Sequence record: LR745206.1
Strand: one strand, 5' to 3'
DNA: 64,000 nt
Shown: positions 1 through 64,000 of the stretch, one piece after another
Position numbering within the stretch: the first letter of the stretch is position 1
Layout of the letters: every line of letters starts with the position of its first letter
Notes under the pieces: generated by a model
Told to the model about the DNA's origin: nothing
Seen by the model: the letters and a program-made list of their open reading frames with translations, nothing else
The model's database searches: none
Position numbers and translations under genes: made by a program

Positions 1-2
1 AG

Positions 3-152
3 ATAGATATTGATTTATTAATAATATTCGCTTGGAACTATTCTAAAATGATTATAGATAAAACAAAATTCAAAAACTTTAATTATATGGTGGCTTTCCC
101 AGAGATTAAATACTTTAAAGAATCATCCAATATAAAATTAAATACACTTTAA
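3..152 (+). CDS. partial (5'-truncated) NDP-hexose C-methyltransferase, C-terminal domain
   Basis: Frame from nt 3 reads IDIDLLIIFAWNYSKMIIDKTKFKNFNYMVAFPEIK..., matching the D-x-L-I-L-A-W-N-[YF]...F-x-x-P-x-P tail of sugar C-methyltransferases. The stop overlaps the next ATG. Not in the ORF track. Confidence 0.55.
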   Translation: MDIDLLIIFAWNYSKMIIDKTKFKNFNYMVAFPEIKYFKESSNIKLNTL

Positions 153-1159
153 TGGAAATAGGATTCTTAATAACATCATATACACAAAAAACAATTAATA
201 ATGTTAATACTTGTTTATCATCTATAAGAAATTTCTATGATGATGTGAAGGTCGTTATAGTTGATAATTATAGTGGTGGTCCAGATATAAATTTACCAGG
301 AAATACATTCTATTATAAAAATGAGAATAATAGTTATGAAATGGGTGCTATATGGTATGCTATTGAGAAACATCCTGAGGTAGATAGATGGGTTATAATA
401 CACGATTCTTGTAAATTTATTAGTGAAATACCGGTTGATTTACAGAACGATAATAATAATTTCACACCATTTTGGTGTGATATACCAGAACATTACGCAC
501 CGACAATACCATTATTGATTAATCACCTAAAAAGTATTGGAATAGAATATGATGATGTTAAAACTGAAATTTGGAGATCTGTTTGTGGATTAATGTGTGT
601 TATAGATAAAAGTTTACTATCTAACTTATGTGATATTGGTCTTGATAAAATAAAACCTAATTCTAAGATAGATGCGGTTTGTTCGGAAATATTATTTGGA
701 TTAATCATAACCTATATAAATAAAGAGTCAATGAGACCAATACATGATAATCAAATATCAACATATATAAATAAAGAAAAAGATTGGGTATTTATTGAAA
801 AATATACAGGTGGGTTAAAGGCTGTTGATAATGGAACATATATTATATCAACTGGATCTATCTTACACCCAAGTAATAACTTTGAATATAATTATAAAGA
901 TAAAAGTTATAGTAATCTAGTTAATGATTATTTTGATATCGAAGATTTTTATAATCATATACTAAAAAGGGTAATAAGTGATGAAAATGCTATTAATGAA
1001 ATGGTTAATACATTCCCTAAATACTTGAGAATATCCGATGTGGATAGTAAAATATCAAAATTTGATCTTGTTAATTTATATTCTAGGGTAAGACATGAGG
1101 TATTTAATTTTATTTATTTTAAGGATTACTTTAATAAAAAATATAAAGAAATAATATGA
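152..1159 (+). CDS. putative glycosyltransferase (GT-A/GT2-like)
   Basis: N-terminal FLITSY...VVIVDN strand pattern, IIHDS DxD-like motif, position in a glycan cluster. Confidence 0.5.
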   Translation: MEIGFLITSYTQKTINNVNTCLSSIRNFYDDVKVVIVDNYSGGPDINLPGNTFYYKNENNSYEMGAIWYAIEKHPEVDRWVIIHDSCKFISEIPVDLQNDNNNFTPFWCDIPEHYAPTIPLLINHLKSIGIEYDDVKTEIWRSVCGLMCVIDKSLLSNLCDIGLDKIKPNSKIDAVCSEILFGLIITYINKESMRPIHDNQISTYINKEKDWVFIEKYTGGLKAVDNGTYIISTGSILHPSNNFEYNYKDKSYSNLVNDYFDIEDFYNHILKRVISDENAINEMVNTFPKYLRISDVDSKISKFDLVNLYSRVRHEVFNFIYFKDYFNKKYKEII

Positions 1160-1998
1160 AAAGTTTTGGATTCATAATACCAAGTTATTGTGATAGTGAC
1201 ATACACCTATCACAACTTAGAAGATGTTTAAAATCTATTAGAAATCATCATTCGGAAAAAATAATTATAATTGATGATTATTCAACAAAGGATATAAATT
1301 TGGTTGTTGTTGATTTTGATAATATTGAAATAATGAAATCACCAGTGAAAGGGGCTGGTGATATGGTTACATATCATCTTATGAAAGAACATCACCTTTT
1401 TGATAAAGCTATTATTATACAAGATAGTATGACTTTGGAGAAAAAGTTAGATAGGTTAGATGAAATAGACACTATTAGTTATTTATGGTACTTTACTAAT
1501 CACAGACACCATTGGGATCATATAGAGGAACCACAAGATGATTATAATATAAAACACGGGATAAAAGTACATGATGATTTACTTGTACATTGTATAGATA
1601 CCTTAATAGAGAAAGAAGAATTTAAGAAGTTTGCACAAGATATCTATTTTCAAAAAAATAAATGGTGTGGTTGTTTCGGGTGTCTTAGTATTGTCAATTA
1701 TGATTTTCTAGAGACTCTAAATAATAAAACTGGTATAATTGATATTATGTTAAAGATGAATAATAATAGACTCAGAAGGGCAGCTGAAAGTATGTTTGGA
1801 TTGGCATGTTTATTTACTTTAGGTGATAGTTTTTTAGAAACAGCTTATGATGGGCTTTACTATGATGGTGTTAATTTAGCTAGAGGTAGAAAGATATTAA
1901 ATTCAAAAGATATTGGATTAGACGAGTATAATGTTACTATCGACCAACATAGCAAAACAGAATATTTCTCTAAAATAGTTTTTTATAGAAATTTATAA
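1156..1998 (+). CDS. putative glycosyltransferase (GT2-like), paralog of upstream ORF
   Basis: FIIPSY...IIIIDD...IIIQDS. Shares W-x-x-[CV]-[FC]-G-x-[ML] and [AS]-E-x-[LM]-F-G-L motifs with 152..1159. Confidence 0.55.
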   Translation: MKSFGFIIPSYCDSDIHLSQLRRCLKSIRNHHSEKIIIIDDYSTKDINLVVVDFDNIEIMKSPVKGAGDMVTYHLMKEHHLFDKAIIIQDSMTLEKKLDRLDEIDTISYLWYFTNHRHHWDHIEEPQDDYNIKHGIKVHDDLLVHCIDTLIEKEEFKKFAQDIYFQKNKWCGCFGCLSIVNYDFLETLNNKTGIIDIMLKMNNNRLRRAAESMFGLACLFTLGDSFLETAYDGLYYDGVNLARGRKILNSKDIGLDEYNVTIDQHSKTEYFSKIVFYRNL

Positions 1999-2013
1999 AA
2001 TTAAATAATAAGT

Positions 2014-2859
2014 ATGAATGTATTAATAATAGGATCAACTGGGATGTTGGGTAACACACTTAAAAAATATCTAACTAAGATAAATATAGATTTTAAAACT
2101 CTGGATAGAAATGATATAGACTTATCTAAGTGTGGGTTTATTGAAATTGAAGAAAGTATAGTTAAATCCAATTGTGATGTTGTTATAAATTGCGCTGGTA
2201 TTGTTAAACAAAGAAAAAAAACACCAACTGCTGATTTTATTCATGTCAATTCATTAATACCACACTGGGTTGCTGATATATGTGAGAAAAAGGGTATTAA
2301 GATGATACATATAACAACGGATTGTGTATTTGATGGTCAATTAGGTGATTATAAAGAAAATGATATACATAACACATATGATGATTATGGAAGAAGTAAG
2401 TCTATGGGCGAACCTAACAATTGTACAGTTATTAGAACATCTATAATCGGTGAGGAGGAAAAAAACAAACTATCTTTATTAGAGTGGGTTAAATCAAATA
2501 AAAATGGTAATATAAATGGTTATAAAAATCATATATGGAATGGAGTAACTTGTCTTCAATTATCAAAAATAATGATGGATATAGCTAATAATATGAGTTA
2601 TTGGGAAGGTGTTAAGCATATATTTTCTAATAAAGTAAGCAAATATGATTTATCCAAAATGATAAATGAGATATATGATTTAAATATTAAAATAACTCCA
2701 ATTGATGATGTATATTCTGTTAATAGAACTATTGATACTATATATGATGTTGATGTATTTAACATACCAAATTTATATAAGCAGATAAAGGAAACAAAAG
2801 ACTTTCACAATGATATAAAAAATGAAGAATTAAAAAAATATTATGATAATCTATTATGA
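2014..2859 (+). CDS. rmlD: dTDP-4-dehydrorhamnose reductase-like SDR
   Basis: IGSTGMLG Rossmann motif, INCAG, HITTDCVFDG, YGRSK (YxxxK). Confidence 0.85.
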   Translation: MNVLIIGSTGMLGNTLKKYLTKINIDFKTLDRNDIDLSKCGFIEIEESIVKSNCDVVINCAGIVKQRKKTPTADFIHVNSLIPHWVADICEKKGIKMIHITTDCVFDGQLGDYKENDIHNTYDDYGRSKSMGEPNNCTVIRTSIIGEEEKNKLSLLEWVKSNKNGNINGYKNHIWNGVTCLQLSKIMMDIANNMSYWEGVKHIFSNKVSKYDLSKMINEIYDLNIKITPIDDVYSVNRTIDTIYDVDVFNIPNLYKQIKETKDFHNDIKNEELKKYYDNLL

Positions 2860-3962
2860 AAATAGCAATAGTAACTGGGTCAGCAGGACTCATAGGATCA
2901 CAAACATGTGATTTCCTTCATGAAAAGGGATATAAAATTATAGGAATTGATAATGATATGAGAGCTTACTTTTTTGGAGAAGACTCATCAACTAATGATT
3001 CTAGAATTTCATTAGAGAAAAAGCTTAATAACTATGAGCACAAAAATATTGATATACGTAATTATGATGATATAACAAAATTATTTGAAGAACATTCTAC
3101 CAATATTGATATTGTCATACATACAGCCGCTCAACCATCACATGACTGGGCAGCAAATGAACCATTAACTGACTTTGGAATAAATGCTACTGGTACAATG
3201 AATATGTTAGAAGCAACGAGATTAAATTGCCCTAAAGCAACATTTATTTTCACATCAACTAACAAAGTATATGGTGATAGACCAAATAATTCATATTATA
3301 ATAATATACCTGATGGTGATTATAATGGTATGATGATCAAAGAAGAAGAAAAAAGATGGGAATCCTACTTTATGTGTGGATCATTAGCAGCTATCGATGA
3401 GAATATGTCGATTGATAATTCAAAACATTCAATATTTGGGGCTTCTAAAGTAGCAGCCGATGTTATGTGTCAGGAATATGGTAAATATTTCGGAATGAAT
3501 GTTGTCGTTTTCAGAGGTGGATGTCTTACTGGACCAAATCACGCTGGTGCTGAATTACATGGATTTTTATCTTATCTAGTTAAATGTATAGTACACAATA
3601 AACACTATACTATATTTGGATACAAAGGTAAACAAGTTAGAGATAATATACATTCTTTGGATTTGGTTAATATGTTTTGGGAATATCATAAAAATCCGAA
3701 ACCTGGTAAAGTTTATAATGCTGGTGGAGGTAGAGATAATTCAACATCTATATTAGAAGCTATTGATAAGATCAATGAAATAGCTGGTACTAATTGGGAC
3801 AACTATACATTATCTGATGATAATAGGGTTGGTGATCATATTTGGTATATATCAGACTTATCTAAATTTAAAAATGATTACCCTAATTGGGATATAACAA
3901 TTGATTTAGATGAGACAATTAGACAAATGGTTGATTTTGAAAAAAATAAATTACAAAAATGA
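2856..3962 (+). CDS. NAD-dependent sugar epimerase/dehydratase (CDP-paratose 2-epimerase-like)
   Basis: TGSAGLIG, HTAAQPSHD, STNKVYGD, FGASK, FRGGCLTGP, GKQVRDNIH. Confidence 0.85.
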   Translation: MKIAIVTGSAGLIGSQTCDFLHEKGYKIIGIDNDMRAYFFGEDSSTNDSRISLEKKLNNYEHKNIDIRNYDDITKLFEEHSTNIDIVIHTAAQPSHDWAANEPLTDFGINATGTMNMLEATRLNCPKATFIFTSTNKVYGDRPNNSYYNNIPDGDYNGMMIKEEEKRWESYFMCGSLAAIDENMSIDNSKHSIFGASKVAADVMCQEYGKYFGMNVVVFRGGCLTGPNHAGAELHGFLSYLVKCIVHNKHYTIFGYKGKQVRDNIHSLDLVNMFWEYHKNPKPGKVYNAGGGRDNSTSILEAIDKINEIAGTNWDNYTLSDDNRVGDHIWYISDLSKFKNDYPNWDITIDLDETIRQMVDFEKNKLQK

Positions 3963-4807
3963 TTATAGTTACATTGATGGGTGGTATGGGTAATCAGATG
4001 TTCCAATATGCTTTGGCTAGAAACTTATCACTAAGATATAATGTTCCTCTTAAAATAGATTTATCATTTCTTAAAAATAGAAATATGGGTCATAATTTTG
4101 TTTATAGGGATTATGATTTAGATATATTTAATGTTCATGAGGATTTTGAAATAGGTCAATTGGATGTTGCTATTAAGATTACCGAGCCACATTTTCACTA
4201 CTCTCAAAATCTAATAGATTCGTTAGATAAATCATATGATAATAGTATGGATGTATCGGGTAATATTATATTAAATGGATATTGGCAAACTCCAAAGTAT
4301 TTTGGAGATTTTGAAGAACAAATAAGAAAAGATTTTATATTCCGGGATAAGGTTGAGGAATCTGATGATTATATAAAAGGTATGTTAAATAAAATAACAT
4401 CAACTAATTCCGTTCTTTTGAATGTTCGAAGAGCTGATTATCTAAATACAAATTATCATGGTGTTATGGGTATGGAATATATAAATGATGCTGTTAAAAT
4501 AATAGAATCTAAAGTAGAAAATCCACATTACTTTGTTTTTTCTGATGATGTTGATTGGTGTAAAGAGAATATTAAATTGGATAATATGACTGTTGTTGAT
4601 CATTCTTATAAGGGTGATAGATTCAGTTATTATTTACAATTGATGAAGAATTGTAAACACTTTATAATACCAAATAGCTCATTCGCTTGGTGGGCAGCTT
4701 GGTTAAATGAGGATAGTAATAAAATAGTAATAACACCAAAAAATTGGTTTACTGATAGTAATATCAATACAAATGATTTAATACCAGCTAATTGGATAAG
4801 AATATAA
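3959..4807 (+). CDS. GT11 alpha-1,2-fucosyltransferase-like glycosyltransferase
   Basis: GGMGNQMFQYA, GYWQ, NVRRADY, VFSDD, IIPNSSFAWWAAWL. Confidence 0.9.
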   Translation: MIIVTLMGGMGNQMFQYALARNLSLRYNVPLKIDLSFLKNRNMGHNFVYRDYDLDIFNVHEDFEIGQLDVAIKITEPHFHYSQNLIDSLDKSYDNSMDVSGNIILNGYWQTPKYFGDFEEQIRKDFIFRDKVEESDDYIKGMLNKITSTNSVLLNVRRADYLNTNYHGVMGMEYINDAVKIIESKVENPHYFVFSDDVDWCKENIKLDNMTVVDHSYKGDRFSYYLQLMKNCKHFIIPNSSFAWWAAWLNEDSNKIVITPKNWFTDSNINTNDLIPANWIRI

Positions 4808-4820
4808 AATAAATTAAGAT

Positions 4821-5390
4821 ATGGCGCATAAAGAACAAGATGATTATGTAAATAAAATAAAAGATAAATTTCCACAATTCTTTAAGAATAAAAAGGTGTT
4901 GGGTATAGGAACATTCAATGTTTGTGGTACAGAAGACCAATATTTCAGTGAATGTGATTATCAAGGATTAGATCTTGGTCCAGGTGAGGGTGTTGATATT
5001 GTTTGTCCAGCACAGGAGTATGATGCTCCTGATGAGACATTTGATGTTATTATTTCTTGTGAGTGTTGGGAACATAATCCTTATTATAAAGAAAGCATAC
5101 AAAATGCAGTTAGGATGTTAAAAAGTGGTGGATTTTTCATATTCACTTGTGCTACAACTGGTAGAGCTGTACATGGTGTTAAATATTTAGAAGAGGAGTG
5201 TAAATTACAATATAATAATTGGAAAACTATGCCAAATGTATCCAGGGAGAATTGGGATAATGATTACTATAAAAATTTAACAGAAGATGATATAAGAGAA
5301 TGTATAGATATCGATAATTCATTTAGTTCTTATGAATTTGAGGTTGAGGAAAATCATTTTGATTTATTTTTCTGGGGGATAAAAAAATAA
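4821..5390 (+). CDS. class I SAM-dependent methyltransferase
   Basis: KVLGIGT, GLDLGPGEGVD, FDVIISCECWEH, LKSGG. Confidence 0.75.
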   Translation: MAHKEQDDYVNKIKDKFPQFFKNKKVLGIGTFNVCGTEDQYFSECDYQGLDLGPGEGVDIVCPAQEYDAPDETFDVIISCECWEHNPYYKESIQNAVRMLKSGGFFIFTCATTGRAVHGVKYLEEECKLQYNNWKTMPNVSRENWDNDYYKNLTEDDIRECIDIDNSFSSYEFEVEENHFDLFFWGIKK

Positions 5391-5397
5391 ATGTAAT

Positions 5398-6192
5398 ATG
5401 ATAGAAGAAAAGGATATTGTTTTTGTAACTAATTCATTATATACGAAATGGATGGATTATCAATCAAAAATAATTAAAAAACTATTTCCGGAAAGTGAAC
5501 ATGTTATTATTAATGGTGGTACACCATATTTTAGATCCAAATGGCCAAATTCTTGGTTCTTTTGGATAGATGAGGTTAAAAAATCAGACAAAAAATATTA
5601 TATTCATATAGATGAAGATTTCTTTTTAACATCTAAAATAGAATTATTGAAAGCTATTGAGAAATTTGAAAATAACAATATAGATTTGATGGGCTGTCCA
5701 GATGGATATCACCATTTTAGAGGAGCTAATCCAGTTGCTATAAATACATTCCTAATGATTGGTAGAGTAAGTGATTTAAAAAGATTGGATAATGATATTT
5801 TAAGAAATGCTAAATATAATTTAGTATCTTATGATGGTAGTTCATACTCTTGGGTAAATGATATAGGTATAAAATTTAGAGAAGAATATAAAAATGATTT
5901 TAATTATCCATTTGAGGACCAAGGTGGATCTAATTTTATAAATGATCATGAACCTTATTATGCTTTCTTATGGTCTATGAAGGAGCTGGGTTGTAAGTTT
6001 GATTATTTATATCCTTTTTTCGATAATAGATTCAAATCTACTAATCCTAGATTAGAAAAAGATTCAGAAGATATCGGAATACATATGTGGTATACAAGAC
6101 AATGGGATAACACAATGGATGTTTGGGGATTACCAAATGTTGAAAGATATAATTTAGTTGAAAAGTATCTTAATGAATTATATGAAATCTAA
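5398..6192 (+). CDS. putative glycosyltransferase
   Basis: YYIHIDEDFF DxD motif, C-terminal IHMWY, cluster context. Confidence 0.45.
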   Translation: MIEEKDIVFVTNSLYTKWMDYQSKIIKKLFPESEHVIINGGTPYFRSKWPNSWFFWIDEVKKSDKKYYIHIDEDFFLTSKIELLKAIEKFENNNIDLMGCPDGYHHFRGANPVAINTFLMIGRVSDLKRLDNDILRNAKYNLVSYDGSSYSWVNDIGIKFREEYKNDFNYPFEDQGGSNFINDHEPYYAFLWSMKELGCKFDYLYPFFDNRFKSTNPRLEKDSEDIGIHMWYTRQWDNTMDVWGLPNVERYNLVEKYLNELYEI

Positions 6193-6361
6193 AAAACATA
6201 TTAGTTCATCTTATGGTATTGATGTAGAGGATAAATTAACTTCTATGTTATCAGAAGAATTGGCTAAGGAAATTGATAAGAGTATTCTAAGTGGTCTTGG
6301 TATTGAACCAGATAGATATAAACGTAGAAAGAATTCTATTAATAAGATATTTAAACAATAG
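6182..6361 (+). CDS. small protein with major-capsid-like helix and C-terminal R-x-x-K tag
   Basis: Likely start ATG 6182. YGIDVEDKLTSMLSEELAKEIDKSIL, ends RRKNSINKIFKQ. Confidence 0.6.
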   Translation: MKSKKHISSSYGIDVEDKLTSMLSEELAKEIDKSILSGLGIEPDRYKRRKNSINKIFKQ

Positions 6362-6869
6362 CAAATTCTATTTTAGCAAAAAGATATTCATCAGAGGAAT
6401 ATCCATTATCATTTAAATAAGATTTATAATCCATTTCACCTATCCCGGTGAATTTATATAAAGGAATTCGGTAACTATCAGGGTTTTGAACTTGTTGAGC
6501 TTTTCCATTAAAGTATATGATGAATTTAGAATCAAATCCTTGATCAACTAATCTATCTCTAGTTTCACTCATTCTATCAAGTATATTTTCGAATTCTTGT
6601 TCGATACCTTCTTTTTTAAGACACTTTTTTAGTTGTATTATTGTATAAAATTCTGGACCACTCCCAATATAATATGACCAATCTTCATCTTGGATCAAAT
6701 CAGCAAAATAAGGTTTGAATTCATCTGATATATCTCTATTTCCTTGATATAATCTTTGTCTATTCTTATATTGAGTATAAGATTTTAAACGTCCTAAATT
6801 ATGACTGATATCTTTCAAAGATTTTAATAAATCATCTTCGTCAGATTCAAACATTTTTAAATATTTCAT
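6351..6869 (-). CDS. hypothetical protein with N-terminal capsid-targeting-like (CTS-like) motif
   Basis: True start likely ATG 6869 (MKYLKMFESD), directly after TAATATATA. Confidence 0.7.
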   Translation of the reverse strand: MKYLKMFESDEDDLLKSLKDISHNLGRLKSYTQYKNRQRLYQGNRDISDEFKPYFADLIQDEDWSYYIGSGPEFYTIIQLKKCLKKEGIEQEFENILDRMSETRDRLVDQGFDSKFIIYFNGKAQQVQNPDSYRIPLYKFTGIGEMDYKSYLNDNGYSSDEYLFAKIEFAIV

Positions 6870-6873
6870 AAAG

Positions 6874-6882
6874 TATATATTA
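6874..6882 (-). promoter_or_regulatory. putative phage late promoter TAATATATA
   Basis: Exact motif just upstream of ATG 6869, recurrent across the window. Confidence 0.55.
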
Positions 6883-7479
6883 AATCTTCTGAATAATAAC
6901 CGGTAGAGTACCAAGTTCAAGAACTTTACTTTTATTAAGTAAGAACTCAATGTCGTAGAAGTTGAAGTGGAAAGTCATTGTAAATTCTTTAGCATTTACT
7001 TTTTGTTGAGAATAGTTAAAATCATTATCTGATAAAGATTTCAATACAATTTCGTAAAATTTTATAACATAAATAGCATCTCGATGTATGTCAAGAGCTG
7101 TTATCGTAAATGGATTTAAGAAAGAGTTTTCAACGTCTAAATAATGTTTATTAATTATATCAAACATTAACCAATAATTTAAATCAGAATCAACAGATCT
7201 AAAAGTAACTTGTAATTCACGAGTCGTTATTATATCCTGTATATTAGTAGCTGGTTTAAATTGTCTTTCTTTACCTCTCATAGTAATTTGTTTTGGCATA
7301 TCAAAAGAAATACCAGGGAAGTTAACACTCTTCATAGTTGAGTTTATATAATCTATTACATTCTCATACTGTATCCAATTCTTTTCTAGAATTGGAGTAT
7401 AAGTCTCAAGTATTTCTGATGGTAAGAAATCACCTGGTAGGTTAAATATAAACTGACTGGATTGGCTACTTAATCTCAT
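6880..7479 (-). CDS. putative tail tube/baseplate-type structural protein
   Basis: Beta-rich pattern LQVTFRSVDSDLNYWLMFD...FTMTFHFNFYD, reminiscent of T4 gp19/gp54-fold proteins, in a late operon. Confidence 0.4.
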   Translation of the reverse strand: MRLSSQSSQFIFNLPGDFLPSEILETYTPILEKNWIQYENVIDYINSTMKSVNFPGISFDMPKQITMRGKERQFKPATNIQDIITTRELQVTFRSVDSDLNYWLMFDIINKHYLDVENSFLNPFTITALDIHRDAIYVIKFYEIVLKSLSDNDFNYSQQKVNAKEFTMTFHFNFYDIEFLLNKSKVLELGTLPVIIQKI

Positions 7480-7481
7480 TA

Positions 7482-9443
7482 TTAACTATCTCCTTTTTTT
7501 AAATTATTTCCTAATTTACTTTGTAAATCTTTTATTTCATTCGGTTTAGCTATTGGTTTACTAGTAATTGGTTTTCTTGTTACAATTGCTGTTTCTTTTA
7601 TAGCACTTGGATCTGGTATAATAGATGGTTTTGAAGTTTCTTTATCTGCTTGGTTATTAAGAGCAGTTACATTGTTCTTATCATCATATATTTTGAATAA
7701 ACCAGTATAAATAACAGATGTTGATGTTTGATTAGTACCAACTATATAAAAAACGTTCACACCCGCAGTATAAACTCTCTTTATTTCTGCAAATTTACCC
7801 TGTGTAAGTTTAAATGCTACCTGACCAATAGCTAAATTAATATCACCACTTTCTATGAAAAGTGGGAATGATATTTGATTTTTATCATTTCTTATAACAA
7901 ATTTAATTTCACTAAATCCTGTTAAATCAAAATATTCCGGAATTTCATTAGTTCCTCTTGCTATAGAAAACTTAACAATATTATCAAATGGATATAGTAA
8001 TATTTGAATCTTACCCAAACCAAAGAAGTTTTTACTATCAAATAACGCATTTTCTGATTTACCAATAATATTAAATCTATCTATTAATACTGGGAAAGGA
8101 ACATTAACAGTCTCAACAATAACATTACCGTTACCACCATTACCAAATCCATTACCTGAACCATTTCCAAACCCATTGCCGTTAGCACCATTACCAGATC
8201 CGTTACCGAACCCATCTAATCCATTACCAAGACCATTTGGTATTTTACCATCAATTGCTAGCATACCTTGTGAATTAGCAAGACCAACTAATGATGGATT
8301 AATTGAATTTTTAATATTATAAATTTTAGGCTTAAAAGCATTTTTCAAATTTATCTTCATTAACTTTAAAGAATACTTAGATACTTCATCTTGTAACATA
8401 CCATAGGATGCCCTTCTAACAATATAAGAATCATCAACAGCATCTATTAATCTCATCTCAACATCTATAATAGCTGTTGTGGTTGAATATTTAATTATTG
8501 GTCGATACTCAATAGTTTCATTAAAAGAATCTGTAACTGTAACTGTTGTTGTTTTACCCCTTATATTTTGCTCATACATTGTTATATTATATTGTACATA
8601 ATATCTATGATCCTGCACAACAGAGTCGTCAATAAATTTCTTAAATCCTGATATCGTATCATTATAAGTACCAAAAATTTCAAAGAAATCTCCATTTGTA
8701 GAATGTTCTACCACCAATCCTAATTTTTCAAATTCAGGTGATTGTGGAACAGTTGTCGTTACTTTAGGAGCTGTTAAATAGGTTGTTATCCCATTTATAG
8801 TTTGTATATTTGTTACAAAATGAAAATCAATAAATATTGGGGTCGTTGAACTTAACCCAGCACCATTTGTTAAATTAGCATTAATACTATTCTCTTTAGG
8901 TAAGCTATTTTCTAATTGAGCAGCTATTTCACTAACAGCTGGTATTTCAATTGTTATATTCTTACCCCATAATTTCTCTTGAAAAAGTAATGGTGGTGAT
9001 GTAAAATTCATTAGATATTGCTGACTAACATCAGTCATATCAAAATAAAAATTAGATAGTTCGTAAGTATTTTGATTTAATGAATCATATGTGTAAACTT
9101 TTACATAAAATCCTAAATATTCACCAAATGTCCAATTTACCGGAAGGTGGAATTTAAGAACATCGTGTCTAATTGGTGGTGTTGATGAATAATTCTTTAC
9201 TTGTAGAAAAGTATAATAATCTGGATTAACTTTACCATATCTACCAGAAACAGCGTCAATTCTAAATAGTTGATTGATCTGTGTATTACCTGTACCACTT
9301 GTCTCAGTAGCTATATAAGATTGATTCTTATCTTTTGAATTAACAAGTATATCATAAGGTTCACTTATTAAGTTTCCTTCGTTATATACATACTCTAGTA
9401 GAATATTCTTATCGAGTTTTATAAACTTAGATATCTTCGCCAT
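7482..9443 (-). CDS. large putative virion structural protein with Gly-Asn repeat linker
   Basis: 653 aa beta-rich ORF under TAATATATA (9466..9474), with a GNG repeats segment. Confidence 0.5.
   Translation of the reverse strand: MAKISKFIKLDKNILLEYVYNEGNLISEPYDILVNSKDKNQSYIATETSGTGNTQINQLFRIDAVSGRYGKVNPDYYTFLQVKNYSSTPPIRHDVLKFHLPVNWTFGEYLGFYVKVYTYDSLNQNTYELSNFYFDMTDVSQQYLMNFTSPPLLFQEKLWGKNITIEIPAVSEIAAQLENSLPKENSINANLTNGAGLSSTTPIFIDFHFVTNIQTINGITTYLTAPKVTTTVPQSPEFEKLGLVVEHSTNGDFFEIFGTYNDTISGFKKFIDDSVVQDHRYYVQYNITMYEQNIRGKTTTVTVTDSFNETIEYRPIIKYSTTTAIIDVEMRLIDAVDDSYIVRRASYGMLQDEVSKYSLKLMKINLKNAFKPKIYNIKNSINPSLVGLANSQGMLAIDGKIPNGLGNGLDGFGNGSGNGANGNGFGNGSGNGFGNGGNGNVIVETVNVPFPVLIDRFNIIGKSENALFDSKNFFGLGKIQILLYPFDNIVKFSIARGTNEIPEYFDLTGFSEIKFVIRNDKNQISFPLFIESGDINLAIGQVAFKLTQGKFAEIKRVYTAGVNVFYIVGTNQTSTSVIYTGLFKIYDDKNNVTALNNQADKETSKPSIIPDPSAIKETAIVTRKPITSKPIAKPNEIKDLQSKLGNNLKKGDS
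8126..8238 (-). repeat. low-complexity Gly-Asn-Gly coding repeat
   Basis: Encodes NGLGNGLDGFGNGSGNGANGNGFGNGSGNGFGNGGNG. Confidence 0.8.
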
Positions 9444-9465
9444 TTAGTATTAAGAGATTTTGAAT

Positions 9466-9474
9466 TATATATTA
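9466..9474 (-). promoter_or_regulatory. putative late promoter TAATATATA
   Basis: Exact motif upstream of 7482..9443. Confidence 0.55.
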
Positions 9475-9510
9475 AAAAGAAAAACCTTTCTATTATGAAA
9501 GGTTCTCTTT
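9475..9510 (-). terminator. intrinsic terminator
   Basis: AACCTTTC/GAAAGGTT stem followed by a T-rich run on the minus strand, at the end of 9493..9906. Confidence 0.55.
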
Positions 9511-9906
9511 TATTAGTCTTTGTTTGACAGATTCTATTATTTGTTCATCAGTCAAGTTATGATGTTTCTCTTTTATCTGTCTATATAATTCTTGTTCTTC
9601 TAATGCTAATTTTTCAATTTCTTTATTTAGTGGATCAACTAAATCCTCTAACATTTTTCCTTCGTTTTCAACTTCTTTTAATACCTCAAGCATTTCATTC
9701 AGTGATCCTTCTGCTGAAAAATGAATATTTTTATCCTTCTTACTATTTTCAGCATTTTCTTGGATTTTTTCAACCTTCTTGATTGTTTCATCAAGCTTCT
9801 CCACAACTTTCTCAGCTGATTTTTTGTAAAAGTCCATACTATTAGACATCTTCAAATAGGTTCTTCTGATTCTTACAGCACTTTGTAAAAATATCTCATC
9901 TATCAT
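9493..9906 (-). CDS. hypothetical coiled-coil protein
   Basis: E/K/L-rich heptad pattern. Confidence 0.6.
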   Translation of the reverse strand: MIDEIFLQSAVRIRRTYLKMSNSMDFYKKSAEKVVEKLDETIKKVEKIQENAENSKKDKNIHFSAEGSLNEMLEVLKEVENEGKMLEDLVDPLNKEIEKLALEEQELYRQIKEKHHNLTDEQIIESVKQRLIKENLS

Positions 9907-9915
9907 ATCATTTTA

Positions 9916-10908
9916 TTATTTTTTAGATAGTTCTTTAATTCTTTTAGAACCAGCATCTTTTACACTTTTAGCAGTCTCATCTTTCAAAGCTTTTTCAACC
10001 TCTTCAATAGTTCCTAATGAGTATATGTCTTTTATTCTTTGGGACGCATGCTTTTTCCGAATAGAATTTTTCTCAACTTGATTTTTCTTGTCAATAATCT
10101 TTTCTTCTGTTCGAACATCTTCCTGTATTGGTTTGATGTTAGGGGCTCCATAAACTAATTGTTTAATTTTATCAGTTATAGTATCTTTTATAATACTTGG
10201 ATTTTTTAATATTTTATTAGTAAATTCATCAGCTAAAAACTCTATTAAACTAGTATCATATGAATCTTCCATCATCTCGATAAAATCCAATCTAGGAATT
10301 TTATCAGATATCTCAATATTTATATCAAATTTTACATTTCGTTTAACACCTTTGAACATTGTTAAAATTGGATCATCAACTGTAATTCTTTGAACTGGTG
10401 GTTCATCACGATTAACCTCAACTCTCTGAACATTGTTATCCACATCAATTGTTTGTGTTCTTTTCTGAGGAACGGGTGGTAAATCTTCTTCATCTAATAA
10501 TTTAGAAAATGCTTCATTTTGTTTTGATAGAGCATCATTATTATTATTTTCCACTCCGTATTTTCTAGCCAATTCAGCCATTTCATCTTCCTCGGTTGTC
10601 ATAATAACAGCACTTTCATTGGTTGTTGGTTGTAATCCACCACCAACATCAATAGATACAACACCATCATCATCAACTATTTGACTTGTTGGTATATTCT
10701 TGATTTTATCAGCTAATGAATTATAAGCATTTTGATTATTAAAGAATGAACTAGGATCTATTTGTTCTGTATATTGGTTAATATCTAGTAAACTACTAAC
10801 ATCCAATTTTTGCTTATTTTCTAAAATAGCAATATTTTCAAATGAATCAATTACTTTAACAGTCTCTCCTGTCTTATTGTGTTTGAAAACTTTATTCGCT
10901 AAACTCAT
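9916..10908 (-). CDS. hypothetical protein
   Basis: 330 aa ORF with natural codon usage, no recognised motif. Confidence 0.6.
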   Translation of the reverse strand: MSLANKVFKHNKTGETVKVIDSFENIAILENKQKLDVSSLLDINQYTEQIDPSSFFNNQNAYNSLADKIKNIPTSQIVDDDGVVSIDVGGGLQPTTNESAVIMTTEEDEMAELARKYGVENNNNDALSKQNEAFSKLLDEEDLPPVPQKRTQTIDVDNNVQRVEVNRDEPPVQRITVDDPILTMFKGVKRNVKFDINIEISDKIPRLDFIEMMEDSYDTSLIEFLADEFTNKILKNPSIIKDTITDKIKQLVYGAPNIKPIQEDVRTEEKIIDKKNQVEKNSIRKKHASQRIKDIYSLGTIEEVEKALKDETAKSVKDAGSKRIKELSKK

Positions 10909-10992
10909 ATTTTATTTATTATTTTTATAGCCGTCTGTATATAACTTGACTTTATCTTTATATAACCAGATTTTAAATAGTTTATAAAAAAC

Positions 10993-11027
10993 AAAAAAAT
11001 CCTATATTATTAGTATAGGATTTTTTT
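10993..11027. terminator. intrinsic terminator (bidirectional-type)
   Basis: AAAAAAATCCTATA-loop-TATAGGATTTTTTT, downstream of the SSB gene. Confidence 0.8.
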
Positions 11028-11043
11028 TATGATTTTTTATTGA

Positions 11044-12018
11044 TTATAAATCAGCGAAGAAATCATCTTCTTCTTCTGCCGCTCCTGATGTAGCTGGTTG
11101 GCTATTTGATTCCGAGAAATTATTCTCAAAGTCAAAATCATCAGATGATGGACTTGATTTAGTGTTTGAGTTAAAGCTTCCAGAAGATTTACCTGTTAAG
11201 AAGTTACTAATTTCTGTAATTTTAGCTTGTTGCTCATCGTTCAATGGTTTTGGAGAAAAGTCTTCTAAATTATGACCTCGGTCTAATAAGAATTCTTTAA
11301 TCTTGCTTTGAACTTTACCATCAATCTTACCTTCTTCATTAAGAGGAGCGTTTTTGAATTCACCCTTTTCTTTGAAATAAATAGGTAGTGATGTTGCCTC
11401 TGGTCTGAACATACTCATCTTGTAGTCAGGATAAGTTTCATCACCAGTTTGGATTTCTTTAACTACAAGAACAAAATCTTTACCAGCAGATAAGTCAAAT
11501 ACGTTACATTGAACTCCAGAAATTTCTCCATTTCTTTCTGCTGAAATTTTATCTTTAATAGTTTTACCATACTGCATAATCATTATCTGACCAACTAGTT
11601 CTGGTTGTTGTTCGTCTTCAAGAACAAGTACATAAGAGTAATACTTCTTAGAATACTTTAACATTTTTGATTTTTCAATCAAAATTGCATTCTTTGAATT
11701 TTGCATTGAGTAATAAAGATCTGTAAGAGGACATTTTTCACCAAAATTCTTTGGACTATCGAACCAACCTCTTAGTTCTTTTGGATTTTTAATATCAACA
11801 TAATGAGTTATTTTCTCAATTGCTGATTGACCCACTTTACCATCTTGAGTCAAGTTAGGTAGAAATCTAACTACTGATCTCCATCCTTTTTTCTTATCTT
11901 TCGCTTTTGAAAGATCAACACGGTAGATACCGTCATTGTTTGTTGCTTTTTGTTCATTTAAGAAGTCCATCTTTGAGTCAAGACCACCATTAAATAAATC
12001 ATCTAATTCTTCTGCCAT
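11044..12018 (-). CDS. gp32: single-stranded DNA-binding protein, T4 gp32-like
   Basis: VVRFLPN, CP, KKYYSYVLV, YGKTIKDKI, FDLSAGKDF, YPDYKMSMF, acidic tail ending DDFFADL. Confidence 0.85.
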   Translation of the reverse strand: MAEELDDLFNGGLDSKMDFLNEQKATNNDGIYRVDLSKAKDKKKGWRSVVRFLPNLTQDGKVGQSAIEKITHYVDIKNPKELRGWFDSPKNFGEKCPLTDLYYSMQNSKNAILIEKSKMLKYSKKYYSYVLVLEDEQQPELVGQIMIMQYGKTIKDKISAERNGEISGVQCNVFDLSAGKDFVLVVKEIQTGDETYPDYKMSMFRPEATSLPIYFKEKGEFKNAPLNEEGKIDGKVQSKIKEFLLDRGHNLEDFSPKPLNDEQQAKITEISNFLTGKSSGSFNSNTKSSPSSDDFDFENNFSESNSQPATSGAAEEEDDFFADL

Positions 12019-12064
12019 TATTGCCGTTTTTTTTTTAATTATTCGAGTTTTTGACTCGATATAT

Positions 12065-12092
12065 GTTATATTAATTGTGATTGATAAAGTTT
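12065..12092 (-). promoter_or_regulatory. putative phage middle promoter AAACTT-N16-TATAAC
   Basis: Same bipartite motif and spacing seen at five other sites. Confidence 0.45.
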
Positions 12093-12129
12093 AAGAAATG
12101 TTTGTTTTATTTAACTTTTTTTTCTTATC

Positions 12130-12621
12130 TTATAAGAATTTTTTCACCAACTCTTTATTATACTCCCCGTTTGGATCCGAAACGAGTTCTGATGTTATTA
12201 AATTCTGGTATTGTATATCATTAACTTTATAAAGTTTTATATCCATAATAAATAAAGGTACAAGATCACCAGTTTCTTCATCCACAAAATCCTCCTTACG
12301 TATATCACCAATTGGTCTGAATCCTGTAGCATCATAAAGCCTTTCCAAACATTCATAGAAAGTATCCATATCTTCTATATCCAATACGAAATTACTAAGA
12401 TTAATATATGGTAAACCAATTAGATTATTTGGAGCATGTCCACCCATTGATGTAGTATATCCAAATTCTTTAACACTTAATGTTGTATTGTATTGATAAT
12501 TATCAGTTATATCATAGAAAAATTCAGATATATCCAATTCACTTGGGAATCTTTTTATTTCTGAATCTGTCATATCATTAGATGTTAATTCAAACACTTT
12601 ATATTTCTTTAGATATTTCAA
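12130..12621 (-). CDS. hypothetical protein, CTS-like N-terminus
   Basis: MKYLKKYKVFE. Confidence 0.7.
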   Translation of the reverse strand: MKYLKKYKVFELTSNDMTDSEIKRFPSELDISEFFYDITDNYQYNTTLSVKEFGYTTSMGGHAPNNLIGLPYINLSNFVLDIEDMDTFYECLERLYDATGFRPIGDIRKEDFVDEETGDLVPLFIMDIKLYKVNDIQYQNLITSELVSDPNGEYNKELVKKFL

Positions 12622-13850
12622 AATTTTAATAATATTTTAACTGTATAATCATAGATATCTCTATTGTCATCAAATCTTCTATCCTCTCTACTCATGTCAA
12701 ATATGACATCATCATATTCCAATGTTGGTAATATACTCGGTAGCACTTCATCCAAATCAGATTCTAATTTTTTAAGATTCATAGTTCCTGATGTGTGTGT
12801 ATCTCTATGACCACCTATATCAATCAATACACATGGAACATACATATCTAAAATATTTATAGGACTATATTTTTGTAGTTTTTGTATAGCATATTTATGT
12901 TTAGATAAAACATCACTATTAACAACTTCATAATCCATTATGTTAAAATTAACACATTGATATTTTTTATCTGTTACATATTCTTCGGATTCATCTTGTC
13001 TAATATAAATTTCATCTTTCCAACTACCAAGTTTAAATGTTGGTGCAAGAATATCTCTTATAATTTCATTCATTATCATTAAATACCTTTTCTCATCCGT
13101 TAAATTTGAAACTGGCATTGTGCCATTATATTTTCTTTTATTTGGTTCATCAATTTTTTCATAATCACCATATATTATAGATGTTGTTACCCATTTATCT
13201 TTATCGGTTGGTATATCATCCCAGATTTCATAAAGTCTATCATTAACATAATCAATATCTACCTTTTTCATAGCTTCCCAAGCTTTTGATAAGTGTCTAT
13301 TTATTATATCAAACCAACCATCCCCAATAAAATGATCTACCCAATGCTTTATCTCTGATTGATCAAGTTTATTATCACTATTATAATGTATGTCATTATA
13401 AAAATCATAAATGCTATATTTTTGTTTAATAGATTCATTCAAATCTTTCTCATCTAATAATCTACCATAATCATCTTCTGAGTAAATTAGTAAAGATATA
13501 CCACTTGAACCAAATTCCTCATCACCATAAACATAAATAAATCTATCCAATTCCATCCAATCACCACCACTAATTTCAACATCAATACCATAACCAGCAT
13601 CTTTTCTAAAACAATATTCTTCTATTCTCTCAACAGTTTCTTTTATATCATTATATGTGAAAAACTCAGTTGAAATTTGAACATCCAATGCTTTAATAGA
13701 ATCCGTAAACATAGGTGGTGTATAATTAACTTCTTTAATATTTATATCAAACCCAGAATCAGACAATTCTAGTGTCATATCTCTTACATCCTCAATTAAA
13801 TTTGAAAAAGAGGAAGATTCAAATAATTTATATTTGGTTAAATATTTCAT
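12618..13850 (-). CDS. hypothetical protein, CTS-like N-terminus and internal LNES site
   Basis: MKYLTKYKLFES...DLNESIKQK. Confidence 0.7.
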   Translation of the reverse strand: MKYLTKYKLFESSSFSNLIEDVRDMTLELSDSGFDINIKEVNYTPPMFTDSIKALDVQISTEFFTYNDIKETVERIEEYCFRKDAGYGIDVEISGGDWMELDRFIYVYGDEEFGSSGISLLIYSEDDYGRLLDEKDLNESIKQKYSIYDFYNDIHYNSDNKLDQSEIKHWVDHFIGDGWFDIINRHLSKAWEAMKKVDIDYVNDRLYEIWDDIPTDKDKWVTTSIIYGDYEKIDEPNKRKYNGTMPVSNLTDEKRYLMIMNEIIRDILAPTFKLGSWKDEIYIRQDESEEYVTDKKYQCVNFNIMDYEVVNSDVLSKHKYAIQKLQKYSPINILDMYVPCVLIDIGGHRDTHTSGTMNLKKLESDLDEVLPSILPTLEYDDVIFDMSREDRRFDDNRDIYDYTVKILLKF

Positions 13851-14260
13851 GGTCTTATTAATAATCTTATGATACTATCATCACCATTTTCAAAAAATAT
13901 CTCTGATGGTTTATAAATAGTTTTAAATCTATCAACATCCTCTTTTAATTGATTAACTATATTATAATAACTATCAAAATCTTCCATCTTTGCTTTATCA
14001 TAAAAATCATGGTGAAAAGATAATTCAAAACCCTCAACACAAGTTAGTAATTGTCTTTGATCACATTTTGCACCCAAAAGTTTCATACCACTGAAATCAT
14101 TATGTGCCCAATCCATCTTACTATTAGGATTAAAATAAACAATATCAATAACAGTAGCTGATCCAGATTCACAAAGGTCAAATGTATGGGCAAAGAAGTT
14201 TTGCAAATCATCTTTAGATAACTCTTGATTATTTTCATTAAATCTTCTTAAATGATTCAT
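13847..14260 (-). CDS. hypothetical protein, CTS-like N-terminus
   Basis: MNHLRRFNEN. Confidence 0.7.
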   Translation of the reverse strand: MNHLRRFNENNQELSKDDLQNFFAHTFDLCESGSATVIDIVYFNPNSKMDWAHNDFSGMKLLGAKCDQRQLLTCVEGFELSFHHDFYDKAKMEDFDSYYNIVNQLKEDVDRFKTIYKPSEIFFENGDDSIIRLLIRP

Positions 14261-15573
14261 TTTTTTCTAATAACTTTTATTCTCTCAGTTTGATATTCCA
14301 TTATATCTACCTCTTGGTGTTGTTTCAATAAATCAACCATACCTTGATACATCTGAACTGTTATTCGACAATCAGTAATAGCATCGTGATATCCAGACAT
14401 ATTAATACCAAGAGCAGGTCCTATTTTTGACATTGATGATGATATTAAACCACCATCTCTTGGTGACTTACCGATAGCATCAATCATCTCTTTATATTTA
14501 ACATCACTTTCAGCTAGTTTCTGTAATAATGGTAAAAAATATAATTGTATTAGCATTTTAGTATCAAATACCTCATTTTTAATTTTATGTCCATATCTAC
14601 CAGCTAACATAGCCATATCAAAGGCAGCATTTTGTGCAATTAATAAACAAGGCTCATAATCAGAGATGAATTGAAAAAAGTCATTAATAACTTGTTCTTC
14701 ATCTTTATATTTATAACCACCAGATCCATATCTGTTAAATCCTAGAACCCATTTAGTCCTATCTTCTGGTTCGTTATATTTAGACTTTGTATCTTTTGTT
14801 AGTTTTATTTTCTCATCAAATTTACCAAGTTCGCTAAATTTATTATTATTAAAATCACACTCAGTTACTAAACATGAAACTTGTGTTAGTTGTTCATTCC
14901 TAGGACCATTTAATCCAGTAGTTTCTGTATCTAACCAAACCCAAGGCATATCAGTTTTAGAATCTAACCAAGATAGTATTTCTGGTATAGTTTTATACCA
15001 CATCTTATTTTCATTTATCGATTCTGATATCTTATTAATATCAAATTTATATTCTTTACCAATAGCATCAGAATATGTTATTTTATTTATGTTTTTAACT
15101 GTATATTTATAGTCTGGTTTAATATATTTCTTACCAGTGCCCTTTTTAACATAAGCAATTGTTAAGTGTGGTTTATAATCAGGATATTCATTTGAATTTG
15201 GTAACTCAGATAATTTATCAAACAAATATTGTAATGATCCCTTTGGTTCTACATTGAACTTAACAACATCAAATTTAGAATTCTCAAATATATCAACACC
15301 ATTAACCTCAATATCTATATCACCATCAAAGGAGTCGAATACAGACTTAACTTCTTCTATTGATACTTCCTTATGTAAACCATATAATAATGTAAGGTGT
15401 GGTCTCTTTTGTATACCATAAGTCGAATCACCATCTTCCTCATAGATATCTTCTGGATCAATCCAAGATGTAATTTCTTCCCAGTTTGAAACTGGGACAT
15501 CAATCATAACACAACCATATTTGTGTCCGTTTATAGATTCTTTTATAAATTGCTTGTATTTCTTTAATTTCAT
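14257..15573 (-). CDS. Acb1/gp57B-like 2H phosphodiesterase fused to DEDDh (DnaQ-like) exonuclease, CTS-like N-terminus
   Basis: MKLKKYKQFIKES. Two HxT motifs (RPHLTLLYG, KPHLTIAY), then LDTETTG, QNAAFD, HDAITD. Confidence 0.85.
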   Translation of the reverse strand: MKLKKYKQFIKESINGHKYGCVMIDVPVSNWEEITSWIDPEDIYEEDGDSTYGIQKRPHLTLLYGLHKEVSIEEVKSVFDSFDGDIDIEVNGVDIFENSKFDVVKFNVEPKGSLQYLFDKLSELPNSNEYPDYKPHLTIAYVKKGTGKKYIKPDYKYTVKNINKITYSDAIGKEYKFDINKISESINENKMWYKTIPEILSWLDSKTDMPWVWLDTETTGLNGPRNEQLTQVSCLVTECDFNNNKFSELGKFDEKIKLTKDTKSKYNEPEDRTKWVLGFNRYGSGGYKYKDEEQVINDFFQFISDYEPCLLIAQNAAFDMAMLAGRYGHKIKNEVFDTKMLIQLYFLPLLQKLAESDVKYKEMIDAIGKSPRDGGLISSSMSKIGPALGINMSGYHDAITDCRITVQMYQGMVDLLKQHQEVDIMEYQTERIKVIRKK

Positions 15574-15596
15574 ACTCTATATATTTTATTTCTATG

Positions 15597-15626
15597 TTGG
15601 AAATTAAAAAAGATTCCTTATATTTG
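15597..15626 (+). promoter_or_regulatory. Bacteroidota-type primary sigma promoter TTG-N19-TATATTTG
   Basis: TTG 15597..15599, TAnnTTTG 15619..15626. Confidence 0.65.
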
Positions 15627-15657
15627 TTGGAAGTCAAATAAAATAAAAACTATCAAT

Positions 15658-15819
15658 ATGGAAAGATTCTCAATGAAAGAAGTATTAAAGAATAAGTTTG
15701 GTGAGTCTGAAAAGAACATCAAAACAAGTAGATCTACAAAAAGAGCTACTAATAAAGCTTCTGATGGAAAATATATCGTTAAAATTGTTGATGGTATTAA
15801 ATACATGATATTAAAATAA
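15658..15819 (+). CDS. small basic hypothetical protein (53 aa)
   Basis: MERFSMKEVLKNKFG...YMILK. Follows a host-type promoter and abuts the next ORF. Not in the ORF track. Confidence 0.6.
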   Translation: MERFSMKEVLKNKFGESEKNIKTSRSTKRATNKASDGKYIVKIVDGIKYMILK

Positions 15820-15820
15820 T

Positions 15821-16105
15821 ATGTTTAATAAAAACAGTGTGGATAGAAATCATATTCTCACTTTTCTAAATTATAGAGAAAGGGGTGGGGTTTCAATAAC
15901 TTGTACTTGTGGTAAGGAGATTATAACATTAGATGATTTTGAAATATCTGATGGTAGAATGCACAATGACCAACATACTGTTAATATTGAACCAATCACA
16001 GGTAAATTTATCCCATTTCAACTAACCGAAGTTTACTACAATGATGTTGTTTTACATATAGCATCAATTGAAAGAAACGATAAAATCAATAAAATAATAA
16101 AATAA
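15821..16105 (+). CDS. small protein with CxC motif and C-terminal tag
   Basis: ITCTCGKE, ends ERNDKINKIIK. Confidence 0.65.
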   Translation: MFNKNSVDRNHILTFLNYRERGGVSITCTCGKEIITLDDFEISDGRMHNDQHTVNIEPITGKFIPFQLTEVYYNDVVLHIASIERNDKINKIIK

Positions 16106-16110
16106 AATAT

Positions 16111-16866
16111 ATGACAAAAGCAGATGTTTATAAAATGGTAATTGACATGCAAGTAAAAAGTGGTCAAGGATGTTCAGGAATTGTTAAATTGGGTAACGAA
16201 CCTATGGTTGGTCCTTATTTAGATGAATTGATTGAAGAAGGTCTTATAAAGGCTTGTGATACAGGTGGATCAATGGGTCACCCAGAGAGTAGAATTTTTT
16301 ATATGCCGACTAAGGGATATAATGTTTGGGAAGATGAAGATCCAAATGAATATTCTAGATTCAAGGGTAGAAATCTACACTTAGTTAGATTATATCTAGA
16401 TATTCTTCCAGAAGAACAAGGTAATAAATTTGACCTAACAAGAACTGTTATGTTAAGAGATCCTGAATGGATGAAAAAATACACCGAGTGGTTAGAAATT
16501 AACAAAGAGGAATTGGAAATTATGGTTAATCTTGATAATTTCTATGATGAACCAAATTTTGAATTCACACAAGAAGAAATTGATTATATCAAAACAAGAG
16601 GTTGGTATAAAGAAAATAAAACTATTAAAGAATGTCTTAAATCATCTAATAATTTCATTTCAGATAGAGAAGAAGTTATCTCAATTAATAAGAAACTAAT
16701 AAAACTTTATGAGTTGAAATCAGATGCTGAGAATATAGAAAATAGTAAGAAAGATATCGAAGATAATGAAAAACAAATTTTCGATAGAAAAAGAATTAAT
16801 AAGTGGTTGATGTCACAAGATGTTGATTCAAAAATACAAGATTTGTTACAAGAAGAATCTGTATAA
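16111..16866 (+). CDS. hypothetical protein
   Basis: 251 aa ORF ending before a bidirectional terminator. Confidence 0.65.
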   Translation: MTKADVYKMVIDMQVKSGQGCSGIVKLGNEPMVGPYLDELIEEGLIKACDTGGSMGHPESRIFYMPTKGYNVWEDEDPNEYSRFKGRNLHLVRLYLDILPEEQGNKFDLTRTVMLRDPEWMKKYTEWLEINKEELEIMVNLDNFYDEPNFEFTQEEIDYIKTRGWYKENKTIKECLKSSNNFISDREEVISINKKLIKLYELKSDAENIENSKKDIEDNEKQIFDRKRINKWLMSQDVDSKIQDLLQEESV

Positions 16867-16869
16867 AAC

Positions 16870-16897
16870 AAAAAAGAGACTTTAAAGTCTCTTTTTT
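16870..16897. terminator. bidirectional intrinsic terminator
   Basis: Palindrome AAAAAAGAGACTTTAAAGTCTCTTTTTT between convergent genes. Confidence 0.85.
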
Positions 16898-16899
16898 TA

Positions 16900-17175
16900 T
16901 TAGTTTAAGTTATAATTAATCATTCTTATATCTTCATCATCGTCATAATCTTCTTCATCATCGTCTCCATCAAAATCAAATCCCATATTTACTAAATAGG
17001 ACATAACTTCATCAGTTAACTCAAGATTTCCATCCCTCTCCTCCATAAAATTATCAAACATACTTGTTGTGAAGAATCCTTTTTCATCTTTGATTTTTTG
17101 TAATTTAGGTAATAAATCTTTAGCTATTTCCTCAGCCAATTTACCATACGATTCAAATGTTTTTAAATACTTCAT
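16900..17175 (-). CDS. acidic hypothetical protein, CTS-like N-terminus
   Basis: MKYLKTFES. Confidence 0.7.
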   Translation of the reverse strand: MKYLKTFESYGKLAEEIAKDLLPKLQKIKDEKGFFTTSMFDNFMEERDGNLELTDEVMSYLVNMGFDFDGDDDEEDYDDDEDIRMINYNLN

Positions 17176-17396
17176 TATCTTATTCCTTCATTTTTTAATG
17201 CCGCATTATGTGCATTGGAACCAATATAAGTTTCAACTCTCATTACATTAGGTTCACCCTCTTCAACATCCCAGGCTTCTTCTTCGGTCATAAACCATCT
17301 ATCACCAACATATCCATCACCAGCATCATATGCTCTACAATAGACAACGACTTTATCTGATTCATTACTCTCATTAAATTTATTTAAGTGTTTCAT
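17175..17396 (-). CDS. hypothetical protein, CTS-like N-terminus
   Basis: MKHLNKFNES. Paralog of the C-terminal half of 17399..17902. Confidence 0.7.
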   Translation of the reverse strand: MKHLNKFNESNESDKVVVYCRAYDAGDGYVGDRWFMTEEEAWDVEEGEPNVMRVETYIGSNAHNAALKNEGIR

Positions 17397-17398
17397 TA

Positions 17399-17902
17399 TT
17401 ATTTACTATTTCTTCTTGCTTTTCTATGTATATCTGATCCAATGAATGTCTCTACACTACCATTACAATGTTCACCCCATCCTTCATCTTGATTATCTTC
17501 CGCGGCTTCGGCTTCTTCATCTGTTAAATACCATTCTAAACTAACAGAACCATCACCATTATTCATACAAGCGTAATAAACAACAATCTTTTCAAGTGTG
17601 TTACCTGGTTTACTTACAATATTTGATGTATCTGATTCACTTCTGACATCATCCGCTATTATTTTCAAAAATCCATCTACATCACTAACTCTACCTGAGT
17701 TTATTACCATATCAAGATCTTCGATTGTCATATCAATATCATCATAAAGTTCACCTAATTCGGATAGAATATCAACACTAGCAGGTTCATCACCTTGCTC
17801 ATATTCAGATTCGTCATAATTTATAATAGAGTTGGATCTTGTTATAAAATCATTAACCTTATTATGGTTTACTGATTCATTAAATTTCTTTAAGTGTTTC
17901 AT
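17399..17902 (-). CDS. acidic hypothetical protein, CTS-like N-terminus
   Basis: MKHLKKFNES. Confidence 0.7.
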   Translation of the reverse strand: MKHLKKFNESVNHNKVNDFITRSNSIINYDESEYEQGDEPASVDILSELGELYDDIDMTIEDLDMVINSGRVSDVDGFLKIIADDVRSESDTSNIVSKPGNTLEKIVVYYACMNNGDGSVSLEWYLTDEEAEAAEDNQDEGWGEHCNGSVETFIGSDIHRKARRNSK

Positions 17903-18537
17903 TATTTCTTCTTCTTATTTTCACCACTAAAAGGACTTAGTAAATGTTTTAAATTCCAAGATGGAACAAACTTCTTATTATGTTTCTCAAAATCTTCATA
18001 TGATTCAATTCCTGTATCAATTGGATTTTGAGCATATTGTATATTAGCTCCTTGTTTAGATAAATCAGATATTCTATCACCAATATCAGTACCTTTAGTA
18101 AGTTTTCTTAATTTTTTAAGTTGATCAACTGTTTGTTGTCTAGGCAGTGATTCATTAATATTATCTTCTGAACCCCAAGTTTCGGTACCATCACCATTAT
18201 CAGTCTTTTTAAGTTTAAATCTTTTCTTCAAGTCATTCATTTGATCAAGAGCAGCATCCATATCTTCTGGTGATAAATTTGATAACATACTTCTTAATTC
18301 TTCCTCTGTATATGTATTCATCAAATCAACAGCATTTTTCAATTGTAATAGTTCTTGATACTCATCATTTTTAAGTATATTTTCTCCACACTCCGGGCAA
18401 GAAGCATCAACATGATTTGGATAATCTTCGAATGGTATAGACATATCATTCCAATCACAACTAGGATTATCACATTTCAATCCATGTATATCTAAACTAG
18501 CATCATCATTTTCATTAAATTTCTTTAAGTGATTCAT
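17902..18537 (-). CDS. zinc-ribbon protein, CTS-like N-terminus, internal INES site
   Basis: MNHLKKFNEN, CDNPSC...CPEC, DNINESLP. Confidence 0.7.
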   Translation of the reverse strand: MNHLKKFNENDDASLDIHGLKCDNPSCDWNDMSIPFEDYPNHVDASCPECGENILKNDEYQELLQLKNAVDLMNTYTEEELRSMLSNLSPEDMDAALDQMNDLKKRFKLKKTDNGDGTETWGSEDNINESLPRQQTVDQLKKLRKLTKGTDIGDRISDLSKQGANIQYAQNPIDTGIESYEDFEKHNKKFVPSWNLKHLLSPFSGENKKKK

Positions 18538-18809
18538 ATTTCATCCATAAATAATTTATCTAGGTAATCCCAAGTCTCTTGGTAACCACCATGTAATCCC
18601 CACTTATCTTCTAAGTAAGATGTTATATCATCAGCTTTATCCTCAACACCTAATTCATCATTATTAGCAACTTCTAAGAATTTGTTCTTTAAGTCTTCAT
18701 GTCCATCATAAAGATCAAAGTCTTTATCACTTAACCATTGATTAAATTTAACCCAATGTGATTGATATCCATCTCTATCAAACTCTTCAAATATTTTAAT
18801 ATGCTTCAT
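18534..18809 (-). CDS. hypothetical protein, CTS-like N-terminus
   Basis: MKHIKIFEE. Confidence 0.7.
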   Translation of the reverse strand: MKHIKIFEEFDRDGYQSHWVKFNQWLSDKDFDLYDGHEDLKNKFLEVANNDELGVEDKADDITSYLEDKWGLHGGYQETWDYLDKLFMDEI

Positions 18810-18832
18810 AAAAGTATTATTATTTTATATAG

Positions 18833-18841
18833 TATATATTA
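18833..18841 (-). promoter_or_regulatory. putative late promoter TAATATATA
   Basis: Exact motif heading the five-gene CTS operon. Confidence 0.55.
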
Positions 18842-18843
18842 AA

Positions 18844-18874
18844 TTGTTTTTGTTAAAAAAATTATCTACCTTTG
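18844..18874 (+). promoter_or_regulatory. Bacteroidota-type promoter TTG-N20-TACCTTTG
   Basis: TTG 18844..18846, TAnnTTTG 18867..18874. Confidence 0.6.
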
Positions 18875-18891
18875 TGTGTAAAATCAATATA

Positions 18892-19437
18892 GTGTTAAGT
18901 AATAAAAAGCAAAAGTGGTCAAAAAATAGAAAGCGTCTAAGGGATGCTTTAGAAAGCAATGTGCATGAGAACCAAATAGAAAATCTGGTAGAAAATTTCA
19001 AACTTTTAAGACCAGATGAATTTGAAACTTGTAAAGGATCATTATTGTTAATATCCATCAAAAGTGGATCTAAAGAATGTTCTGAGTTTTTAATAGAAAA
19101 TGGTGCTATTTGTAATCCTAACCTTATATTATTTGAGTGTAAATATGATAACATACACATTGTGTATGACTTAATAGATAATTTAGTTGAAAAATATCCA
19201 AATGCTTTCACACAAAAATTTTCAATAAATAAGAAATCCTTAATATCAAGAGTTATTGATCCATCAAAAGTTAGTGATAATGATAAAAGGATTGATTATG
19301 TTTTTGATCAAATGTTATTCTTCGGATATAAAGAAGTAAGAGAAGTAATTGATGAAAACTATAAATCTAAACCTGAAAAATGGTCTAAATTAATATCAGT
19401 GATTAGGGAAATTAAATTAAGAGAATTAGGAATATGA
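18892..19437 (+). CDS. ankyrin-like repeat protein with C-terminal tag
   Basis: Probable GTG start 18892. LLISIKSGSKECSEFLIENGAICN resembles an ankyrin repeat. Ends IREIKLRELGI. Confidence 0.55.
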   Translation: MLSNKKQKWSKNRKRLRDALESNVHENQIENLVENFKLLRPDEFETCKGSLLLISIKSGSKECSEFLIENGAICNPNLILFECKYDNIHIVYDLIDNLVEKYPNAFTQKFSINKKSLISRVIDPSKVSDNDKRIDYVFDQMLFFGYKEVREVIDENYKSKPEKWSKLISVIREIKLRELGI

Positions 19438-19832
19438 AATTAGTATATAAAAACGATAAATATCCTTGTGTTTTAAAAAGTGAAATGGAACCAAACATGT
19501 GGTATAATATGGAACCTATTAAACTAACAGTGACCATACCAATGACTGATTACTTTAATATTAGAACAGATATTAAAGATTGTAATGATCAGTTCCATTT
19601 CAAACTACTTGTTGATAAAAGAGATAGGGTGAATAACTTTAGCAATGAGTTTGTTGCCGGCCTTTGGTCAATAGATTCAAACTTTGAAAGATCAACAATT
19701 ACATCTAGCTTTAGTAAGGGTGTGGTTAATGTAATATTCAAATTACACATAGTTGATAGAGAGCTTAATGATAAAAGTGAATTAAGGGATTTAATAATAA
19801 ATGATTTATTTAAAAGTGAAAAAGCCGAGTAG
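19434..19832 (+). CDS. hypothetical protein with C-terminal tag variant
   Basis: Ends LRDLIINDLFKSEKAE. Confidence 0.6.
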   Translation: MKLVYKNDKYPCVLKSEMEPNMWYNMEPIKLTVTIPMTDYFNIRTDIKDCNDQFHFKLLVDKRDRVNNFSNEFVAGLWSIDSNFERSTITSSFSKGVVNVIFKLHIVDRELNDKSELRDLIINDLFKSEKAE

Positions 19833-19848
19833 CGAATTCGGCTTTTTC
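19818..19848. terminator. bidirectional intrinsic terminator
   Basis: GAAAAAGCCGA-loop-TCGGCTTTTTC. Confidence 0.8.
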
Positions 19849-19900
19849 TATTAGTCCTACCCAGTTGGGGCGAAACTACACCGGTCCTAAAGACGGTTCT
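19849..19900 (-). ncRNA. candidate small non-coding RNA
   Basis: GC-rich non-coding island between TAATATATA (19908..19916, minus) and the terminator at 19818..19848. Confidence 0.3.
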
Positions 19901-19935
19901 TATATCTTATATATTAATATAAATACTTTTGTTAT

Positions 19936-19963
19936 AAACTTTTTGAATAATATTTACTAAAAT
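19936..19963 (+). promoter_or_regulatory. putative middle promoter AAACTT-N16-TAAAAT
   Basis: Bipartite motif upstream of 19986. Confidence 0.45.
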
Positions 19964-19985
19964 CAAAGTAAATTAAACTAGAAAC

Positions 19986-20300
19986 ATGATAAAACACGAA
20001 ATTAAAGTAGAACTACTAAAATCAAAAGAGCTTAAAGAAATTATTGAAAAAGCTTATTATAAAGATGGTTTTGGTGGGAAAATAACCAATAAGAAAAAAC
20101 ACTTCATCGTAATAGATGAATCGGATGATATAAATTATACAATTTTTAAGGGTCTTAATAATGGAACTGTTAAAGTGTTAAATGAGGAAATTATCGATGG
20201 TCCATTGAGATTTCTTATCGATGAAACTCAAGGTGAGATAAGACTTTATCCAATATCCATCTATTGTATAATAGATGAGGGTAAATATTCATTCTATTAA
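19986..20300 (+). CDS. hypothetical protein
   Basis: 104 aa ORF. Confidence 0.6.
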   Translation: MIKHEIKVELLKSKELKEIIEKAYYKDGFGGKITNKKKHFIVIDESDDINYTIFKGLNNGTVKVLNEEIIDGPLRFLIDETQGEIRLYPISIYCIIDEGKYSFY

Positions 20301-20304
20301 AAAA

Positions 20305-20421
20305 ATGAAAAAAATATACGAATACTTCTTTAAAGTTAAAGATGGTGGAACTATACCACTCGCTTACATAATACTATTTGGTGTTGCTTTGATAACAGCT
20401 CTTATGTATTTCAAAAATTAA
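20305..20421 (+). CDS. small single-pass membrane protein (38 aa)
   Basis: MKKIYEYFFKVKDGGTIPLAYIILFGVALITALMYFKN, fills the gap between two ORFs. Not in the ORF track. Confidence 0.5.
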   Translation: MKKIYEYFFKVKDGGTIPLAYIILFGVALITALMYFKN

Positions 20422-20429
20422 ATTAAAAT

Positions 20430-21491
20430 ATGAGTATTAAATTAGATTGGAATGATATTTCAATAGTGCCCGCTGAATTGAGTTCGGTTGATTCAAGATC
20501 AGAGATAAACCCATTAAAAGATGGTAAGTTACCACTATTTACAGCACCAATGGATACGGTAATTGATGATCAGTCTATACGTCATTTCGAACACAATATA
20601 AATCTTTGCTTACCTCGTAATGTAAAATATAATGAATTAAGTGATTGGTGTGAAACAAGACAATCCCATTGGATGGATAATGGTTGTGATTCATTTTTCT
20701 TCTCTTATGGATTAGATGAAATAATAGAACTTTTTGAAAATAATTCTAAATTACCACCAAGGGTTTTGATTGATGTGGCTAACGGTCATATGCAAAAGCT
20801 TTATGATATATCTAAACGAATTAAGGAAAAGTTCGGTAGTGATATCGAATTGATGGTTGGTAACATTGCTAATCCACATACTTATAGAAAGTATTGTGAA
20901 ATTGGTGTTGATTATATTAGAGTTGGTATTGGTGGTGGATCTGCTTGTACTACATCAGCAAATGTTTCTATACATTTTCCTATGGCTTCTTTGATAGATG
21001 AGTGTGCTAAGATAAAAAGTGAATTTGATAAACCAACCAAGATAATTGCAGATGGTGGGTTCAGAAACTTCTCAGATATAATAAAAGCTTTGGCTATAGG
21101 TGCTGATTATGTTATGTTGGGTGGTATTCTTAATAAATCACTTGAGAGTTGTGGTACTACTTTTATGAAGGATAAAGATGGTCAATATAATGAAGTTAAT
21201 TTTGATATAGCTAATACAGCTTTACAAACAGGAGCACCGGTCTATAAATATTATAGAGGTATGTCAACTAAGGAAGTGCAAAAATCTTGGAATAGAGTTG
21301 AGTTAAAAACCGGAGAGGGTATAACTAAGTATAATTTGGTCGAATATACCATCGATGGGTGGTGTGAAAACTTTACAGATTATTTAAAGTCAGCTATGTC
21401 ATATGCTGGTTGTAGGACATTAGATGAATTTATAGGTGGTCCAGAGTTTGTGCAAATAAGCCCAATGGCTTTTAATAGATTCAATAAATGA
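20430..21491 (+). CDS. IMP dehydrogenase/GMP reductase family oxidoreductase
   Basis: APMDTV, IDVANGH, GNIA, VGIGGGSACTT (catalytic Cys), IADGG, DYVMLG, YRGMST. IMPDH vs GMPR not resolved. Confidence 0.85.
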   Translation: MSIKLDWNDISIVPAELSSVDSRSEINPLKDGKLPLFTAPMDTVIDDQSIRHFEHNINLCLPRNVKYNELSDWCETRQSHWMDNGCDSFFFSYGLDEIIELFENNSKLPPRVLIDVANGHMQKLYDISKRIKEKFGSDIELMVGNIANPHTYRKYCEIGVDYIRVGIGGGSACTTSANVSIHFPMASLIDECAKIKSEFDKPTKIIADGGFRNFSDIIKALAIGADYVMLGGILNKSLESCGTTFMKDKDGQYNEVNFDIANTALQTGAPVYKYYRGMSTKEVQKSWNRVELKTGEGITKYNLVEYTIDGWCENFTDYLKSAMSYAGCRTLDEFIGGPEFVQISPMAFNRFNK

Positions 21492-21892
21492 GTTATATAA
21501 GCACATATAAGATATTAAAATCATTAAAACCAATCGAATTATACGATATAATTACAGGAGGATATTGTTCTGAATATAGAGAGGAGTTTAAAAGAGAGGT
21601 TATTTCTTTGAAAGGTGAATGGTATCTAAATAATTGGCATAATAATAAAATAGAATTGGATATATTATGTGCTTATATATCTGATACAGGATTTACACTA
21701 TATACCACAAAAGAAGAGGCTAAAAGAATTGAAGAGGAATTTAAAAGTTGGAATTTATTTACTGAGGTTTGGTCAAAATGGTATGGTGGTAAAACTTATG
21801 TAGTTGGATTTAATTACTCATATGAGGCATTTAGTAAATTATATTTAGAATATAAAAGAGATAAGAAAATTAATCAATTGGTTAATTTATAA
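21488..21892 (+). CDS. hypothetical protein with C-terminal tag
   Basis: Ends YKRDKKINQLVNL. Confidence 0.65.
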   Translation: MSYISTYKILKSLKPIELYDIITGGYCSEYREEFKREVISLKGEWYLNNWHNNKIELDILCAYISDTGFTLYTTKEEAKRIEEEFKSWNLFTEVWSKWYGGKTYVVGFNYSYEAFSKLYLEYKRDKKINQLVNL

Positions 21893-22327
21893 ACTATTTG
21901 AGTGTTCTCCCCACTCAATAAATATAGTTATATAAGATAATATCTTATCCCTATAAATTTCATCAGATTCTTTATCTATTTTATATCTTATATCTGGATA
22001 TTTATCTTTAATCCTGTTGATACAAGTTTCAACATCCTTATATATCTCTAATATTTCATTGGTATTTTTTAAGAAATATTCTATACTCCCAGAAGCTACT
22101 CCAATTGAGTATCCGTCCATTTTTTTATTCGATTTGTGTATGGTTGGTAGGTTAATATTAATAGAACATTCAGCAAATGGTAAACCAGAACCAAATTTAG
22201 CATCAGAGACACCCTCATCAAATTCAAATTCTGATCCATCGTCTATAAAATCAGAGAATACTAATTTTATATAATCGGATACTTCTGAATTATCAACAGA
22301 TTCGTTATATTTTTTTAAATATTTCAT
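21887..22327 (-). CDS. hypothetical protein, CTS-like N-terminus
   Basis: Start ATG 22327, MKYLKKYNES. Paralog of 23489 and 23944. Confidence 0.7.
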   Translation of the reverse strand: MKYLKKYNESVDNSEVSDYIKLVFSDFIDDGSEFEFDEGVSDAKFGSGLPFAECSININLPTIHKSNKKMDGYSIGVASGSIEYFLKNTNEILEIYKDVETCINRIKDKYPDIRYKIDKESDEIYRDKILSYITIFIEWGEHSNSL

Positions 22328-22842
22328 CTTTTTCCTATCCATAACTGTATATATTTTTTGCTAGCAAAAAAGTCAAAAGGAAAATCTAGATTATCTTTCC
22401 TATAATCCTTTGGTAATAAATCTCTTATGGTTAGATTATAATCAGATAATCTAGAATCTATTTCTTCCAAGAATGGTAGATATTCATCAGACTCTTTACC
22501 ACCAGGCATTTTGTTATATAACCATTTTACAAAATTAAGATCATCATCATATAATTTATCAATATTAACATTTGGAAATAATTCTATCATTAGTAATTTT
22601 TTATCATTCTCATTCTTTAATTCACACCGATAACACAAATCAAACCTTTCTATAAAATCAACGATGATATATCCAATCTCATCATATTTTATTCCAAAAT
22701 TAGATTCTATCTCATCATAAATATCAATTGATCTATCATATGGTCTCCATTCATGTTCAAATCTATTACTAAAGGGAAACATATTACTATGATCTCTTTT
22801 ATCAAATCTTTTATTTTCATCAAATCTTTTAAGATATTTCAT
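22324..22842 (-). CDS. hypothetical protein, CTS-like N-terminus
   Basis: Start ATG 22842, MKYLKRFDEN. Confidence 0.7.
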   Translation of the reverse strand: MKYLKRFDENKRFDKRDHSNMFPFSNRFEHEWRPYDRSIDIYDEIESNFGIKYDEIGYIIVDFIERFDLCYRCELKNENDKKLLMIELFPNVNIDKLYDDDLNFVKWLYNKMPGGKESDEYLPFLEEIDSRLSDYNLTIRDLLPKDYRKDNLDFPFDFFASKKYIQLWIGKR

Positions 22843-23492
22843 CAATATTCACTGTTATCTTTTTCAAATAAATCATTATCAACTATATCTTCTAACAACT
22901 TTTCAATACTATCTTTTTTCGTAGCTCTTCCATATCCGGATGTATAGTATATTTCACTTTCACTTATATATTTTGCTTTATCATTATAACTATGATCATC
23001 ATAATAATATGAAATACCAAATTCAACACCACCATCATATCTTTTAAGATTTTCGCCTAAAAATTTAATACTTTTAACTATATCCGGTCTTAATTCAAAC
23101 CCATCTTCCGCATCATTAAAACAGTAACTACTACCAATTGTGAAATAAAATTGATTTGTGTTCTGATTGAATCCAGTTTGATGAACTCCATGTAACTCCC
23201 TAATATATTTCTGAGCAATTTCATAATGTTTTTGTGTTGTTCCGTGTCCATGTTGGAATATCCATTCCAATTGTTCTTTGTTAAAATCAAAAATACTACC
23301 TGGTAAACTTTCTGAATACTTAGATTCTATATCCTCTCTTCTAGAAATTAGTAATCTATTAATATCACCTATCTCCTTATTAACTTCTTCTTGTTCTATG
23401 CGTAACCATTTTAATCTCTCCTTTAGCTCATCATCTGATAAAGATCCAAGTGTTACTATTTTAGATTCGTTATATTTTCTTAAATACTTCAT
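22842..23492 (-). CDS. hypothetical protein, CTS-like N-terminus
   Basis: Start ATG 23492, MKYLRKYNES. Confidence 0.7.
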   Translation of the reverse strand: MKYLRKYNESKIVTLGSLSDDELKERLKWLRIEQEEVNKEIGDINRLLISRREDIESKYSESLPGSIFDFNKEQLEWIFQHGHGTTQKHYEIAQKYIRELHGVHQTGFNQNTNQFYFTIGSSYCFNDAEDGFELRPDIVKSIKFLGENLKRYDGGVEFGISYYYDDHSYNDKAKYISESEIYYTSGYGRATKKDSIEKLLEDIVDNDLFEKDNSEY

Positions 23493-23941
23493 CTTCTCCA
23501 AGTTTCAGTTTTATTTCTACTTGAATACCAAAAATAAAGAAAAACATCACTCTCTCTCATATCATCTCTTAATGAAAAGGCAGCTGAATCGAAATCACTA
23601 TTAACATTACTCTTCTTAGTGACCAAATAATGTTCCAATCCTGGAAATTCATCTTCTATCCTTTTAATACATGAATTAATATCTAACATAATTTCTTTAT
23701 AATTATCAATTTCTTTTAAATAGCTGTCAATATAATGTGTAGTGGGTAAAGCCTTTATTAAAACTAATATTCCACCCTCTGAACCTTTTCTATCTAAATA
23801 AAATTTATTAAAAAAGTTAAAATCATATTTTATGTCTAAAACAACACCATCTTCAATAAGATCATCAAATATCATATCAAAGAATTCCTTATCTAATTCT
23901 TTCTTATCAACAGATTCGTTATATTTTCTTAAATAATTCAT
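23489..23941 (-). CDS. hypothetical protein, CTS-like N-terminus
   Basis: Start ATG 23941, MNYLRKYNES. Confidence 0.7.
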   Translation of the reverse strand: MNYLRKYNESVDKKELDKEFFDMIFDDLIEDGVVLDIKYDFNFFNKFYLDRKGSEGGILVLIKALPTTHYIDSYLKEIDNYKEIMLDINSCIKRIEDEFPGLEHYLVTKKSNVNSDFDSAAFSLRDDMRESDVFLYFWYSSRNKTETWRR

Positions 23942-23943
23942 AA

Positions 23944-24342
23944 TCACCATTTAAAATAAACATAGACATATGAAAACGATTTACCATCTGATTGAAAATC
24001 AGCTTCTTTAGTTATCACATGTTTAATATTTGGATATTTATCCAATACTTTATTTATACAAGATTTAATATCTTCATACCTCTCCACAACCTCTTTTGCG
24101 TTATTTAGAAATATATCTATATCTCCTTCACTCCACAAGTCATGTCCACCTTCGGATTTGTGTTCTAATATTGGTAAAGTTATAATAATACTTACCTCAT
24201 TAACACCTTCTTCAAAATCATTCTCATCAGCGCTAATAAATTTAAATTCAGATCCTTCATCTATAAAGTCAATAAATACCAATTTGATATAATTAGGATC
24301 TATTTTCCCAATTGATTCATTATATCTTTTCAAATGTTTCAT
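23944..24342 (-). CDS. hypothetical protein, CTS-like N-terminus
   Basis: MKHLKRYNES. Confidence 0.7.
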   Translation of the reverse strand: MKHLKRYNESIGKIDPNYIKLVFIDFIDEGSEFKFISADENDFEEGVNEVSIIITLPILEHKSEGGHDLWSEGDIDIFLNNAKEVVERYEDIKSCINKVLDKYPNIKHVITKEADFQSDGKSFSYVYVYFKW

Positions 24343-25400
24343 TTCAATATATCCTCAATTTTATTACCATCTTTATCAGACAATTGTAATTTTTTTATCT
24401 TTTGGAATTTACCATTTCTCTTATTACCACTAAAAGTATCATCATCTAATATAATATCATTACCAGTATATTTTCTAAGTACACCTTTATAGTGTTCACC
24501 TTCATAATCAAAATCAGCTATTATTTCACCATTCTTTATTCTTTCTTTAAATAAAGTCTTTTTATAGATTAGATCAGGATTTTGTAAATATTTCATTCTA
24601 GCTTCTGATTTAGCTAATTTATTTTTATGTTTTTCTGTTGGTAATGATAATAATATTTTATAAGTATTTGTATCTTTACTATATTGACCTATTGATATGT
24701 GTGTATTATTCGGAACACTATCATCAGTAACACAATGTTTATTTCCTTGGGTAGTGAAGTTCCAATGATCAGAAACTCTATAAGATTTATCTGGTTTATG
24801 ACCCCAATCAATATCGGTTGAACTATAAAATGTGTCACTATAAGGAGACCTATTAATAACCTCCCAAGTTGACATCATTTTTATAATATCATCTGGAATA
24901 CCATAATCTTTCAATTCATCAACAGACACAATCTTATTAGTTAACTCCTTATGATATTTTAACCTTTTAAGCTCTTTTTTACTTAAAGGCTTTGATTCCT
25001 CTGTTTCTGTGAACTTCTCAAATATATCACCATATATTTTTCGGTTAATCATTTCTATTTTTATACGATAGGCTGGTTTGGTTATGGATTTAACATTAAT
25101 ATTAAATCCATTATTATCTAAATAGATTTTTAGTCTATCAATACTATCTAATATCTCTGAATCAATTTCAAATTTAACAGATCCCTTATCCCATTTCTGA
25201 ATAGTTATATGTGGATATTTATCATTTGGGTAGTTTGGTGAATATCTTTCATATGGTGGCCACCATTGATATGAGACATCAAATCCGAGATCTTTCAATT
25301 CAAGAAAAATATCAAATATATCATTTTGTAAATTACTTGGTATAGTTTCTGCTTGCCAATTAGTTGCCTCAAATACTTTAAATTCTATTAGATGATTCAT
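24339..25400 (-). CDS. two-domain hypothetical protein, CTS-like N-terminus
   Basis: MNHLIEFKVFEA, internal IFEKFTE, second domain with RVSDHWNF. Confidence 0.7.
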   Translation of the reverse strand: MNHLIEFKVFEATNWQAETIPSNLQNDIFDIFLELKDLGFDVSYQWWPPYERYSPNYPNDKYPHITIQKWDKGSVKFEIDSEILDSIDRLKIYLDNNGFNINVKSITKPAYRIKIEMINRKIYGDIFEKFTETEESKPLSKKELKRLKYHKELTNKIVSVDELKDYGIPDDIIKMMSTWEVINRSPYSDTFYSSTDIDWGHKPDKSYRVSDHWNFTTQGNKHCVTDDSVPNNTHISIGQYSKDTNTYKILLSLPTEKHKNKLAKSEARMKYLQNPDLIYKKTLFKERIKNGEIIADFDYEGEHYKGVLRKYTGNDIILDDDTFSGNKRNGKFQKIKKLQLSDKDGNKIEDILK

Positions 25401-25410
25401 TATTATACAA

Positions 25411-26190
25411 TTATTTCTTAACCATGTAAAACCATGAACTATTACTTTGTCCTTTTACTTCCTCTTCAACTTCTTTCACTTCCTCTTTACCTTGTGAAAC
25501 TAAATCAGCAGCTTGTATCTTAACACCACCCGGTAATGTGAAATCGTATCTTCCAACCAAGTTACCTAGTTGAATTTTAGAATACCCAGTAATATACTTA
25601 AAGAATAAGTCATCCTTGAATAAATTCTCGGCGGGTATATTAGCATAAGCTTCCATAATAACGTGATGATCTACATTAGTTAATATGTTTAATCTATGAT
25701 TTAATTGATTAAAATGGTATTTTAATGTGTATTTATTCAATTGGTTTAACATATCAGACATCGAATCTAATATAGTTTTATAAACACCCAATTCACCTAT
25801 TGTAGTCACATATGATGATAGATATGGTTGGTTAGTCACACCAAGGTTAACTGATAAATTTGGCGTGTTTATACCTAATTGGAACAAAGATGCTCCTCTC
25901 ATCTCATATAAATAAACAACTGATTGTATCTCACATGGGACCTGAACAAAATTATATTTGGTAAATTCCTCTGCGGTAAATGCTTCTTTGTTTATAAAAA
26001 AGTACATCTTTTGTACGGCATACTGATAATTACGATAAAACCAAGGAAGTGCTCTAGATTCAATTATTTGCCTAATTGCGGCATCTGGTAAAGTTTTTGG
26101 TAGGGCACAAGCTACGTTCAATTCAAATTGAACCATATCAATCAATTCATCAATTGTGTATCCACCTTGGTAAGGAATATAATCAGCCAT
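25411..26190 (-). CDS. gp13: head-tail neck protein, T4 gp13-like
   Basis: FKYITGYSKIQLGNLVGRYDFTLPGGVKIQAADLVSQGKEE matches the gp13 LPGGV-x-I motif. Confidence 0.75.
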   Translation of the reverse strand: MADYIPYQGGYTIDELIDMVQFELNVACALPKTLPDAAIRQIIESRALPWFYRNYQYAVQKMYFFINKEAFTAEEFTKYNFVQVPCEIQSVVYLYEMRGASLFQLGINTPNLSVNLGVTNQPYLSSYVTTIGELGVYKTILDSMSDMLNQLNKYTLKYHFNQLNHRLNILTNVDHHVIMEAYANIPAENLFKDDLFFKYITGYSKIQLGNLVGRYDFTLPGGVKIQAADLVSQGKEEVKEVEEEVKGQSNSSWFYMVKK

Positions 26191-26211
26191 AATATAAGGT
26201 TAAATTTCCTT

Positions 26212-26220
26212 TATATATTA
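26212..26220 (-). promoter_or_regulatory. putative late promoter TAATATATA
   Basis: Exact motif upstream of the neck gene. Confidence 0.6.
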
Positions 26221-26258
26221 ATTTGGTGATTTCAGTTATTTTTCTTATATTTACTATT

Positions 26259-26438
26259 ATGAAAACATCTAAGATACATATTGGTACAATAACTAAAGAT
26301 CAAATTCTTACATCAAATAGGAAGATATCTAGAGAGATTGAATTGGAAAATTCAATTGGGTGGGTGTCTATGAATAAAGTTCATAAGTCTAAGAAAACAT
26401 ACACAAGAAAACCTAAATACAAAGAAACCTACTCTTAA
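26259..26438 (+). CDS. small basic protein (possible ArfA-like ribosome rescue factor)
   Basis: Start ATG 26259, C-terminal VHKSKKTYTRKPKYK. Confidence 0.45.
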   Translation: MKTSKIHIGTITKDQILTSNRKISREIELENSIGWVSMNKVHKSKKTYTRKPKYKETYS

Positions 26439-26635
26439 TTGAATAGGTTTTTTATTTTCTTTTTTCTTGATTCCACTTTCCCGTCTTTTAGATAATCACT
26501 ATATCTTATATTTTTATTTAAATTTTCACATAAGTAATCACAATAAGCACTTTGTAGATTCAAATTTTCAGATATATATTCAGAATAAGATATATTCTTT
26601 TCTAGGCTTTCGGCTATATAATCCTCATAATTCAT
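26435..26635 (-). CDS. small 14-residue-repeat protein with C-terminal tag
   Basis: Start ATG 26635. Y-x-[DE]-Y-[IL]-x-E-[SN]-L repeats, ends [11 protein letters not shown]. Confidence 0.65.
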   Translation of the reverse strand: MNYEDYIAESLEKNISYSEYISENLNLQSAYCDYLCENLNKNIRYSDYLKDGKVESRKKKIKNLFN

Positions 26636-26831
26636 AAATATTTTTAATTTTTTTCTTTCTACTACCAGACCTATCAGTCCAAACATCAGAATGGAAGGTT
26701 AATTGCATCCATTTGTTATTTTGATAAATATAATTCACACAATCAATAGTATTATAATAAATATCACCTTCTATTGGTTCTGATGGTACAGAAGTTGAAA
26801 CACTTAACTGATATTTAAATGGATCTATCAC
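26625..26831 (-). CDS. small protein with tail-fibre-like motif and C-terminal tag
   Basis: [13 protein letters not shown]...YIYQNNKW, ends [12 protein letters not shown]. Confidence 0.6.
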
Positions 26832-27910
26832 ACCTCAAAGTTTTTAGATTTTTTAAGCTTCTCAAGTAGATATTTTTCATCCATTGAAATGTTTTGTGGT
26901 ATTTTAACATTAACAACAACAAAAAGATCACCAAGACCTAAGTTTATATCAGGAATACCTTTACCTGAAACACGTATTGTCTTACCGTGTTGTGTTCCAA
27001 CATCAATAGTTATTGGTAATTCACCATGTGGTGTTCTTACTTTAAGATGAGCACCTAAAATAGCATCAACTACTGATATATCCTTTTCAACAATCAAGTT
27101 ATTACCATCTCTCTTAAAGTAAAATTCTCTTATTTCATCTATCATTATATGTAAATCACCAGGAACACCATCTCTAATATTATTTCCATAACTTCTCATA
27201 TTGAGTTGCATTCCATTAGAAACTCCTTTTGGTATATCAACCTCCACAACCTCTTCTTTAACATTAGTACCTGATCCATGGCAAACACCACATTTGTTTA
27301 ATATTTGTTTACCAGTTCCTTGACAATCACTACAATGAGCTTGTTGTCTTATTTGACCGAATGCTGTATTTTGTACAACTATTCTTTGACCAGTACCATT
27401 ACAAGGTAGACAATCCTTTACATCAGTTCCACCTTTACCAGAACAACTATTACAAGAATCTTGTCTTTTATATTTTATCTTTTTAGTAGTTCCGTTTAAT
27501 ATTTCTTCAATGGATAAAGATACTTTTATTCTTAAATCAGATCCTCTTTTCTGCCTTTTCTGTTGTCCATATTTCTGACCAAATGCACCACCAAAAACAT
27601 CACCAAACTGACTGAATATATCTTCCATATTAAACCCATGACCATATCCACCAGCACCACCATTACTAAATGGATTACCTTGTCCAAATGGACTACCACC
27701 AGTTCCGAATCTGTCATAATTCTCTCTCTTATCTTTTGAAGATAAAGTATCATAAGCCTCCGCTGCTTCCTTAAATTTAGATTCTGCTTCTGCATTATCT
27801 GGATTTTTATCTGGGTGATATTGCATTGCTTTTTTTCGATAAGCCTTTTTAATCTGTTCCTCAGATGCTTTCCTATCTACTCCTAATATGTCATAATAAT
27901 CTTTCGCCAT
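26828..27910 (-). CDS. dnaJ: chaperone DnaJ
   Basis: J-domain with HPD, G/F region, four CxxCxGxG repeats, C-terminal domain. Confidence 0.95.
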
Positions 27911-28242
27911 TATCTTAATATCTTTGTTAATTTTATTTCTCTATATATTTGTTTAGTTGTATCTGTTAACTTTATATACACATATCTATTATAAACTATA
28001 ACAAACTCACGCTCACCATTTATCGGTGATAACATTGTTCTGTAATTCATAATAGGCATTTCATCAACTATTTCACAAAATATATCCTCAACATTTTCAA
28101 TTTTACAATCTTCTATCATTGATAACCTCTCACAAAAATAATTCATAAATGGTGTTGAGGTTTCTATAACTTGGTTAAGTAATTTATCGGTCTTAAAACT
28201 ATCAGGAGCCCATTCTGATATTTCAACATACCAATCAATCAC
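27910..28242 (-). CDS. hypothetical protein with C-terminal tag
   Basis: Ends [11 protein letters not shown]. Confidence 0.65.
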
Positions 28243-28780
28243 TTGTAATACTTTTAATTTTAATATCCCTATCGTTTCGTTTTTTTAATCTCAAAATTTC
28301 ACTTTTAACATCATAACATTCTAAAACTTTCTCAATAAGACCAGCGATATAATTATCCACGATTAAACTCAGTGTTTCCGCTGTTCTATCAATTTTATCA
28401 AAATATTTTAATGTTTCTTTTGAATTTATCAACATATCAACCAGATAAATATTGAACTCATCAATATCAAAGAGTAATTGAAATAATTCCAATCTTATAC
28501 CCTCATCATAATTACCTTGAAATAGTGGTGGTGGTTTTATAAATATTTTATTAAAAACTCTAATAACTGCTGGTAAAATAAGATCAAGTGTCTCATCTTC
28601 ACCGTCATACAAACAACCCTTCAATTCTTTTTTATTGAAAGTATCTGTGTTGTTTATAACATACTCTAATAAATTAGTAACACCTTCCTTATTTTTATCA
28701 ATTAAATTTGTTGATAAAGAATCAATTAAAGATTTTTTATATTTTATATTTGATTTAATATCAAAAAAATCTACTTTCAT
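28235..28780 (-). CDS. hypothetical protein (possible capsid N-terminal-like segment) with C-terminal tag
   Basis: NKEGVTNLLE...ETLDLILPAVIRVFNK, ends [12 protein letters not shown]. Confidence 0.6.
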   Translation of the reverse strand: MKVDFFDIKSNIKYKKSLIDSLSTNLIDKNKEGVTNLLEYVINNTDTFNKKELKGCLYDGEDETLDLILPAVIRVFNKIFIKPPPLFQGNYDEGIRLELFQLLFDIDEFNIYLVDMLINSKETLKYFDKIDRTAETLSLIVDNYIAGLIEKVLECYDVKSEILRLKKRNDRDIKIKSITSD

Positions 28781-29475
28781 TTACCTAATACAATTTTTGG
28801 ATATCTAAATGGTTTGCCGTTTAATGTATAGCCTTTACTAACAACATCTATAACTTTTGACTCACCAATCTCCATAACACTTATAACCTCATGTAATTCT
28901 TCATTGTAATTATCAGTGGGTATAGATTCTATACCTTGTGATTTTAGAAAATTACTAACCTTAGAAGCTATCAAAGAAAAACCCTCTCTTGCTTCTTCAC
29001 TAGTTATCGATTTTATAGCAAGAGATATATCACTATCCATATCTAATACAGATGATAACATTTTAACCTTGGTATTATTAACTAAACTTTCTTTATCTTT
29101 TGATGATCTTTTTTTATAGTTTTCGAACTCAGCAGCTAGGCTTAAGAATTTTTCATCATATAGTTCTGGTGAATTTGGTATAGGCTCGACACCAAATCCT
29201 AATTTATCTATTCTTTGTTTATTTCTAGTCTTGATTTCACTATCTATAAACTCCTTTTTAGATTTAAACTTATCTTTACGACCATCATCTGAGTTATTTA
29301 TATCATAATAAATACCCTCATCGTCTGATCTATAATCCCATATATTACTCAACTTCTCATTACCATTATCATCTACTGTTATTTCTAATGCGAGTCCTAA
29401 TGGGTGTAAAAATCTTCTGTTGAGTTCTTGTAGATAACCCTTTTCTCTAAACTCTTTTATATCAATGTATTCCAT
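28777..29475 (-). CDS. grpE: GrpE nucleotide exchange factor with unrelated N-terminal domain
   Basis: C-terminal FLKSQGIESI...ELHEVI...VIDVVSKGYTLNGKPFRYPKIVL is GrpE-like. N-terminal ~100 aa (YLQELNRRFLHPLGLALE) is not. Confidence 0.75.
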   Translation of the reverse strand: MEYIDIKEFREKGYLQELNRRFLHPLGLALEITVDDNGNEKLSNIWDYRSDDEGIYYDINNSDDGRKDKFKSKKEFIDSEIKTRNKQRIDKLGFGVEPIPNSPELYDEKFLSLAAEFENYKKRSSKDKESLVNNTKVKMLSSVLDMDSDISLAIKSITSEEAREGFSLIASKVSNFLKSQGIESIPTDNYNEELHEVISVMEIGESKVIDVVSKGYTLNGKPFRYPKIVLGK

Positions 29476-29478
29476 ATT

Positions 29479-29964
29479 TTAATAATTAAATTTAAGCATT
29501 TTTCTTATATTGTTTGAATTATATAATTCAAACGTAATGTTTTTATCCACTATCTTGTGAACTTCTAAATTTTCCAATTGTGATTTGAAATTATCTATAT
29601 AATCAACTAAATCTTTCAATGAGCTTGTCCATAATTTACTTGGTTCCCAATAATCTGGAAATTTATCAAGAAATTTATCAACAGTTGTATCAAATGATTT
29701 TTTATTGACAAGAAGTAAATCATCTTCTTTTTTAGTTTTGTTTGCTATAAACTCAGCTACATGTGTGTTGAATTTATGAATCAGATTGTCAGTTTCTATT
29801 ACTTTTAATAGACCAATTACTAAAGCATCTCTTTCTAAAATTTCAAATTCCTCGTTTTCTTCTAAGATTCTTTGTCCTTCCTTGTCTGATCCCAATATGT
29901 AATATACATATGAATCCCATACACATCTTCTGATTAAATCTTCTGGTGTTACTTTTATTTGCAT
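29479..29964 (-). CDS. hypothetical protein
   Basis: Likely start ATG 29964 (MQIKVTPEDL) within ORF 29479..30003. Confidence 0.6.
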   Translation of the reverse strand: MQIKVTPEDLIRRCVWDSYVYYILGSDKEGQRILEENEEFEILERDALVIGLLKVIETDNLIHKFNTHVAEFIANKTKKEDDLLLVNKKSFDTTVDKFLDKFPDYWEPSKLWTSSLKDLVDYIDNFKSQLENLEVHKIVDKNITFELYNSNNIRKMLKFNY

Positions 29965-30006
29965 GTAAACTTTTTTCTTTTTTATAGGCTGATATCTAAT
30001 CAAAGT

Positions 30007-30801
30007 TTAGTAATTAAACCAAAGAGATTCAACCTTATATTTACCTTCACGGTTATTGTTTTGTGTTTTTATTTTCATATCTACTCTCTTCCAACCATTA
30101 TTTTCCAGTATCGAATACCTATCACAGTTATATCCACTTAATAATATATTTGCTGATTTTATAGATAATATAGACTTTAAATATTCATCTTGTTGTTCAT
30201 CATCCATATCATATTTATATCTACCAGATGATCTTGTTTCATTAGCATATGGACTATCACAATACATAAATGTATTTTCTTTATCCCATTTATTAATTAA
30301 CCTAATAGCATCTGTATTATGAACAACGACACCACTTAATCTATTATGTACATTATATAATCCATCTATAGCTGATAAATAATCAGAAACAGATTTGGAC
30401 ATATTTCTACGGATAACCCCGGATGTTGAAAAGCCACCTAACCCATTATATGATGTTCGATTACAATAAAAAAACTTATAAGCCCTTTCTATTATAGATA
30501 ATTCTCCTTTTAACTCTTGTGTATATTCCTTTAATAATTGCTCGGAATATGGTGTTAGGTCACACATATCTTTAAATTGTGAAAACAAATCCTCATCAAT
30601 TAAAATTTTAAATAGAGAATAGATATTATTGTCTAAATCATTTATTATTTCAACAGAAGATCTTTCTTTATGAAATAGCATAGCAGCACTACCACAAAAT
30701 GGTTCTATATAATTCATTTTTTGGTAGTTTTCTGGGAAATATTCTAGTATTTTATTAGCAAAACCATTCTTACCACCAAAATATTTAATTGGACTTTTCA
30801 T
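30007..30801 (-). CDS. Dam/D12-class N6-adenine DNA methyltransferase
   Basis: YFGGK, EPFCGSAA, INDLD, YCDSPY, SGY. Target sequence unknown. Confidence 0.85.
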   Translation of the reverse strand: MKSPIKYFGGKNGFANKILEYFPENYQKMNYIEPFCGSAAMLFHKERSSVEIINDLDNNIYSLFKILIDEDLFSQFKDMCDLTPYSEQLLKEYTQELKGELSIIERAYKFFYCNRTSYNGLGGFSTSGVIRRNMSKSVSDYLSAIDGLYNVHNRLSGVVVHNTDAIRLINKWDKENTFMYCDSPYANETRSSGRYKYDMDDEQQDEYLKSILSIKSANILLSGYNCDRYSILENNGWKRVDMKIKTQNNNREGKYKVESLWFNY

Positions 30802-30854
30802 ATTTGATTTATATAAAAAAATAAAAAAGTTTTAATAATTCGAATATATATAAC

Positions 30855-30862
30855 TATATTTG
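30855..30862 (+). promoter_or_regulatory. Bacteroidota-type -7 element TATATTTG
   Basis: Immediately upstream of ATG 30867. No clear -33 element. Confidence 0.5.
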
Positions 30863-30866
30863 CAAA

Positions 30867-31136
30867 ATGAATATAGTTTTTCTAAATAAATGGAGAGTGA
30901 TATCTGAGAATATTTTATCAGATGAAGATCTTAATGTGTTTGTGTTAAAATATGAACTGAGAAAATTTGGAACTGCTGAGATTATACTACTATTTGAACA
31001 TTTCTATAAAATAGATATTAATGAATATACAATAAGTGATATAATCTTTGATGGATCAAATATTAGAGTAAACTTGAAGGACGAAGATATAATAAAAATA
31101 AGAGAACGAAAAATTAATACTATACTAAGTGAGTAA
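30867..31136 (+). CDS. hypothetical protein with C-terminal tag
   Basis: Ends IRERKINTILSE. Confidence 0.65.
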   Translation: MNIVFLNKWRVISENILSDEDLNVFVLKYELRKFGTAEIILLFEHFYKIDINEYTISDIIFDGSNIRVNLKDEDIIKIRERKINTILSE

Positions 31137-31773
31137 ATATAATCGAACATATCATTTACCCTGGTCACCTGGTACAACAAGTGATGATAAAATCTCTAAT
31201 GATATAAGTTCATTAATAGGTAATGAAATTGTTATTACTGAAAAATTAGATGGTGAAAATACCGGAATGACAAATGATGGTGTTTATGCTAGAAGTCATG
31301 CTACATTTACAACCTCTGATTGGAGTAGAGAAGTAAGACAACTACATAATATTAAAGTAAGAGGTAATTTATCTCAAAATGAATTTATATTTGGTGAAAA
31401 CATGGAAGGTATTCATTCAATCGAATACTCTAATCTAAAATCATACTTTTATATTTTTGGAGTAAGAGATAACAATATTTGGGTTCCTTGGAAATCAGTT
31501 GAGGAATATTCTTACTTATTGGATATACCAACTGTACCAGTTTTATTCAAAGGTATTATTAACTCCGAAAAGGAATTAAAAGAATTGGTTGAGAAATTAG
31601 TTTCTGAAACATCCGAATTGGGTGGTGAGAGAGAAGGTATTGTCGTTAGAAGTGCTGGTATGTTCCATAATGATGATTTCGCGGAGAATGTTTCTAAATG
31701 GGTGCGTGCTAATCACGTTCAGACAGATGAACATTGGACAAGAAATTGGAAAAAAGCTAAGTTAAATGGGTAA
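31129..31773 (+). CDS. ATP-dependent RNA ligase family protein (compact)
   Basis: EKLDGEN motif I, FGEN, FGVRD, REGIVVR, KWVR. Confidence 0.8.
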   Translation: MSKYNRTYHLPWSPGTTSDDKISNDISSLIGNEIVITEKLDGENTGMTNDGVYARSHATFTTSDWSREVRQLHNIKVRGNLSQNEFIFGENMEGIHSIEYSNLKSYFYIFGVRDNNIWVPWKSVEEYSYLLDIPTVPVLFKGIINSEKELKELVEKLVSETSELGGEREGIVVRSAGMFHNDDFAENVSKWVRANHVQTDEHWTRNWKKAKLNG

Positions 31774-32086
31774 GAAAGAAATAAGACAAAATTTTAGAGA
31801 TTCTGTCTTTAATAGAGATAAGATGTGTTTGATTTGTGAAAAACCAATATCTAATATAAATGATATGGATGCTCATCACATAACAGATAGGAGTGAAATG
31901 CCTAATGGTGGTTATGTAAAGGAAAATGGTGTAACTGTTTGTAAAAAGGATTGTCATTTTAAGGTTGAGTTGTTCCATATAACAGAGGGTGAAGAATGGA
32001 ATGAGGGGTTACACCCAGATGATTTATATAAAATGATAAACAGTTCTAAAGAGTTAGCAATAATAAAAAGTGAAAAAATAAAATAA
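31766..32086 (+). CDS. HNH endonuclease-like protein
   Basis: CLIC...DAHHI...NGVTVCKKDCH. Confidence 0.7.
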   Translation: MGKKEIRQNFRDSVFNRDKMCLICEKPISNINDMDAHHITDRSEMPNGGYVKENGVTVCKKDCHFKVELFHITEGEEWNEGLHPDDLYKMINSSKELAIIKSEKIK

Positions 32087-32496
32087 TGCACAGAGAAGAC
32101 AATTCAAAATATTTACTTTATATAGAGCCAAGTGCTTATGATAAGTTAAAAGAACCAGTAAATGATGAACTGGTTGAGTTAATGGAAATGGCTTTATCTA
32201 AGTCAAAAAGTGGAGCTGCTCAATATTCAAAAATTGAAGATACTGGTGATGGTTATGATTGGACACATAACGGACAAACAAGAAGAGTTCCATCTTTCCG
32301 TGAAAATAGTATGTATAAAGGAAGACATAGAACCGATTGTGGTGAATCATCAACCAATTGTGACTATTTATTAGAAAATGGTATGATTACAAATTCATTA
32401 GCACCTTTTTATTTAAAATGGTATAGATATTCAATACCTGAGACAGAAATGAATAAGATATTAAAATTACAAAAGTTTTATGGGGAGAAATTATAA
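32086..32496 (+). CDS. hypothetical protein
   Basis: YKGRHRTDCG...DYLL...TNSL motif block. Confidence 0.6.
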   Translation: MHREDNSKYLLYIEPSAYDKLKEPVNDELVELMEMALSKSKSGAAQYSKIEDTGDGYDWTHNGQTRRVPSFRENSMYKGRHRTDCGESSTNCDYLLENGMITNSLAPFYLKWYRYSIPETEMNKILKLQKFYGEKL

Positions 32497-32776
32497 ACTA
32501 GAAAGGTTAGAAAATGGTGAAAGTTTTCTAACAAGTGAAAAAGGAAATTCAATGGTTCCTTTAATAAAATCTAAACAAGAACATAGATTATCACCAATTA
32601 ATTGGGAGGATTGTAATGAAGGTGATATTGTTTATTGTAAAGTAAAAGGAAATTTTTATACACACTTGGTTAAAGCCAAAAATCTAGACAAAGGATTACT
32701 TATAGGAAATAACAAAGGTGGTATAAATGGTTGGACAAAACAGGTTTTTGGTAAAGTGATAGAAATAATAAAATAA
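32480..32776 (+). CDS. S24/S26 peptidase-like small protein
   Basis: KGNSMVPLI...GDIVYCK...H. Confidence 0.4.
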   Translation: MGRNYKLERLENGESFLTSEKGNSMVPLIKSKQEHRLSPINWEDCNEGDIVYCKVKGNFYTHLVKAKNLDKGLLIGNNKGGINGWTKQVFGKVIEIIK

Positions 32777-32777
32777 A

Positions 32778-32966
32778 ATGGAATTAGAAGAAAAAATTGA
32801 ATTAAATAAGCTTATAAGAAAATATGATGGTGATAACTCATTCTTACTTTCTTTGCAGAAAAGTCTAAAAACATCTAAGTATTTAGAAAAGGTTGTGGTT
32901 GGTAATAAAACACTTAAAATATTAAGTGAAAAGCAATATTTAGCGGCTAAGAGTTCTCTAGATTAA
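32778..32966 (+). CDS. hypothetical protein
   Basis: 62 aa ORF in operon. Confidence 0.55.
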   Translation: MELEEKIELNKLIRKYDGDNSFLLSLQKSLKTSKYLEKVVVGNKTLKILSEKQYLAAKSSLD

Positions 32967-34290
32967 ATCTAGATGATAATCTAAATATTTTTCTCTCCCA
33001 GGTTTTAGCCTTTGAATGAAATCTATTTTCAAATACACCAAGGAAGGATTTAGGATTATTTAATGTATGTTTACTTAGTTTACTCATACCACCATCTTTA
33101 TATAGTTCATTAGTCTGATCTATATTTTTATCCCACATTTTTACTAACTCCTTTATTATAAGATGTTTAATATCAGAATTTTCCAACTCTTCCTTGGAAT
33201 AGATACCCAGTTCTAAAAAAGCATCCTTAATATCATCATCAGATGATTTATAACTAAAATTATTATAGAACTCTTCAGCATTGAAATTCTTCAAACTAAC
33301 CATTTCATCCCAAACACTATTCTGTTTAACATATTCAAAAAATTCTTGTTTGGTTTTTGGTTCTAATTCCACAAGAGAATAAAATAATTGTGATATTCTT
33401 GCATTTATTTCAAAATCTAATGATAGATAAATTAATCTTAGGAATTCTTTCCAATCATCAGAAATATTAGCTAGTACCTCTTGTTCAGCTATAAATTTAT
33501 TTGTATTTAATAATCTATCTTTCCATATACCTGATTTACTTAACTCTCTTTGATAATATTCATACATGTGTGTTAACTCATGTGATAGAAGTCCAATAAT
33601 TTTCCTACTTATACCCATTTTATCAAATAGTTTATTTATATCTTTCTTCTCCAAACTCAATATACTCTCTGGTATAAAGATATCAAAATCAAGACCAACA
33701 TTCGTATAAATACCATCCTCAACTTTAGAGTCACTATCTATAAATGCAGCATTCCAAGGATCAAACGTGAACATATTATCTGGTATTGTTGATATTTCTA
33801 AATTTATTTGTAAATTTTTAATTTTCATTTTATTATCCTTAGGTATGTGGTTTTTAATATACTTATCAAACTCACCATCTTTTACCTCTATTATCATAGA
33901 CTTTGTTTTAAAATTAACTCCACCTATTTCAGCTTGTGTATCATAAATATCAGAATTAGAAACATTTTCTTTGAAAAGATATATTTGACTAATAACAAAT
34001 GAGTATAGTAGGTCTATCCAAGGATCTATTTCATCTGGAACGCCTAATTTTTCATTCAAGACTATTGCCTTATGTTGCTTTGATGCTTTTGTATATGATA
34101 AATTAATTGCTCCTGGTAAAGGTTTTCCTATCTCACCTTCTTTATGTCCATGTACAATCTTAAACTTTTTACCTGGATGGTCTTCATGATACTTCTTTGC
34201 AGTCATTCCATTTTTCTGCATATCTTTCCATTTATCAAACCCAATACCCATTGGTACAACAAACTCATATATAGATTTTAGATATTTCAT
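32947..34290 (-). CDS. putative zinc metallopeptidase (HExxH) with CTS-like N-terminus
   Basis: MKYLKSIYEF, internal VLNEK, SHELTHMYE, downstream EINA. Confidence 0.6.
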   Translation of the reverse strand: MKYLKSIYEFVVPMGIGFDKWKDMQKNGMTAKKYHEDHPGKKFKIVHGHKEGEIGKPLPGAINLSYTKASKQHKAIVLNEKLGVPDEIDPWIDLLYSFVISQIYLFKENVSNSDIYDTQAEIGGVNFKTKSMIIEVKDGEFDKYIKNHIPKDNKMKIKNLQINLEISTIPDNMFTFDPWNAAFIDSDSKVEDGIYTNVGLDFDIFIPESILSLEKKDINKLFDKMGISRKIIGLLSHELTHMYEYYQRELSKSGIWKDRLLNTNKFIAEQEVLANISDDWKEFLRLIYLSLDFEINARISQLFYSLVELEPKTKQEFFEYVKQNSVWDEMVSLKNFNAEEFYNNFSYKSSDDDIKDAFLELGIYSKEELENSDIKHLIIKELVKMWDKNIDQTNELYKDGGMSKLSKHTLNNPKSFLGVFENRFHSKAKTWERKIFRLSSRFNLENS

Positions 34291-34877
34291 ATCTCATCAA
34301 ATCTTTTAATTTTAAATAAAGAACTAATATTATCCAATTTAGCATTTATCTCTGTTATTATCTGTTTATGAACTCTATTCATTGGTCTGTTTTTCTCAAG
34401 ATCAGATATTATATTAACAGTTTCTCTGAAATATTTATTCCTAAACCTCTCAGGTGCGGTAAAAGCATCCGATATATTTTGAAGTCTATCAGCTAATTTT
34501 ATAATAAGAGCATCTTCTGACATAAGATTCATTTTATCAATTAGATAATTTGTTTTACTTCCATCATAATCATGATCTATTTCATCACCAATAGATGTAA
34601 CTTCAATTACTAAATCAGCTACTCTTTTACCAAATCTAGATTTTATTTCTTCATATCCAACATCTTGGTCTTCATAACAATCCTCCAATACATCATGTAA
34701 TAAAGAAGCACATAATATATCTTCATCTTGATTATATCTTTTAACAATCCCATTAACCTTTTGAACATGAGCATCAAAATAAGGTTGATTTATAAATTTC
34801 CTAATCTGTTTTATATGTGCTTCTTTAGCAAAATTCCAGGCTAACTTTTCTTTATATGTTATTGGTCTGTTCGCCAT
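34287..34877 (-). CDS. HD-domain (p)ppGpp hydrolase-like protein (Mesh1/SAH family)
   Basis: PYFDAH, ASLLHDVLED, VADLVIEVT, IKLADRLQNI. Confidence 0.8.
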   Translation of the reverse strand: MANRPITYKEKLAWNFAKEAHIKQIRKFINQPYFDAHVQKVNGIVKRYNQDEDILCASLLHDVLEDCYEDQDVGYEEIKSRFGKRVADLVIEVTSIGDEIDHDYDGSKTNYLIDKMNLMSEDALIIKLADRLQNISDAFTAPERFRNKYFRETVNIISDLEKNRPMNRVHKQIITEINAKLDNISSLFKIKRFDEI

Positions 34878-34893
34878 AAATTCTATTGGTTTC

Positions 34894-34924
34894 TTGTATA
34901 TATTAAATATAATTAGTATATTTG
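34894..34924 (+). promoter_or_regulatory. Bacteroidota-type promoter TTG-N20-TATATTTG
   Basis: TTG 34894..34896, TAnnTTTG 34917..34924. Confidence 0.65.
34897..34905 (-). promoter_or_regulatory. putative late promoter TAATATATA
   Basis: Exact motif upstream of the HD gene. Confidence 0.55.
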
Positions 34925-34952
34925 TTTATTGATTAACCACTAAAAATAAAAT

Positions 34953-35366
34953 ATGATAACAGACGCGAAAATACAAAAAGTACAAAATAGAATTAAAGCA
35001 GCAATTGTTGAAATATCAAAAGAAGAAAATGTTAGTATAAACTTTTCATCTTGTAGATATAATAGTGCATACTACACCACAACCATGAAAGTATCCACAC
35101 TTGACAAAAATGAAAAAGTTAAGGGTATTTATGAATCAATTTGTAAAAGATTGGGGTTTACACAGGATGTTATCGGTATGAAATTTCAAAGTGATAGAAA
35201 TGGTATTTGTGAAATAATTGAGATTAAAACTAGAAATAGGAAATATCCAGTTATCGCAAAAACCGTTAGTGGTAAGCAATATAAATATTCAGTAAGTCAA
35301 ATAAAGAGATTAATTGGTGGTGATAAAATTATAAATAGAAATGCTAACATAGATAAGTTAATCTAA
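34953..35366 (+). CDS. hypothetical protein with C-terminal tag variant
   Basis: Ends INRNANIDKLI. Confidence 0.65.
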   Translation: MITDAKIQKVQNRIKAAIVEISKEENVSINFSSCRYNSAYYTTTMKVSTLDKNEKVKGIYESICKRLGFTQDVIGMKFQSDRNGICEIIEIKTRNRKYPVIAKTVSGKQYKYSVSQIKRLIGGDKIINRNANIDKLI

Positions 35367-35683
35367 TGACTAGAAAGGATATAGAATTACTAGTATCAAA
35401 TATAGGTTTAAATAATCCCGATACTCTAACAGAAGATATTTTACATATTTCTAATATGCTAGAAGGTATACAAGAATATATAATGACAAGAAAACCAACA
35501 TCAAAGTTTATGGAATTATGTGGTGATGAAAATTGGGAATATGCGTCTAGTATTGGTGATAGACTCAATAAGGAAGTTTTGGAAAAGACTCAAACATTTC
35601 AAGATTTTGTTAAAAAAATTAAAACTTCCCCTGAATATATTTGTAAAATCAGAAGTGAAAAATTAAATGTTATAGGAATATGA
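35366..35683 (+). CDS. hypothetical protein with C-terminal tag
   Basis: Ends IRSEKLNVIGI. Confidence 0.65.
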   Translation: MTRKDIELLVSNIGLNNPDTLTEDILHISNMLEGIQEYIMTRKPTSKFMELCGDENWEYASSIGDRLNKEVLEKTQTFQDFVKKIKTSPEYICKIRSEKLNVIGI

Positions 35684-36243
35684 ATTTAGTCATAATGGGA
35701 CCACCTGGAGCAGGGAAGGGAACTATTTGTAAAAGAATACTAAGTGAGTTTAAATATAAACTTATTTGTGCTGGTGATCTTCTAAGATCAGAAAAATCAT
35801 CTGGGAGTGAACTAGGTAAAAAAATAGCTTCTATTATTGATGATGGGAATCTAGTTTCTGATGAAATGATTACAAAAATTATCTTTAATGAGTTTAGAAA
35901 ACCTGTTTTACATGGAACATTCTATCTAATCGATGGATATCCAAGGACTATTAAACAAGCTAATAGTCTAGATAGAATGACAAATATAACTACCGTTATA
36001 TGGTTAGACGTTAGTGAAGAAACAACAATCAAGAGAAATTTAGAGAGGGGTAAAACATCCGGTAGACCAGATGATGCTAATGTAGAAATTATCAAACAAA
36101 GAATAAAAAACTATAATGAAGTGTCTTATCCATTGAAGAAATTTTATGGTAAAAGAATATTAGAGGTTAATGGAGAAGGTACTCCTGATGAAGTTTATAG
36201 TGATATAATTGATAAAATTATTAATCGAAATGGTAGAGTATAA
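35680..36243 (+). CDS. adk: adenylate kinase (short-LID type)
   Basis: GPPGAGKGT, GDLLR, GNLVSDE, IDGYPRT, GRPDD. Confidence 0.9.
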   Translation: MNLVIMGPPGAGKGTICKRILSEFKYKLICAGDLLRSEKSSGSELGKKIASIIDDGNLVSDEMITKIIFNEFRKPVLHGTFYLIDGYPRTIKQANSLDRMTNITTVIWLDVSEETTIKRNLERGKTSGRPDDANVEIIKQRIKNYNEVSYPLKKFYGKRILEVNGEGTPDEVYSDIIDKIINRNGRV

Positions 36244-36442
36244 GGTTGGTGATATTGTTAGATGGTGTTGGACAGAAATTCACCAGAGCACTTATATAAT
36301 CTTAGATATTAATCAAACAAGTGTTTTATTAAAGCAAAATTTTGGAATGGGTCAAACACTAACTGGTAGGGTTCCAATATCCGAATTGAATATTTCGAAA
36401 GATAAATTTCGAGATTATTATCTACGAAAAATAGGATTATAG
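36230..36442 (+). CDS. small SH3/KOW-like protein with C-terminal tag variant
   Basis: Start ATG 36230, YKVGDIVRW, ends FRDYYLRKIGL. Confidence 0.55.
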   Translation: MVEYKVGDIVRWCWTEIHQSTYIILDINQTSVLLKQNFGMGQTLTGRVPISELNISKDKFRDYYLRKIGL

Positions 36443-36445
36443 AAG

Positions 36446-36470
36446 AAACCAGATTAATTATCTGGTTTTT
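36446..36470 (+). terminator. intrinsic terminator
   Basis: AAACCAGAT-loop-ATCTGGTTTTT. Confidence 0.75.
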
Positions 36471-36479
36471 TAATATATA
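36471..36479 (+). promoter_or_regulatory. putative late promoter TAATATATA
   Basis: Exact motif 5 nt before the Rnl1 ATG. Confidence 0.55.
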
Positions 36480-36484
36480 AAAAA

Positions 36485-37747
36485 ATGAAATTATTTAAAT
36501 ACATAGAATTTATAAATGAAAACTCAAAGAATGAGTATTCAATTCCTTCTTATGAAGAAGCTGTGGAGTTATGCTCAAAAGATGATGCTCCTTTTTATGA
36601 ATCAAAAATGATTGTTGATGGATATAATGTATCTGTCTTTAATTATAGACTTGCTCAATATAAAGATTTTGCTAATCCATTAGAACACAAACCAGAATTA
36701 AAAGGTTATGAAATGAGGGGGTTAACATTTGTATTCAATGAGGATGGTTCATTATTCAATAGATATGTTTTACTTGAGAAATTCTTTAACATAAACCAAG
36801 TTCCAGAATCAATGTATTCTATTGTTAAAAACTACAAAATAAAGTATGTTAATAATAAGGAAGATGGTTCTATTGCTTCATTTATTAAATTACCAAATGG
36901 TAAAATTGTTGGAAAGTCTAAAATGGGATTTGATAATGATCAATCAAATGGTATTAATAGAATTTATAATATAAATAAAGATGTTAAGAACTTAGTTAAT
37001 TGGTGTTTAGATAATGATATAGTTTCTATATTCGAATATGTTGCTCCTCACAATAGAATTGTTTTGAGATATACTACCGAAGACTTAATACTTTTAAGAT
37101 TAAGAAATAATAAAACTGGTAAACATATTGATATACAAGACCACTTAGATAAGATTGGTTCTATAAAGATTGCTCCTTTTGAGGATGATCACCAAGGGGA
37201 TTTAGATAAGTTGATTGAGTTGGTTGCTAAACAAATTGATAAAGAGGGTTGTATTGTACAAGCTGAGGATGCTAAAGGAAGAGATTTTTTCTTTAAGTTA
37301 AAAACTCCTTGGTACTGTGAACGACACGGTCTACTCACAGATGATATTTACAGAGAGCATATCATTATAGGATATATCCTAGATGATAAGATTGATGATA
37401 TTCTTGGTCAAATACCAGAAGAAGAGTTTGAAGCGCATGAAAGAATAAATAAGATTATACAAATAGTTAAAAAAGCTATATCTGACAAAATGACAGACAT
37501 AGAGAAATCTTATGAAGTTTTTGTCAGTATGGGTGAAAATAGAAAGGAATATGCTTTAAAATATATGGGTGTTGAACCAAACTTTGGTTATGTGATGAAT
37601 TTGGCTAATGGTAAAGATGTATATGATTTAGCTAAGGATTATATAAGAGATCATACTAAGAGGTTAATGATAGCTAGAGATTGGTTACAAGAAATTGATC
37701 CAACACTGTTTTTCCAAGACCCAGAGGAAGATGAAGAAGATAATTAA
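36485..37747 (+). CDS. rnlA: RNA ligase 1 (T4 Rnl1 family) with CTS-like N-terminus
   Basis: MKLFKYIEFINEN, YEMRGLTF, LEKFFN, NKEDGS motif I, FEYVAPHNRIVLRY, EGCIV, KLKT. Confidence 0.85.
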   Translation: MKLFKYIEFINENSKNEYSIPSYEEAVELCSKDDAPFYESKMIVDGYNVSVFNYRLAQYKDFANPLEHKPELKGYEMRGLTFVFNEDGSLFNRYVLLEKFFNINQVPESMYSIVKNYKIKYVNNKEDGSIASFIKLPNGKIVGKSKMGFDNDQSNGINRIYNINKDVKNLVNWCLDNDIVSIFEYVAPHNRIVLRYTTEDLILLRLRNNKTGKHIDIQDHLDKIGSIKIAPFEDDHQGDLDKLIELVAKQIDKEGCIVQAEDAKGRDFFFKLKTPWYCERHGLLTDDIYREHIIIGYILDDKIDDILGQIPEEEFEAHERINKIIQIVKKAISDKMTDIEKSYEVFVSMGENRKEYALKYMGVEPNFGYVMNLANGKDVYDLAKDYIRDHTKRLMIARDWLQEIDPTLFFQDPEEDEEDN

Positions 37748-37770
37748 GAGAGTTTTTAACTCTCTTTTTT
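37746..37770 (+). terminator. intrinsic terminator
   Basis: AAGAGAGTT-TTT-AACTCTCTTTTTT. Confidence 0.75.
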
Positions 37771-37783
37771 TATATATACTATA

Positions 37784-38146
37784 ATGAAATATTTAGATAC
37801 ATATAGACTATTCGAAGGTCAAGAATTGGATAGTAACATTGAGAATATTGAAGAGATATGTGATGTTTGTATTGATATTATGCAAGAATTGGAAGATTCT
37901 GGATTTAGAATAGGTACATCAGTATCAAGACAGGATGATAGTTTGAAGTTAAGACTTACTTGTAACATAGCAAAACCAACTGCATTTAGATGGGGTAAAC
38001 ATTATGTTATAGATGTTTATGATAGATTAAATGATTACCTATCAACAGAGGGTTTTATAGAGTTTGATAGAAGCCTTGGTAGTGTGGCTAATTTCCCAGT
38101 TGTTGATGGTATGTATCAAGCTTCTATTATATTTGATGAAAAATGA
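37784..38146 (+). CDS. hypothetical protein, CTS-like N-terminus
   Basis: MKYLDTYRLFEG, ELEDSGF paralog family. Confidence 0.7.
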   Translation: MKYLDTYRLFEGQELDSNIENIEEICDVCIDIMQELEDSGFRIGTSVSRQDDSLKLRLTCNIAKPTAFRWGKHYVIDVYDRLNDYLSTEGFIEFDRSLGSVANFPVVDGMYQASIIFDEK

Positions 38147-38156
38147 TTTAATAAAA

Positions 38157-38678
38157 ATGAGATTAATTAAAAAGTTTGAGAATTTTAATGATATTGGAGA
38201 TATTGAATTATCTGATTATTTTATGGGTGAGCCAGATAAACAATATGTTGATTTTGAATCTACACACGATCCATTTGAAACTTCAAATGGTAAGATAGTT
38301 GGATTAAACCACAATTCACATTCATCATTTAGAAAAGGTAATAGAAGTATAAAACCAACAGAAGATATGGTAAGTGGTGTGGTTGATATATTTAGTGAAG
38401 TTTTAGGTGATTCGATTAATCATCATGAATATTACCCAGAGTATAAACAAATATACTTTTATACATGGTCAAATAAACAAATGAGTTATGGTGAAAGTTC
38501 AAAGGCAAATAAAAAGCAAATAATTATCGATTTTTATAAAAATGATTGGATATTTGTGAGTCTAATTGATGAGAATAGTTATAAACAATCAAATAGAGAG
38601 AAACATAGTATATGTAAGGGTCTAGGTGGATTAATAGAATTTCTTAATGATAAAAAAGAATATATTAGTAATAAATGA
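38157..38678 (+). CDS. hypothetical protein, CTS-like N-terminus
   Basis: Start ATG 38157, MRLIKKFENF. Confidence 0.65.
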   Translation: MRLIKKFENFNDIGDIELSDYFMGEPDKQYVDFESTHDPFETSNGKIVGLNHNSHSSFRKGNRSIKPTEDMVSGVVDIFSEVLGDSINHHEYYPEYKQIYFYTWSNKQMSYGESSKANKKQIIIDFYKNDWIFVSLIDENSYKQSNREKHSICKGLGGLIEFLNDKKEYISNK

Positions 38679-39343
38679 AACATTTAAAATCATATCAATT
38701 ATTTGAGTCTTCTACTAGACCAGAATTATCTAATCAAGAAATAGATAATGATAGAATTTATAGTGATATAAATGATATATGCCAAGATGTTATTGATACT
38801 GGATTAGAAGTTAAGATAGATATTAGTGATTATAAAAAAGTGGATAATGCTTTATGTACTGATGTTGTGCTTATAGGAATACACATACCATCCGAAAACT
38901 TTCTAACTGATAAGGGTTCTTTTGTATATGGTGATATAAAAGAAACCTTTGATAGAATAATTGATTATCTTAAAATATTTGGATATGATAATCATAAATT
39001 TAAAGTTTTTAATTTTGGTGGAAATACACTATTCAAAGATTTTGATGGTGATGTCAAGGAATCATCTTCATCCTTTAGATTAATACTTTATAAATCAATT
39101 GATCATATTATAGAATCTAAAACAACACCTAAATTGAAATTCAACAAACAACCTAGAAAGAAAGGTGCTAAGACTGACGTTTATAATGTGGTAAAGAACG
39201 GTACTATAATAGGTCAAGTTAAATGGTATAGTAGATTGCGTGGTTATGGTTTCTTACCACCATCTGGTGATGAATCTGAGGTGAAAGAATTTGTTAAAGA
39301 AATTTCTAGATTACGTAGAGAAGAAAAGAAAAAGAGTAAGTAA
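38675..39343 (+). CDS. two-domain hypothetical protein, CTS-like N-terminus
   Basis: MKHLKSYQLFES, internal HIIES before a basic domain. Confidence 0.7.
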   Translation: MKHLKSYQLFESSTRPELSNQEIDNDRIYSDINDICQDVIDTGLEVKIDISDYKKVDNALCTDVVLIGIHIPSENFLTDKGSFVYGDIKETFDRIIDYLKIFGYDNHKFKVFNFGGNTLFKDFDGDVKESSSSFRLILYKSIDHIIESKTTPKLKFNKQPRKKGAKTDVYNVVKNGTIIGQVKWYSRLRGYGFLPPSGDESEVKEFVKEISRLRREEKKKSK

Positions 39344-39531
39344 TGGCTATATTAGGTAGAAAAGAATATCTTAAAAAGATGGAAGCTAAGAGGAAGAAAT
39401 CTAATAGAAGAGTTAAAAAATTCAGAGATTTCAAAAAGAAAAATCCTAATCCATTTGAATTTAAATCAGTAGCTAGTACCGCTATACCAGGACCACTTTC
39501 CATAGTTACAACTCCAGCTAATATTTCCTAA
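39343..39531 (+). CDS. small highly basic protein
   Basis: K/R-rich N-terminal half. Confidence 0.55.
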   Translation: MAILGRKEYLKKMEAKRKKSNRRVKKFRDFKKKNPNPFEFKSVASTAIPGPLSIVTTPANIS

Positions 39532-39590
39532 ACTTTTATAAATTATTTTATAAAAGAAATATCAATCAGTCAAATTGTTATTTAAAACTT

Positions 39591-39605
39591 TGGCACGAAT
39601 ATTGA
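39591..39605 (+). promoter_or_regulatory. sigma54-type -24/-12 promoter upstream of dnaK
   Basis: TGGCACG-AATA-TTGA vs consensus TGGCACG-N4-TTGC. Confidence 0.6.
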
Positions 39606-39635
39606 TATAACCAAAATAAAATAAAAAATAAATTT

Positions 39636-41510
39636 ATGGCGAAAGACGTAATTATAGGAATTGACCTTGGGACCACAAATTCATGTGTTGCAGTGGTAGA
39701 AGGTGGAGAACCTATTGTAATCACAAATTCAGAGGGTAGAAGAACAACCCCATCAGTTGTCGGATTCACAGACAATGACAGAAAAATTGGAGATCCTGCT
39801 AAAAGACAAGCAGTTACTAATCCAACAAAAACAGTTTATTCGATTAAACGTTTCATTGGTAAGGACTTCTCAGTTTGTAAAGATGAAATTGGAAAGGTTC
39901 CTTATAAAGTAGTTAAAACAGGATCTAACGTACCTGGTGTTCAAATAGATGATAGAGTTTATACACCACAAGAAATATCAGCTATGATTCTACAAAAGAT
40001 GAAGAAGACAGCCGAAGAATATTTAGGACATGAAGTAACCAGAGCGGTTATTACTGTTCCAGCTTACTTTGGTGATGCTGAAAGAACTGCAACTATTGAA
40101 GCTGGTGAGATAGCTGGTTTGAAAGTTGAGAGAATTATAAATGAACCAACTGCCGCAGCTCTAGCATACGGACTAGATAAGAAAAATACAGATTCTAAGA
40201 TTCTTGTATTTGATTGTGGTGGTGGTACACATGACGTTTCTGTTTTAGAAATCGGTGATGGTGTTTTTGAAGTAAAATCTACTGATGGTGATACTCACTT
40301 AGGTGGTGATGATTTCGATAACGCAATTATTGATTGGATGGTATCAGAATTCAAATCAGACCATGATATGGATTTATCAAAAGATGCTATGGCTCTTCAA
40401 AGATTGAAGGAAGCTGGTGAGAAGGCAAAAATTGAACTATCATCTTCAACACAAACTGAGATTAATTTACCTTACATCACCGCTAAAGATGGTGTTCCTT
40501 TACACTTTGTTAAGAAATTGACAAGTGCTAAATTCGAACAAATGACTTCTAAGTTAGTAGATAGAACTATCGCTTGTGCGAAAAGTGCTCTTAAAAACGC
40601 AGGGTTAAAACCATCTGATATTGATGAAGTAATTCTTGTGGGTGGTTCTACTAGAATTCCAGCTATCCAAAATGCTATCGAGAAGTATATTGGTAAATCC
40701 CCAAATAAATCAGTAAACCCTGATGAAGTTGTTGCTCTTGGAGCCGCTATTCAAGGAGCTGTTTTATCCGGAGGAATTACAGATGTTTTACTTCTTGATG
40801 TTACACCACTTTCACTTGGTATTGAAACAATGGGGTCAGTAATGACCAGATTGATTGAGGCTAATACTACGATTCCGACCCGTAAGTCAGAAACGTTCTC
40901 AACAGCTTCAGATAATCAACCATCTGTTGAGATTCATGTTTTACAAGGTGAAAGACCAATGGCTAAAGATAACCGTTCACTAGGTAGATTCCATCTTGAT
41001 GGGATAATGCCAGCACCAAGAGGTATTCCTCAGGTTGAAGTGACATTGGATATTGATGCTAATGGTATACTTTCTGTATCCGCTAAAGATAAAGCTACTG
41101 GAAAAGAGAATAAGATTCGAATTGAAGGTGGTTCTCAATTATCTAAAGAAGAGATAGAAAGAATGAAGGCTGAGGCTGAAGCAAATTCAGAATCAGATAA
41201 ACTCGAAAGAGAAAAAGTTGACAAGGTTAATATGGCAGATAATTTAATCTTCCAAACAGAGAAACAAATGAAAGAATTTTCTGAGAAATTAACAGAAGAT
41301 GATAGGTCTTCTCTTAATTCAGACCTTGAGGAGTTGAGAAAGGCTCATTCTGAACAAGACGTTGATAAAATAGACGAAACATCTAATAAGTTAAACGAAA
41401 CTTGGTCAGCTATTAGCACTAGACTATATCAACAAACAAACGAATCAGAATCTACTGATGATGGTGATCCTGATGGTGGTGTGGAAGACACTTCTTATGA
41501 AGAAGTGTAA
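39636..41510 (+). CDS. dnaK: chaperone DnaK (Hsp70)
   Basis: [52 protein letters not shown]. Confidence 0.97.
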
Positions 41511-41515
41511 TAATG

Positions 41516-41544
41516 AAAAAACCCAGTCATTGACTGGGTTTTTT
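41516..41544. terminator. bidirectional intrinsic terminator
   Basis: AAAAAACCCAGTCA-T-TGACTGGGTTTTTT between convergent genes. Confidence 0.85.
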
Positions 41545-41546
41545 GT

Positions 41547-42803
41547 TTAATTACCTTCTGTGTAACTACCTTCTGTATCTCTAAAAACTCTAAAGTCCTT
41601 GTCTTCGAGTGAGTCATCATCATTTGTTAATGTATCAGTCTCAGTGTCTAAATAACAAACAGTATCCATATATGGATAATAATCCCAATCACCATCATCC
41701 AATTTAACAGTTATTATAGCTGATTTTGTTGTTGATCCATCAGTTATACTCTCATTCGGTGACATACTCTGTGATTTCTTATACCACCATCCATTTTTCT
41801 CAGCGAATTGTTTAAATAATTCAACATCGGAATCATGTGTGGTATATATTCTGTCCATAAAATTAGCAGCTTGTCCACCTATTTTAGCGTCCCATAATAA
41901 AGCTCTCCCCTTTATCATCTTACTAACATATCTACCATCTTTAATCTCACCATCATCATCATATAAAATTACTAAACTAACTTGTTTATTAAAACAATAA
42001 ATATCAAAATAGTCTGTATCAACTTCTGCCATACAAGAATTATTCAATGTACCACCACCATCAACATATGTATCTTCACCACTATTATCATACCAACGAG
42101 CAATTTCTTTACCCTTTACAATATCAAATTGTTTTAAGGCATCTTGTGCAAAATCATAAGTTGCTTTATATTGATTTGTAAATTCTTCAATTTCTTTATC
42201 AATAAATTTTATATCAGAAGCTTTTAAAATAGCTCTCACTAATCTACCAACCTTTATATTATTTCTTGATGTTGTCCATATTCTAGAATCATCAGCGTCC
42301 GTTGGTTCAATAGCTTCTTTATTTAAAACTGTTTTTTTCGGATCATCCACACCATATTCTTGAAACACAACATAAACTCTACCAGAGGTAGTACTAATTG
42401 TCTCTTTTAATACAAGTCCAATTATACCATGAGAAGGTGACCAAGGCTCTCCATTTGGCTTCTCATAATCTAAGGCTTCAAATATTCTATCATTACCTTT
42501 ACCATGTGTTAAGTATCTTTCAGAATCAATAACCTTCCAAGTTTCTGGTTTATCTTTTATAATTTCTTTAACTTTTCTATCTGGTGTGAAAGATACAGCG
42601 TCCTTCTCATCAGTGATATCAATATAATTATGAGTTATATTGATATCCTTTGAATAGGTGCTTAATAATTCAGATGCTATTCTATTGGTCTTCATCTTCG
42701 AAAGAAGACTAATGAATTTAGTAGAAAATACCACTTTTGATTCTAGTAATAGCTCATAAGCCATTTTCTCTGTGATATACTCATTATATTTTAATAAAAT
42801 CAT
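41547..42803 (-). CDS. conserved-looking phage protein with CTS-like N-terminus
   Basis: MILLKYNEYITE...LLES. C-terminal NSCM, GRALLW, FMDRIY, YPYMDT motifs. Confidence 0.65.
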   Translation of the reverse strand: MILLKYNEYITEKMAYELLLESKVVFSTKFISLLSKMKTNRIASELLSTYSKDINITHNYIDITDEKDAVSFTPDRKVKEIIKDKPETWKVIDSERYLTHGKGNDRIFEALDYEKPNGEPWSPSHGIIGLVLKETISTTSGRVYVVFQEYGVDDPKKTVLNKEAIEPTDADDSRIWTTSRNNIKVGRLVRAILKASDIKFIDKEIEEFTNQYKATYDFAQDALKQFDIVKGKEIARWYDNSGEDTYVDGGGTLNNSCMAEVDTDYFDIYCFNKQVSLVILYDDDGEIKDGRYVSKMIKGRALLWDAKIGGQAANFMDRIYTTHDSDVELFKQFAEKNGWWYKKSQSMSPNESITDGSTTKSAIITVKLDDGDWDYYPYMDTVCYLDTETDTLTNDDDSLEDKDFRVFRDTEGSYTEGN

Positions 42804-42828
42804 AAATTTTAAATTTAATTTCTCTGGT

Positions 42829-42837
42829 TATATATTA
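42829..42837 (-). promoter_or_regulatory. putative late promoter TAATATATA
   Basis: Exact motif upstream of 41547..42803. Confidence 0.55.
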
Positions 42838-42882
42838 TTTTAGGAAAATCAAAAGGTTATTTTATTATACAATTTCGAAAAA

Positions 42883-42891
42883 TAATATATA
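42883..42891 (+). promoter_or_regulatory. putative late promoter TAATATATA
   Basis: Exact motif upstream of 42897. Confidence 0.5.
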
Positions 42892-42896
42892 AATTA

Positions 42897-43157
42897 ATGA
42901 AGAAAATTCTATTTAAGGTTATGAAAAATAAAATAATAAATCTAATTAAGATATTAGGATTTGGACTTACTGAGATAGTAATAGATATTAAACTTTCAGT
43001 TGGGGACTTTCATTCAATTGAATGGGAGAAGTCAACTAATAAAGTATATTTACATATATTCAAATCAGGAGATCTAGATATTATGTTTGATTTTGAAGAA
43101 TTGGAAGAAGAAGATCAATTAAAAATCTATCAAAATTTAGCAATATTCTATAATTAA
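42897..43157 (+). CDS. hypothetical protein
   Basis: 86 aa ORF. Confidence 0.55.
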   Translation: MKKILFKVMKNKIINLIKILGFGLTEIVIDIKLSVGDFHSIEWEKSTNKVYLHIFKSGDLDIMFDFEELEEEDQLKIYQNLAIFYN

Positions 43158-44167
43158 AGACTATTCAACATTTGTATCATTTCCTTTTGTGGAAAAATAT
43201 CAAATTTACCTGTTCTAACTTGAGTGTGACTTCTTAAACCACCTAATTCGAACCATTTGTTATCATATTCAAACCAATCCTCATTATATATACCCTTATC
43301 TATCTCAATATCCCACCTATTTTGTAAATATAGTATTAATTTTCTAGTGCTTTCAAGTTGAGCATCTGTGTATTTTTCATAATGTTTAAATCCTCTAAAT
43401 GGTTTGTCTAACTCAACAACATCTGAATCATTAATAGGTCTATTAACATAATTATAAAACATACCATCTCTACCAAGTGTCAATGGACCATAATTACATA
43501 TCTCAATACCTATTGATTTTGAGTTTAAATCTTCACTATTTTTATGATTTATACCCAAGTGGTAAGCCCAGTATCTATCATCAAATGTTCGTAAAACTTT
43601 CCCATCCCATAAGGTATCATTCTTGGATGATGATTTTCTACCTATAAGGTAAGGAGTAGCAACTCTTAATGGTTTTGGATTACCATCTTTATCTAAGACA
43701 GGATTACCTTTCTTATCTTTTACATAGTCTCTTTCCCATCCACCAATAGTCCAATCTGGTCTAGATCCACCAGCAGTGTGATGTAACCATATTGTATCTT
43801 TTTTAGTTTCTGTTTTATAATATTCATCATCTTCTAGAAAACAATCATATATTGTTAAAGAATCCTCTCCAATATATGATATCTTAAATGGTATATCTAT
43901 TATTGGATCTGGTCTAAATTCTGGTGTTTCAACCGCTTCTGATTTATTACTATTATAATTGGTAATCTGACTCCATGTTTGTGGACCAACCACACCATCA
44001 GACTTTATACCAACACCTCTTTGGAAGTTAGTAACTGATACTAATGTATTTTGTCCAAAATTACCATCTATTTTACCTTTGTGGTATCCGTATTCCTTTA
44101 ATTTTGTTTGCATCCAACGAACATCCTCACCAGACATCCTTAACATTATAATTCTTTGGAGTTTCAT
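43154..44167 (-). CDS. endolysin-like: peptidoglycan-binding domain plus N-acetylmuramoyl-L-alanine amidase (Amidase_2)
   Basis: DGNFGQNTLVSVTNFQRGVGIKSDGVVGPQTW, WLHHTAG, SIGIEICN, SHTQVRTGKFD. Confidence 0.85.
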   Translation of the reverse strand: MKLQRIIMLRMSGEDVRWMQTKLKEYGYHKGKIDGNFGQNTLVSVTNFQRGVGIKSDGVVGPQTWSQITNYNSNKSEAVETPEFRPDPIIDIPFKISYIGEDSLTIYDCFLEDDEYYKTETKKDTIWLHHTAGGSRPDWTIGGWERDYVKDKKGNPVLDKDGNPKPLRVATPYLIGRKSSSKNDTLWDGKVLRTFDDRYWAYHLGINHKNSEDLNSKSIGIEICNYGPLTLGRDGMFYNYVNRPINDSDVVELDKPFRGFKHYEKYTDAQLESTRKLILYLQNRWDIEIDKGIYNEDWFEYDNKWFELGGLRSHTQVRTGKFDIFPQKEMIQMLNSL

Positions 44168-44682
44168 AGACTGTTATTATTTTTATATCTTTCTTTATGT
44201 TTTAGATCTAAATAAGCTTTTAGATCGGCATATGTAACATTACCTGGATTATTTAAGATATTATCAGCATTACCATCTGGTTGCACTTCTAACTTCCTCA
44301 ATTCCTCATTCTTAACCCTTTCCTCATATTGCTCTTCAACATTTTTTAAAATGTGTCCAAGATAGAAATCTATACCCTTTTCATGTACAATTTTATTATC
44401 GAATTTGAATAGAAATTCTTCAAAATTATGATCATAATAAACAGCAAAAGTTGAATCCTTAATAAAATGGTCAGCGTAGAATTTTATATCACCAACATTA
44501 CCTTGTCCATAAATTGTTGTTTTATATTGATTGCTGTAGAAAAAACTAAATTGATCCTTATCATTATACGCTCTTTTACCATTTTTTTCAACGGTAGCAA
44601 CTAATCCAAGATTTACTTTAAAATATCTTGATTTTTTGAATTCTAGAACTGTTTGATATGATGAAACTACATGTAAAGCCAT
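44164..44682 (-). CDS. hypothetical protein
   Basis: 172 aa ORF coupled to the amidase. Confidence 0.6.
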   Translation of the reverse strand: MALHVVSSYQTVLEFKKSRYFKVNLGLVATVEKNGKRAYNDKDQFSFFYSNQYKTTIYGQGNVGDIKFYADHFIKDSTFAVYYDHNFEEFLFKFDNKIVHEKGIDFYLGHILKNVEEQYEERVKNEELRKLEVQPDGNADNILNNPGNVTYADLKAYLDLKHKERYKNNNSL

Positions 44683-44710
44683 ACATTATTTATTAAATAA
44701 AATGTGCTTC

Positions 44711-45412
44711 CTATGGTCTATTTACTCTTTCTATGAAATTGATATGAATTTTATTATCTTTTAATTCTATATCATATTTCCATCTCCAATTTTGACCACC
44801 AAGATATCTAAACTTTGGCTCAAATAATTTTCTGATGAATGTTTTAACATCACTTAGTAATGTTTTGGATTCAAAACCATCTTCTATTGGTAATAGAACA
44901 ACACCATTTCTATCTTGTGAATATTTAAATGCTCTGGTTACCTTTGTATACCTATGATCTAAGTTTCTTTTTATAACATCTAGAAATTCATAGAATCCTT
45001 CTTTTTCAACAGGAACCTCTTCATTGGATTCTTCATCTATTAAATGATAAACTATATTAATTTTATTATTAGATGATATATCAATTCTTTCAATGTAAGT
45101 TTCTCCAAATTCAGAAAGCCTATCATTAGACTCTTCTAACTCTTCAAAAATATTTTTAATTAAATTTATATCAACAAAGTCTGTTATTTTCTTATTAAGT
45201 GTTGCTATATAACCAGGTTTTCTATAATATTGGTTTGGATTATCTGATGTTGTATAAGCTCTTCTTGATTCATCTGTATTAGTATTACGATCAGAAAAAT
45301 ATACCTTTTTAATATCCAATTCTAAACCAAAATCAATTAAGTGTATAAATATATCATTGAAATCATGATATTCTTTGGTATGTGATTCATTAAATGATTT
45401 AAGATGTTTCAT
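44711..45412 (-). CDS. hypothetical protein, CTS-like N-terminus
   Basis: MKHLKSFNES. Confidence 0.7.
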   Translation of the reverse strand: MKHLKSFNESHTKEYHDFNDIFIHLIDFGLELDIKKVYFSDRNTNTDESRRAYTTSDNPNQYYRKPGYIATLNKKITDFVDINLIKNIFEELEESNDRLSEFGETYIERIDISSNNKINIVYHLIDEESNEEVPVEKEGFYEFLDVIKRNLDHRYTKVTRAFKYSQDRNGVVLLPIEDGFESKTLLSDVKTFIRKLFEPKFRYLGGQNWRWKYDIELKDNKIHINFIERVNRP

Positions 45413-45969
45413 TACTCAGTTTCAATTTCGAATTCTTCGTCCTCACCGCCAAATTTCTCATCCATCTCTATTTTAAGATCGATGAGGAATTCCTCATCTA
45501 TGTTTTTAACTTCAATGTTTTTAGAGATTTGACCAAGCACTTCAAATGTATCCAAATCATATTTTTTTAGTTTGATATAACACTTCTCTATATCCTCTAT
45601 ACTAAAATCCTTTTCTTTATCTTTTGGGATAGCTTCTTTTATATCCACCATGATTATAAGAGCATAAGTATTAGTATCATCTGAAAATTTAATAGTTAAT
45701 GTATCATACATCTTAGAATATTTAGAAACCTCAGAACTTTCCAACCTAACACCTAAATCCTTAAATGTCATTTTATCTCCATTTTGATTTAATTTTTTAA
45801 TTTTTGTTGGATCTTCTTCTGCTTCTGGTGGATTATCTATATCACCTTCTTGAAACTCAAACATCTTATCAACTTTTACTTTAATTTGTTGTAATAATGT
45901 TGATATATAAGACTCTGGGGTCTCATGTAAGTCTTCTGTTATAAATTCTATATACTTTCTAATCTTCAT
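45412..45969 (-). CDS. acidic hypothetical protein, CTS-like N-terminus
   Basis: MKIRKYIEFITE. Confidence 0.7.
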   Translation of the reverse strand: MKIRKYIEFITEDLHETPESYISTLLQQIKVKVDKMFEFQEGDIDNPPEAEEDPTKIKKLNQNGDKMTFKDLGVRLESSEVSKYSKMYDTLTIKFSDDTNTYALIIMVDIKEAIPKDKEKDFSIEDIEKCYIKLKKYDLDTFEVLGQISKNIEVKNIDEEFLIDLKIEMDEKFGGEDEEFEIETE

Positions 45970-45973
45970 ACAA

Positions 45974-45982
45974 TATATATTA
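45974..45982 (-). promoter_or_regulatory. putative late promoter TAATATATA
   Basis: Exact motif 4 nt before the ATG. Confidence 0.55.
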
Positions 45983-46064
45983 AAATTAGATAGTCTTTTT
46001 TATTTTTAAGCAATAAATAGACAAATTAGAGAAATAGATAAGCAATATATAAACTATACAATCA

Positions 46065-46092
46065 AAACTTATCAATTAATAAAATGTATAAA
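46065..46092 (+). promoter_or_regulatory. putative middle promoter AAACTT-N16-TATAAA
   Basis: Upstream of prkA. Confidence 0.45.
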
Positions 46093-46111
46093 TAAAAAAT
46101 AAAGGATAAAT

Positions 46112-48034
46112 ATGAATCTATTAAACACCATTAAAAAAGATTTTACTCAATCTGAAAAGGATATTTCGATACAAGACTACTTAAAATTATGTAAAGAAGA
46201 TAAAAAAATATATGCAACACCGGCTGAACGTGTTTTAGACGTTATTGGTGAAGCAGAGATGGTTGATACAAAATCGGATGAAAGATTAAGTAGAATATAC
46301 TCTAATCGAATAATTAAAAGATATAAAACCTTCTCAGATTTCTATGGAATGGAAGATACAATCGAACAAATCGTATCCTTTTTCAGACATGCATCACAAG
46401 GACTCGAAGAAAAGAAACAAATTCTTTATCTATTGGGACCAGTAGGTGGTGGTAAATCATCATTAGCCGAAAGACTTAAACAATTAATAGAGAAAAGTCA
46501 TATTTATGTCCTTGTTGCTGATGGTGTGGTGTCACCAGTTTGGGAAAACCCATTAGGATTATTTTCAAATTATAGATCTGAATTGGAAGATGAATATGGT
46601 ATCTTAAAAAGATACATACCATCTTGTCCTTCACCTTGGGCTACTAAGAGATTAGCAGAGTTTGGTGGTGATATTTCCAAATTCACAGTAAGAAGAATTA
46701 AAATGTCTATTCAATCACAAATTGGTATCTCTAAAACAGAGCCAGGTGATGAGAATAACCAAGATATATCAGCACTTGTTGGTAAAATTGATATACGTAA
46801 ATTAGCTGAGTATCCACAAAATGATGCTGATGCTTATAACTACTCAGGAGCACTTTGTAGAGCAAATCAAGGACTTATGGAGTTTGTTGAGATGTTCAAA
46901 GCCCCGATTAAAATGTTAAATCCACTTTTAACTGCGACACAAGAAGGTAACTATAATGGTACTGAAAATTTACCAGCTATTCCTTTCCAAGGTATAATTT
47001 TGGCTCACTCAAATGAAAGCGAGTGGGAATCATTTTCTAATGATAGAAAGAATGAAGCTTTCTTAGATAGGGTTTATATTGTAAGAGTTCCTTATTGTCT
47101 TAGAATAGATGAGGAGGTTCAAATTTACGAAAAATTATTACAAAGTTCTTCATTATCCGAATCACCTTGTGCACCACAAACATTGGACTTATTAGCTCAA
47201 TTTTGTATAATGACAAGAATGAAAGATCCAGAAAATTCAATACTATATTCTAAAATGAGAATTTATAATGGTGAGAATTTGAAAGAATCTGACCCAAAAG
47301 CTAAATCTCTACAAGAGTATAAAGATAATGCTGGTATAACAGAAGGGATGGATGGTGTATCAACAAGATTCGCATTTAAAGTTCTTTCTAAGGTTTTTAA
47401 TCACGATACAGAAGAAGTTGCTGCTAATCCAGTTCATTTATTTTATGTTTTAGAACAAGAAATAATAAAAGCTCAATTACCTAGAGATGTTGAAGAATAT
47501 TATCTAAATATTCTAAAATCAACAATAACTACTAGATATGCTGATTTTATCGGAGATGAAATACAAAAAGCTTATGTTGATTCATATCAAGAATATGGTC
47601 AAAATCTATTTGAGAGATATATTACTTATGCTGACCATTGGTGTCAAGATAATGATTATCGTGATCCAGAAACAGGTCAACAGTTTGATAGACAAGCACT
47701 TAATGAAGAGCTTGAGAAAATTGAGAAACCAGCTGGTATTGCAAATCCTAAAGATTTCAGAAATGATGTTGTTCAATTTTATTTAAGACATAAAGCTAAA
47801 AATAGTAAAGCACCATCTTGGGATTCTTATGAGAAAATTAAAAATGTTATAGAAAAAAGAATATTCTCTAAAACAGAAGATCTTATTCCTGTTATATCAT
47901 TCACTAGTAAAGCGTCTAAGGATGATGAACATAAACATTCAGAATTTGTTAGTAGAATGAAGAAAAGAGGATATACTAATAAACAAATTCAATTATTAAC
48001 TGATTGGTATCTAAGAGTTAGAAAATCCAGTTAA
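46112..48034 (+). CDS. prkA: PrkA/YeaG family AAA+ serine kinase/ATPase
   Basis: GPVGGGKS, KTEPGDENNQDIS, ANQGLMEFVEMFKAPIK, AHSNESEW, GMDGVSTRF. Confidence 0.95.
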   Translation: MNLLNTIKKDFTQSEKDISIQDYLKLCKEDKKIYATPAERVLDVIGEAEMVDTKSDERLSRIYSNRIIKRYKTFSDFYGMEDTIEQIVSFFRHASQGLEEKKQILYLLGPVGGGKSSLAERLKQLIEKSHIYVLVADGVVSPVWENPLGLFSNYRSELEDEYGILKRYIPSCPSPWATKRLAEFGGDISKFTVRRIKMSIQSQIGISKTEPGDENNQDISALVGKIDIRKLAEYPQNDADAYNYSGALCRANQGLMEFVEMFKAPIKMLNPLLTATQEGNYNGTENLPAIPFQGIILAHSNESEWESFSNDRKNEAFLDRVYIVRVPYCLRIDEEVQIYEKLLQSSSLSESPCAPQTLDLLAQFCIMTRMKDPENSILYSKMRIYNGENLKESDPKAKSLQEYKDNAGITEGMDGVSTRFAFKVLSKVFNHDTEEVAANPVHLFYVLEQEIIKAQLPRDVEEYYLNILKSTITTRYADFIGDEIQKAYVDSYQEYGQNLFERYITYADHWCQDNDYRDPETGQQFDRQALNEELEKIEKPAGIANPKDFRNDVVQFYLRHKAKNSKAPSWDSYEKIKNVIEKRIFSKTEDLIPVISFTSKASKDDEHKHSEFVSRMKKRGYTNKQIQLLTDWYLRVRKSS

Positions 48035-48105
48035 GAGAATGGCGATCTCATTTAGATTATCCAGGTTTATAACCCCAGGTATTTGGGGGTATCCTGATGA
48101 CTTTA
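48035..48105 (+). other. GC-rich structured intergenic element
   Basis: GAGA/TCTC hairpin, then CAGG..ACCCC/GGGGGT..CCTG extended hairpin, between prkA and yeaH. Confidence 0.35.
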
Positions 48106-48156
48106 GTATTAAGCAAAAAATTGCGTTAAGAAAATCAAAAATTAAGAAAATATTCA

Positions 48157-49419
48157 ATGTCAATAAATATAGTAGATAGAAGAAAGAATACTAAAGGGAA
48201 ATCCTCTGAGAATCGTCAGAGGTTCCTTAAACGCGTTGAAGGTCAAATTAAAAAGGCATTACCGGATATTATAAAGGGTACTAATATTAAAGATATTACA
48301 TCATCTAAAGATAAAGTTAAGGTTCCAATAAAAGGAATAAAAGAACCACAATTTACATATGATAAAGATAGTGGTGATAAGAAAAATGTACATCCTGGTA
48401 ATAAGGAATTTACGGAAGGTGATAAAATAAAAAAGCCAGATGATGGTAAAGGTAAGGGAGGTCGAAAAGGATCTAATGATCCAGCTACATCCGAAGATGA
48501 TTTTACTATATCAATAAGTAGAGAAGAATTTCTTGATTATTTTTTCCAAGATTTGGAATTACCAGATATGGTAAAAAAACATTTAGACTCAATAGTTGAT
48601 TTCAAACAAAAGAGAGCAGGTTATTCAAACCAAGGAACTCCAAATAGATTAAATGTTGTTAGATCTTATAAAAACTCTATGGCTCGTAGAATGGCTACAG
48701 GTATATTCTTCGATAAAAGAATTAAAGAGATAGAAGAAAGTCTTAAAGATGATAAACTATCAGATGTTGATAGAATAATACTTGAAAAAGAATTAGATAA
48801 GTTCAAAAAAATGAAGCTATCTGTTTCTTTTATGGAAGAGGTTGATTTACAATATAATAATTTTGATAAAGTAGCTATACCAACTACATCAGCGGTAATG
48901 TTTTGTATAATGGATATTTCTGGATCAATGGGTGAAAAAGAAAAAGATATATCTAAAAGATTCTTTATGTTATTATATATGTTTTTAACCAAACAATATG
49001 AAAGAATTGAGATAGTTTTTATAAAACATCACACTCAAGCCAGTGAGGTTTCTGAGGAAGATTTTTTTAATTCAAAGGAATCAGGTGGGACAGTTGTTGC
49101 ACCAGCTCTTGAGTTAATGAGAGAAATAATTAAAGAAAGATATTCAAAAAGTTGGAATATTTATGCAGCTCAGGCATCCGATGGTGATGTTTGGAATAAA
49201 TCAGATGCTGATGATTGTTATAATCTATTAAATGGTGAGATATTAAATGATATTCAATATATGGTTTATATTGAAGTTTGTAGAGAAAATGATGGTGATT
49301 TGTGGAATAATTATAGATCTTTATCAGAGAGTAGAAAGAATTTTGAGGTTGGAAAAATATCAGATGTTAGTCAAATATGGCAAGTGTTTCAAGACTTCTT
49401 TAAAAAGAAATCAATATAA
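48157..49419 (+). CDS. yeaH: YeaH/YhbH family vWA-domain protein
   Basis: IVDRR...NRQRF, PGNKEF, LELPDM, CIMDISGSM, SGGTVVAPAL, QASDGD. Confidence 0.93.
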   Translation: MSINIVDRRKNTKGKSSENRQRFLKRVEGQIKKALPDIIKGTNIKDITSSKDKVKVPIKGIKEPQFTYDKDSGDKKNVHPGNKEFTEGDKIKKPDDGKGKGGRKGSNDPATSEDDFTISISREEFLDYFFQDLELPDMVKKHLDSIVDFKQKRAGYSNQGTPNRLNVVRSYKNSMARRMATGIFFDKRIKEIEESLKDDKLSDVDRIILEKELDKFKKMKLSVSFMEEVDLQYNNFDKVAIPTTSAVMFCIMDISGSMGEKEKDISKRFFMLLYMFLTKQYERIEIVFIKHHTQASEVSEEDFFNSKESGGTVVAPALELMREIIKERYSKSWNIYAAQASDGDVWNKSDADDCYNLLNGEILNDIQYMVYIEVCRENDGDLWNNYRSLSESRKNFEVGKISDVSQIWQVFQDFFKKKSI

Positions 49420-49420
49420 T

Positions 49421-50920
49421 ATGAATAAAGAAGAATTAAAGAAAATATTCAGTAAATCAGATTGGGATAACGATACGATAATTCAAGCTAATGATATTGT
49501 ATCAAGAATAGCTTCTGAATATCTTGGACTTGATACATATCCAAATCAATTTGAAATTATATCATCAGAACAGATGTTAGATGCTTATTCATTGATTGGA
49601 TTACCATTATCTTACAACCATTGGAAATTTGGAAAAGATTTCGTTATAAACGAGAATCGATATAAAAAGGGTAGAATGGGTTTAGCATATGAGTTGGTAA
49701 TTAATTCAAATCCTTGTATATCATACAATATGGAAGATAACACAACCTGTTTGATGTTATTAGTATTGGCACATGCTGCTTATGGACATAATCACTTTTT
49801 CAAAAATAATTATCTATTTAAACAATGGACTCAAGCTGACTCTATAATAGATTATATGTTATTTGCTAAGAAATTTATTGCTGAGTGTGAAGAAAAATAT
49901 GGATATGAAGAGGTTGAAATGGTTTTAGATTCTTGTCATGCATTAATGAATTATGGGGTTGATAAGTATAAAAAACCAAGAAAACTATCACCTATTGAGG
50001 AACATAGTAGATTGAAGAAGAAGATTGAGGATGATAGAATTCTTTTAAATGATATTTGGAGAACAATTCCTGATAAGAAAGATAAAAGGTCTAAAAGAAC
50101 TAGATTCCCATCTCAACCAGAGGAGAATATACTTTATTTTATAGAGAAGAATTCACCTAAATTAAAAGAATGGCAACGTGAAATTGTTAGAATAGTTAGA
50201 AAGATATCTCAATATTTTTACCCACAAGGACAAAGTAAAGTTATTAATGAAGGTTGTGCTACATTCTCACATTTTGAAATAATAAACAAGATGTATGATG
50301 AGGGATATTTGGATGGTGGCTTTATGTTGGAGTTTATGCACCACCATTCTAATGTTGTTAATCAACCAGGATTTGATTCTAAATATTATTCGGGATTAAA
50401 CCCATACACATTGGGATTTAATATATTCAAAGATTTGAAGAGAATGTCATTAGAACCAACAAAAGAAGATTTAGCATGGTTTCCTAATATAGCAGGAAAA
50501 GGCAATTGGCAAGAAACATTTAGATATATTGTTGAGAACTTCAAAGATGAAACCTTTGTTTTACAATATCTTTCACCTAAAGTGATGAGGGATATGAAAT
50601 TATTTGAAATAAGTGATGAGGAAGGAAGTAAACATTATGAAGTAACTTCTATACATAATGATAGAGGTTATAAAAAAGTTAGACAATCACTTTCAGAATC
50701 ATATAATAGAAGCAGATATGTTCCGGATATACAAGTTTATAAAGTAGATGTTTTTGGTACAAGATCATTAACACTTGAATATACACCAATAAACAATAGA
50801 GATTTGGATTTAAGTGATATTGATAATGTTTTACCACATGTTAAATATTTATGGGGATTTCCTGTAAGAATGGTAAGTCGTGAAGATGGTAAGCTTGTTA
50901 ATATATCATCAATAGATTAA
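49421..50920 (+). CDS. spoVR: SpoVR/YcgB family protein
   Basis: Start ATG 49421. GLDTYPNQFE, YNHWKFGK, LAYELVIN, AHAAYGHNHFF, NEGCAT, NPYTLG. Confidence 0.93.
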   Translation: MNKEELKKIFSKSDWDNDTIIQANDIVSRIASEYLGLDTYPNQFEIISSEQMLDAYSLIGLPLSYNHWKFGKDFVINENRYKKGRMGLAYELVINSNPCISYNMEDNTTCLMLLVLAHAAYGHNHFFKNNYLFKQWTQADSIIDYMLFAKKFIAECEEKYGYEEVEMVLDSCHALMNYGVDKYKKPRKLSPIEEHSRLKKKIEDDRILLNDIWRTIPDKKDKRSKRTRFPSQPEENILYFIEKNSPKLKEWQREIVRIVRKISQYFYPQGQSKVINEGCATFSHFEIINKMYDEGYLDGGFMLEFMHHHSNVVNQPGFDSKYYSGLNPYTLGFNIFKDLKRMSLEPTKEDLAWFPNIAGKGNWQETFRYIVENFKDETFVLQYLSPKVMRDMKLFEISDEEGSKHYEVTSIHNDRGYKKVRQSLSESYNRSRYVPDIQVYKVDVFGTRSLTLEYTPINNRDLDLSDIDNVLPHVKYLWGFPVRMVSREDGKLVNISSID

Positions 50921-50927
50921 ATGAAAA

Positions 50928-51140
50928 TTAAATACCGAGTGATTTTATTTTTAGGTGTCTATCTAATAGTTTATAATCCTCTTTACCCATTGATAGTGTT
51001 ATCTTTTTATCTTTATAATGATCACCTTTTATATAGTCTATAAAAACTGAGTTTGTATAGTAAGTAACTTCTAATATTTCAACATCATCAAAGAAGCTAA
51101 TATCAATATCATATAATTCACCATATATTCTAACAGTCAT
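50928..51140 (-). CDS. small protein with C-terminal tag
   Basis: Ends DRHLKIKSLGI. Confidence 0.6.
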   Translation of the reverse strand: MTVRIYGELYDIDISFFDDVEILEVTYYTNSVFIDYIKGDHYKDKKITLSMGKEDYKLLDRHLKIKSLGI

Positions 51141-51546
51141 ATTTTATAATCTCCACACCAGCTTCTTTTAGAAACTCCAAACCAGAAGCATCTTTATATT
51201 CTTTTATATAAACTAATCGTTTTATACCAGATTGTAAAATCAATTTAGAGCAGTCTTTACAAGGTGAATGTGTTTGATATAAAGTACCACCTTCACAAGA
51301 ATGTCCATGTCTAGCACATTTAAGAATAGCGTTAGCTTCTCCATGTATTACATACCAATTAGTGGTACCATCTTCTATCTCACAAGCGTTATCGAACCCT
51401 GTGGGTGTACCATTATATCCATCTGATATAATCATACCATTCTTAACTATAAGAGCTCCTACTTGTTTCCTATTACAATGTGAGAGTGTCGCCCACTCTT
51501 TAGCCATATTCAAATAGGTTCTATCGTATCTTTCTTGTTTATCCAC
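51130..51546 (-). CDS. dCMP deaminase (ComEB-like)
   Basis: Probable GTG start. VGALIV, GYNGTP, HGEANAI, PCKDC. Confidence 0.9.
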   Translation of the reverse strand: MDKQERYDRTYLNMAKEWATLSHCNRKQVGALIVKNGMIISDGYNGTPTGFDNACEIEDGTTNWYVIHGEANAILKCARHGHSCEGGTLYQTHSPCKDCSKLILQSGIKRLVYIKEYKDASGLEFLKEAGVEIIKYDC

Positions 51547-51694
51547 CAAAAATATTTTTAATTTTATATTTTCTAAATTCCTCTTTTGTTAATTGTAGTA
51601 TGTTTTTAAGAGCCCACTCAACACTAACCGCATTAGTACCACTCATAGCACTAAACATCTCTGCTCTCATTTTTGCTTTACTGATACTTCTCAT
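51539..51694 (-). CDS. 51-aa protein with portal-like segment and C-terminal tag
   Basis: MRSISKAKMRAEMFSAMSGTNAVSVEWALKNILQLTKEEFRKYKIKNIFGG. Fills the nusG-deaminase gap. Not in the ORF track. Confidence 0.6.
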   Translation of the reverse strand: MRSISKAKMRAEMFSAMSGTNAVSVEWALKNILQLTKEEFRKYKIKNIFGG

Positions 51695-51696
51695 TT

Positions 51697-52233
51697 TTAC
51701 AATTTATCTATTTGTAAAGAACTAACCTCTACTGGTGTTTTTCTACCAAAAATAGAAATACTTAGTTTAACTTTTTGACCTGATATATCATCAATAACAC
51801 CTTTCATTGTAGAGAAAGGTCCGTCAGTTATTCTAACTTCTTCACCTATTATGAATGGTGTTTCAACTTCAACTTCTTCACAGGATTTTTGATGACCTAT
51901 CTTATCGACTTCATTATCACGCATTGGTTTGATATCACCAGATCTAGATGTTAGAAATCCTGTTGCTCCATTACAACCCTTTAGGAAGTATTTCAATTCA
52001 CCAACAGCATTTGTCTCAACAAAAATATATCCTGGGTACATTATCTTTTCTCTTTTGACTTTCTTATTATTTTTTAAATAAAAAGTAGTCTCCATAGGAG
52101 CAAGAACTTGTCCAATTTTATTTTCTAAATCAGGATCTTTCTTTATTTTCTCTACAACACTTCTTTCTTTATTACCTTGTGTTCTAACAATATACCAATT
52201 CATTTCACTTTTTGTTTGATTTTCCATAATCAT
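51697..52233 (-). CDS. nusG: transcription termination/antitermination factor NusG
   Basis: WYIVRT..NKE, YPGYIFVE, KOW GEEVRITDGPF, ISIFGRKTPVEV. Confidence 0.92.
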   Translation of the reverse strand: MIMENQTKSEMNWYIVRTQGNKERSVVEKIKKDPDLENKIGQVLAPMETTFYLKNNKKVKREKIMYPGYIFVETNAVGELKYFLKGCNGATGFLTSRSGDIKPMRDNEVDKIGHQKSCEEVEVETPFIIGEEVRITDGPFSTMKGVIDDISGQKVKLSISIFGRKTPVEVSSLQIDKL

Positions 52234-52244
52234 TTTAATTTAAT

Positions 52245-52631
52245 TTATTTTTCAAGTTCTTTATAATACTTCAACTCTTCTTTTATAAAATCGAAGTTGT
52301 GTTCGATTAAGTATTCCAAATCAACTTTTTTTATTTTTAATTTTCTCAAAAGTAATTTGAAATCTTTTTCTGGGATAATAGGTTTATCCTTTGCTCCCTT
52401 TGACCAAAACCAATTTGGGTAACTTTTATTTAACATAAAATAATACCACAAATCCATAGATGATACCTTATTTATATTTTTAAGGTTAAGAAGTTGTGAT
52501 TTCTCTGGATACTTTTTACAGAAGTACCTATTGAAGATAAAGAAATTCTTTTCCTTATCTTCATTGGTTATATTTTTCCACTCACTTTTATTTCTAAACA
52601 TTGCATTAGCAACATCAATTAGTTCCGCCAT
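52245..52631 (-). CDS. possible clamp-loader small subunit (T4 gp62-like)
   Basis: Start ATG 52631. FFIFNRYF...LLN pattern and position next to RNase H. Weak. Confidence 0.35.
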   Translation of the reverse strand: MAELIDVANAMFRNKSEWKNITNEDKEKNFFIFNRYFCKKYPEKSQLLNLKNINKVSSMDLWYYFMLNKSYPNWFWSKGAKDKPIIPEKDFKLLLRKLKIKKVDLEYLIEHNFDFIKEELKYYKELEK

Positions 52632-53589
52632 GTATTTCTTCCATTTTATCAATTATCACCTTGGGTATATTAATCAATCTTAGATCCATTAATTTTACAT
52701 TAGATTCTATATTAGTGACAATATCAGATATTTTTGTTTTACTTAATTTCTTTTTCTCACAAATTAGGTCTGCTATATTTTCATGCATATCAGGATCATT
52801 ATGATTCATATCACCAAATTCGAGTAAATATTCATCATAAATAGATTGTGCTCCTTTTACACCAATACCTCTTTTCTTACCATTCTTAACAACTGACCAA
52901 ACGGATCCAATATTATCAGACTTATCACCCGATATAATCTTAACCATTAATGATTCCATAGAATCTATTTCATGTATTTCATACTTTTTCATAAATCCTT
53001 TCATAAGTCCTAAAAACTCAGAGTTATCATTGATATTGAAAATATCATTATTTGGTATTTTAGAAACCTTATTGATAAATATCTGGTAGTTTTTTGGTAA
53101 AAATAATTTTTCTTTATTATACATCTCATTGGACATCATATTTATCCATAATGGATCCATACTATATTTTACAATTTGTTTGATATCATAGTCATTTGAT
53201 ACAATCAAAGTAGATCTACCCTCATTGTTAGCTTTATCACATAAAAAAGCTATCCAATCATCTCCCTCTATATGAGGAGCTTCCATAACTTTAAATGTAT
53301 CTTTCATAGACTCCTTAAACTCACCATAAGCTTGGTAAACAAACTTCCAATCAATATCAGAATCTTTTTTACGTGTTCCTTTATATTCATCAATATAATC
53401 TTTTCTCCAAGATTTTTCTTTTGAATCAGATACTAAATAAACATTAGCAAAAGGATACCACTTTTTGTATTTCACTACCGCATTTTCCAATGCTTTGTGT
53501 AATGCTCCATAAAGTAGGTTATTTTTATGTAGAGTAAAAACTAAACGACTAAGAATATAATTTCCATCAATTATTAAATCACAATTCAT
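52615..53589 (-). CDS. rnh: 5'-3' exonuclease, T4 RNase H-like
   Basis: IIDGNY, SWRK..IDEYKGTR, EGDDWIA, VSNDYD, SGDKSDNI. Confidence 0.85.
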   Translation of the reverse strand: MNCDLIIDGNYILSRLVFTLHKNNLLYGALHKALENAVVKYKKWYPFANVYLVSDSKEKSWRKDYIDEYKGTRKKDSDIDWKFVYQAYGEFKESMKDTFKVMEAPHIEGDDWIAFLCDKANNEGRSTLIVSNDYDIKQIVKYSMDPLWINMMSNEMYNKEKLFLPKNYQIFINKVSKIPNNDIFNINDNSEFLGLMKGFMKKYEIHEIDSMESLMVKIISGDKSDNIGSVWSVVKNGKKRGIGVKGAQSIYDEYLLEFGDMNHNDPDMHENIADLICEKKKLSKTKISDIVTNIESNVKLMDLRLINIPKVIIDKMEEIHGGTN

Positions 53590-53609
53590 TAAATTCTCTT
53601 TATTTAGAA

Positions 53610-53637
53610 TTTATATAGTGTAATGTGTGTTAAGTTT
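53610..53637 (-). promoter_or_regulatory. putative middle promoter AAACTT-N16-TATAAA
   Basis: Upstream of the RNase H gene. Confidence 0.45.
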
Positions 53638-53641
53638 GATT

Positions 53642-54031
53642 TTATTTCTTTATAACTTCATCTATCTTTCTGTCTCTCTCTAATACAATGAATTTACTTT
53701 CTAAGAATTTTTCTATTTCTTTTGGTAATGAAACTTGCTGCTTTTTTAACTCATCATAATAAGGTTTACCTAAAACATTAATTATTGATATAATCATAGC
53801 AACATTAGAATCCAACCAACCTTCCACTTCTAGATCTTCCCCTAAAATATGGTAGGTTGTTTTTTGAGGTTGTATTGAATACCCAACAAAATTACCAGAA
53901 GAGTTTGATACAGTTATATTTGATCCACTTGAAATTGTTACATTTGATCCAGTTCCATAGATAGAGCTTGTTGTGCCTGTGTAGATAGAGCTTGTGTGTA
54001 CATTACTACCATTTATATTTACGAATCCCAT
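53642..54031 (-). CDS. hypothetical protein, S/T-rich N-terminus, C-terminal tag
   Basis: Ends ERDRKIDEVIKK. Confidence 0.65.
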   Translation of the reverse strand: MGFVNINGSNVHTSSIYTGTTSSIYGTGSNVTISSGSNITVSNSSGNFVGYSIQPQKTTYHILGEDLEVEGWLDSNVAMIISIINVLGKPYYDELKKQQVSLPKEIEKFLESKFIVLERDRKIDEVIKK

Positions 54032-54060
54032 GTCATTTATATTAAATATAAATGATTTGT

Positions 54061-54597
54061 TTAAAGTATCATATTAATTTGAATATCTCTATATAATGTT
54101 CTAAAATCATCCCTTATCTCATTATCATAATCTGATATATCTTTACCAGCATAATAATCAAAGTATGAATTATTAACCTTCTTTAGCACAACTTCATAAC
54201 AATCTTTTATTAAATCTGAGCAATTTTCTTTTATACACCAATCGACCATATTTTTAATTAAATCGAATTCCATTTTTTTAAATCCTATATAAAATGGTTT
54301 TTGCGCATATGAAAAAAGATAATGTGTGATTACCTTCTCGTTTAGATACTCAACACCTTTAGGGTTAGATAGTTCTGGTGTGGTGAAGTAGAATTTATAT
54401 CCTGAATCAATCACCCACTTTGTTAATTTTAATATTTGTCTTTGTATTTTATTCTCTAGAAATATATAAACAATATCATCATCTATAAAAGCTACTGGTA
54501 CATGCTCATATTTTTTATACATAAGGTAATTACCCTTAACTAACCAATCACAATCATGTGGTCTAAATTTAAGTGGTATCAAATCATTTAATTCCAT
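54061..54597 (-). CDS. hypothetical protein with C-terminal tag variant
   Basis: Ends YRDIQINMIL. Confidence 0.65.
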   Translation of the reverse strand: MELNDLIPLKFRPHDCDWLVKGNYLMYKKYEHVPVAFIDDDIVYIFLENKIQRQILKLTKWVIDSGYKFYFTTPELSNPKGVEYLNEKVITHYLFSYAQKPFYIGFKKMEFDLIKNMVDWCIKENCSDLIKDCYEVVLKKVNNSYFDYYAGKDISDYDNEIRDDFRTLYRDIQINMIL

Positions 54598-54910
54598 ATT
54601 CCTTTAGTATTTTAAAAAATTCAATTTTTTTAGCTTCCCTTGTTCCTTTTTTATTGTTATCCCTCCAATATGCTTTACCTTTATTTGGTGAATATTTAAC
54701 TTTATGTCTTGAATCCCATATACAAGTCTTATAAGTCTTATACATATGGTTATCCTTCGTTCCTATATAATCTTTTAATATAGGTGATTTGTGTATAATA
54801 CCATTTATATCAATAAAACTCCACCAAGAACCATGGTGATCAACTATTCGTTTAATTCTACGAATAACTATAATATCTTCCATATTTCTGCGCCAGGCAC
54901 GAGTTCTCAT
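54584..54910 (-). CDS. small basic hypothetical protein
   Basis: MRTRAWRR..., follows TATCTTTG. Confidence 0.65.
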   Translation of the reverse strand: MRTRAWRRNMEDIIVIRRIKRIVDHHGSWWSFIDINGIIHKSPILKDYIGTKDNHMYKTYKTCIWDSRHKVKYSPNKGKAYWRDNNKKGTREAKKIEFFKILKEYGIK

Positions 54911-54915
54911 AAACG

Positions 54916-54923
54916 CAAAGATA
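54916..54923 (-). promoter_or_regulatory. Bacteroidota-type -7 element TATCTTTG(C)
   Basis: CAAAGATA on the plus strand, 5 nt before ATG 54910. Confidence 0.6.
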
Positions 54924-54930
54924 CGGAATA

Positions 54931-55368
54931 TTAATCTAAAACCGAATTTAACTTGATATCTCTTTTATATGAATTTATTACACTTTCTAATGATTGTGTA
55001 TTTATATCCTTATCCAACATAGTTTTAATATTCTGTATTGAAAAACTACAATCTATATATGATAGATCATTTCCATCCCAAGAAAATGGTGATGTTTTAA
55101 ATAGTGTATTCTTTACTTGTAAAATATCAAATCTTATCACATCACCAACTCTATTTTGATGTGATATGATAAGTATATCAGTATTCACTATATCATCATA
55201 CCCAACATCAGGCATATCTTGAAATTTACAGTTTATTATATCATTTACAATTTCATATCTCTCAATATGTGCTGTTTTAGTCTCACCAGATTTTGTTATG
55301 AATCTAGCATCATAGAGACTTGTATAAATTGGCTCAATCGATTTATGTGCAAAGTGTGGTAATCCCAT
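54931..55368 (-). CDS. tail-tube-like protein with C-terminal tag
   Basis: MGLPHF...EPIYTSLYDARF...QNRVGDVIR, ends KRDIKLNSVLD. Confidence 0.5.
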   Translation of the reverse strand: MGLPHFAHKSIEPIYTSLYDARFITKSGETKTAHIERYEIVNDIINCKFQDMPDVGYDDIVNTDILIISHQNRVGDVIRFDILQVKNTLFKTSPFSWDGNDLSYIDCSFSIQNIKTMLDKDINTQSLESVINSYKRDIKLNSVLD

Positions 55369-57212
55369 TATTTCAATAGTTCTTTTTTTCTTAAATCCGA
55401 ATCTTTACCAAACCATATATTTAATGACTCTTCTGAAACATCATCCATTGTTATTTGTGTTAATCTAGGTGAGTTTATGATATCTTGGTACTCATCATCA
55501 ACAAGAGCAGCAAGACCTTTTTTATACTTAATTTCAAATTGCTTTAAGTCATTCTTCTCTTCCCATTCATTATATTCTGTTTGTGAATAGAATAATATCT
55601 TCTTACTACCTTTTTTCCTAGGTATAGCAACGACTATCGGAGTCTCTACTTTATATAACATTCTTCTCTCAAACATATCTGGCCAATATTTATAGAAGAA
55701 GTTTATCAGAAGAGCAGCAATTGAGTTACCATCAACATCAGCATCAACATATAATAAAACTCTACCATATCTAAGTGATTTAAGATCAATCTCTTGTCCT
55801 AGTTTTAGTCCAATTGATGCCATTAAATTAACGGCTTCGTTATTTTGTACTAATTTTTGATTAGATATCTCAGAAACATTAATAAATTTACCCTTTAGTG
55901 AGAAGGCTCCCATTGTCTGAGAGTCTCTATACTTTCTAACTGCTCCTGCAGCTGAATCACCCTCAAATATACCAAGTGAATATTTCCACCGTTCTTTACC
56001 TTTAGCATCAATTAACTTTTCAACTTTTATTTTAGATAATTTTTTATTTAAATCTCTTTGTAACTTATTATCATCAGCATTTTTCTTTTGTTGGATCCAG
56101 TCTAATATGGAATTAACTATTTCTGATTTCAATATAGATTGAACTAATTTTTTACTAACCTCAAATGTTGTTCCAAAATCTTTTATTTCTGTTATTAACT
56201 TTTCCTTTGTTTGTGATGAGAATGATGGATTAATGACAGTAGCATCAAGAAATATAAACATATGATTTTTTAATTCTGATGGTTTAATATCAACTTTATG
56301 TTTTTTTAAGAAATATTCTCTCATCTCAACTATTATCTGATTCATAACATAATCAAGATGTGTACCACCATCATATGTTTCTGTTGAGTTAGAAAAACTA
56401 ACTTGTTGGAACCCATTTTCTGATAAAGCAATACCAACTGACCAACTACTACCTTTTTTTGTCTCAAAGAAATATTCATCAACATAAAGTTTTATATAAT
56501 CTTCAAATGACTTGAAGTTAATAACTTTACCATTGAAGTATATTTTTATGGATGTGTTACAAGCAGCTAAATCATAAACACGTTTCTCAATCATTTTGAA
56601 GTGATCATCATCAATACCATCCATTTCAAATTTATCAAAATCTGTAAGAAATGATATTAAAGTATGTGCTCTTGTTGCTTTTTTTATTTTCGGAGAGGTT
56701 CTATCCCTCATGTTATTCTTGAATGTTTGATCAAATTGATTTTTACCATCACAAGTTGTTATTTTGAATTGTGTTGAATAGATATTGGTTAATGTAGAAC
56801 CTACACCATTAGTACCAGCCCAAGACCTCTCTTCACTATCATCAAAGTTTGATCCAGCTTTTAGATTAGAGAATATCATCTCTGGTATCCACTCTTTGTG
56901 TTCTGTGTGTTTTACAACTGGAATACCACCATTATCCCAAATAGATATTTCATTTGTTTTATTATCTATATTTACTTTTATTATATTTAGTTTAGAACCT
57001 TTTCTTTTACTTTCATCAACCGAGTTGGTTATAATCTCATCAAATATCTTTAGAAATCCTGGATTATAAGTTATTTCCTTTTGTTTCATTTTATCATCAT
57101 CAATCAACCATCTAGTTGATGTGTGTGGTTTTATAGACCCAATATACATACCTGGTCTAAGTATAACGTGGTCTATATCGTCTAATTTTTGGAATTTCTT
57201 ATCTACTGACAT
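55368..57212 (-). CDS. gp39: type II DNA topoisomerase large subunit (GHKL ATPase plus TOPRIM; T4 gp39/60-like)
   Basis: RPGMYIGS, DEIITNSVD, DNGGIP, GTNGVG, EGDSA, LKGK, DADVDG, YKKGL. Confidence 0.93.
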   Translation of the reverse strand: MSVDKKFQKLDDIDHVILRPGMYIGSIKPHTSTRWLIDDDKMKQKEITYNPGFLKIFDEIITNSVDESKRKGSKLNIIKVNIDNKTNEISIWDNGGIPVVKHTEHKEWIPEMIFSNLKAGSNFDDSEERSWAGTNGVGSTLTNIYSTQFKITTCDGKNQFDQTFKNNMRDRTSPKIKKATRAHTLISFLTDFDKFEMDGIDDDHFKMIEKRVYDLAACNTSIKIYFNGKVINFKSFEDYIKLYVDEYFFETKKGSSWSVGIALSENGFQQVSFSNSTETYDGGTHLDYVMNQIIVEMREYFLKKHKVDIKPSELKNHMFIFLDATVINPSFSSQTKEKLITEIKDFGTTFEVSKKLVQSILKSEIVNSILDWIQQKKNADDNKLQRDLNKKLSKIKVEKLIDAKGKERWKYSLGIFEGDSAAGAVRKYRDSQTMGAFSLKGKFINVSEISNQKLVQNNEAVNLMASIGLKLGQEIDLKSLRYGRVLLYVDADVDGNSIAALLINFFYKYWPDMFERRMLYKVETPIVVAIPRKKGSKKILFYSQTEYNEWEEKNDLKQFEIKYKKGLAALVDDEYQDIINSPRLTQITMDDVSEESLNIWFGKDSDLRKKELLK

Positions 57213-57236
57213 ACTTTTAAAAGTGTGATTTTAGTT

Positions 57237-57264
57237 TATATATAGTAAAATAAAAACTTTGTTT
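57237..57264 (-). promoter_or_regulatory. putative middle promoter AAACAA-N16-TATATA
   Basis: Upstream of the topoisomerase large subunit, identical architecture to 59019..59046. Confidence 0.5.
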
Positions 57265-57508
57265 AAGAGTTTAACAATTCTGATATCTTTCTATCTCTGT
57301 CTATACCCCTTAACACACCTACTATATTTGATTCATATCCAGAATAAATTGGGTGAAGATAATCTTCCTCATCAACATAAGATAATTGCCAATGATTTGG
57401 ATAATTTGGCTTTTCCCACAATATATGTTTACCATTGAAAGTTGGTTTAGACCACTCATCAAACTCTTCGCAATAAATAAAACCATATTTCTCAGGAAAT
57501 TCACTCAT
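57263..57508 (-). CDS. small protein with C-terminal tag
   Basis: Ends DRDRKISELLNS. Confidence 0.6.
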   Translation of the reverse strand: MSEFPEKYGFIYCEEFDEWSKPTFNGKHILWEKPNYPNHWQLSYVDEEDYLHPIYSGYESNIVGVLRGIDRDRKISELLNS

Positions 57509-58349
57509 CTTCTTTCACAAAGGATATTTGATATGATGTTGGGTTGTTAATGAACTCGAATTTACTTGGTTTATATTCCGCTCTATCATCATAAATATTC
57601 TTTATTTTATATCCACTTTCTTCCATATAGTTTAATATATCAGCGATATTAGAATCCAATAATTCTCTATTTTTAGCAAAATTACCATAAAAATCTTCAC
57701 GTTTGTTATTTTTAATATCTAAGAATAATTGTGGTTTGGATGCTGCTCCAGCAAATGTGTATGGTGTGTAGTTAACAGTTGTGTAGTAACCAATATCATT
57801 TATTTCCGATAGCTTATCTTCAATAAACTCAATATCTTTATTCATATCATATATAACATCACCATACTCCCAAACAAGGGTATCAATGACCTCTTTACTT
57901 GTGTTTGATATACCCTCAAATGTATAATATGTTGTGTTAGAAGTTGACCAAGTCATCTCAATACTTGATACACTAGGCCATCTCTCATCAATCCAAGCAA
58001 TATCTTCATCTCTCATCCTATCATCAGGTCTTATATAAAATTTCTTCTGAATGCTTGACTTGTTATATTTTAATTTAGAATACCAACCTAACTCTCTCAT
58101 ATATTGATATATTCTCAATAAAGATTCTGAGATATCTTCTGTGAAATTAAAATACCCACCTTCTCTCTTTTGTATCTTGATATTAATACTAGTTACTGGT
58201 TCAGTAATAGGAGAATATGAAATGGTTATAAAGAACCCAATATCTTCTAAATCAGTTGATATATCTTTTAATGTGTAAATAATATCACTATCTATATGAC
58301 TTGGAAATTCTGATTTCTCAAATATTTTATATGATTTTAGGTATTTCAT
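57501..58349 (-). CDS. hypothetical protein with internal duplication, CTS-like N-terminus
   Basis: MKYLKSYKIFE, two copies of [DS][LE][EI]xDIG[FY]. Confidence 0.7.
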   Translation of the reverse strand: MKYLKSYKIFEKSEFPSHIDSDIIYTLKDISTDLEDIGFFITISYSPITEPVTSINIKIQKREGGYFNFTEDISESLLRIYQYMRELGWYSKLKYNKSSIQKKFYIRPDDRMRDEDIAWIDERWPSVSSIEMTWSTSNTTYYTFEGISNTSKEVIDTLVWEYGDVIYDMNKDIEFIEDKLSEINDIGYYTTVNYTPYTFAGAASKPQLFLDIKNNKREDFYGNFAKNRELLDSNIADILNYMEESGYKIKNIYDDRAEYKPSKFEFINNPTSYQISFVKEDE

Positions 58350-59014
58350 TATTTCATTAATGGTATTTGTGGAGTAACCTCAAATCTCTCATTAATGTAC
58401 ATTTTCAATTCATTCTCTACATAATGATCTGGAACTTCCATCTCTGGATCCATAGTGCTCATTCTTTCTGATAAATCTATTGAGAATTCATGTAGAACAT
58501 TAGGTCTTATAGCCTCAACTAATCTATCAGAAACAACAAATGCTCTAGTAAATCTATCTTTTGTTGTGATTTCACCTTCTGCTAGTTTCATAGAACTATC
58601 TATTACCTTTTTTAGAAACCCATTATAATCATTACCTGGATCTTCAAGTATAGGCTTCATAATTTTATTAAATGCTCTAGTGGATCCAAGTATAAAACCA
58701 GCAATTGCTATTATTGGAAAAAACGGAGCAAGTGCCATTGGTGTCACTCTATGTAACATCTTAACAATACCAACTTTCAATCCACTTCTTTTCTTAGCAA
58801 CTTGAGCATCTTTGAATAAAGCATTTAACATACCAAATGTAAACGTCCTACCCTTCTCACTTAAATATTTACCTAAGTTTCCTCTGTGAGCATGATATAG
58901 ATACTTATTGATTTGCTTCTTGTCAGTAACACCCAATCTCTTTAATTCAGCTTTAATATTCTTATCATATTTCTCCTGTATTAAAAACTCATCATATTTC
59001 TTTATAGTATTCAT
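58349..59014 (-). CDS. hypothetical protein, CTS-like N-terminus and hydrophobic segment
   Basis: Start ATG 59014, MNTIKKYDEFLIQE, ALAPFFPIIAIAGFILGS. Confidence 0.65.
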   Translation of the reverse strand: MNTIKKYDEFLIQEKYDKNIKAELKRLGVTDKKQINKYLYHAHRGNLGKYLSEKGRTFTFGMLNALFKDAQVAKKRSGLKVGIVKMLHRVTPMALAPFFPIIAIAGFILGSTRAFNKIMKPILEDPGNDYNGFLKKVIDSSMKLAEGEITTKDRFTRAFVVSDRLVEAIRPNVLHEFSIDLSERMSTMDPEMEVPDHYVENELKMYINERFEVTPQIPLMK

Positions 59015-59018
59015 CAAA

Positions 59019-59046
59019 AAACAAAATATACTTTTTACTATATATA
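59019..59046 (+). promoter_or_regulatory. putative middle promoter AAACAA-N16-TATATA
   Basis: Upstream of the gp52-like gene. Confidence 0.5.
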
Positions 59047-59051
59047 AATCT

Positions 59052-60395
59052 ATGATGACAGAAAAAACAATTTCGGAATTTTTATCAGATGAATATAAAG
59101 AATTCGCCATGTATTCTATTGAAGGTAGAGCAATGCCTTCTGTTATTGATGGTTTTAAACCAACTCAACGAAAAATAATACACATATCCAATCAAATATG
59201 GAAAAGTGGGAATGAAAAAACTCTTAAAGTATTTCAACTGGCTGGTAAAGTAGCATCAGATGCTTTTTACCACCACGGTAATGCTTCTCTTGAGAATGCT
59301 ATTGTTACAATGGCTCAGAAATTTAAGAATAATGCTGCTCTTTTAGAAGAAGATGGTCAATATGGATCTTTAAGATCCCCACAACCTGGTGCTCCAAGAT
59401 ATATTGGTACTAAATTAAATGAAAATTTTAAATTACTTTATAAAGATTTTGAATTATTAAATTATAAAGAAGAAGAAGGTGAAATAATTGAGCCAGAATT
59501 CTTCCTACCTATAATACCAACTATTTTATTAAATGGATCTTCTGGTATTGCTGTTGGATTTGCTTCAAATATATTAAATAGAAATGTAGATCAATTAATA
59601 GAGTCTTGTACAAAAATACTCACTGGTAAGAAAATTAAAAGCATTAAACCATCATTAAATGAATTTACTGGTGAATATACACAAGATGAAGAAAACTCCA
59701 AGAGGTGGGTTATAAGAGGTAGATTTGAAAGGGTAAATACATCTACTGTCAGAATAACTGAATTACCACCATCAATGACTTATGAAAAATATGAAGAACA
59801 TCTAGATAAGTTATGTGATAATAAAGATATTGTATCATATGATGATAATTGTAGAGATAATATTGATTATACAATAAAGTTTACTAGGTCGGATCTATCT
59901 GAATTAGATGATACAAAATTAATAAAACTATTAAAATTGGAAGAATCATCAACTGAGATATTTTCAACACTAGATGAATTTGGTAAACTAAAAATATTTG
60001 AAACTGCTGAAGAGATAGTTGAATACTTTGTTAACTTTAGACTTACCTATTATCACAAAAGGAAGGAGTTTTTCCTCGATAGAATGGATAAGGAATTAAA
60101 AATTTTAAGTAATAGAGGTAGATTTATAAAAGCCATTCTTGATGTTAAGTTAAAAATAAACAATGTTGCTAAACTTCAAATAATATCACAAATAGAAGAA
60201 ATGGGTTTAGAAAAAATAGATGATTCTTTTGACTATCTTTTGAGAATGCCAATATACTCTTTAACTAAAGAATTATTTGATAAACTTAAATCTGATTTTA
60301 TTTCCAAAAAAGAAGAAATAAAAAGATTGGAAGAAACCAATCCAAAGGATATGTATATTGATGATCTTAGTGAATTGAAAAAGAAGTTCAAATAG
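59052..60395 (+). CDS. gp52: type II DNA topoisomerase medium subunit (GyrA/ParC-like; T4 gp52)
   Basis: Start ATG 59052. RAMPSVIDGFKPTQRK, YHHG, GAPRYI (catalytic Tyr), NGSSGIAVGF. Confidence 0.93.
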   Translation: MMTEKTISEFLSDEYKEFAMYSIEGRAMPSVIDGFKPTQRKIIHISNQIWKSGNEKTLKVFQLAGKVASDAFYHHGNASLENAIVTMAQKFKNNAALLEEDGQYGSLRSPQPGAPRYIGTKLNENFKLLYKDFELLNYKEEEGEIIEPEFFLPIIPTILLNGSSGIAVGFASNILNRNVDQLIESCTKILTGKKIKSIKPSLNEFTGEYTQDEENSKRWVIRGRFERVNTSTVRITELPPSMTYEKYEEHLDKLCDNKDIVSYDDNCRDNIDYTIKFTRSDLSELDDTKLIKLLKLEESSTEIFSTLDEFGKLKIFETAEEIVEYFVNFRLTYYHKRKEFFLDRMDKELKILSNRGRFIKAILDVKLKINNVAKLQIISQIEEMGLEKIDDSFDYLLRMPIYSLTKELFDKLKSDFISKKEEIKRLEETNPKDMYIDDLSELKKKFK

Positions 60396-60420
60396 ACTTC
60401 ATTAATTTGTAATTAATTGT

Positions 60421-60428
60421 TATATTTG
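60421..60428 (+). promoter_or_regulatory. Bacteroidota-type -7 element TATATTTG
   Basis: 4 nt before ATG 60433. Confidence 0.5.
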
Positions 60429-60432
60429 TAAA

Positions 60433-61569
60433 ATGAAAGAAGAATTGCTAAAGCTTATTGAGGAAAAATCACCAGGAGCAAGACCACTATATCTTGTTAT
60501 ACGTGGTTCACATGCTTATGGAACTAATATAGAAACATCTGATACTGATTATGCTGGTGTTTTTATACAATCAATAGAAGATATTTTTGGTCTAAACTAT
60601 AAAGAACAGATAAATGATGATACTAACGATACCGTTATTTATGAACTTCGTAGATTTCTAGGATTACTCGCTAGCAATAACCCAACTGTATTAGAATTAC
60701 TTAATACTCCAGAAGATTGTATTATCTACAAAGATCCTATTTTTGATTTGATTTTAAAGAATAGAGATATATTTATTACCAAAGTTTGTGATAATTCATT
60801 TGGTGGATATGCACGACAACAAATTGGTAAAGCAAAGGGTCAAAATAAAAAACAAAACTGGGAGCAGTCCAAAGTAATACGTAAAACTCCATTGGATTTT
60901 TGCTATCTATTACAAAATGAAAAATCTATACCATTAGTTGATTATCTAGATAAACATAAGATGGATCAAAGATTCTGTGGATTATCAAATGTGCCACATA
61001 GTAGAGATACTTATGCTTTATTTTATGATTATAACTTATCAAAGTTACCATTCCCACATTTAGTAGGTAAGGTAAATCAAGGATTTAGAGGAATTGTATT
61101 TGAAGATTCAAATGAGGTTAGGCTAAGTTCTATACCATTTAACTGCCCTGTTGAATATTTCATTGGTCATATCTCTTATAATAAAGATGGATATTCACAA
61201 CATTGTAAAGATTATAATTCTTATCAAACTTGGATAAATGAAAGAAATGAGGCTAGATGGGTTGATGTTAAATCACATGGTCAAAAAATAGATGGTAAGA
61301 ATATGATGCACTGTGTTAGATTAATTGGAATGGCTCGTGAGATTGGTGAAGGTAAGGGTATTTTAGTAAGAAGAGATAACGCAAAAGAACTTATTTCGAT
61401 TAGAAGAGGTGAAGTTGACTTACAAACATTAATTGATAATGTTGAATCTGATATTCGAGAAATTGATCAAATTTTCAAAAATTCCAATCTACCAGATAAA
61501 GTTGATGAAAATTTTGTACATGAATTATTGGTTAAAGTTAGAAAAGAAGTTTATAAATTAAATAGATAG
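60433..61569 (+). CDS. Pol-beta superfamily nucleotidyltransferase (RlaP/NrdC.11-like)
   Basis: RGSHAYGTNIETSDTDYAGVF (GS...DxD), NNPTVLELL, KNMMHCVRL. Confidence 0.8.
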   Translation: MKEELLKLIEEKSPGARPLYLVIRGSHAYGTNIETSDTDYAGVFIQSIEDIFGLNYKEQINDDTNDTVIYELRRFLGLLASNNPTVLELLNTPEDCIIYKDPIFDLILKNRDIFITKVCDNSFGGYARQQIGKAKGQNKKQNWEQSKVIRKTPLDFCYLLQNEKSIPLVDYLDKHKMDQRFCGLSNVPHSRDTYALFYDYNLSKLPFPHLVGKVNQGFRGIVFEDSNEVRLSSIPFNCPVEYFIGHISYNKDGYSQHCKDYNSYQTWINERNEARWVDVKSHGQKIDGKNMMHCVRLIGMAREIGEGKGILVRRDNAKELISIRRGEVDLQTLIDNVESDIREIDQIFKNSNLPDKVDENFVHELLVKVRKEVYKLNR

Positions 61570-61573
61570 TATT

Positions 61574-62191
61574 ATGGGTATTTTGGAGATTATGATTATA
61601 TTTTTTATGGGTATTTTGATTGGTGGTTTTACAACAAAACTATTATCAAAATATTCTGATAAATTACAAAGGGAGAAATTAATTGATAACATAAATTCAC
61701 AATACAAACAGATTCTTAGAAGTGTTTCTAAAGGTGAGGCTAAATTTAAGAATAGGGTAAATAATACTGTATTCATTTCATCTAATCTAAAAGAACATGG
61801 TGATGTTGATGTTATTTACATGATGGATAATAAAGATATAGCCATATTTAAAAATAATAAATGTATTTATACATCTGAATCAGTTAACAGTGAAGTTGTA
61901 AAGGATATAACAGTAACTATTGATAATAGATATCAAAATCAAATAAATGATGTTGTTGATATTCTTGGATTCAAATTTTATAGAGAAGAGTTTGAAAAGT
62001 CATTCAAAGGTGAAATAAAATCTCTTGATATGACTAAATTGGATTTATCAGATATTGATAAAATTAAAAATGAAAATGACTCCAAGTTCACGATAAATGA
62101 TGTATTGGATAAGATAAGTAAAAGTGGGATGGATAGTCTTACATTTGAAGAAAGAATATTTCTTGATGAATATAGTAAAAACAATGGATAG
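61574..62191 (+). CDS. membrane-anchored protein with DUF6576-like C-terminal motif
   Basis: N-terminal hydrophobic helix, C-terminal INDVLDKISKSGMDSLTFEERIFL. Confidence 0.55.
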   Translation: MGILEIMIIFFMGILIGGFTTKLLSKYSDKLQREKLIDNINSQYKQILRSVSKGEAKFKNRVNNTVFISSNLKEHGDVDVIYMMDNKDIAIFKNNKCIYTSESVNSEVVKDITVTIDNRYQNQINDVVDILGFKFYREEFEKSFKGEIKSLDMTKLDLSDIDKIKNENDSKFTINDVLDKISKSGMDSLTFEERIFLDEYSKNNG

Positions 62192-62534
62192 GATAGTAAA
62201 TCTAACTCCATTCTCTATACTTTCTCAAGTAAATGAAATAGAACATCACACTTTATTAGAGATTACCACTATCGTAATAGAAAATAGTGGTAATTTTTTT
62301 TACATAAAAGATGAAGTTGAAAAGATATTAGATGTCTCTAATATGCCTCAGTATATTAAAGAAGATTGGATTAATTATAACAAAAAAGAATTAAATATTG
62401 CTTTATTGAATCACCAGATAAAGAATCTCGAAAATATTCTTGAATATAAAAGACCATATGATGAAAAGGATGAAGAAGCTCTTATTTTATTGAAATCTTT
62501 GAGAAGGGATTTAATTATCAACGGGCTTATCTAA
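62184..62534 (+). CDS. hypothetical protein with C-terminal tag variant
   Basis: Start ATG 62184, ends LRRDLIINGLI. Confidence 0.6.
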   Translation: MDRIVNLTPFSILSQVNEIEHHTLLEITTIVIENSGNFFYIKDEVEKILDVSNMPQYIKEDWINYNKKELNIALLNHQIKNLENILEYKRPYDEKDEEALILLKSLRRDLIINGLI

Positions 62535-62966
62535 ACTAAAAACAATATCAATAAATAAAATAAAACTAGTATTGATTTTATTTTCCTTAGTGTATTCTCT
62601 TAGTGTATCAACATCACTAAACCATTGTCCACCAGTAACCCTAACAAATAGTGAGTTTAATTTACAAACACATCTGCTTTCGAAGTGTTCAATAGAACTT
62701 TGTAAATCATCAAAAAAATCATCAGTGAAGTTGAAATTTTTATTACTTAATCTAACACAAAGACCCTTGAATGATTTTTTATTATTGAAATCATTTGGAT
62801 TGTCTATAATTTTTTTACCATCCATTGGTGAAAAATTACCAACAAAACAATCATTTACTGATAATCCGTGATCTGCTACGGGAAGAAATATATCACGTAC
62901 CTCATCAAATGAGATGCTTTTTTCAAAGTTCTCAATAAAGTTCTCAAACAATTTAACATACTTCAT
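62511..62966 (-). CDS. hypothetical protein, CTS-like N-terminus
   Basis: Start ATG 62966, MKYVKLFENF. Confidence 0.7.
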   Translation of the reverse strand: MKYVKLFENFIENFEKSISFDEVRDIFLPVADHGLSVNDCFVGNFSPMDGKKIIDNPNDFNNKKSFKGLCVRLSNKNFNFTDDFFDDLQSSIEHFESRCVCKLNSLFVRVTGGQWFSDVDTLREYTKENKINTSFILFIDIVFSLDKPVDN

Positions 62967-62970
62967 AGTG

Positions 62971-62979
62971 TATATATTA
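62971..62979 (-). promoter_or_regulatory. putative late promoter TAATATATA
   Basis: Exact motif 4 nt before ATG 62966. Confidence 0.55.
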
Positions 62980-62990
62980 ATATAATTCCT

Positions 62991-62998
62991 TATATTTG
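62991..62998 (+). promoter_or_regulatory. Bacteroidota-type -7 element TATATTTG(C)
   Basis: 4 nt before ATG 63003. Confidence 0.55.
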
Positions 62999-63002
62999 CT
63001 TC

Positions 63003-63164
63003 ATGGATAATATAACTACACATAAAGACCCAACAGAAAACTACACACCAGTAGGTCAAACATTCTGTAAGGGTAAATGCGATACGAAAGCTATAAGAAC
63101 GAAAGAAGGTCTTGTTGTTCTTTGTGATGGATGTAAAAGGGTTGTTATTGATAATAGAGATTAG
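63003..63164 (+). CDS. 53-aa Cys-rich (possible zinc-binding) protein
   Basis: FCKGKC...LCDGC. Not in the ORF track. Confidence 0.55.
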   Translation: MDNITTHKDPTENYTPVGQTFCKGKCDTKAIRTKEGLVVLCDGCKRVVIDNRD

Positions 63165-63529
63165 TGGAATATTTACCAGGTATAATAGATGAAAGTCTTC
63201 AAAAATTAAATTATTTTGAAATATTAAATGATTTTAATGTACCATTGTACCCTAATAGATTCGATGATGATATTTCAAACAATGATATTACGGATTCAAT
63301 AGAATTTAAAGGTGGTGAAATATTAATTCTTAGATGGTTTAAACCAAAAACAACAAGAACACTTTATAGTTTTGTGGTTGGATATTATAAATCAGATAAG
63401 TACCATGAGGTTAAAAGAGAATGTCCTATGAGTATGGATTTTGTTTCTATCAATACTGCTATACTTAATAATATAACCAATTCATTTGTAAGAGAATTGA
63501 AGATAGATTCTATATTATATGGTTTGTAG
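63164..63529 (+). CDS. hypothetical protein with C-terminal tag
   Basis: Ends VRELKIDSILYGL. Confidence 0.65.
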   Translation: MEYLPGIIDESLQKLNYFEILNDFNVPLYPNRFDDDISNNDITDSIEFKGGEILILRWFKPKTTRTLYSFVVGYYKSDKYHEVKRECPMSMDFVSINTAILNNITNSFVRELKIDSILYGL

Positions 63530-63791
63530 ATGTAAGTTAAATTTTATGATGAAGGATTTTCACTTTATTGATGGTGAAATCTATGATTATGATTATGATA
63601 GTCATGAAGAAACTGGAATTTTGATTTTTTATATAAAAGGTAGAAGATTATCATTTTCAACAGGTCTTCCATTTGTTGATGGTAAGCTTCCGATGGTAGA
63701 AGATAAATTCCGGAAGTATTTCGATGATTTACAATATTTAAGAGAAGAAAAATTAAAACAATTATTTGATGATATTAGCGAAAACAGTTAA
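63519..63791 (+). CDS. hypothetical protein with C-terminal tag
   Basis: Ends LREEKLKQLFDDISENS. Confidence 0.6.
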   Translation: MVCRCKLNFMMKDFHFIDGEIYDYDYDSHEETGILIFYIKGRRLSFSTGLPFVDGKLPMVEDKFRKYFDDLQYLREEKLKQLFDDISENS

Positions 63792-64000
63792 ACAGATTAC
63801 ATTATTAAATGTAATCATATTTATATTAGCATATATGACGGATTTTTCATTCTATGATCAATTCGCACTTTTTCCTGGTGATGGTCAACCACACCAATAT
63901 ATAACACATATGTTTCTACATGCTGGATTCACACACATCTTATTTAATATGTTAGCTTTTCTGTCATTTGGATCAGATGTTGAGAATTACTTTGGTAGAA
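63769..64000 (+). CDS. rhomboid family intramembrane serine protease (partial, runs off window)
   Basis: MILAKTVKQITLLNVIIFILAY...QYITHMFLHAGFTHILFNMLAFLSFGSDVENYFGR. Not in the ORF track. Confidence 0.8.
   Translation, partial: MILAKTVKQITLLNVIIFILAYMTDFSFYDQFALFPGDGQPHQYITHMFLHAGFTHILFNMLAFLSFGSDVENYFGR

Follow-up and report, generated by a model that had tools for sequence, protein, structure and literature searches.

The C-terminal elements of lambda CII and MuA hand these early phage regulators to an AAA+ machine, FtsH and ClpX, respectively; each of these proteolysis signals concerns one protein, and some require the extreme end of the chain. Hub-docking motifs, such as the PIP box or clamp-binding motif and the MIT-interacting motifs of ESCRT-III, are often C-terminal, follow an h-x-x-h-h pattern and let unrelated proteins bind one hub. 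In phage T4, diverse, fast-evolving small proteins (IPI, IPII and IPIII) are loaded into the prohead by a short N-terminal sequence, the CTS (PMC3012670, PMC9026906). The T4 CTS comprises the first 10 residues, is cut by the prohead protease and is found on late packaged proteins. Encapsulin cargo proteins are likewise unrelated to each other and carry a C-terminal targeting peptide, which docks on the HK97-fold shell (PMC10960027, PMC8346489).

The current work describes a C-terminal tag in an uncultured megaphage genome of 634,780 bp (LR745206.1), starting from a window of 64,000 nucleotides (bases 434001-498000). A literature search found no published description of this tag, in agreement with the sequence-only reading that preceded this work, which knew of no such phage system. 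Like the T4 CTS and the encapsulin peptides, the tag is a short peptide on diverse proteins. Unlike the T4 CTS, it is C-terminal or occasionally internal, has in its logo no consistent site of the [L/I]-x-E type immediately before it, is preceded mainly by host-type promoters and never occurs on the CTS-like proteins of the phage itself. It differs from the encapsulin peptides in its consensus, in the lack of an obvious Gly/Ser/Pro-rich linker, in an early-type promoter context and in the scattering of its genes over 634 kb rather than beside a shell gene. The short shared motif also recalls the hub-docking motifs, a comparison that serves as a lead only; the tag has no conserved Gln but carries an invariant Arg and a Lys instead, and its carriers are ORFans, with internal copies in two helicases, rather than polymerases, ligases and nucleases. 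In contrast to the CII and MuA signals, the tag has 0-10 variable residues after its core, is helical in models and occurs in about 17% of the proteome.

Composition, position and frequency of the tag

The consensus of the tag is [K/I/L]-[S/Q/E]-x-[I/L]-R-[D/E/N]-x-K-[I/L]-[N/K/D]-x-[I/L/V]-[L/G/I/F], followed by 0-10 residues. The sequence-only reading had listed at least 22 small ORFs sharing a C-terminal motif; all 22 exist and end in it (Table 1), and the phenomenon proved far larger. The positions given in that reading were the low coordinate of each ORF and not those of the motif, and its conserved unit of 9 residues is extended by the logo to 13-14 (-4 to +9 relative to the Arg). The Arg is invariant, the Lys near-invariant and the spacing fixed across 160 unrelated bodies. 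Hydrophobic positions occur upstream at -9, -6, -5 and -1, and position-specific conservation is absent from residues -25 to -5. In a Lys-rich subclass, the ending is ...KIKNIFGG or ...KIKNLFN.

Table 1. Tagged ORFs of the window (window coordinates; score from the 13-residue PSSM)
Tag position	Strand	ORF	Length (aa)	Tag	Residues after tag	Score (bits)	Remarks
6314..6352	+	6173-6361	62	RYKRRKNSINKIF	KQ	9.0	Loose; C-terminus
16061..16099	+	15821-16105	94	ASIERNDKINKII	K	17.6	
19393..19431	+	18844/18892-19437		ISVIREIKLRELG	I	20.0	LR756502 orthologue has degenerate ending TRELLLTELGI
19773..19811	+	19434-19832	132	KSELRDLIINDLF	KSEKAE	20.1	Orthologue retains tag
21845..21883	+	21488-21892	134	LEYKRDKKINQLV	NL	20.7	Next gene convergent
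26441..26479	-	26435-26686	83		N	16.4	
26634..26672	-	26625-26831	68		EL	11.6	
27916..27954	-	27910-28242	110		R	22.8	
28244..28282	-	28235-28780	181	KRNDRDIKIKSIT	SD	16.3	
31089..31127	+	30867-31136	89	IIKIRERKINTIL	SE	19.8	TAnnTTTG promoter-like box at 30855-30862
35325..35363	+	34953-35366	137	KIINRNANIDKLI		11.4	Loose; retained in orthologue
35639..35677	+	35366-35683	105	ICKIRSEKLNVIG	I	15.7	
36398..36436	+	36230-36442	70	KDKFRDYYLRKIG	L	14.8	Loose
50934..50972	-	50928-51140	70	KLLDRHLKIKSLG	I	16.2	
51548..51586	-	51539-51694	51	KEEFRKYKIKNIF	GG	19.1	
53651..53689	-	53642-54031	129	IVLERDRKIDEVI	KK	16.4	
54064..54102	-	54061-54597	178	RTLYRDIQINMIL		18.6	Conserved family adjoining topoisomerase genes
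54937..54975	-	54931-55368	145	NSYKRDIKLNSVL	D	21.2	
57272..57310	-	57263-57508	81	RGIDRDRKISELL	NS	17.7	
62493..62531	+	62166-62534	122	KSLRRDLIINGLI			Loose; motif coordinates derived by hand from ORF end
63479..63517	+	63164-63529	121	NSFVRELKIDSIL	YGL	17.7	
63729..63767	+	63519-63791	90	LQYLREEKLKQLF	DDISENS	23.0	

Frequencies were counted on a crude greedy longest-ORF set (954 ORFs genome-wide, 96 in the window). In the 96 window calls, there were 19 occurrences of the strict pattern R..K[IL]..[ILV], 15 of which ended at most 9 residues from the C-terminus; 0.9 would be expected under a uniform distribution, and shuffling within each protein gave a mean of 0.12 and a maximum of 2 in 1000. 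Genome-wide, there were 120 strict C-terminal matches. The PSSM at ≥12 bits hit 160 of 10,494 C-terminal positions and 29 of 176,468 internal ones (odds ratio 94; Fisher p = 6e-168), a strong enrichment at the C-terminus. In total, about 160-170 of some 954 ORFs are tagged (~17%, about 1 in 6). In a six-frame scan at ≥16 bits, 152 of 163 hits fell in the frame of a called gene, and the other 11 all preceded, by 0-9 codons, the stop codon of a small ORF missed by the caller. A 100-kb stretch of the Prevotella phage Lak-A1 (GC 0.26) gave zero hits at ≥14 bits in any frame; the first 50 kb of the window gave 12. By the shuffles and this AT-rich control, the motif is more frequent than a K/I/N-rich composition predicts. 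A search with the tag profile among 1.84 billion proteins returned nothing informative, as expected from the shortness of the motif.

Contrary to the earlier account, the tag is not strictly terminal: about 29 internal copies were found genome-wide, of which 8 fall in the first 35 residues of a protein and 2 inside helicases (one DEAD/ResIII helicase and one XPD-like helicase). The earlier statement that no enzyme has the tag holds for the C-terminal copies, for among 150 tagged proteins Pfam gave no match better than E = 8.6e-5. After removal of the tag, 156 of 160 bodies were BLASTP singletons. The tagged proteins are small (46 to 731 aa) and rarely contain a TM-like segment.

Conservation and predicted structure

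The bodies of tagged proteins turn over fast. In four orthologue sets, identity was 0.41-0.70 in the tag core versus 0.32-0.43 in the body; 13 of 13 orthologues of ORF 53642-54031 (0.57 versus 0.36) and 9 of 10 orthologues of ORF 62166-62534 (0.58 versus 0.37) are tagged. The family of ORF 54061-54597 keeps the tag in 76 of 77 close database relatives, and its distant relatives have the lineage-specific variants ERQIKLNIFFS and FREVKISLLLSED. Retention of the tag in these relatives, and better retention of the tag than of the body among orthologues, imply that it is under selection. Tagged ORFs amount to 20% in 24 IMG/VR loci with topoisomerase identity ≥69%, to 8% at 62-68% and to 0.4% at ≤61%. 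In LR756504, the consensus takes the variant form R-[KR]-x-[KR]-I-x-x-[LI]-[LFI].

The tag is predicted to form about 2-3 turns of alpha-helix. In the AlphaFold2 model of the 54061-54597 protein (pLDDT 89), it is helix 168-177 (block pLDDT 88-92), part of a helix-turn-helix end; this confidently modelled helix may lie against the body of its own protein and so be unavailable to a partner. In the model of the 53642-54031 protein, it is the end of helix 104-128 (block pLDDT 68-74). The two models differ in secondary-structure make-up. Together with the unrelated bodies, the variable length and the internal or N-proximal copies, this difference implies that the tag is modular and does not mark a paralogue family. 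Reasoning from the logo, the Arg, the Lys (+3) and three Ile/Leu would share one face of a helical wheel, with the variable positions opposite. Of the amphipathic docking helix proposed earlier, helicity is supported by the two models; amphipathicity is not, with a median hydrophobic moment of 0.25 for the tag versus 0.27 for untagged C-termini. Mean hydrophobicity is 0.19 versus 0.33.

A second label and the promoters of tagged genes

A different, N-terminal label, MK[YH][LI][KR]x[FY][NE][ES], is borne by 53 proteins and resembles the N-termini of IPI, IPII and IPIII as read from the T4 record. None of the 53 is tagged (hypergeometric p = 4e-5), and the earlier remark that no CTS-bearing protein has the tag is therefore borne out genome-wide. 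The late-type box, TAATATA or a close variant, is located upstream of the portal, major capsid, protease-scaffold, tube, sheath and terminase genes; its exact form precedes 81% of CTS-like operon heads versus 12% of tagged operon heads. The box TAnnTTTG, the consensus of the Bacteroides -7 box (PMC4747536, PMC12632263), was found at 31% of tagged operon heads, 16% of other genes and 0% of the CTS-like class (Fisher p = 2e-16, tag versus CTS); more than half of the tagged operon heads (54%) lack both boxes. Inferred from such boxes of 7-8 bases in a 28% GC genome, the tagged genes appear to be mostly early.

Possible functions of the tag

The tag is a protein-level signal common to unrelated small proteins. 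The DNA that encodes it is rich in A and in many cases runs into the start of the following gene, as would be expected of a promoter, a terminator, an initiation region for that gene or a side effect of K/I/N-rich composition; however, such an origin retains practically no probability. The motif is confined to a single frame of the coding strand, and exchanges between Ile and Leu cross first codon positions. Variation at third codon positions is like that elsewhere in the genome, and synonymous codons for the conserved R, D, K, I and L broadly match genome-wide usage. The tag also persists in the relatives L033 and L047 at GC 0.39-0.40 and at convergent gene ends; ORF 21488-21892 has no downstream same-strand gene, so its tag cannot serve as an initiation signal for one. 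The shuffles, the frame restriction, the codon usage and the empty Lak-A1 sequence, of the same GC, refute this origin for practical purposes. A nascent-chain signal is extremely improbable as well. Here, the last residues would act in the ribosome tunnel at termination, for example in re-initiation on an overlapping gene in a host not reliant on Shine-Dalgarno sequences, which would suit the short and fairly fixed distance from tag to stop, the overlap with the next same-strand gene (48% of tagged versus 25% of untagged genes) and the doubled frequency of TGA stops in tagged genes. Yet the tail varies in length from 0 to 9 residues, with a similar distribution whether the next gene is overlapping, gapped or convergent; the next gene is convergent for 20% of tagged genes, internal copies exist, and Lak-A1, whose annotated host Prevotella belongs to the Bacteroidota, has no tag.

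Other explanations accept a protein signal and differ in its role. The helix could be an intrinsic structural or self-association element that caps small folds or mediates oligomers without a dedicated receptor, as the high-confidence helix in the helix-turn-helix end of one family and the hydrophobic positions extending to -9 suggest. This is unlikely, since packing on different cores hardly explains a fixed Arg and Lys in 160 unrelated bodies, two turns would be short for a stable coiled coil, and absence from AT-rich Lak-A1 and from sister lineages means that the motif is no general solution for small proteins. Diverged paralogues in which only the C-terminal helix is still recognisable would account for the clustering of tagged genes (57 adjacent pairs versus 27 expected), and large paralogue families are often found in giant viruses; but with 2 BLASTP pairs among 160 bodies, the wide range of lengths, the differing models and copies at N-termini, at internal positions and inside helicases, common descent is decidedly unlikely, and even if true, selective retention of the helix would need a function. 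The terminal location, the mixture of basic and hydrophobic residues and the Lys-rich subclass might point to a membrane-targeting amphipathic helix of the MinD/FtsA type or to a classic extreme-C-terminal degron (ClpXP, tail-specific protease), and early phage regulators are often unstable. Both are very improbable: hydrophobic moment and hydrophobicity are not above those of untagged C-termini, the free carboxylate cannot belong to a signal whose last residues vary in identity and number, and the tag was modelled as a helix, not a floppy tail, in the two proteins tested. The degron offered by the sequence-only reading as an alternative thus fits poorly in its classic form, given the tails of 0-10 residues and the internal copies. 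Quite unlikely, finally, is a capsid cargo label, by which the helix would bind the scaffold or the inner face of an HK97-fold capsid and the tagged proteins would be packaged and injected. Short peptides on diverse cargo are established in T4 (PMC3012670, PMC9026906) and in encapsulins (PMC10960027, PMC8346489); the body of the tagged 26435-26686 protein consists of 14-residue repeats of a putative protease-scaffold protein (genome 198546-200669; BLASTP E = 4e-17) encoded upstream of the major capsid protein, and a protein with two copies of the motif (genome 194897-195382) adjoins the portal gene. Against this stand the late-promoter-linked CTS-like label that the phage already has on its 53 untagged proteins, the predominance of the host-type over the late-type box at tagged operon heads, the scarcity of tagged genes in the structural region (160-215 kb), the residues -25 to -5, with neither position-specific conservation nor an obvious linker, and the internal copies in two helicases.

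The best reading, in which slightly more than even confidence is placed, is that the tag is a portable docking helix of mainly early proteins for one shared putative partner. The conserved face would dock all tagged proteins onto this common partner in the infected cell, and the tagged set would represent the mostly early, non-virion portion of the proteome. In the adaptor scheme suggested by the sequence-only reading, the variable bodies would in turn bind different targets. Under this docking-helix reading, the tag and the T4-CTS-like N-terminal label of late proteins would be two mutually exclusive address labels in one phage. The clade-specific expansion is as expected for a motif that co-evolves with its partner. 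As to what docking would achieve, recruitment to a cytoplasmic hub or a replication site is a tentative proposal; proteolytic removal at a set time, for instance by PrkA of the phage or by AAA+ proteases of the host, is a somewhat fainter possibility, and handling by the Hsp70/DnaJ/GrpE set of the phage is quite doubtful. PrkA relatives act in ATP-dependent proteolysis (PMC9512850, PMC13684143). PrkA is encoded by this phage and, among the Mahaphage-size genome records, was found only in the three that have the tag, apparently the three closest relatives; Hsp70 is also present in the tag-poor LR756501 and in tagless Lak.

The motif and its place in the chain

The strict form of the tag, R..K[IL]..[ILV], occurs 19 times in the 96 crude gene calls of the window. 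Fifteen of these matches end at most 9 residues from the C-terminus, where a uniform distribution would place 0.9, and 1000 per-protein shuffles gave a mean of 0.12 strict C-terminal matches and a maximum of 2. The C-terminal enrichment proposed in the sequence-only reading thus exceeds what composition can account for. All 22 ORFs on its list are present, each with the motif at its end; the coordinates given there are the low coordinate of each ORF, not the site of the motif.

In the whole of LR745206.1, of which the window covers bases 434001-498000, 954 ORFs were called by a greedy longest-ORF rule, so that all genome-wide counts are approximate; the strict pattern stands at the C-terminus of 120 of them. 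In the sequence logo, conservation runs from position -4 to position +9 relative to the invariant Arg (R0), with the consensus [K/I/L]-[S/Q/E]-x-[I/L]-R-[D/E/N]-x-K-[I/L]-[N/K/D]-x-[I/L/V]-[L/G/I/F]-[D/K/I/N] and no further conservation upstream. The tail after the [I/L/V] at +7 measures 1-3 residues in most copies and 10 at most. An iterated profile (PSSM) of 13 residues, used at a threshold of at least 12 bits, detected 160 C-terminal copies, none more than 10 residues from the chain end, and 29 internal ones (per-position odds ratio 94, p = 6e-168); the first 35 residues hold only 8 of the 189. About 170 proteins are tagged once uncalled small ORFs are added, or some 17% of the proteome, a remarkable scale. 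Their median length is about 100 aa, and the tagged share is 29-38% among ORFs of 75-150 aa and 0 of 108 among those of 300-500 aa. Tagged genes form 57 adjacent pairs, compared with 27 expected, and their density is highest at both ends of the record.

Most of the 29 internal copies, which are separated from the C-terminus by more than 10 residues, are probably real, since the AT-rich Prevotella phage Lak-A1, a comparable search space, gives no chance match. Strong internal copies are found in two helicases (see table). The occurrence of the tag at internal and N-proximal sites argues for a modular motif, and this portability argues against signals that need a chain end or a stop codon.

Two tagged window proteins were modelled with AlphaFold2. 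In the 178-aa product of 54061-54597, modelled on an alignment (mean pLDDT 89), the tag forms helix 168-177, following a helix at 159-166; in the 129-aa product of 53642-54031 (mean pLDDT 65) it closes a long helix, 104-128. On a helical wheel drawn by our own reasoning, R0, K3, I4, I7, L8, -1 and -4 share one 180-degree arc, and positions 2, 5 and 6, which vary, point away from it. The amphipathic character assumed earlier is not strong: the median moment of 0.25 and mean hydrophobicity of 0.19 are not above those of untagged C-termini. A Foldseek comparison of the 54061-54597 model with the PDB returned no match at E = 0.001 or better.

A signal in the nucleic acid, conserved independently of frame and strand, was rejected on the six-frame scan and codon usage. 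Of 163 strong matches, 152 share the frame of a called gene and the other 11 stand 0-9 codons before a stop. Synonymous codons at conserved positions approximate those of the genome (AGA 72% vs 76%, AAA 81% vs 74%, GAT 92% vs 91%), and the Ile/Leu exchange within the tag crosses first codon positions. The motif is kept in relatives with a GC of 0.39-0.40 (the recovered loci L033 and L047); 100 kb of Lak-A1 (GC 0.26), read in all frames, contain no match of at least 14 bits, where the window gives 12 in 50 kb. Tail lengths are distributed in much the same way in front of an overlapping, a spaced and a convergent neighbour. Selection on the following gene for an A-rich initiation region was also rejected as the main cause, because it leaves the invariant Arg and Lys and the tags at convergent ends unexplained, and because the tag persists at 40% GC and is absent from Lak-A1; such selection may colour the variable positions. 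Across the whole genome, overlap with the next same-strand gene was observed for 48% of tagged and 25% of untagged small genes, and TGA stops are twice as common in the former. Both biases are consistent with tight packing in small-gene operons.

Tagged bodies and their relatives

All-against-all BLASTP of the 160 bodies, that is, the tagged proteins minus the tag, left 156 singletons and two pairs at E = 1e-3. At the level of BLASTP, the similarity outside the motif that a paralogous family would display is thus confined to 2 pairs among 160 bodies, and this explanation is disfavoured. The earlier statement that no enzyme carries the tag at its C-terminus was upheld: no Pfam match of 150 tagged proteins is better than E = 8.6e-5, while a length-matched untagged set (n = 150) matched 37 families, with E below 1e-5 for at least 23 (p = 1e-7, derived from the listed table). 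PHROGs gave seven single matches, six without description and one labelled acyl carrier protein (E = 1.4e-6); Pfam and PHROGs together returned nothing usable for the tagged proteins. Segments resembling transmembrane helices are rare in them (5% vs 13%). The tag profile itself found no better PDB sequence than a GyrA segment, ...VRDKKIDGI..., at the chance level of E = 0.29, and among 1.84 billion representative proteins it matched one, of 487 aa, in four stretches; the motif is too short to reach significance in such a search.

The distribution of the tag among related phages was followed in 39 IMG/VR loci recovered with the topoisomerase large subunit. Where this subunit is at least 69% identical to that of the window (24 loci), 121 of 601 ORFs (20%) are tagged; the share is 13 of 169 (8%) at 62-68% identity (6 loci) and 1 of 252 (0.4%) at 61% or below (9 loci). 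The pattern recurs in the genome records related to LR745206.1, of which there are five, LR756500 to LR756504, 462-735 kb in length. In 100 kb of LR756502, 17 of 141 ORFs are tagged, and LR756504 has the form R-[KR]-x-[KR]-I-x-x-[LI]-[LFI]; LR756501 and LR756500 contain no tagged ORF at the PSSM threshold. In the four orthologue sets with at least three members, identity is 0.41-0.70 in the 9-residue core and 0.32-0.43 in the body. The family of 54061-54597 comprises 117 database clusters, every one unnamed; YR[DE]IQIN.IL ends 76 of its 77 close members, and ERQIKLNIFFS or FREVKISLLLSED ends the distant ones. Turnover of tagged genes is high, because many of those in the window lack an orthologue even in the LR756502 stretch of 100 kb, which was chosen to flank a matching gene. 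The tag is remarkable also for its clade-specific expansion and for the apparent two-label code described below.

Other shared motifs were observed in the sister records. In LR756501.1 580001-680000 (loci L018 and L019), DPYGEE.W occurs eight times in 100 kb, near the N-terminus or at the C-terminus, and six clustered small genes end in [KR]RT.LID..L. In LR756500.1 270001-370000 (L020 and L021), YNADDFGF ends three proteins.

The N-terminal label and promoter-like boxes

A different label, MK[YH][LI][KR]x[FY][NE][ES], starts 53 otherwise different proteins of the genome, eight of them in the window. None of the 53 is tagged (p = 4e-5), in agreement with the earlier remark that proteins with a capsid-targeting sequence (CTS) are free of the tag. 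The N-termini of T4 IPIII, IPII and IPI (NC_000866) follow the same pattern, with M-K, a hydrophobic or aromatic residue at 4 and Phe at 7, and in T4 capsid targeting is carried by residues 4 and 7 (PMC9026906). The N-terminal label is probably a T4-like capsid-targeting sequence.

T4 proteins served as phmmer queries to locate the structural genes. Directly upstream of the gene for the major capsid protein, a 707-aa putative protease-scaffold protein is encoded. Its N-terminal part weakly matches the S77 prohead protease (E = 0.005, short of the Pfam cut-off), and it contains some ten repeats of 14 residues, YSEY[IL]AENLDKNIx, as well as an acidic segment; this protein does not carry the tag, and the best PSSM score among T4 head and tail proteins is 6.5 bits. 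The tagged 83-aa product of window 26435-26686 (-) is a paralogue of its repeats (E = 4e-17), and the relative of that small protein in LR756501 ends in the other shared motif, DPYGEEDWSV.

The box TAATATA, or its close variants AATATATA and TATATATA, stands upstream of the portal, capsid, protease-scaffold, tube, sheath and terminase genes, and is therefore late-like; of the CTS-like genes with at least 40 bases of intergenic gap, 15 of 16 are preceded by the exact form. TAnnTTTG is of host type, since it equals the Bacteroides -7 consensus (PMC4747536, PMC12632263). Relative to shuffled controls, TAATATA was counted 106 vs 44 times and TAnnTTTG 65 vs 12 times. Exact TAATATA is found at 81% of CTS-like operon heads, 27% of those of other genes and 12% of tagged ones; for TAnnTTTG the shares are 0%, 16% and 31%. 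These short boxes, of which more than half of the tagged heads have neither, suggest that the CTS-like class is late and the tagged class mostly early.

Coordinates of genes and promoter-like boxes in the window and in the whole record LR745206.1
Feature	Frame	Position	Strand	Remark
PrkA	window	46112-48034	+	
DUF444 (YeaH-like)	window	48157-49419	+	
SpoVR	window	49247-50920	+	
Hsp70	window	39636-41510	+	full-length, ends ...SYEEV
Presumed DnaJ-type J-domain protein	window	26828-27910	-	360 aa; from its first residues
2H phosphoesterase (2'-5' RNA ligase superfamily) + RNase T / DnaQ-type exonuclease fusion	window	14257-15573	-	438 aa
CTS-like gene	window	16900-17175	-	N-terminal label
CTS-like gene	window	17175-17396	-	N-terminal label
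CTS-like gene	window	17399-17902	-	N-terminal label
CTS-like gene	window	18534-18809	-	N-terminal label
CTS-like gene	window	22324-22842	-	N-terminal label
CTS-like gene	window	22842-23492	-	N-terminal label
CTS-like gene	window	23944-24342	-	N-terminal label
CTS-like gene	window	44711-45412	-	N-terminal label
TAATATA	window	18835-18841		example
TAATATA	window	9468-9474		example
TAATATA	window	42831-42837		example
TAnnTTTG	window	30855-30862		example
TAnnTTTG	window	19924-19931		example
TAnnTTTG	window	60421-60428		example
SprB + PKD repeat protein	record	25768-27963	+	732 aa; CHU_C type IX secretion signal domain
DEAD/ResIII/Helicase_C helicase	record	120830-122440	-	tag at residue 197, inside DEAD-domain match region
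Tail tube	record	166041-166661		phmmer
Tail sheath	record	168066-171953		phmmer
Large terminase	record	178254-180386		phmmer
Portal	record	193127-194860		phmmer
Putative protease-scaffold protein	record	198546-200669		
Major capsid protein	record	200752-202434		phmmer
XPD-like helicase	record	235077-236744	+	tag at residue 242, between two helicase lobes

Possible function and candidate partners

A short address shared by diverse proteins is a known principle, as in the T4 CTS and the encapsulin targeting peptides, and the tag departs from what defines these two in its position, its timing proxy, its linker and the genes around it. The T4 CTS sits in the first ten or so residues, whereas 160 of the 189 tag copies are near the C-terminus; it belongs to late, virion-destined carriers, unlike the tag as judged from the promoter proxy of exact TAATATA (12% of tagged operon heads, 81% in the CTS-like class); and it is cut at an adjacent [L/I]-x-E-type site, of which the logo has no consistent counterpart at -4 to -1. 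Encapsulin peptides resemble the tag as short C-terminal peptides on unrelated proteins. They follow a flexible linker, however, and positions -25 to -5 of the logo have no obvious Gly/Ser/Pro enrichment; their cargo gene adjoins an HK97-fold shell gene, whereas tags occur genome-wide and the major capsid gene lies at 200752-202434. Capsid loading of tagged proteins is disfavoured because of the separate CTS-like system and the promoter contrast, and is kept alive by the tagged paralogue of the scaffold repeats.

Readings of the tag as a membrane anchor, a terminal degron, a nascent-chain signal, a relic of paralogues or a nucleic-acid signal each failed at least one direct test. Membrane helices of the MinD/FtsA type have a high hydrophobic moment and a clear apolar face, and the moment and hydrophobicity of the tag do not exceed those of untagged C-termini. 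Degrons like those of ssrA or MuA use the last residues and a free carboxylate, but the tag core is followed by 0-10 variable residues and has internal copies. Clamp-binding or PIP-like motifs share their h-x-x-h-h core with the [IL]-x-x-[ILV]-[LIFG] of positions +4 to +8; they have a conserved Gln in place of the conserved Arg and Lys, and are found on replication and repair enzymes, whereas no Pfam domain was found in 150 tag carriers and the two helicases have the tag internally only. Full-text literature on huge, jumbo and nucleus-forming phages yielded no description of a C-terminal motif of this sort.

The data fit a mechanism in which a portable helical docking motif ties an early proteome that is large and evolves fast to a single common partner, and in which the tag is one of two mutually exclusive labels. 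A two-label sorting code, which we put forward tentatively and regard as less likely than not, would send late proteins to the capsid by the T4-like N-terminal label and mark about 170 early ORFans by the C-terminal Arg/Lys helix for a receptor of their own that the phage encodes, be it a hub that gathers them at a replication site or a machine clearing the early proteome at the late switch; sister lineages would do the same with DPYGEE.W (LR756501) and YNADDFGF (LR756500). Such addressing on the scale of a proteome, if true, would have no described counterpart among viruses of bacteria.

The PrkA, DUF444 and SpoVR triad is one candidate partner. Cellular homologues of the triad are connected with ATP-dependent and starvation-induced bulk proteolysis (PMC9512850, PMC13684143). 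Among the phage records compared for the tag, PrkA is present only in the three tag-bearing ones; the correlation is weak because these genomes appear to be closest relatives. Close copies of the three proteins were found in phage records only in LR745206, LR756502, LR756504, an Enterobacter phage record and Ralstonia phage RsoM2USA. Hsp70 does not track the tag, as it is also found in LR756501 and Lak; a GrpE domain protein is encoded elsewhere in the genome.

The genes of huge phages are mostly small ORFans without a handle for study. One 13-residue label places about 170 of them, about one sixth of the proteome, into one functional class, and gives direct access for experiments, with the tag peptide as bait and mutants of the Arg/Lys positions as controls. 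If the tag serves for docking or sorting, a shared address organises the early proteome of large phages, in parallel to the short linear motifs of cells and eukaryotic viruses, and the partner would be a central node in the infection. Set against the CTS-like label, the tag would then let sequence alone predict which proteins of this clade are virion cargo and which are intracellular effectors. It may also be of use as a portable handle to load or track proteins in engineered Bacteroidota phage systems.

The window has a GC of 26-30% in all 2-kb intervals but one. In addition to Hsp70, PrkA, SpoVR and DUF444, it encodes both topoisomerase II subunits, an RNA ligase, NusG, a dCMP deaminase, a 5'-3' exonuclease, an amidase and the 2H-phosphoesterase/exonuclease fusion. 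The phosphoesterase part of this fusion weakly matches the Acb1 anti-CBASS family. Elsewhere in the record, the SprB/PKD repeat protein, which also has a CHU_C domain, points to a Bacteroidota host.

What the first reader, a model, noticed from the sequence alone, without database searches (positions are those of the whole stretch)
6182..6361. Tagged mini-protein that is essentially a fragment of a T4-like major capsid protein
Seen: ~59 aa containing SYGIDVEDKLTSMLSEELAKEIDKSILSGL, followed by the tag. Established (recalled, not aligned): gp23-family capsid proteins contain HG[MI]DA[DE]AEL[ST]xILxxEIxxEI[ND]RE[VI][VI]. Inference: a free-standing capsid backbone helix could be a decoy for capsid-sensing defences (CapRel-type sensors recognise capsid proteins), or an interference factor against capsid assembly of co-infecting phages.
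Basis: partly seen in the sequence, partly recalled or inferred. Interest (0 to 1): 0.82.

Follow-up and report, generated by a model that had tools for sequence, protein, structure and literature searches.

The report
Tagged mini-copy of capsid spine helix
A huge uncultured phage encodes a conserved 59-residue protein made of a copy of the long "spine" helix of T4-type capsid proteins plus a short C-terminal peptide tag, and about 9% of the phage's other proteins carry that kind of tag, so this is a new small-protein family whose function is still unproven.

Summary
Window 6182-6361 (+) is a real gene in the 634.8-kb uncultured phage LR745206.1. It encodes 59 aa, or 62 aa from the ATG at 6173. 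Residues 9-39 match the spine helix of gp23-family capsid proteins: all 17 family members hit Pfam Gp23 (best E 3.7e-9), and T4 gp24/gp23 are the top PDB hits. The family has 193 clusters at 50% identity. Nearly all are free-standing proteins of 45-80 aa, they are under purifying selection, and they are absent from cultured phages.

The "tag" is also real. In this genome 94 of 994 ORFs end in [ILV]-R-D-x-K-[IL]-x-x-[IL]-L. It is selected at the protein level and sits on otherwise unrelated small proteins. The mini-protein's tail is only a weak, basic variant of it.

The same genome has other tagged pieces of head proteins: two more gp23 segments, a scaffold-repeat piece, and a compact HK97-fold paralogue whose tag is invariant.

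My best guess (about 0.35) is that the tag docks proteins to the assembling head and the mini-protein is a head-assembly accessory. The mini-protein keeps the canonical EIDR motif, which the phage's own invariant capsid protein lacks.

The parts
6182..6361 (+). Mini-protein gene: 59 aa, or 62 aa from the alternative in-frame ATG at 6173. The stop codon TAG is at 6359-6361.
   Evidence: ORF list and sequence. 16 homologues of 62-75 aa. 193 clusters in the representative search. dN/dS below 1.
6206..6298 (+). Residues 9-39 (SSYGIDVEDKLTSMLSEELAKEIDKSILSGL): the gp23-family spine-helix module.
   Evidence: Pfam Gp23 profile positions 164-194. T4 gp24 184-220 and gp23 269-307. Spine-helix assignment from PMC9546572. 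hhalign to the resident capsid protein, residues 334-371. AlphaFold2 predicts a helix over residues 14-38.
6299..6358 (+). Residues 40-59: turn G-I-E-P-D, then a basic amphipathic helix RYKRRKNSINKIFKQ (the 'tag').
   Evidence: This is the most conserved part of the family: L-G, E-P, R and NSINKI are invariant. A second helix is predicted. The match to the genome-wide tag PSSM is weak.
5398..6192 (+). Upstream 264-aa gene that looks like a glycosyltransferase (DxD-like HIDEDFF, judged by eye). Its end overlaps the mini gene by 11 nt.
   Evidence: No Pfam or PHROG hit. In relatives the upstream gene varies but is usually a sugar or methyl transferase.
152..6192 (+). Sugar-modification gene cluster, which the mini gene terminates.
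   Evidence: The window's fucosyltransferase-like gene matches P-SSM2 family-11 glycosyltransferase DNA. Orthologous clusters carry NTP_transferase, epimerase/dehydratase, Glyco_transf_11 and methyltransferase Pfam hits.
6880..7479 (-). Convergent 199-aa gene, possibly a gp3-like tail tube terminator. In relatives it is the constant tail-to-tail neighbour of the mini gene.
   Evidence: Its only PDB sequence hit is T4 gp3, E 0.072, covering residues 41-177. In relatives the 3' ends of the two genes overlap by 17 nt.
6351..6950 (-). Extra ORF between the mini gene and the 199-aa gene, specific to this lineage. Its 3' end overlaps the mini gene's 3' end.
   Evidence: Present here. Absent in L001, L002 and L022-L026, and replaced by a DUF7448 gene in L019.
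26435..26686 (-). Another tagged mini-protein in the window: a piece of the scaffold repeat region plus the tail [11 protein letters not shown].
   Evidence: phmmer E 1e-40 to the repeats of the protease-scaffold fusion protein at record 198486-200669. Tag PSSM score 8.2.

Best explanation
**Proposal.** The gene encodes a small two-helix protein.
- Helix 1 is a re-used copy of the gp23-family spine helix. It keeps that helix's conserved acidic and hydrophobic residues.
- Helix 2 is a basic amphipathic C-terminal peptide, a variant of a tag that this phage clade attaches to about 9% of its proteins.
- I propose that the tag is a docking peptide that brings proteins to the assembling head, either the prohead core or the shell interior. 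It would work like the capsid targeting sequence of T4 internal proteins, the C-terminal tail of the HK97 protease, or encapsulin cargo-loading peptides.
- Through helix 1 the mini-protein would occupy a site that normally contacts a capsid-protein spine helix. That would make it a small head-assembly accessory or head-internal protein.

**Shown.**
- Homology of helix 1 to gp23.
- Conservation and purifying selection on the gene.
- The tag is real and selected at the protein level.
- The tag occurs on an HK97-fold paralogue and on pieces of scaffold and capsid protein.

**Inferred.**
- That the tag targets proteins to the head.
- That the mini-protein's weakly matching tail works as that tag.
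- That helix 1 binds a head component.
For: - **Helix homology.**
- **Family size and selection.** 193 clusters, almost all small free-standing proteins, whose matches run through the tail. Selection is purifying.
- **The tag.** 94 of 994 ORFs carry it within the last 20 residues, against 30 internal matches, a roughly 30-fold density excess. Codon usage inside the tag equals genome usage. The bodies of 93 carriers fall into 92 unrelated BLAST groups. The tag is also present in the sister genome, where it is better conserved than the protein bodies (54% against 36%).
- **Link to the head.**
  - A 243-aa protein about 5 kb downstream of the capsid gene is a conserved family (12 clusters, down to 32% identity) with an invariant QRDIKI[DN]x[LV]LD tail.
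  - Its model is a compact HK97 fold (pLDDT 82; Foldseek E 2e-7 to encapsulin and phage capsid proteins, including T4 gp23/gp24).
  - Tagged small ORFs match Pfam Gp23 positions 132-163 and 308-356, flanking the mini-protein's 164-194.
  - Another matches the scaffold repeats (E 1e-40).
- **Precedent.** Unrelated small proteins that share only a short head-targeting peptide are known: the T4 internal proteins (PMC3012670).
Against: - The mini-protein's tail matches the canonical tag only weakly (2 bits; 0.6% of internal windows do as well).
- Helix 1 differs from the invariant resident spine helix at the EIDR positions. That is odd for a mimic meant to act on the phage's own head.
- The gene lies at the end of a sugar-modification cluster, not in the head module.
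- Most tagged genes are small ORFs in arrays that look like early genes.
- T4-type late-promoter motifs are not enriched upstream of tagged genes (2 of 94 against 38 of 900).
- The scaffold's own C-terminus is not tag-like.
- In the AlphaFold2 model of the HK97 paralogue, the tag helix is a low-confidence free helix that is not docked to anything.
- There is no binding or virion-composition data at all.
Confidence: 0.35

Rival explanations
1. Decoy for host capsid sensors. The free helix would bind a defence protein that recognises capsid protein and keep it from firing.
For: Capsid-protein sensing by bacterial defences is common; Avs7 and Dsr1 are examples. The genome carries several distinct capsid-protein pieces. 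The other pieces are lineage-specific, with no tblastn match in the sister genome, which would fit fast turnover in an arms race.
Against: The mini-protein does not resemble the resident capsid helix at its key motif, so a sensor tuned to this phage's capsid protein would not obviously be fooled. The STAND sensors described recognise folded shapes over large interfaces, not a single helix. A mimic that binds a sensor could just as well trigger it. There is no association with known anti-defence genes.
Confidence: 0.12
2. Interference with co-infecting T4-like phages. A dominant-negative canonical spine helix would poison the head assembly of competitors, while the resident capsid protein, with a divergent helix, would be immune.
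For: The mini-protein keeps E-[IL]-A-x-E-I-D-[RK]-x-I-L, as in the gp23 consensus. The resident capsid protein has an invariant ELSQTISKQIV instead. Free-standing gp23-fragment genes recur in non-structural regions of other phages.
Against: By profile score the mini family is no closer to T4 gp23 or gp24 (12.5 and 16.8 bits) than to the resident capsid protein (18.8 bits). The sequences that score higher are themselves fragments, not bona fide capsid proteins. This idea does not explain the highly conserved tail.
Confidence: 0.12
3. Accessory of the sugar-modification cluster. The helix-plus-tail module would act as a subunit or targeting module for glycosyl- or methyl-transferases, for example directing them to the virion.
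For: The mini gene is always the last gene of a sugar or methyl-transferase cluster and overlaps the preceding gene by 11-14 nt. One relative, P0046, is an FkbM methyltransferase fused in frame to the whole module.
Against: The upstream gene is not constant: it is glycosyltransferase-like, DUF8361-like, UDP-galactopyranose-mutase-like (by eye) or methyltransferase, and in L005 it is an unrelated HExxH protein. The constant neighbour is the convergent 199-aa gene. These contexts may all descend from one ancestral arrangement. The fusion could be a frameshift artefact of two overlapping ORFs.
Confidence: 0.12
4. The tail is a docking or degradation motif for a partner outside the head, such as the sliding clamp (as with T4 gp33, gp55 and gp43), RNA polymerase or a protease. 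The mini-protein would then be a small regulator, and its gp23 similarity would be incidental to its function.
For: The [IL]-x-x-[IL]-[LF] pattern at a C-terminus resembles, from memory only, the T4 clamp-binding tails, which are described as short hydrophobic C-terminal epitopes. Most tag carriers look like early small ORFs.
Against: The T4 clamp-binding epitope is hydrophobic and acidic, whereas this tail is basic. The tag on an HK97-fold paralogue and on scaffold and capsid pieces has no rationale under this model. The C-termini of the DNA polymerase pieces in the window are not tag-like.
Confidence: 0.1
5. Non-functional remnant of a capsid gene duplication that happens to be an ORF.
For: The genome contains several lineage-specific capsid-protein fragments.
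Against: The family has 193 clusters at 50% identity. Synteny is conserved on contigs up to 476 kb. dN/dS is below 1, with dN = 0 and dS = 0.12 in a close pair. Residues are invariant in both the helix and the tail.
Confidence: 0.02

Closest known systems
Spine helix (P domain) of T4 gp23/gp24, Pfam PF07068 Gp23
   Same: The residue pattern matches over about 31-40 residues: [YH]-G-I-D-x-x-x-x-L-x-x-x-L-S-E-E-[IL]-A-x-E-I-D-[RK]-x-I-L. It maps to gp24 184-220 and gp23 269-307.
   Different: Only this helix is present, with a little of the preceding strand in longer relatives. There is no A domain, E-loop, N-arm or insertion domain. The helix is followed by a conserved L-G-I-E-P-D turn and a basic helix that capsid proteins lack.
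Capsid targeting sequence (CTS) of T4 internal proteins
   Same: A short conserved terminal peptide shared by otherwise unrelated, highly diverse small phage proteins (PMC3012670). Here about 93 unrelated proteins share the tag.
   Different: The T4 CTS is N-terminal and is removed by the prohead protease at an L/I-x-E site (from my own knowledge). This tag is C-terminal, has a different sequence, and encapsidation has not been shown.
Encapsulin cargo-loading peptides, the C-terminal capsid-targeting tail of the HK97 protease, and the C-terminal coat-binding helix-turn-helix of the P22 scaffolding protein
   Same: All are C-terminal peptides of about 10-20 residues that dock proteins to the inside of HK97-fold shells (from my own knowledge). 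Here the tag co-occurs with an HK97-fold paralogue.
   Different: There is no sequence similarity, and no docking site has been identified. In this genome the tag sits on the HK97-fold protein itself as well as on putative cargo.
Gol peptide of T4 gp23, the trigger of the Lit protease
   Same: Both are short linear segments of gp23 that have a biological activity of their own.
   Different: Gol lies nearer the N-terminus of gp23 (from memory, about residues 93-122), not in the spine helix. It is part of gp23, not a separate gene.
Phage-encoded fragment mimics of larger proteins, such as T4 Srd and Srh, which resemble pieces of sigma factors
   Same: Both are small phage proteins that resemble one segment of a much larger protein (from my own knowledge).
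   Different: Srd and Srh mimic host proteins. This protein mimics a phage structural protein.

Membership tests
Pfam PF07068 Gp23 (T4-type major capsid protein) | Sequence score at or above the family gathering threshold (24.4 bits) | tested here: not met
   The window protein scores 20.2 bits, E 4.4e-4. Some relatives do pass: the best of the 17 reaches E 3.7e-9, and P0074 scores 34 bits.
Pfam PF07068 Gp23 (T4-type major capsid protein) | A complete HK97 fold (N-arm, E-loop, P domain, A domain) able to form capsomers | tested here: not met
   Only profile positions 164-194 of 376 are matched. The model is a two-helix hairpin. Foldseek finds no PDB match.
Pfam PF07068 Gp23 (T4-type major capsid protein) | Homology of the matched segment to the spine helix | tested here: met
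   All 17 members hit Gp23. T4 gp24 and gp23 rank among the top PDB hits, gp24 first. hhalign to the resident capsid protein gives E 1.2e-4 at residues 334-371.
Genome-wide C-terminal tag of this phage clade ([ILV]-R-[DEN]-x-K-[IL]-x-x-[IL]-[LGIF]) | Motif match within the last 20 residues | tested here: inconclusive
   The tail KRRKNSINKIFK scores 2.0 bits on the tag PSSM; 0.6% of internal windows score as high. It is closest to a basic sub-variant, R-K-x-K-I-x-N-I-F, seen on other very small ORFs.
T4-type internal proteins with a capsid targeting sequence | N-terminal CTS followed by a prohead-protease cleavage site | tested here: not met
   The conserved peptide is C-terminal and the N-terminus is variable. 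No conserved cleavage motif was seen next to the tag.
T4-type internal proteins with a capsid targeting sequence | Presence of the protein in proheads or virions | not testable with these tools
   The phage is uncultured and no proteomic data are available.
Sliding-clamp-binding proteins of T4 type (gp33, gp55, gp43 tails) | [quoted passage not shown] | tested here: inconclusive
   The hydrophobic spacing is similar, but the tail is basic where the T4 epitope is acidic. The clade's gp55, gp33 and gp45 homologues were not located.
Anti-defence decoy of capsid-sensing systems | Binds or blocks a capsid-sensing defence protein | not testable with these tools
   This needs co-expression or binding assays. 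The only indirect point is that the mini-protein's helix differs from the resident capsid helix.

The most novel reading that the evidence does not exclude
The C-terminal tag is a cargo-loading signal that sends about 90 unrelated small proteins, roughly 9% of the coding capacity of a 634-kb phage, into the head or into an encapsulin-like compartment built by the tagged compact HK97-fold paralogue. That would give a large set of pre-made proteins that could be injected with the DNA. Under this reading, the tagged pieces of capsid protein, scaffold and protease, including this mini-protein, would be re-used parts of the loading and assembly machinery.
Probability: 0.2. Interest if true: 0.9.

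Novelty: new variant of a known kind. Interest (0 to 1): 0.7.

Why it matters
If the mini-protein acts on capsid assembly, on competitors, or on host capsid sensors, it would be the first example of a phage keeping a single capsid helix as a separate gene. The family is large (193 clusters), unannotated, and absent from cultured phages.

The wider finding is a protein-level C-terminal tag on about 9% of the genes of one of the largest known phages, including an HK97-fold paralogue. It suggests an addressing system in huge phages that I could not find described in the papers searched. It also gives a direct handle on the function of about 90 orphan proteins: find the tag's partner. The tag could be useful as an encapsidation or targeting tool as well.

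Tried and rejected
- **Foldseek of the mini-protein model against the PDB.** No hits; a 62-residue helical hairpin at pLDDT 68 carries too little information.
- **Sigma-70-type promoter scan.** No more sites than in shuffled sequence.
- **T4-type late promoter TATAAATA.** Not enriched upstream of tagged genes (2 of 94 against 38 of 900). It is too frequent in a 28% GC genome to be informative.
- **The tag as a DNA-level element.** Rejected. Codon usage inside the tag equals genome usage, and the flanks share only ordinary terminators.
- **The tag as the conserved end of one large paralogous family.** Rejected. The bodies of the carriers fall into 92 unrelated groups.
- **The tag as a mimic of the scaffold's own C-terminus.** Rejected. 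The PSSM score is -21.
- **The tag as a general feature of T4-like marine phages.** Not supported. No tags were seen at the C-termini of 27 ORFs in the first 50 kb of P-SSM2.
- **TAG read-through of the mini gene.** Rejected by eye. The continuation is short, looks non-coding and overlaps the opposite-strand ORF.
- **The mini-protein as a recent copy of the resident capsid protein.** Rejected. Only 12 of 33 residues are identical, and the resident helix is invariant and different.
- **Pfam and PHROG annotation of tagged proteins.** Essentially no hits.
- **Literature searches for the tag or for capsid-fragment decoys.** Nothing relevant found.
- **Parent proteins for the remaining basic-tagged small ORFs** (window 48039, window 51539, record 308165, record 608315). 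Nothing significant found.

Full report
**1. What is there.**
The window is positions 434001-498000 of LR745206.1, an unannotated 634,780-bp 'uncultured phage' with 28.5% GC in the window. At 6182-6361 (+) lies an ORF of 59 aa, MKSKKHISSSYGIDVEDKLTSMLSEELAKEIDKSILSGLGIEPDRYKRRKNSILNKIFKQ minus the stray letter, that is MKSKKHISSSYGIDVEDKLTSMLSEELAKEIDKSILSGLGIEPDRYKRRKNSINKIFKQ. An in-frame ATG at 6173 gives the 62-aa form used in public gene calls. The ORF overlaps the end of the upstream 264-aa gene by 11 nt. Its 3' end overlaps an opposite-strand ORF.

**2. Is the capsid resemblance real?**
- The single protein hits Pfam Gp23 at E 4.4e-4. This is below the gathering score. Residues 9-39 match profile positions 164-194.
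- It hits PHROG 138 'major head protein' at E 1.7e-4.
- All 17 aligned relatives hit Gp23, best E 3.7e-9.
- A family profile against the PDB returns nine weak hits. T4 gp24 (184-220, E 0.024) ranks first and T4 gp23 (269-307, E 1.2) is among them.
- gp23 residues 292, 306 and 307 are described as P-domain spine-helix residues in PMC9546572.
- The phage's own capsid protein is at record 200752-202434 (Pfam Gp23 E 1.8e-26). hhalign of the mini family against its family aligns 38 columns at residues 334-371 (E 1.2e-4, 32% identity).

The homology is limited to the spine helix, plus part of the preceding strand in the longer relatives.

**3. Is it a gene?**
- A word-index search found 16 homologues of 62-75 aa.
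- An exhaustive profile search found 193 clusters at 50% identity with E at or below 1e-3. Nearly all are 45-80 aa, and most matches run to the very end of the profile, so they include the tail.
- The residues Y-G, D, S, A, I-D, L, L-G, E-P, R and N-S-I-N-K-I are invariant among the 16 close homologues. The tail is the best-conserved part.
- dN/dS is 0.12-0.6 in most pairs. One close pair has dN = 0 and dS = 0.12.
- Among about 50,000 GenBank phage records, only the two uncultured huge phages have it.
- AlphaFold2 predicts a helix, an L-G-I-E-P-D turn and a second helix, at mean pLDDT 68. Foldseek found nothing.

**4. Context.**
In every long relative the mini gene is the last gene of a sugar or methyl-transferase cluster. 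These clusters carry NTP-transferase, epimerase/dehydratase, family-11 glycosyltransferase and methyltransferase genes.
- The mini gene overlaps the previous gene by 11-14 nt.
- It is tail-to-tail with a 199-aa gene, their 3' ends overlapping by 17 nt. That gene is followed by genes of about 640, 137 and 305 aa and then gp32.
- The only PDB hit of the 199-aa protein is the T4 gp3 tail tube terminator, E 0.07.
- The upstream gene varies and the convergent neighbour is constant.
- One relative is an FkbM methyltransferase fused in frame to the whole module.

**5. The tag.**
- In the window, a strict C-terminal pattern occurs 11 times within the last 20 residues of ORFs and twice elsewhere.
- I fetched the whole genome. 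There, 94 of 994 ORFs carry it at the C-terminus against 30 internal matches, a roughly 30-fold density excess.
- Codon usage at the conserved positions equals genome usage, so selection is on the peptide.
- With the tag removed, 93 carriers form 92 unrelated BLAST groups.
- The sister genome LR756502 has the tag too. In homologous pairs the tag is better conserved than the body, 54% against 36%.
- Cyanophage P-SSM2 shows none in the region examined.
- The mini-protein's tail is only a weak match: 2 bits, with 0.6% of internal windows scoring as high. It groups with a basic sub-variant, R-K-x-K-I-x-N-I-F, found on very small ORFs.

**6. A series of head-protein pieces.**
A search with the resident capsid protein against all ORFs of the genome finds several small ORFs that match different parts of it.
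- Record 291371-291880 matches the N-terminal region.
- Record 93236 and record 554784 match the GMG..AQP..LAG segment.
- Record 222206 is a 61-aa ORF with a tag. It matches Pfam Gp23 positions 132-163, immediately before the mini-protein's segment (E 0.006).
- Record 255010 is a 75-aa ORF with a tag. It matches Gp23 positions 308-356 (E 2e-4).
- Window 26435-26686 (-) is a piece of the repeats of the protease-scaffold fusion protein plus a tag (E 1e-40).

None of the pieces tested (records 255010, 222206 and 189479) was found in the sister genome by tblastn. The mini-protein is the old, widely conserved member of this series.

**7. A tagged HK97-fold paralogue.**
Record 207176-207907 encodes a 243-aa protein about 5 kb downstream of the capsid gene.
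- It belongs to a conserved family of 12 clusters, down to 32% identity, and the family includes the sister genome.
- Its tail, QRDIKI[DN]x[LV]LD, is invariant.
- Its AlphaFold2 model (pLDDT 82, pTM 0.76) is a compact HK97 fold. Foldseek matches reach E 2e-7 to encapsulins and phage capsid proteins, including T4 gp23/gp24.
- The tag helix itself is modelled as a free, low-confidence helix.

**8. Relation to the resident capsid protein.**
The resident capsid protein is extremely conserved, at least 74% identical over more than 120 clusters on contigs up to 642 kb. Its spine helix, TGMDIVQKMES.LVNELSQTISKQIV, is invariant. The mini-protein shares 12 of 33 residues with it and keeps E-[IL]-A-x-E-I-D-[RK]-x-I-L, as in the gp23 consensus. 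So the mini-protein is not a recent copy and does not track the resident helix. By profile score it is no closer to T4 gp23 or gp24 than to the resident protein. The closest larger sequences are themselves capsid-protein fragments in non-structural regions of other phages.

**9. Interpretation.**
- *Firm.* This is a new, conserved family of small proteins built from a re-used gp23 spine helix and a conserved basic C-terminal helix. It sits in a phage clade that uses a peptide tag on about 9% of its proteins.
- *Favoured mechanism (about 0.35).* The tag docks proteins to the assembling head, and the mini-protein is a head-assembly accessory or head-internal protein. This rests on the tag's occurrence on an HK97-fold paralogue and on scaffold and capsid pieces. 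It also rests on the T4 precedent of diverse internal proteins united only by a capsid targeting sequence (PMC3012670).
- *Against it.* The tail's match to the tag is weak. Helix 1 is unlike the resident helix. The gene sits outside the head module. Most tagged genes look early.
A dead remnant is very unlikely.

**10. Novelty.**
No annotation, family name or paper was found for the mini family or for the tag. Eight of the 16 close homologues weakly hit PHROG 14392, a 47-aa profile of unknown function. That may be a distant counterpart in isolated phages and was not followed up.

Noticed in passing
Whole genome LR745206.1. In the window, for example: 15815-16105 +, 18844-19437 +, 19434-19832 +, 21488-21892 +, 27910-28242 -, 30825-31136 +, 35366-35683 +, 53642-54031 -, 54931-55368 -, 57263-57508 -, 63164-63529 +: A C-terminal peptide tag, [ILV]-R-[DEN]-x-K-[IL]-x-x-[IL]-[LGIF], ends 94 of 994 ORFs, about 30 times denser at C-termini than inside proteins. 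It is selected at the protein level and sits on about 90 mutually unrelated small proteins. It is also present in the sister genome LR756502. Its partner and function are unknown.
   Followed up: partly
L010:11176-11907 (record 207176-207907), outside the window: A 243-aa compact HK97-fold paralogue of the capsid protein (AlphaFold2 pLDDT 82; Foldseek hits to encapsulins and phage capsids). Its C-terminal tag QRDIKI[DN]x[LV]LD is invariant across 12 clusters. It could be a vertex protein or a separate shell protein.
   Followed up: partly
Window 26435-26686 (-): An 83-aa ORF made of copies of the 14-residue repeat of the protease-scaffold protein, ending in [11 protein letters not shown]. An intrinsic-terminator-like hairpin overlaps its stop codon.
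   Followed up: partly
Record 222206-222391 +, 255010-255249 -, 291371-291880 +, 93236-93520 +, 554784-555317 -, 189479-189649 + (loci L007, L009-L011 and L016): Further small ORFs that match other segments of the resident capsid protein: the N-terminal region, Gp23 positions 132-163, and Gp23 positions 308-356. One possibly matches the prohead protease (record 189479; phmmer E 0.025, weak). Several end in the basic tag variant. The three tested by tblastn (records 222206, 255010 and 189479) have no match in the sister genome.
   Followed up: partly
L010:2546-4669 (record 198546-200669): The gene immediately upstream of the capsid gene encodes a 707-aa protein. It has a T4 gp21-like prohead protease N-terminus (Peptidase_S77, weak, E 0.005), about 12 tandem 14-residue repeats (NxSYSEYLAENLDK) and an acidic region. 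It is apparently a protease-scaffold fusion.
   Followed up: partly
Window 26625-26834 (-) and 26828-27910 (-): A stop-to-stop ORF with a tail-fibre-like motif (GDIYYNT...W) and a tag ([12 protein letters not shown]) starts 7 nt before the end of the 360-aa ORF upstream of it, in another frame. This could be a frameshift, programmed or an assembly error.
   Followed up: no
Window 46112-50920 (+): A three-gene cluster with strong PHROG matches: 22605 (E 1e-220; a weaker hit is annotated ATPase), 19072 (a weaker hit is annotated 'sporulation protein') and 35217. From memory it resembles the bacterial PrkA, YeaH and SpoVR trio. A 46-aa tagged ORF (48039-48179) sits between the first two genes.
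   Followed up: no
Window 12130-15573 (-): DNA polymerase-like sequence (PHROG 192 and 17 hits on the 438-aa exonuclease part) appears to be split over four consecutive overlapping ORFs of 438, 137, 410 and 163 aa. The gp32 gene lies just downstream of them at 11044-12018 (PHROG 224, E 1.6e-20).
   Followed up: no
Window 6435-6452 (+): A terminator-like hairpin (TTCACCTATCCCGGTGAA followed by a T-rich run) lies 74 nt downstream of the mini gene's stop codon, inside the opposite-strand ORF 6351-6950.
   Followed up: no
L021:6742-7585, L028:6014-8048 and L030:1476-1940 (other phages): Pairs or single ORFs that carry only the strand-plus-spine-helix part of Gp23 sit among non-structural genes (Mom, HU, NUDIX, methyltransferases) in unrelated phage contigs, one of them apparently GC-rich (judged from P0146's amino-acid composition). 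Free-standing gp23 fragments may be a recurrent phenomenon.
   Followed up: partly
Window 51539-51694 (-): A 51-aa tagged ORF ending FRKYKIKNIFGG lies between a PHROG 6386 'transcription antiterminator' gene (51697-52233) and a gene that looks like dCMP deaminase by eye (51130-51549). Its tail resembles, from memory, the MinD membrane-targeting sequence.
   Followed up: no

What the first reader, a model, noticed from the sequence alone, without database searches (positions are those of the whole stretch)
6351..62966. About 27 proteins share a T4-type capsid-targeting-like N-terminus: a large putative injected payload
Seen: 27 ORFs begin M-[KNR]-[YHL]-[LI]-x-x-[FY]-x-E or a spaced variant (e.g. 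MKYLKKYNES, MKHLKKFNES, MKLFKYIEFINE). They lie at 6351, 12130-15573 (4), 16900-18809 (5), 21887-25400 (6), 32947, 36485-39343 (4), 41547, 44711-45969 (2), 57501-59014 (2) and 62511. Established: T4 internal proteins carry a ~10-aa CTS (MKTYQEFIAE) that directs head packaging and is removed by gp21 after Glu, and IPI is an injected anti-restriction protein. Inference: this phage packages and injects dozens of proteins, probably counter-defence effectors acting before any phage transcription.
Basis: partly seen in the sequence, partly recalled or inferred. Interest (0 to 1): 0.85.

Follow-up and report, generated by a model that had tools for sequence, protein, structure and literature searches.

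The report
Capsid-targeting-like leader on 100+ megaphage proteins

Summary
All 27 ORFs exist at the stated coordinates.

The window is part of LR745206.1, a 634,780-bp uncultured "Mahaphage" with a predicted Bacteroidetes host. Genome-wide, at least 101 of about 941 genes (11%) carry the leader. That compares with about 1 expected by chance and 2 of 2,730 internal Mets. A looser rule suggests about 160.

- **Modular, peptide-level tag.** The proteins are otherwise unrelated and synonymous codons vary freely. The leader adds about 17 residues to a T4-type RNA ligase.
- **T4-type head genes.** The phage has a gp20-type portal, a gp23-type capsid protein and a gp21-type protease fused to a repeat-rich scaffold.
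- **Similarity to a real T-even tag.** One leader variant shares Y-x-E-F-I-T-E with the Ip4 leader of phage RB27.
- **Cleavage-like sites.** Leader-type hydrophobic-x-Glu sites sit at the capsid-protein propeptide end and after the protease domain.
- **Shared promoter motif.** All 27 genes lie in units headed by a TAATATATA-like motif (exact TAATATATA in 8 of 12) that also precedes structural genes. Six follow the neck gene directly.

Best reading (about 0.55): a T4-like capsid-targeting propeptide, massively expanded. Packaging, cleavage and injection are not shown. A counter-defence role is hinted for only two cargo proteins. This looks like a new variant of a known kind and appears unreported.

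The parts
6351..6869 (-). leader gene, 172 aa, starts MKYLKMFES (S variant); own promoter-like motif 4 nt upstream
12130..12621 (-). leader gene, 163 aa, TTG start overlapping upstream stop, (M)KYLKKYKVFE (L variant)
12618..13850 (-). leader gene, 410 aa, MKYLTKYKLFE (L variant); no family hit
13847..14260 (-). leader gene, 137 aa, MNHLRRFNE (S variant)
14257..15573 (-). leader gene, 438 aa, MKLKKYKQFIKE (T variant); 2H phosphoesterase (sub-threshold Acb1 hit) plus DEDD 3'-5' exonuclease; heads a four-gene unit
16900..17175 (-). leader gene, 91 aa, MKYLKTFES (S variant)
17175..17396 (-). leader gene, 73 aa, MKHLNKFNE (S variant)
17399..17902 (-). leader gene, 167 aa, MKHLKKFNE (S variant)
17902..18537 (-). 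leader gene, 211 aa, MNHLKKFNE (S variant); Cys-rich segment, then a conserved basic C-terminal module that starts just after an internal I-N-E-S
18534..18809 (-). leader gene, 91 aa, MKHIKIFEE (S variant); heads a five-gene unit
21887..22327 (-). leader gene, 146 aa, MKYLKKYNE (S variant); last of a six-gene run behind the neck gene
22324..22842 (-). leader gene, 172 aa, MKYLKRFDE (S variant)
22842..23492 (-). leader gene, 216 aa, MKYLRKYNE (S variant)
23489..23941 (-). leader gene, 150 aa, MNYLRKYNE (S variant)
23944..24342 (-). leader gene, 132 aa, MKHLKRYNE (S variant); paralogue of 21887-22327
24339..25400 (-). leader gene, 353 aa, MNHLIEFKVFE (L variant); begins 10 nt after the gp13-like neck gene
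25411..26190 (-). T4 gp13-like neck protein gene (no leader); heads the unit that carries six leader genes
32947..34290 (-). leader-like gene, 447 aa, MKYLKSIYEF (atypical); contains an HExxH motif; overlaps the upstream HD-domain gene by 4 nt
36485..37747 (+). leader gene, 420 aa, MKLFKYIEFINE (T variant) on a T4 RnlA-type RNA ligase; leader plus linker is about 17 residues longer than T4 Rnl1
37784..38146 (+). leader gene, 120 aa, MKYLDTYRLFE (L variant)
38157..38678 (+). leader gene, 173 aa, MRLIKKFEN (S variant)
38675..39343 (+). leader gene, 222 aa, MKHLKSYQLFE (L variant)
41547..42803 (-). leader gene, 418 aa, MILLKYNEYITE (T variant); core family with 1,189 homologues; Met1, Tyr6 and Glu12 invariant in 42 aligned sequences; fold unknown
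44711..45412 (-). leader gene, 233 aa, MKHLKSFNE (S variant)
45412..45969 (-). leader gene, 185 aa, MKIRKYIEFITE (T variant); shares Y-x-E-F-I-T-E with the RB27 Ip4 leader
57501..58349 (-). leader gene, 282 aa, MKYLKSYKIFE (L variant)
58349..59014 (-). leader gene, 221 aa, MNTIKKYDE (S-like)
62511..62966 (-). leader gene, 151 aa, MKYVKLFEN (S variant)
6874..6881 (-). promoter-like motif (TAATATATA type), 4 nt before the ATG
15578..15585 (-). promoter-like motif, 4 nt before the ATG of 14257-15573
18833..18840 (-). promoter-like motif, 23 nt before the ATG of 18534-18809
26212..26219 (-). promoter-like motif, 21 nt before the gp13-like gene
34897..34904 (-). promoter-like motif before the HD-domain gene that precedes 32947-34290
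36472..36479 (+). promoter-like motif, 5 nt before the RNA ligase ATG
37771..37778 (+). promoter-like motif, 5 nt before the ATG of 37784-38146
42829..42836 (-). promoter-like motif, 25 nt before the ATG of 41547-42803
45974..45981 (-). promoter-like motif, 4 nt before the ATG of 45412-45969
59039..59046 (-). promoter-like motif, 24 nt before the ATG of 58349-59014
62971..62978 (-). promoter-like motif, 4 nt before the ATG of 62511-62966

Best explanation
The shared N-terminus is a capsid-targeting propeptide of the T4 type, expanded to 100-160 genes in this megaphage.

Proposed mechanism:
1. The genes are transcribed with the virion genes.
2. The 9-12-residue amphipathic leader has hydrophobic residues at about positions 3/4 and 7, or 6 and 9/10 in the longer variant. 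It docks the new protein onto the prohead core. Here that core is the repeat-rich scaffold fused to the gp21-type protease.
3. The capsid shell closes around the core.
4. The protease cuts after the Glu that ends the leader (hydrophobic-x-Glu). This frees the soluble, mostly acidic cargo inside the head.
5. The cargo leaves with the DNA at the next infection.

**Shown here**
- The leader exists, is modular, and is under peptide-level selection.
- It resembles a real T-even leader.
- The T4-type head genes are present.
- Leader-like Glu sites occur in the capsid protein and the protease.
- The leader genes share a promoter-like motif, and in one case an operon, with structural genes.

**Inferred**
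- Docking, cleavage, packaging and ejection.
- What the cargo does.
For: 1. **Frequency far above chance.** 101 of 941 gene starts, against 2 of 2,730 internal Mets and about 1 in shuffles. 12 DNA-pattern hits in the window against 0.76 expected.
2. **Modular.** Beyond residue 14, only 4 protein pairs among the 27 are similar. On the RnlA-type ligase the leader and linker precede the residue that aligns with residue 8 of T4 Rnl1. 117 of 120 ligase homologues keep it, with Glu at position 12-13 in 113.
3. **Peptide-level selection.** Synonymous codon use in the leader is close to that of gene bodies; only Tyr (p=0.005), Phe and Leu (p=0.02) differ modestly. Orthologues in LR756502.1 keep the pattern through substitutions. 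Met1, Tyr6 and Glu12 are invariant in 42 orthologues of 41547-42803.
4. **T4-type head machinery.** Portal_T4 2.7e-57; Gp23 1.8e-26; protease phrog_207 4e-30. tblastn matches annotated 'prohead core protein protease' plus 'scaffolding protein' of other phages.
5. **Likeness to the T4 tag.** Published features are 10-20 N-terminal residues, residues 4 and 7 for targeting, residues 8 and 10 for processing, and cleavage after Glu (PMC9026906, PMC5694885). RB27 Ip4 begins MKTYQEFITEA. 15 genes here have that core within their first 15 residues, against 0.8 expected.
6. **Leader-like Glu sites at likely processing points.**
   - The capsid protein has ...HSINEN at residues 40-45, ahead of where the Gp23 profile begins. 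It is conserved in relatives and appears as ...HELYEN in a relative whose protease is about 34% identical.
   - A hydrophobic-N-E-S/A site follows the protease domain in all relatives read.
   - [LIVFYM]NES occurs 3 times in the protease, against 0.09 expected.
   - One such site is LNES here and VFEN in relatives.
   - The scaffold has about 11 repeats of 14 residues, each carrying YSEY and L/I-A-E-N.
7. **Shared promoter-like motif.** 54 of 101 leader genes carry the TAATATATA-type motif, against 159 of 840 others (Fisher p=6e-13). The same motif precedes the portal, protease, terminase and neck genes. All 27 window genes lie in units headed by it, and six follow the gp13-like neck gene after a 10-nt gap.
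8. **Cargo properties.** 1 of 101 has a membrane-like segment, against 99 of 840 others. 86% are acidic.
9. **Absent from core replication and structural proteins.** gp32, the topoisomerase subunits, the clamp loader, portal, capsid protein and sheath lack it.
Against: - There is no proteomic or structural evidence that any of these proteins is in a virion or is cleaved. The phage is uncultured.
- A tagged set of 100-160 proteins, 11-17% of genes, far exceeds any precedent. The review lists a handful of CTS-bearing proteins in T4 and 19 processed proteins in 201phi2-1 (PMC9026906).
- The commonest (S) variant has Phe or Tyr, not Ile or Leu, two residues before the Glu. It scores poorly against the T-even leaders.
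- The cargo is acidic, whereas the T-even internal proteins are described as basic (PMC9026906).
- The cargo includes enzymes (RNA ligase, NUDIX, exonuclease) that are not known as head proteins in T4.
- The promoter-like motif also precedes some non-structural genes (topoisomerase, DnaJ, Dam methylase), so calling it 'late' is an inference.
- The related cultured phage PTm1 and a Lak phage showed no leader in the 40-50 kb sampled.
Confidence: 0.55

Rival explanations
1. The leader is an address or handling tag for a partner other than the capsid. The obvious candidate is the phage's own Hsp70 system (DnaK, DnaJ and GrpE are all encoded in this window). A proteolytic adaptor or degron that sets the lifetime of these proteins is another.
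For: A complete DnaK/DnaJ/GrpE set lies among the leader genes. The leader is a short basic-hydrophobic peptide. The first 83 residues of the modelled leader protein have low confidence, which fits a flexible, accessible end. The tagged set may be too large for capsid cargo.
Against: This does not explain the invariant Glu that ends the leader. It does not explain the match to a T-even internal-protein leader. It does not explain leader-like sites at the capsid-protein propeptide end and after the protease domain. It does not explain co-transcription with a neck gene. No test of chaperone binding was possible.
Confidence: 0.15
2. The conserved start serves gene expression rather than the protein. 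It would help ribosomes start on mRNAs with almost no 5' untranslated region, or on tightly coupled downstream genes, in a host that does not use Shine-Dalgarno pairing.
For: 38 of 101 leader genes have the promoter-like motif only 4-9 nt before the ATG, which suggests nearly leaderless mRNAs. Shine-Dalgarno sequences are not evident upstream of these genes.
Against: Synonymous codons in the leader follow ordinary genome usage closely, and replacements are conservative at the amino-acid level. Half of the leader genes are internal to operons. 72 genes without the strict leader use the same 4-9 nt spacing, including signal-peptide and structural proteins. The pattern is almost absent at internal Mets yet appears inside fused proteins just before a conserved module.
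Confidence: 0.07
3. The leader is a relic of common descent. One ancestral gene multiplied and diverged until only the start remained alike, with no shared present-day function.
For: A few neighbours are true paralogues (4 pairs). The 41547-42803 family has 8 copies in the genome.
Against: The leader sits on clearly unrelated folds: RnlA ligase, 2H/DEDD exonuclease, NUDIX and M15 peptidase. It is an extension relative to T4 Rnl1. It is held across orthologues at 60-86% identity. Retention of 10 residues while the rest diverges beyond recognition itself requires selection on the leader.
Confidence: 0.03
4. The leader is an import signal for an intracellular phage compartment, by analogy with the nucleus-like shell of some jumbo phages.
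For: Very large phages can organise the infected cell. Many tagged proteins are soluble enzymes or small acidic proteins.
Against: The proteins one would expect inside a replication compartment lack the leader: gp32, topoisomerase II subunits, clamp loader and helicase. No shell-protein homologue was looked for. Known nucleus-forming phages use no such linear tag (own knowledge, not tested here).
Confidence: 0.05

Closest known systems
Capsid targeting sequence (CTS) of phage T4 internal proteins IPI/IPII/IPIII, Alt and gp24 (Mullaney and Black 1996, as reviewed in PMC9026906 and PMC5694885)
   Same: - It is the first 10-20 residues of the protein.
- Hydrophobic determinants sit at about positions 4 and 7.
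- It ends in hydrophobic-x-Glu, cut by the gp21 protease.
- It is found on unrelated mature proteins.
- The phage has gp20, gp21 and gp23 homologues.
- The T variant shares Y-x-E-F-I-T-E with the RB27 Ip4 leader.
   Different: - 100-160 tagged genes instead of a handful.
- Three length variants, with Glu at 8-9, 11 or 12.
- The commonest variant has Phe or Tyr two residues before the Glu and does not resemble the T-even leaders in a profile score.
- The cargo is acidic and includes enzymes.
- Packaging and cleavage are untested.
Polymorphic internal-protein loci of T-even phages (unrelated ORFs with CTS-like starts; PMC9026906, its ref. 69)
   Same: A conserved leader on fast-changing, unrelated cargo genes arranged in tandem. 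The proposed link is to host defence systems.
   Different: Scale: one small locus in T-even phages, against clusters spread over a 635-kb genome and more than 120 related metagenomic contigs.
Ejection / inner-body proteins of phiKZ-like giant phages (phiKZ, 201phi2-1, SPN3US)
   Same: A large and diverse protein load in the head (about 50 head proteins in SPN3US). It is processed after Glu by a gp21-related protease, and propeptides are thought to target proteins to the prohead (PMC5694885, PMC7411985).
   Different: Their propeptides are mostly longer than 100 residues and share no common short N-terminal sequence. Their cleavage motif is A/S/G-x-E. Here the tag is a uniform 9-12-residue peptide.
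Cargo-loading peptides of encapsulins (own knowledge; not tested here)
   Same: A short terminal peptide on unrelated enzymes directs them into a shell built from an HK97-fold protein.
   Different: It is usually C-terminal, is not removed by a protease, and the shell is a cellular nanocompartment with no injection step.

Membership tests
T4-type capsid targeting sequence (CTS) propeptide | Lies at the extreme N-terminus and is about 10-20 residues long | tested here: met
   The leader starts at Met1 and ends at Glu 8-13 in all 27 window genes and 101 genome-wide. It is almost absent at internal Mets (2 of 2,730).
T4-type capsid targeting sequence (CTS) propeptide | Targeting determinants at residues 4 and 7 (IPIII mutagenesis; PMC9026906) | tested here: inconclusive
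   Positions 4 (L/I/V) and 7 (F/Y) are the fixed hydrophobic positions of the S and L variants, but my search rule required them. Independent support: Tyr6 is invariant and F/Y9 and I/L10 are near-invariant in orthologues of a T-variant protein. Their function in targeting was not tested.
T4-type capsid targeting sequence (CTS) propeptide | Ends in the gp21 cleavage motif, I/L-x-Glu (examples ITE-6 and LIE-9 in PMC5694885 and PMC9026906) | tested here: inconclusive
   The T variant ends I/L/M-x-E and the L variant ends [LIV]-F-E, so both fit. The S variant ends [FY]-x-E or F-E, which is not canonical. Leader-like sites in the capsid protein and protease suggest this protease accepts hydrophobic-N-E.
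T4-type capsid targeting sequence (CTS) propeptide | Sequence likeness to a real T-even CTS | tested here: inconclusive
   RB27 Ip4 and IpI N-termini were fetched by a tool. The T variant shares Y-x-E-F-I-T-E; 15 genes against 0.8 expected. The S-variant profile scores Ip4 and IpI no better than ordinary N-termini (70th-86th percentile).
T4-type capsid targeting sequence (CTS) propeptide | Carried by unrelated mature proteins | tested here: met
   Only 4 similar pairs among the 27 once the first 14 residues are removed. The Pfam families hit are unrelated to one another.
T4-type capsid targeting sequence (CTS) propeptide | The phage encodes a gp21-family prohead protease, a scaffold core, a gp23-family capsid protein and a gp20-family portal | tested here: met
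   Portal_T4 2.7e-57. Gp23 1.8e-26, plus PDB gp23 matches. Protease phrog_207 4e-30 (Pfam Peptidase_S77 only 0.005, below cut-off), and tblastn to annotated prohead core proteases plus scaffolds.
T4-type capsid targeting sequence (CTS) propeptide | Tagged proteins are found in the virion with the leader removed, and enter the host with the DNA | not testable with these tools
T4 internal proteins (IPI/IPII/IPIII) as a protein family | Small basic proteins homologous to T-even IPs | tested here: not met
   The cargo is acidic (median pI 4.8; 86% below 6). No PHROG or Pfam internal-protein hit among the 103 scanned. These proteins are not IP homologues; only the tag is alike.
   An RnlA-type ligase (the T4 relative repairs tRNA cut by host anticodon nucleases; own knowledge) and a 2H phosphoesterase with an Acb1 hit of 23.1 bits, below the 27-bit cut-off. 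97 of 103 have no family hit, and PADLOC gave nothing meaningful.

The most novel reading that the evidence does not exclude
The leader is a general loading tag by which the largest known phages put more than 100 different soluble proteins into the capsid. That is up to a sixth of their genes and includes RNA-repair and nucleotide-signal-degrading enzymes. The virion would then deliver a ready-made starter proteome, and much of the 'dark' gene content and the very large capsid of these phages would serve that payload.
Probability: 0.4. Interest if true: 0.9.

Novelty: new variant of a known kind. Interest (0 to 1): 0.72.

Why it matters
- **A handle on unknown genes.** Huge phages are full of genes of unknown function. 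If one short tag marks 11-17% of them as virion cargo, those genes gain a location and a timing: present in the cell from the first second of infection.
- **A change of scale.** It would extend the T4 capsid-targeting principle from a handful of proteins to a proteome-scale delivery system.
- **A candidate list.** It would give a sequence rule for predicting virion cargo from metagenomes, and a list of candidates for new anti-defence and host-takeover proteins.

Tried and rejected
- **Pure AT-rich composition.** Rejected by internal-Met, shuffle and composition controls.
- **Nucleotide-level element (recombination box, promoter inside the ORF).** Rejected. Upstream sequences differ and codons vary synonymously at near-genome rates.
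- **One paralogous family.** Rejected.
- **Family searches of the cargo.** Pfam, PHROGs and PADLOC gave hits for only 6 of 103.
- **Structure prediction of 41547-42803.** Mean pLDDT 63.8, and a PDB fold search gave no match at E<=0.001.
- **Structure prediction of 17902-18537.** Too poor to search (pLDDT 51.9).
- **Cultured relatives with virion proteomes.**
  - The gp13-like protein led to Tenacibaculum phages and Sphingomonas phage PAU. The first 50 kb of PTm1 has no leader ORF.
  - The Cellulophaga phi38:1 homologue of the 41547 domain is an unannotated hypothetical protein without a leader.
- **Source names.** NCBI-sourced homologues carry only 'hypothetical protein' or no name.
- **First guess at the head module.** Large ORFs in L004 turned out to be baseplate and helicase genes. 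The head module was then found through PTm1 homologues.
- **Protease against PDB by sequence.** No hit.
- **Co-variation between leader flavour and protease/scaffold in LR756500.1.** The site positions are conserved, but the sample is too small to call co-variation.
- **tRNA scan of the window.** None found.

Full report
**Source of the window**

The window is 100% identical to LR745206.1, an uncultured phage genome of 634,780 bp. Window base 1 corresponds to record base 434,001. This is one of the four largest complete phage genomes described by Al-Shayeb et al. 2020. It belongs to their "Mahaphage" clade, and its predicted host is in Bacteroidetes (PMC7162821). G+C content is about 28%.

**The observation**

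- Six of them need an internal ATG instead of the first possible start.
- One (12130-12621) uses a TTG that overlaps the stop codon of the upstream gene.

There are three forms of the leader:
- **S:** hydrophobic residue at 4, Phe or Tyr at 7, Glu at 8 or 9.
- **L:** [FY]-K-[LIV]-F-E, with Glu at 11.
- **T:** K-[YF]-x-[EQ]-[FY]-I-x-E, with Glu at 12.

Among 322 S-type leaders pooled from this genome and related contigs, the column shares are:

| Position | Shares |
|---|---|
| 2 | K 87%, R 10% |
| 3 | Y 49%, H 37% |
| 4 | L 75%, I 21% |
| 5 | K 88% |
| 7 | F 73%, Y 27% |
| 8 | N 57%, E 35% |
| 9 | E 71% |

Positions 2, 4 and 7 were constrained by the search rule, so their shares are partly circular.

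**Chance**

- A degenerate DNA pattern for the S form hits the window 12 times, against 0.76 expected from shuffles.
- I read the rest of the genome in separate 50-kb pieces and analysed each piece on its own.
- By a strict rule, 101 of about 941 genes begin with the leader. The same rule matches 2 of 2,730 internal Mets and about 1 gene in shuffled or composition-matched N-termini.
- A looser rule finds 182 genes against about 24 expected, so the true number is probably near 160.
- Every 50-kb bin of the genome contains some. The window holds the richest stretch.

**What kind of feature it is**

- *Not one gene family.* With the first 14 residues removed, only four pairs among the 27 are similar by BLASTP.
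- *Not a nucleotide element.*
  - Upstream sequences differ.
  - Codons for the conserved residues vary synonymously, at frequencies close to those of gene bodies. Only Tyr (p=0.005), Phe and Leu (p=0.02) differ, and modestly.
- *An add-on.* In the RnlA-type RNA ligase (36485-37747), residue 25 aligns with residue 8 of T4 RNA ligase 1. The leader plus a short linker is therefore extra.
- *Kept by selection.*
  - 117 of 120 ligase homologues at 69-86% identity keep the motif, with Glu at position 12-13 in 113 of them.
  - Met1, Tyr6 and Glu12 are invariant in 42 orthologues of 41547-42803.
  - Orthologues in the sister genome LR756502.1 keep the pattern through substitutions.

**Cargo**

- Of 103 leader proteins scanned, only six have Pfam hits: the RnlA-type ligase, a 2H phosphoesterase plus DEDD exonuclease (Acb1 hit below cut-off), a NUDIX hydrolase, an M15 peptidase, and two DUF6576 proteins.
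- PADLOC gave nothing meaningful.
- The cargo is soluble: 1 of 101 has a membrane-like segment, against 99 of 840 other proteins.
- It is unusually acidic: median pI 4.8 against 5.8.

**Head machinery**

The genome encodes:
- a T4-type portal (Portal_T4 2.7e-57);
- a gp23-family capsid protein (1.8e-26, with PDB gp23 matches);
- directly upstream of the capsid gene, a 707-residue protein whose first ~265 residues match head maturation proteases (phrog_207 4e-30; Pfam Peptidase_S77 only 0.005, below its cut-off).

By tblastn, the 707-residue protein spans the separately annotated 'prohead core protein protease' and 'scaffolding protein' genes of other large phages. After the protease domain come about eleven 14-residue repeats. 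Each carries Y-S-E-Y and [LI]-A-E-N. An acidic stretch follows.

**Comparison with the known T4 tag**

According to the literature read here (PMC9026906, PMC5694885):
- T4 capsid targeting sequences are 10-20-residue N-terminal propeptides.
- In IPIII, residues 4 and 7 matter for targeting and residues 8 and 10 for processing.
- gp21 cuts after Glu (examples ITE-6 in Alt, LIE-9 in gp21).
- The tag can carry foreign proteins into the head.

To compare real sequences, I fetched the internal-protein loci of the T-even phage RB27 (KM607000.1).
- Its Ip4 begins MKTYQEFITEA.
- Its IpI begins MKTFKEFTST.
- The T-type leader of 45412-45969 (MKIRKYIEFITED) shares Y-x-E-F-I-T-E with Ip4.
- 15 genes in this genome have that core within their first 15 residues, against 0.8 expected.
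- The S form does not resemble the T-even leaders in a profile score. What it shares with them is the 4/7 hydrophobic spacing and the terminal Glu.

**Leader-like sites where cleavage is expected**

- The capsid protein has ...E[FY]HSINEN at residues 35-45, ahead of where the Gp23 profile begins (residue 86).
  - The segment is conserved in relatives with about 71% identical capsid proteins.
  - It appears as ...HELYEN, followed by the same A-Y, in LR756500.1, whose protease is about 34% identical.
- A hydrophobic-N-E-[SA] site follows the protease domain in all relatives read.
- [LIVFYM]NES occurs three times in the protease, against 0.09 expected.
- One of these sites is LNES here and VFEN in relatives. 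That swaps the S-type ending for an L-type ending at the same position.
- In the 17902-18537 family, a conserved basic C-terminal module is preceded by N-E-S in 105 of 119 homologues, whatever the N-terminal part. One homologue has a full internal KKFEDFIKES at that point.

**Expression context**

- The most enriched 9-mer upstream of genes is TAATATATA: 142 genes, 24-fold enrichment.
- The same motif precedes the portal, protease, terminase and neck genes and many ORFs longer than 1,000 residues.
- 54 of 101 leader genes carry it, against 159 of 840 other genes (Fisher p=6e-13).
- A Bacteroidetes-type TAnnTTTG motif is, if anything, rarer before leader genes (7 of 101 against 106 of 840; p=0.1).
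- In the window, all 27 leader genes lie in 11 tightly packed units headed by the motif.
- The six genes from 24339 down to 21887 follow the gp13-like neck gene after a 10-nt gap.
- By analogy with the T4 late promoter (own knowledge), I read the motif as a late-type promoter. This is an inference, because topoisomerase, DnaJ and Dam genes also carry it.

**Distribution**

- A strict DNA pattern for the leader hits more than 120 stretches of IMG/VR viral contigs.
- Contig lengths range from 4 to 508 kb. Median G+C of the fetched stretches is 0.29.
- The 1.04 Mb fetched contains 307 leader ORFs. 87 loci have at least two.
- 111 of the 120 loci encode homologues of LR745206.1 proteins. In two of them a leader ORF sits within the compact head module.
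- The other Mahaphage genomes use the leader too. LR756500.1 has its own flavour of it.
- A 41-kb sample of Lak-B1 and a 50-kb sample of Tenacibaculum phage PTm1 have none.
- I found no paper that links capsid targeting sequences with huge phages.

**Verdict**

The best-supported reading is a T4-like capsid-targeting propeptide expanded to proteome scale (confidence about 0.55).

The main doubts are:
- the unprecedented number of tagged genes;
- the non-canonical residue before the Glu in the commonest form;
- the acidic cargo;
- the complete lack of direct evidence for packaging, cleavage or injection.

Rivals that remain open are a tag for another partner, such as the phage's own DnaK/DnaJ/GrpE system encoded in this window, a degron, or an expression aid. 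The expression idea is weakened by the codon data, by leader genes internal to operons, and by genes without the strict leader that use the same promoter spacing.

- the start of RNA ligase 1;
- the start of mature gp23;
- an internal-protein leader.

I stopped each time. None of those letters was used in a tool call, a score or this report. Every comparison above uses sequences returned by tools. Alignment tools also printed consensus lines on their own. I did not use them.

Noticed in passing
window 39636-41510 (+), 26828-27910 (-), 28777-29475 (-): The phage encodes a complete Hsp70 chaperone set among the leader genes: DnaK (HSP70, 3.4e-250), a full-length DnaJ, and GrpE.
   Followed up: partly
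window 46112-48034, 48157-49419, 49247-50920 (+): A PrkA kinase, DUF444 (YeaH-like) and SpoVR trio, a conserved bacterial stress/sporulation-linked gene set, is carried by the phage. This is the stretch with 78.6% DNA identity to LR756502.1.
   Followed up: no
genome-wide; window examples 6874-6881, 36472-36479, 45974-45981: About 84 genes have the TAATATATA-type motif ending only 4-6 nt before the ATG. This implies nearly leaderless mRNAs. A second class has it 17-29 nt upstream.
   Followed up: partly
genome-wide upstream regions: A second enriched upstream motif fits the Bacteroidetes promoter type TAnnTTTG (for example TATATTTGTA). It is probably the early, host-polymerase class and supports the predicted host phylum.
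   Followed up: partly
L006:2546-4669 (LR745206.1 198546-200669), outside the window: The prohead protease is fused to a scaffold-like region of about eleven near-perfect 14-residue repeats, followed by a very acidic stretch. In other large phages the protease and scaffold are separate neighbouring genes.
   Followed up: partly
window 17902-18537 (-) and homologues P0122-P0241: A roughly 85-residue basic C-terminal module ending in a Lys run is 70-90% identical across most of the 120 best-scoring homologues listed (of 410) and is joined to at least four different N-terminal parts. It is always joined just after an N-E-S. Its structure could not be predicted with confidence.
   Followed up: partly
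window 41547-42803 (-); paralogues elsewhere in LR745206.1: This protein belongs to a family with 8 copies in this genome, 14-15 in other Mahaphages and 1,189 database homologues. Only some copies carry the leader. A related domain occurs in 72-kb Cellulophaga phages. The fold has no PDB match.
   Followed up: partly
window 31129-31773 (+), 36485-37747 (+), 14257-15573 (-), 60433-61569 (+): The window holds an RNA-repair toolkit: a second RNA ligase (PF09414) without a leader, the RnlA-type ligase with a leader, a 2H phosphoesterase/exonuclease with a leader, and an RlaP-family nucleotidyltransferase.
   Followed up: no
window 152-6192 (+): A run of seven sugar-modification genes that includes a GT11 fucosyltransferase-like gene and a methyltransferase (Pfam hits). 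NAD-dependent epimerase/dehydratase-like N-termini were read by eye only. None carries the leader.
   Followed up: no
window 12618-12621 (-): One leader gene starts with TTG in a TTGA overlap with the upstream stop, where its neighbours use ATGA. This suggests translational coupling tolerates the change.
   Followed up: no
L138 (LR756500.1 299442-340170): This 462-kb relative uses its own leader flavour (starts such as MKYILEYEEFLLE on several neighbouring genes). Leaders look more alike within a genome than between genomes.
   Followed up: partly
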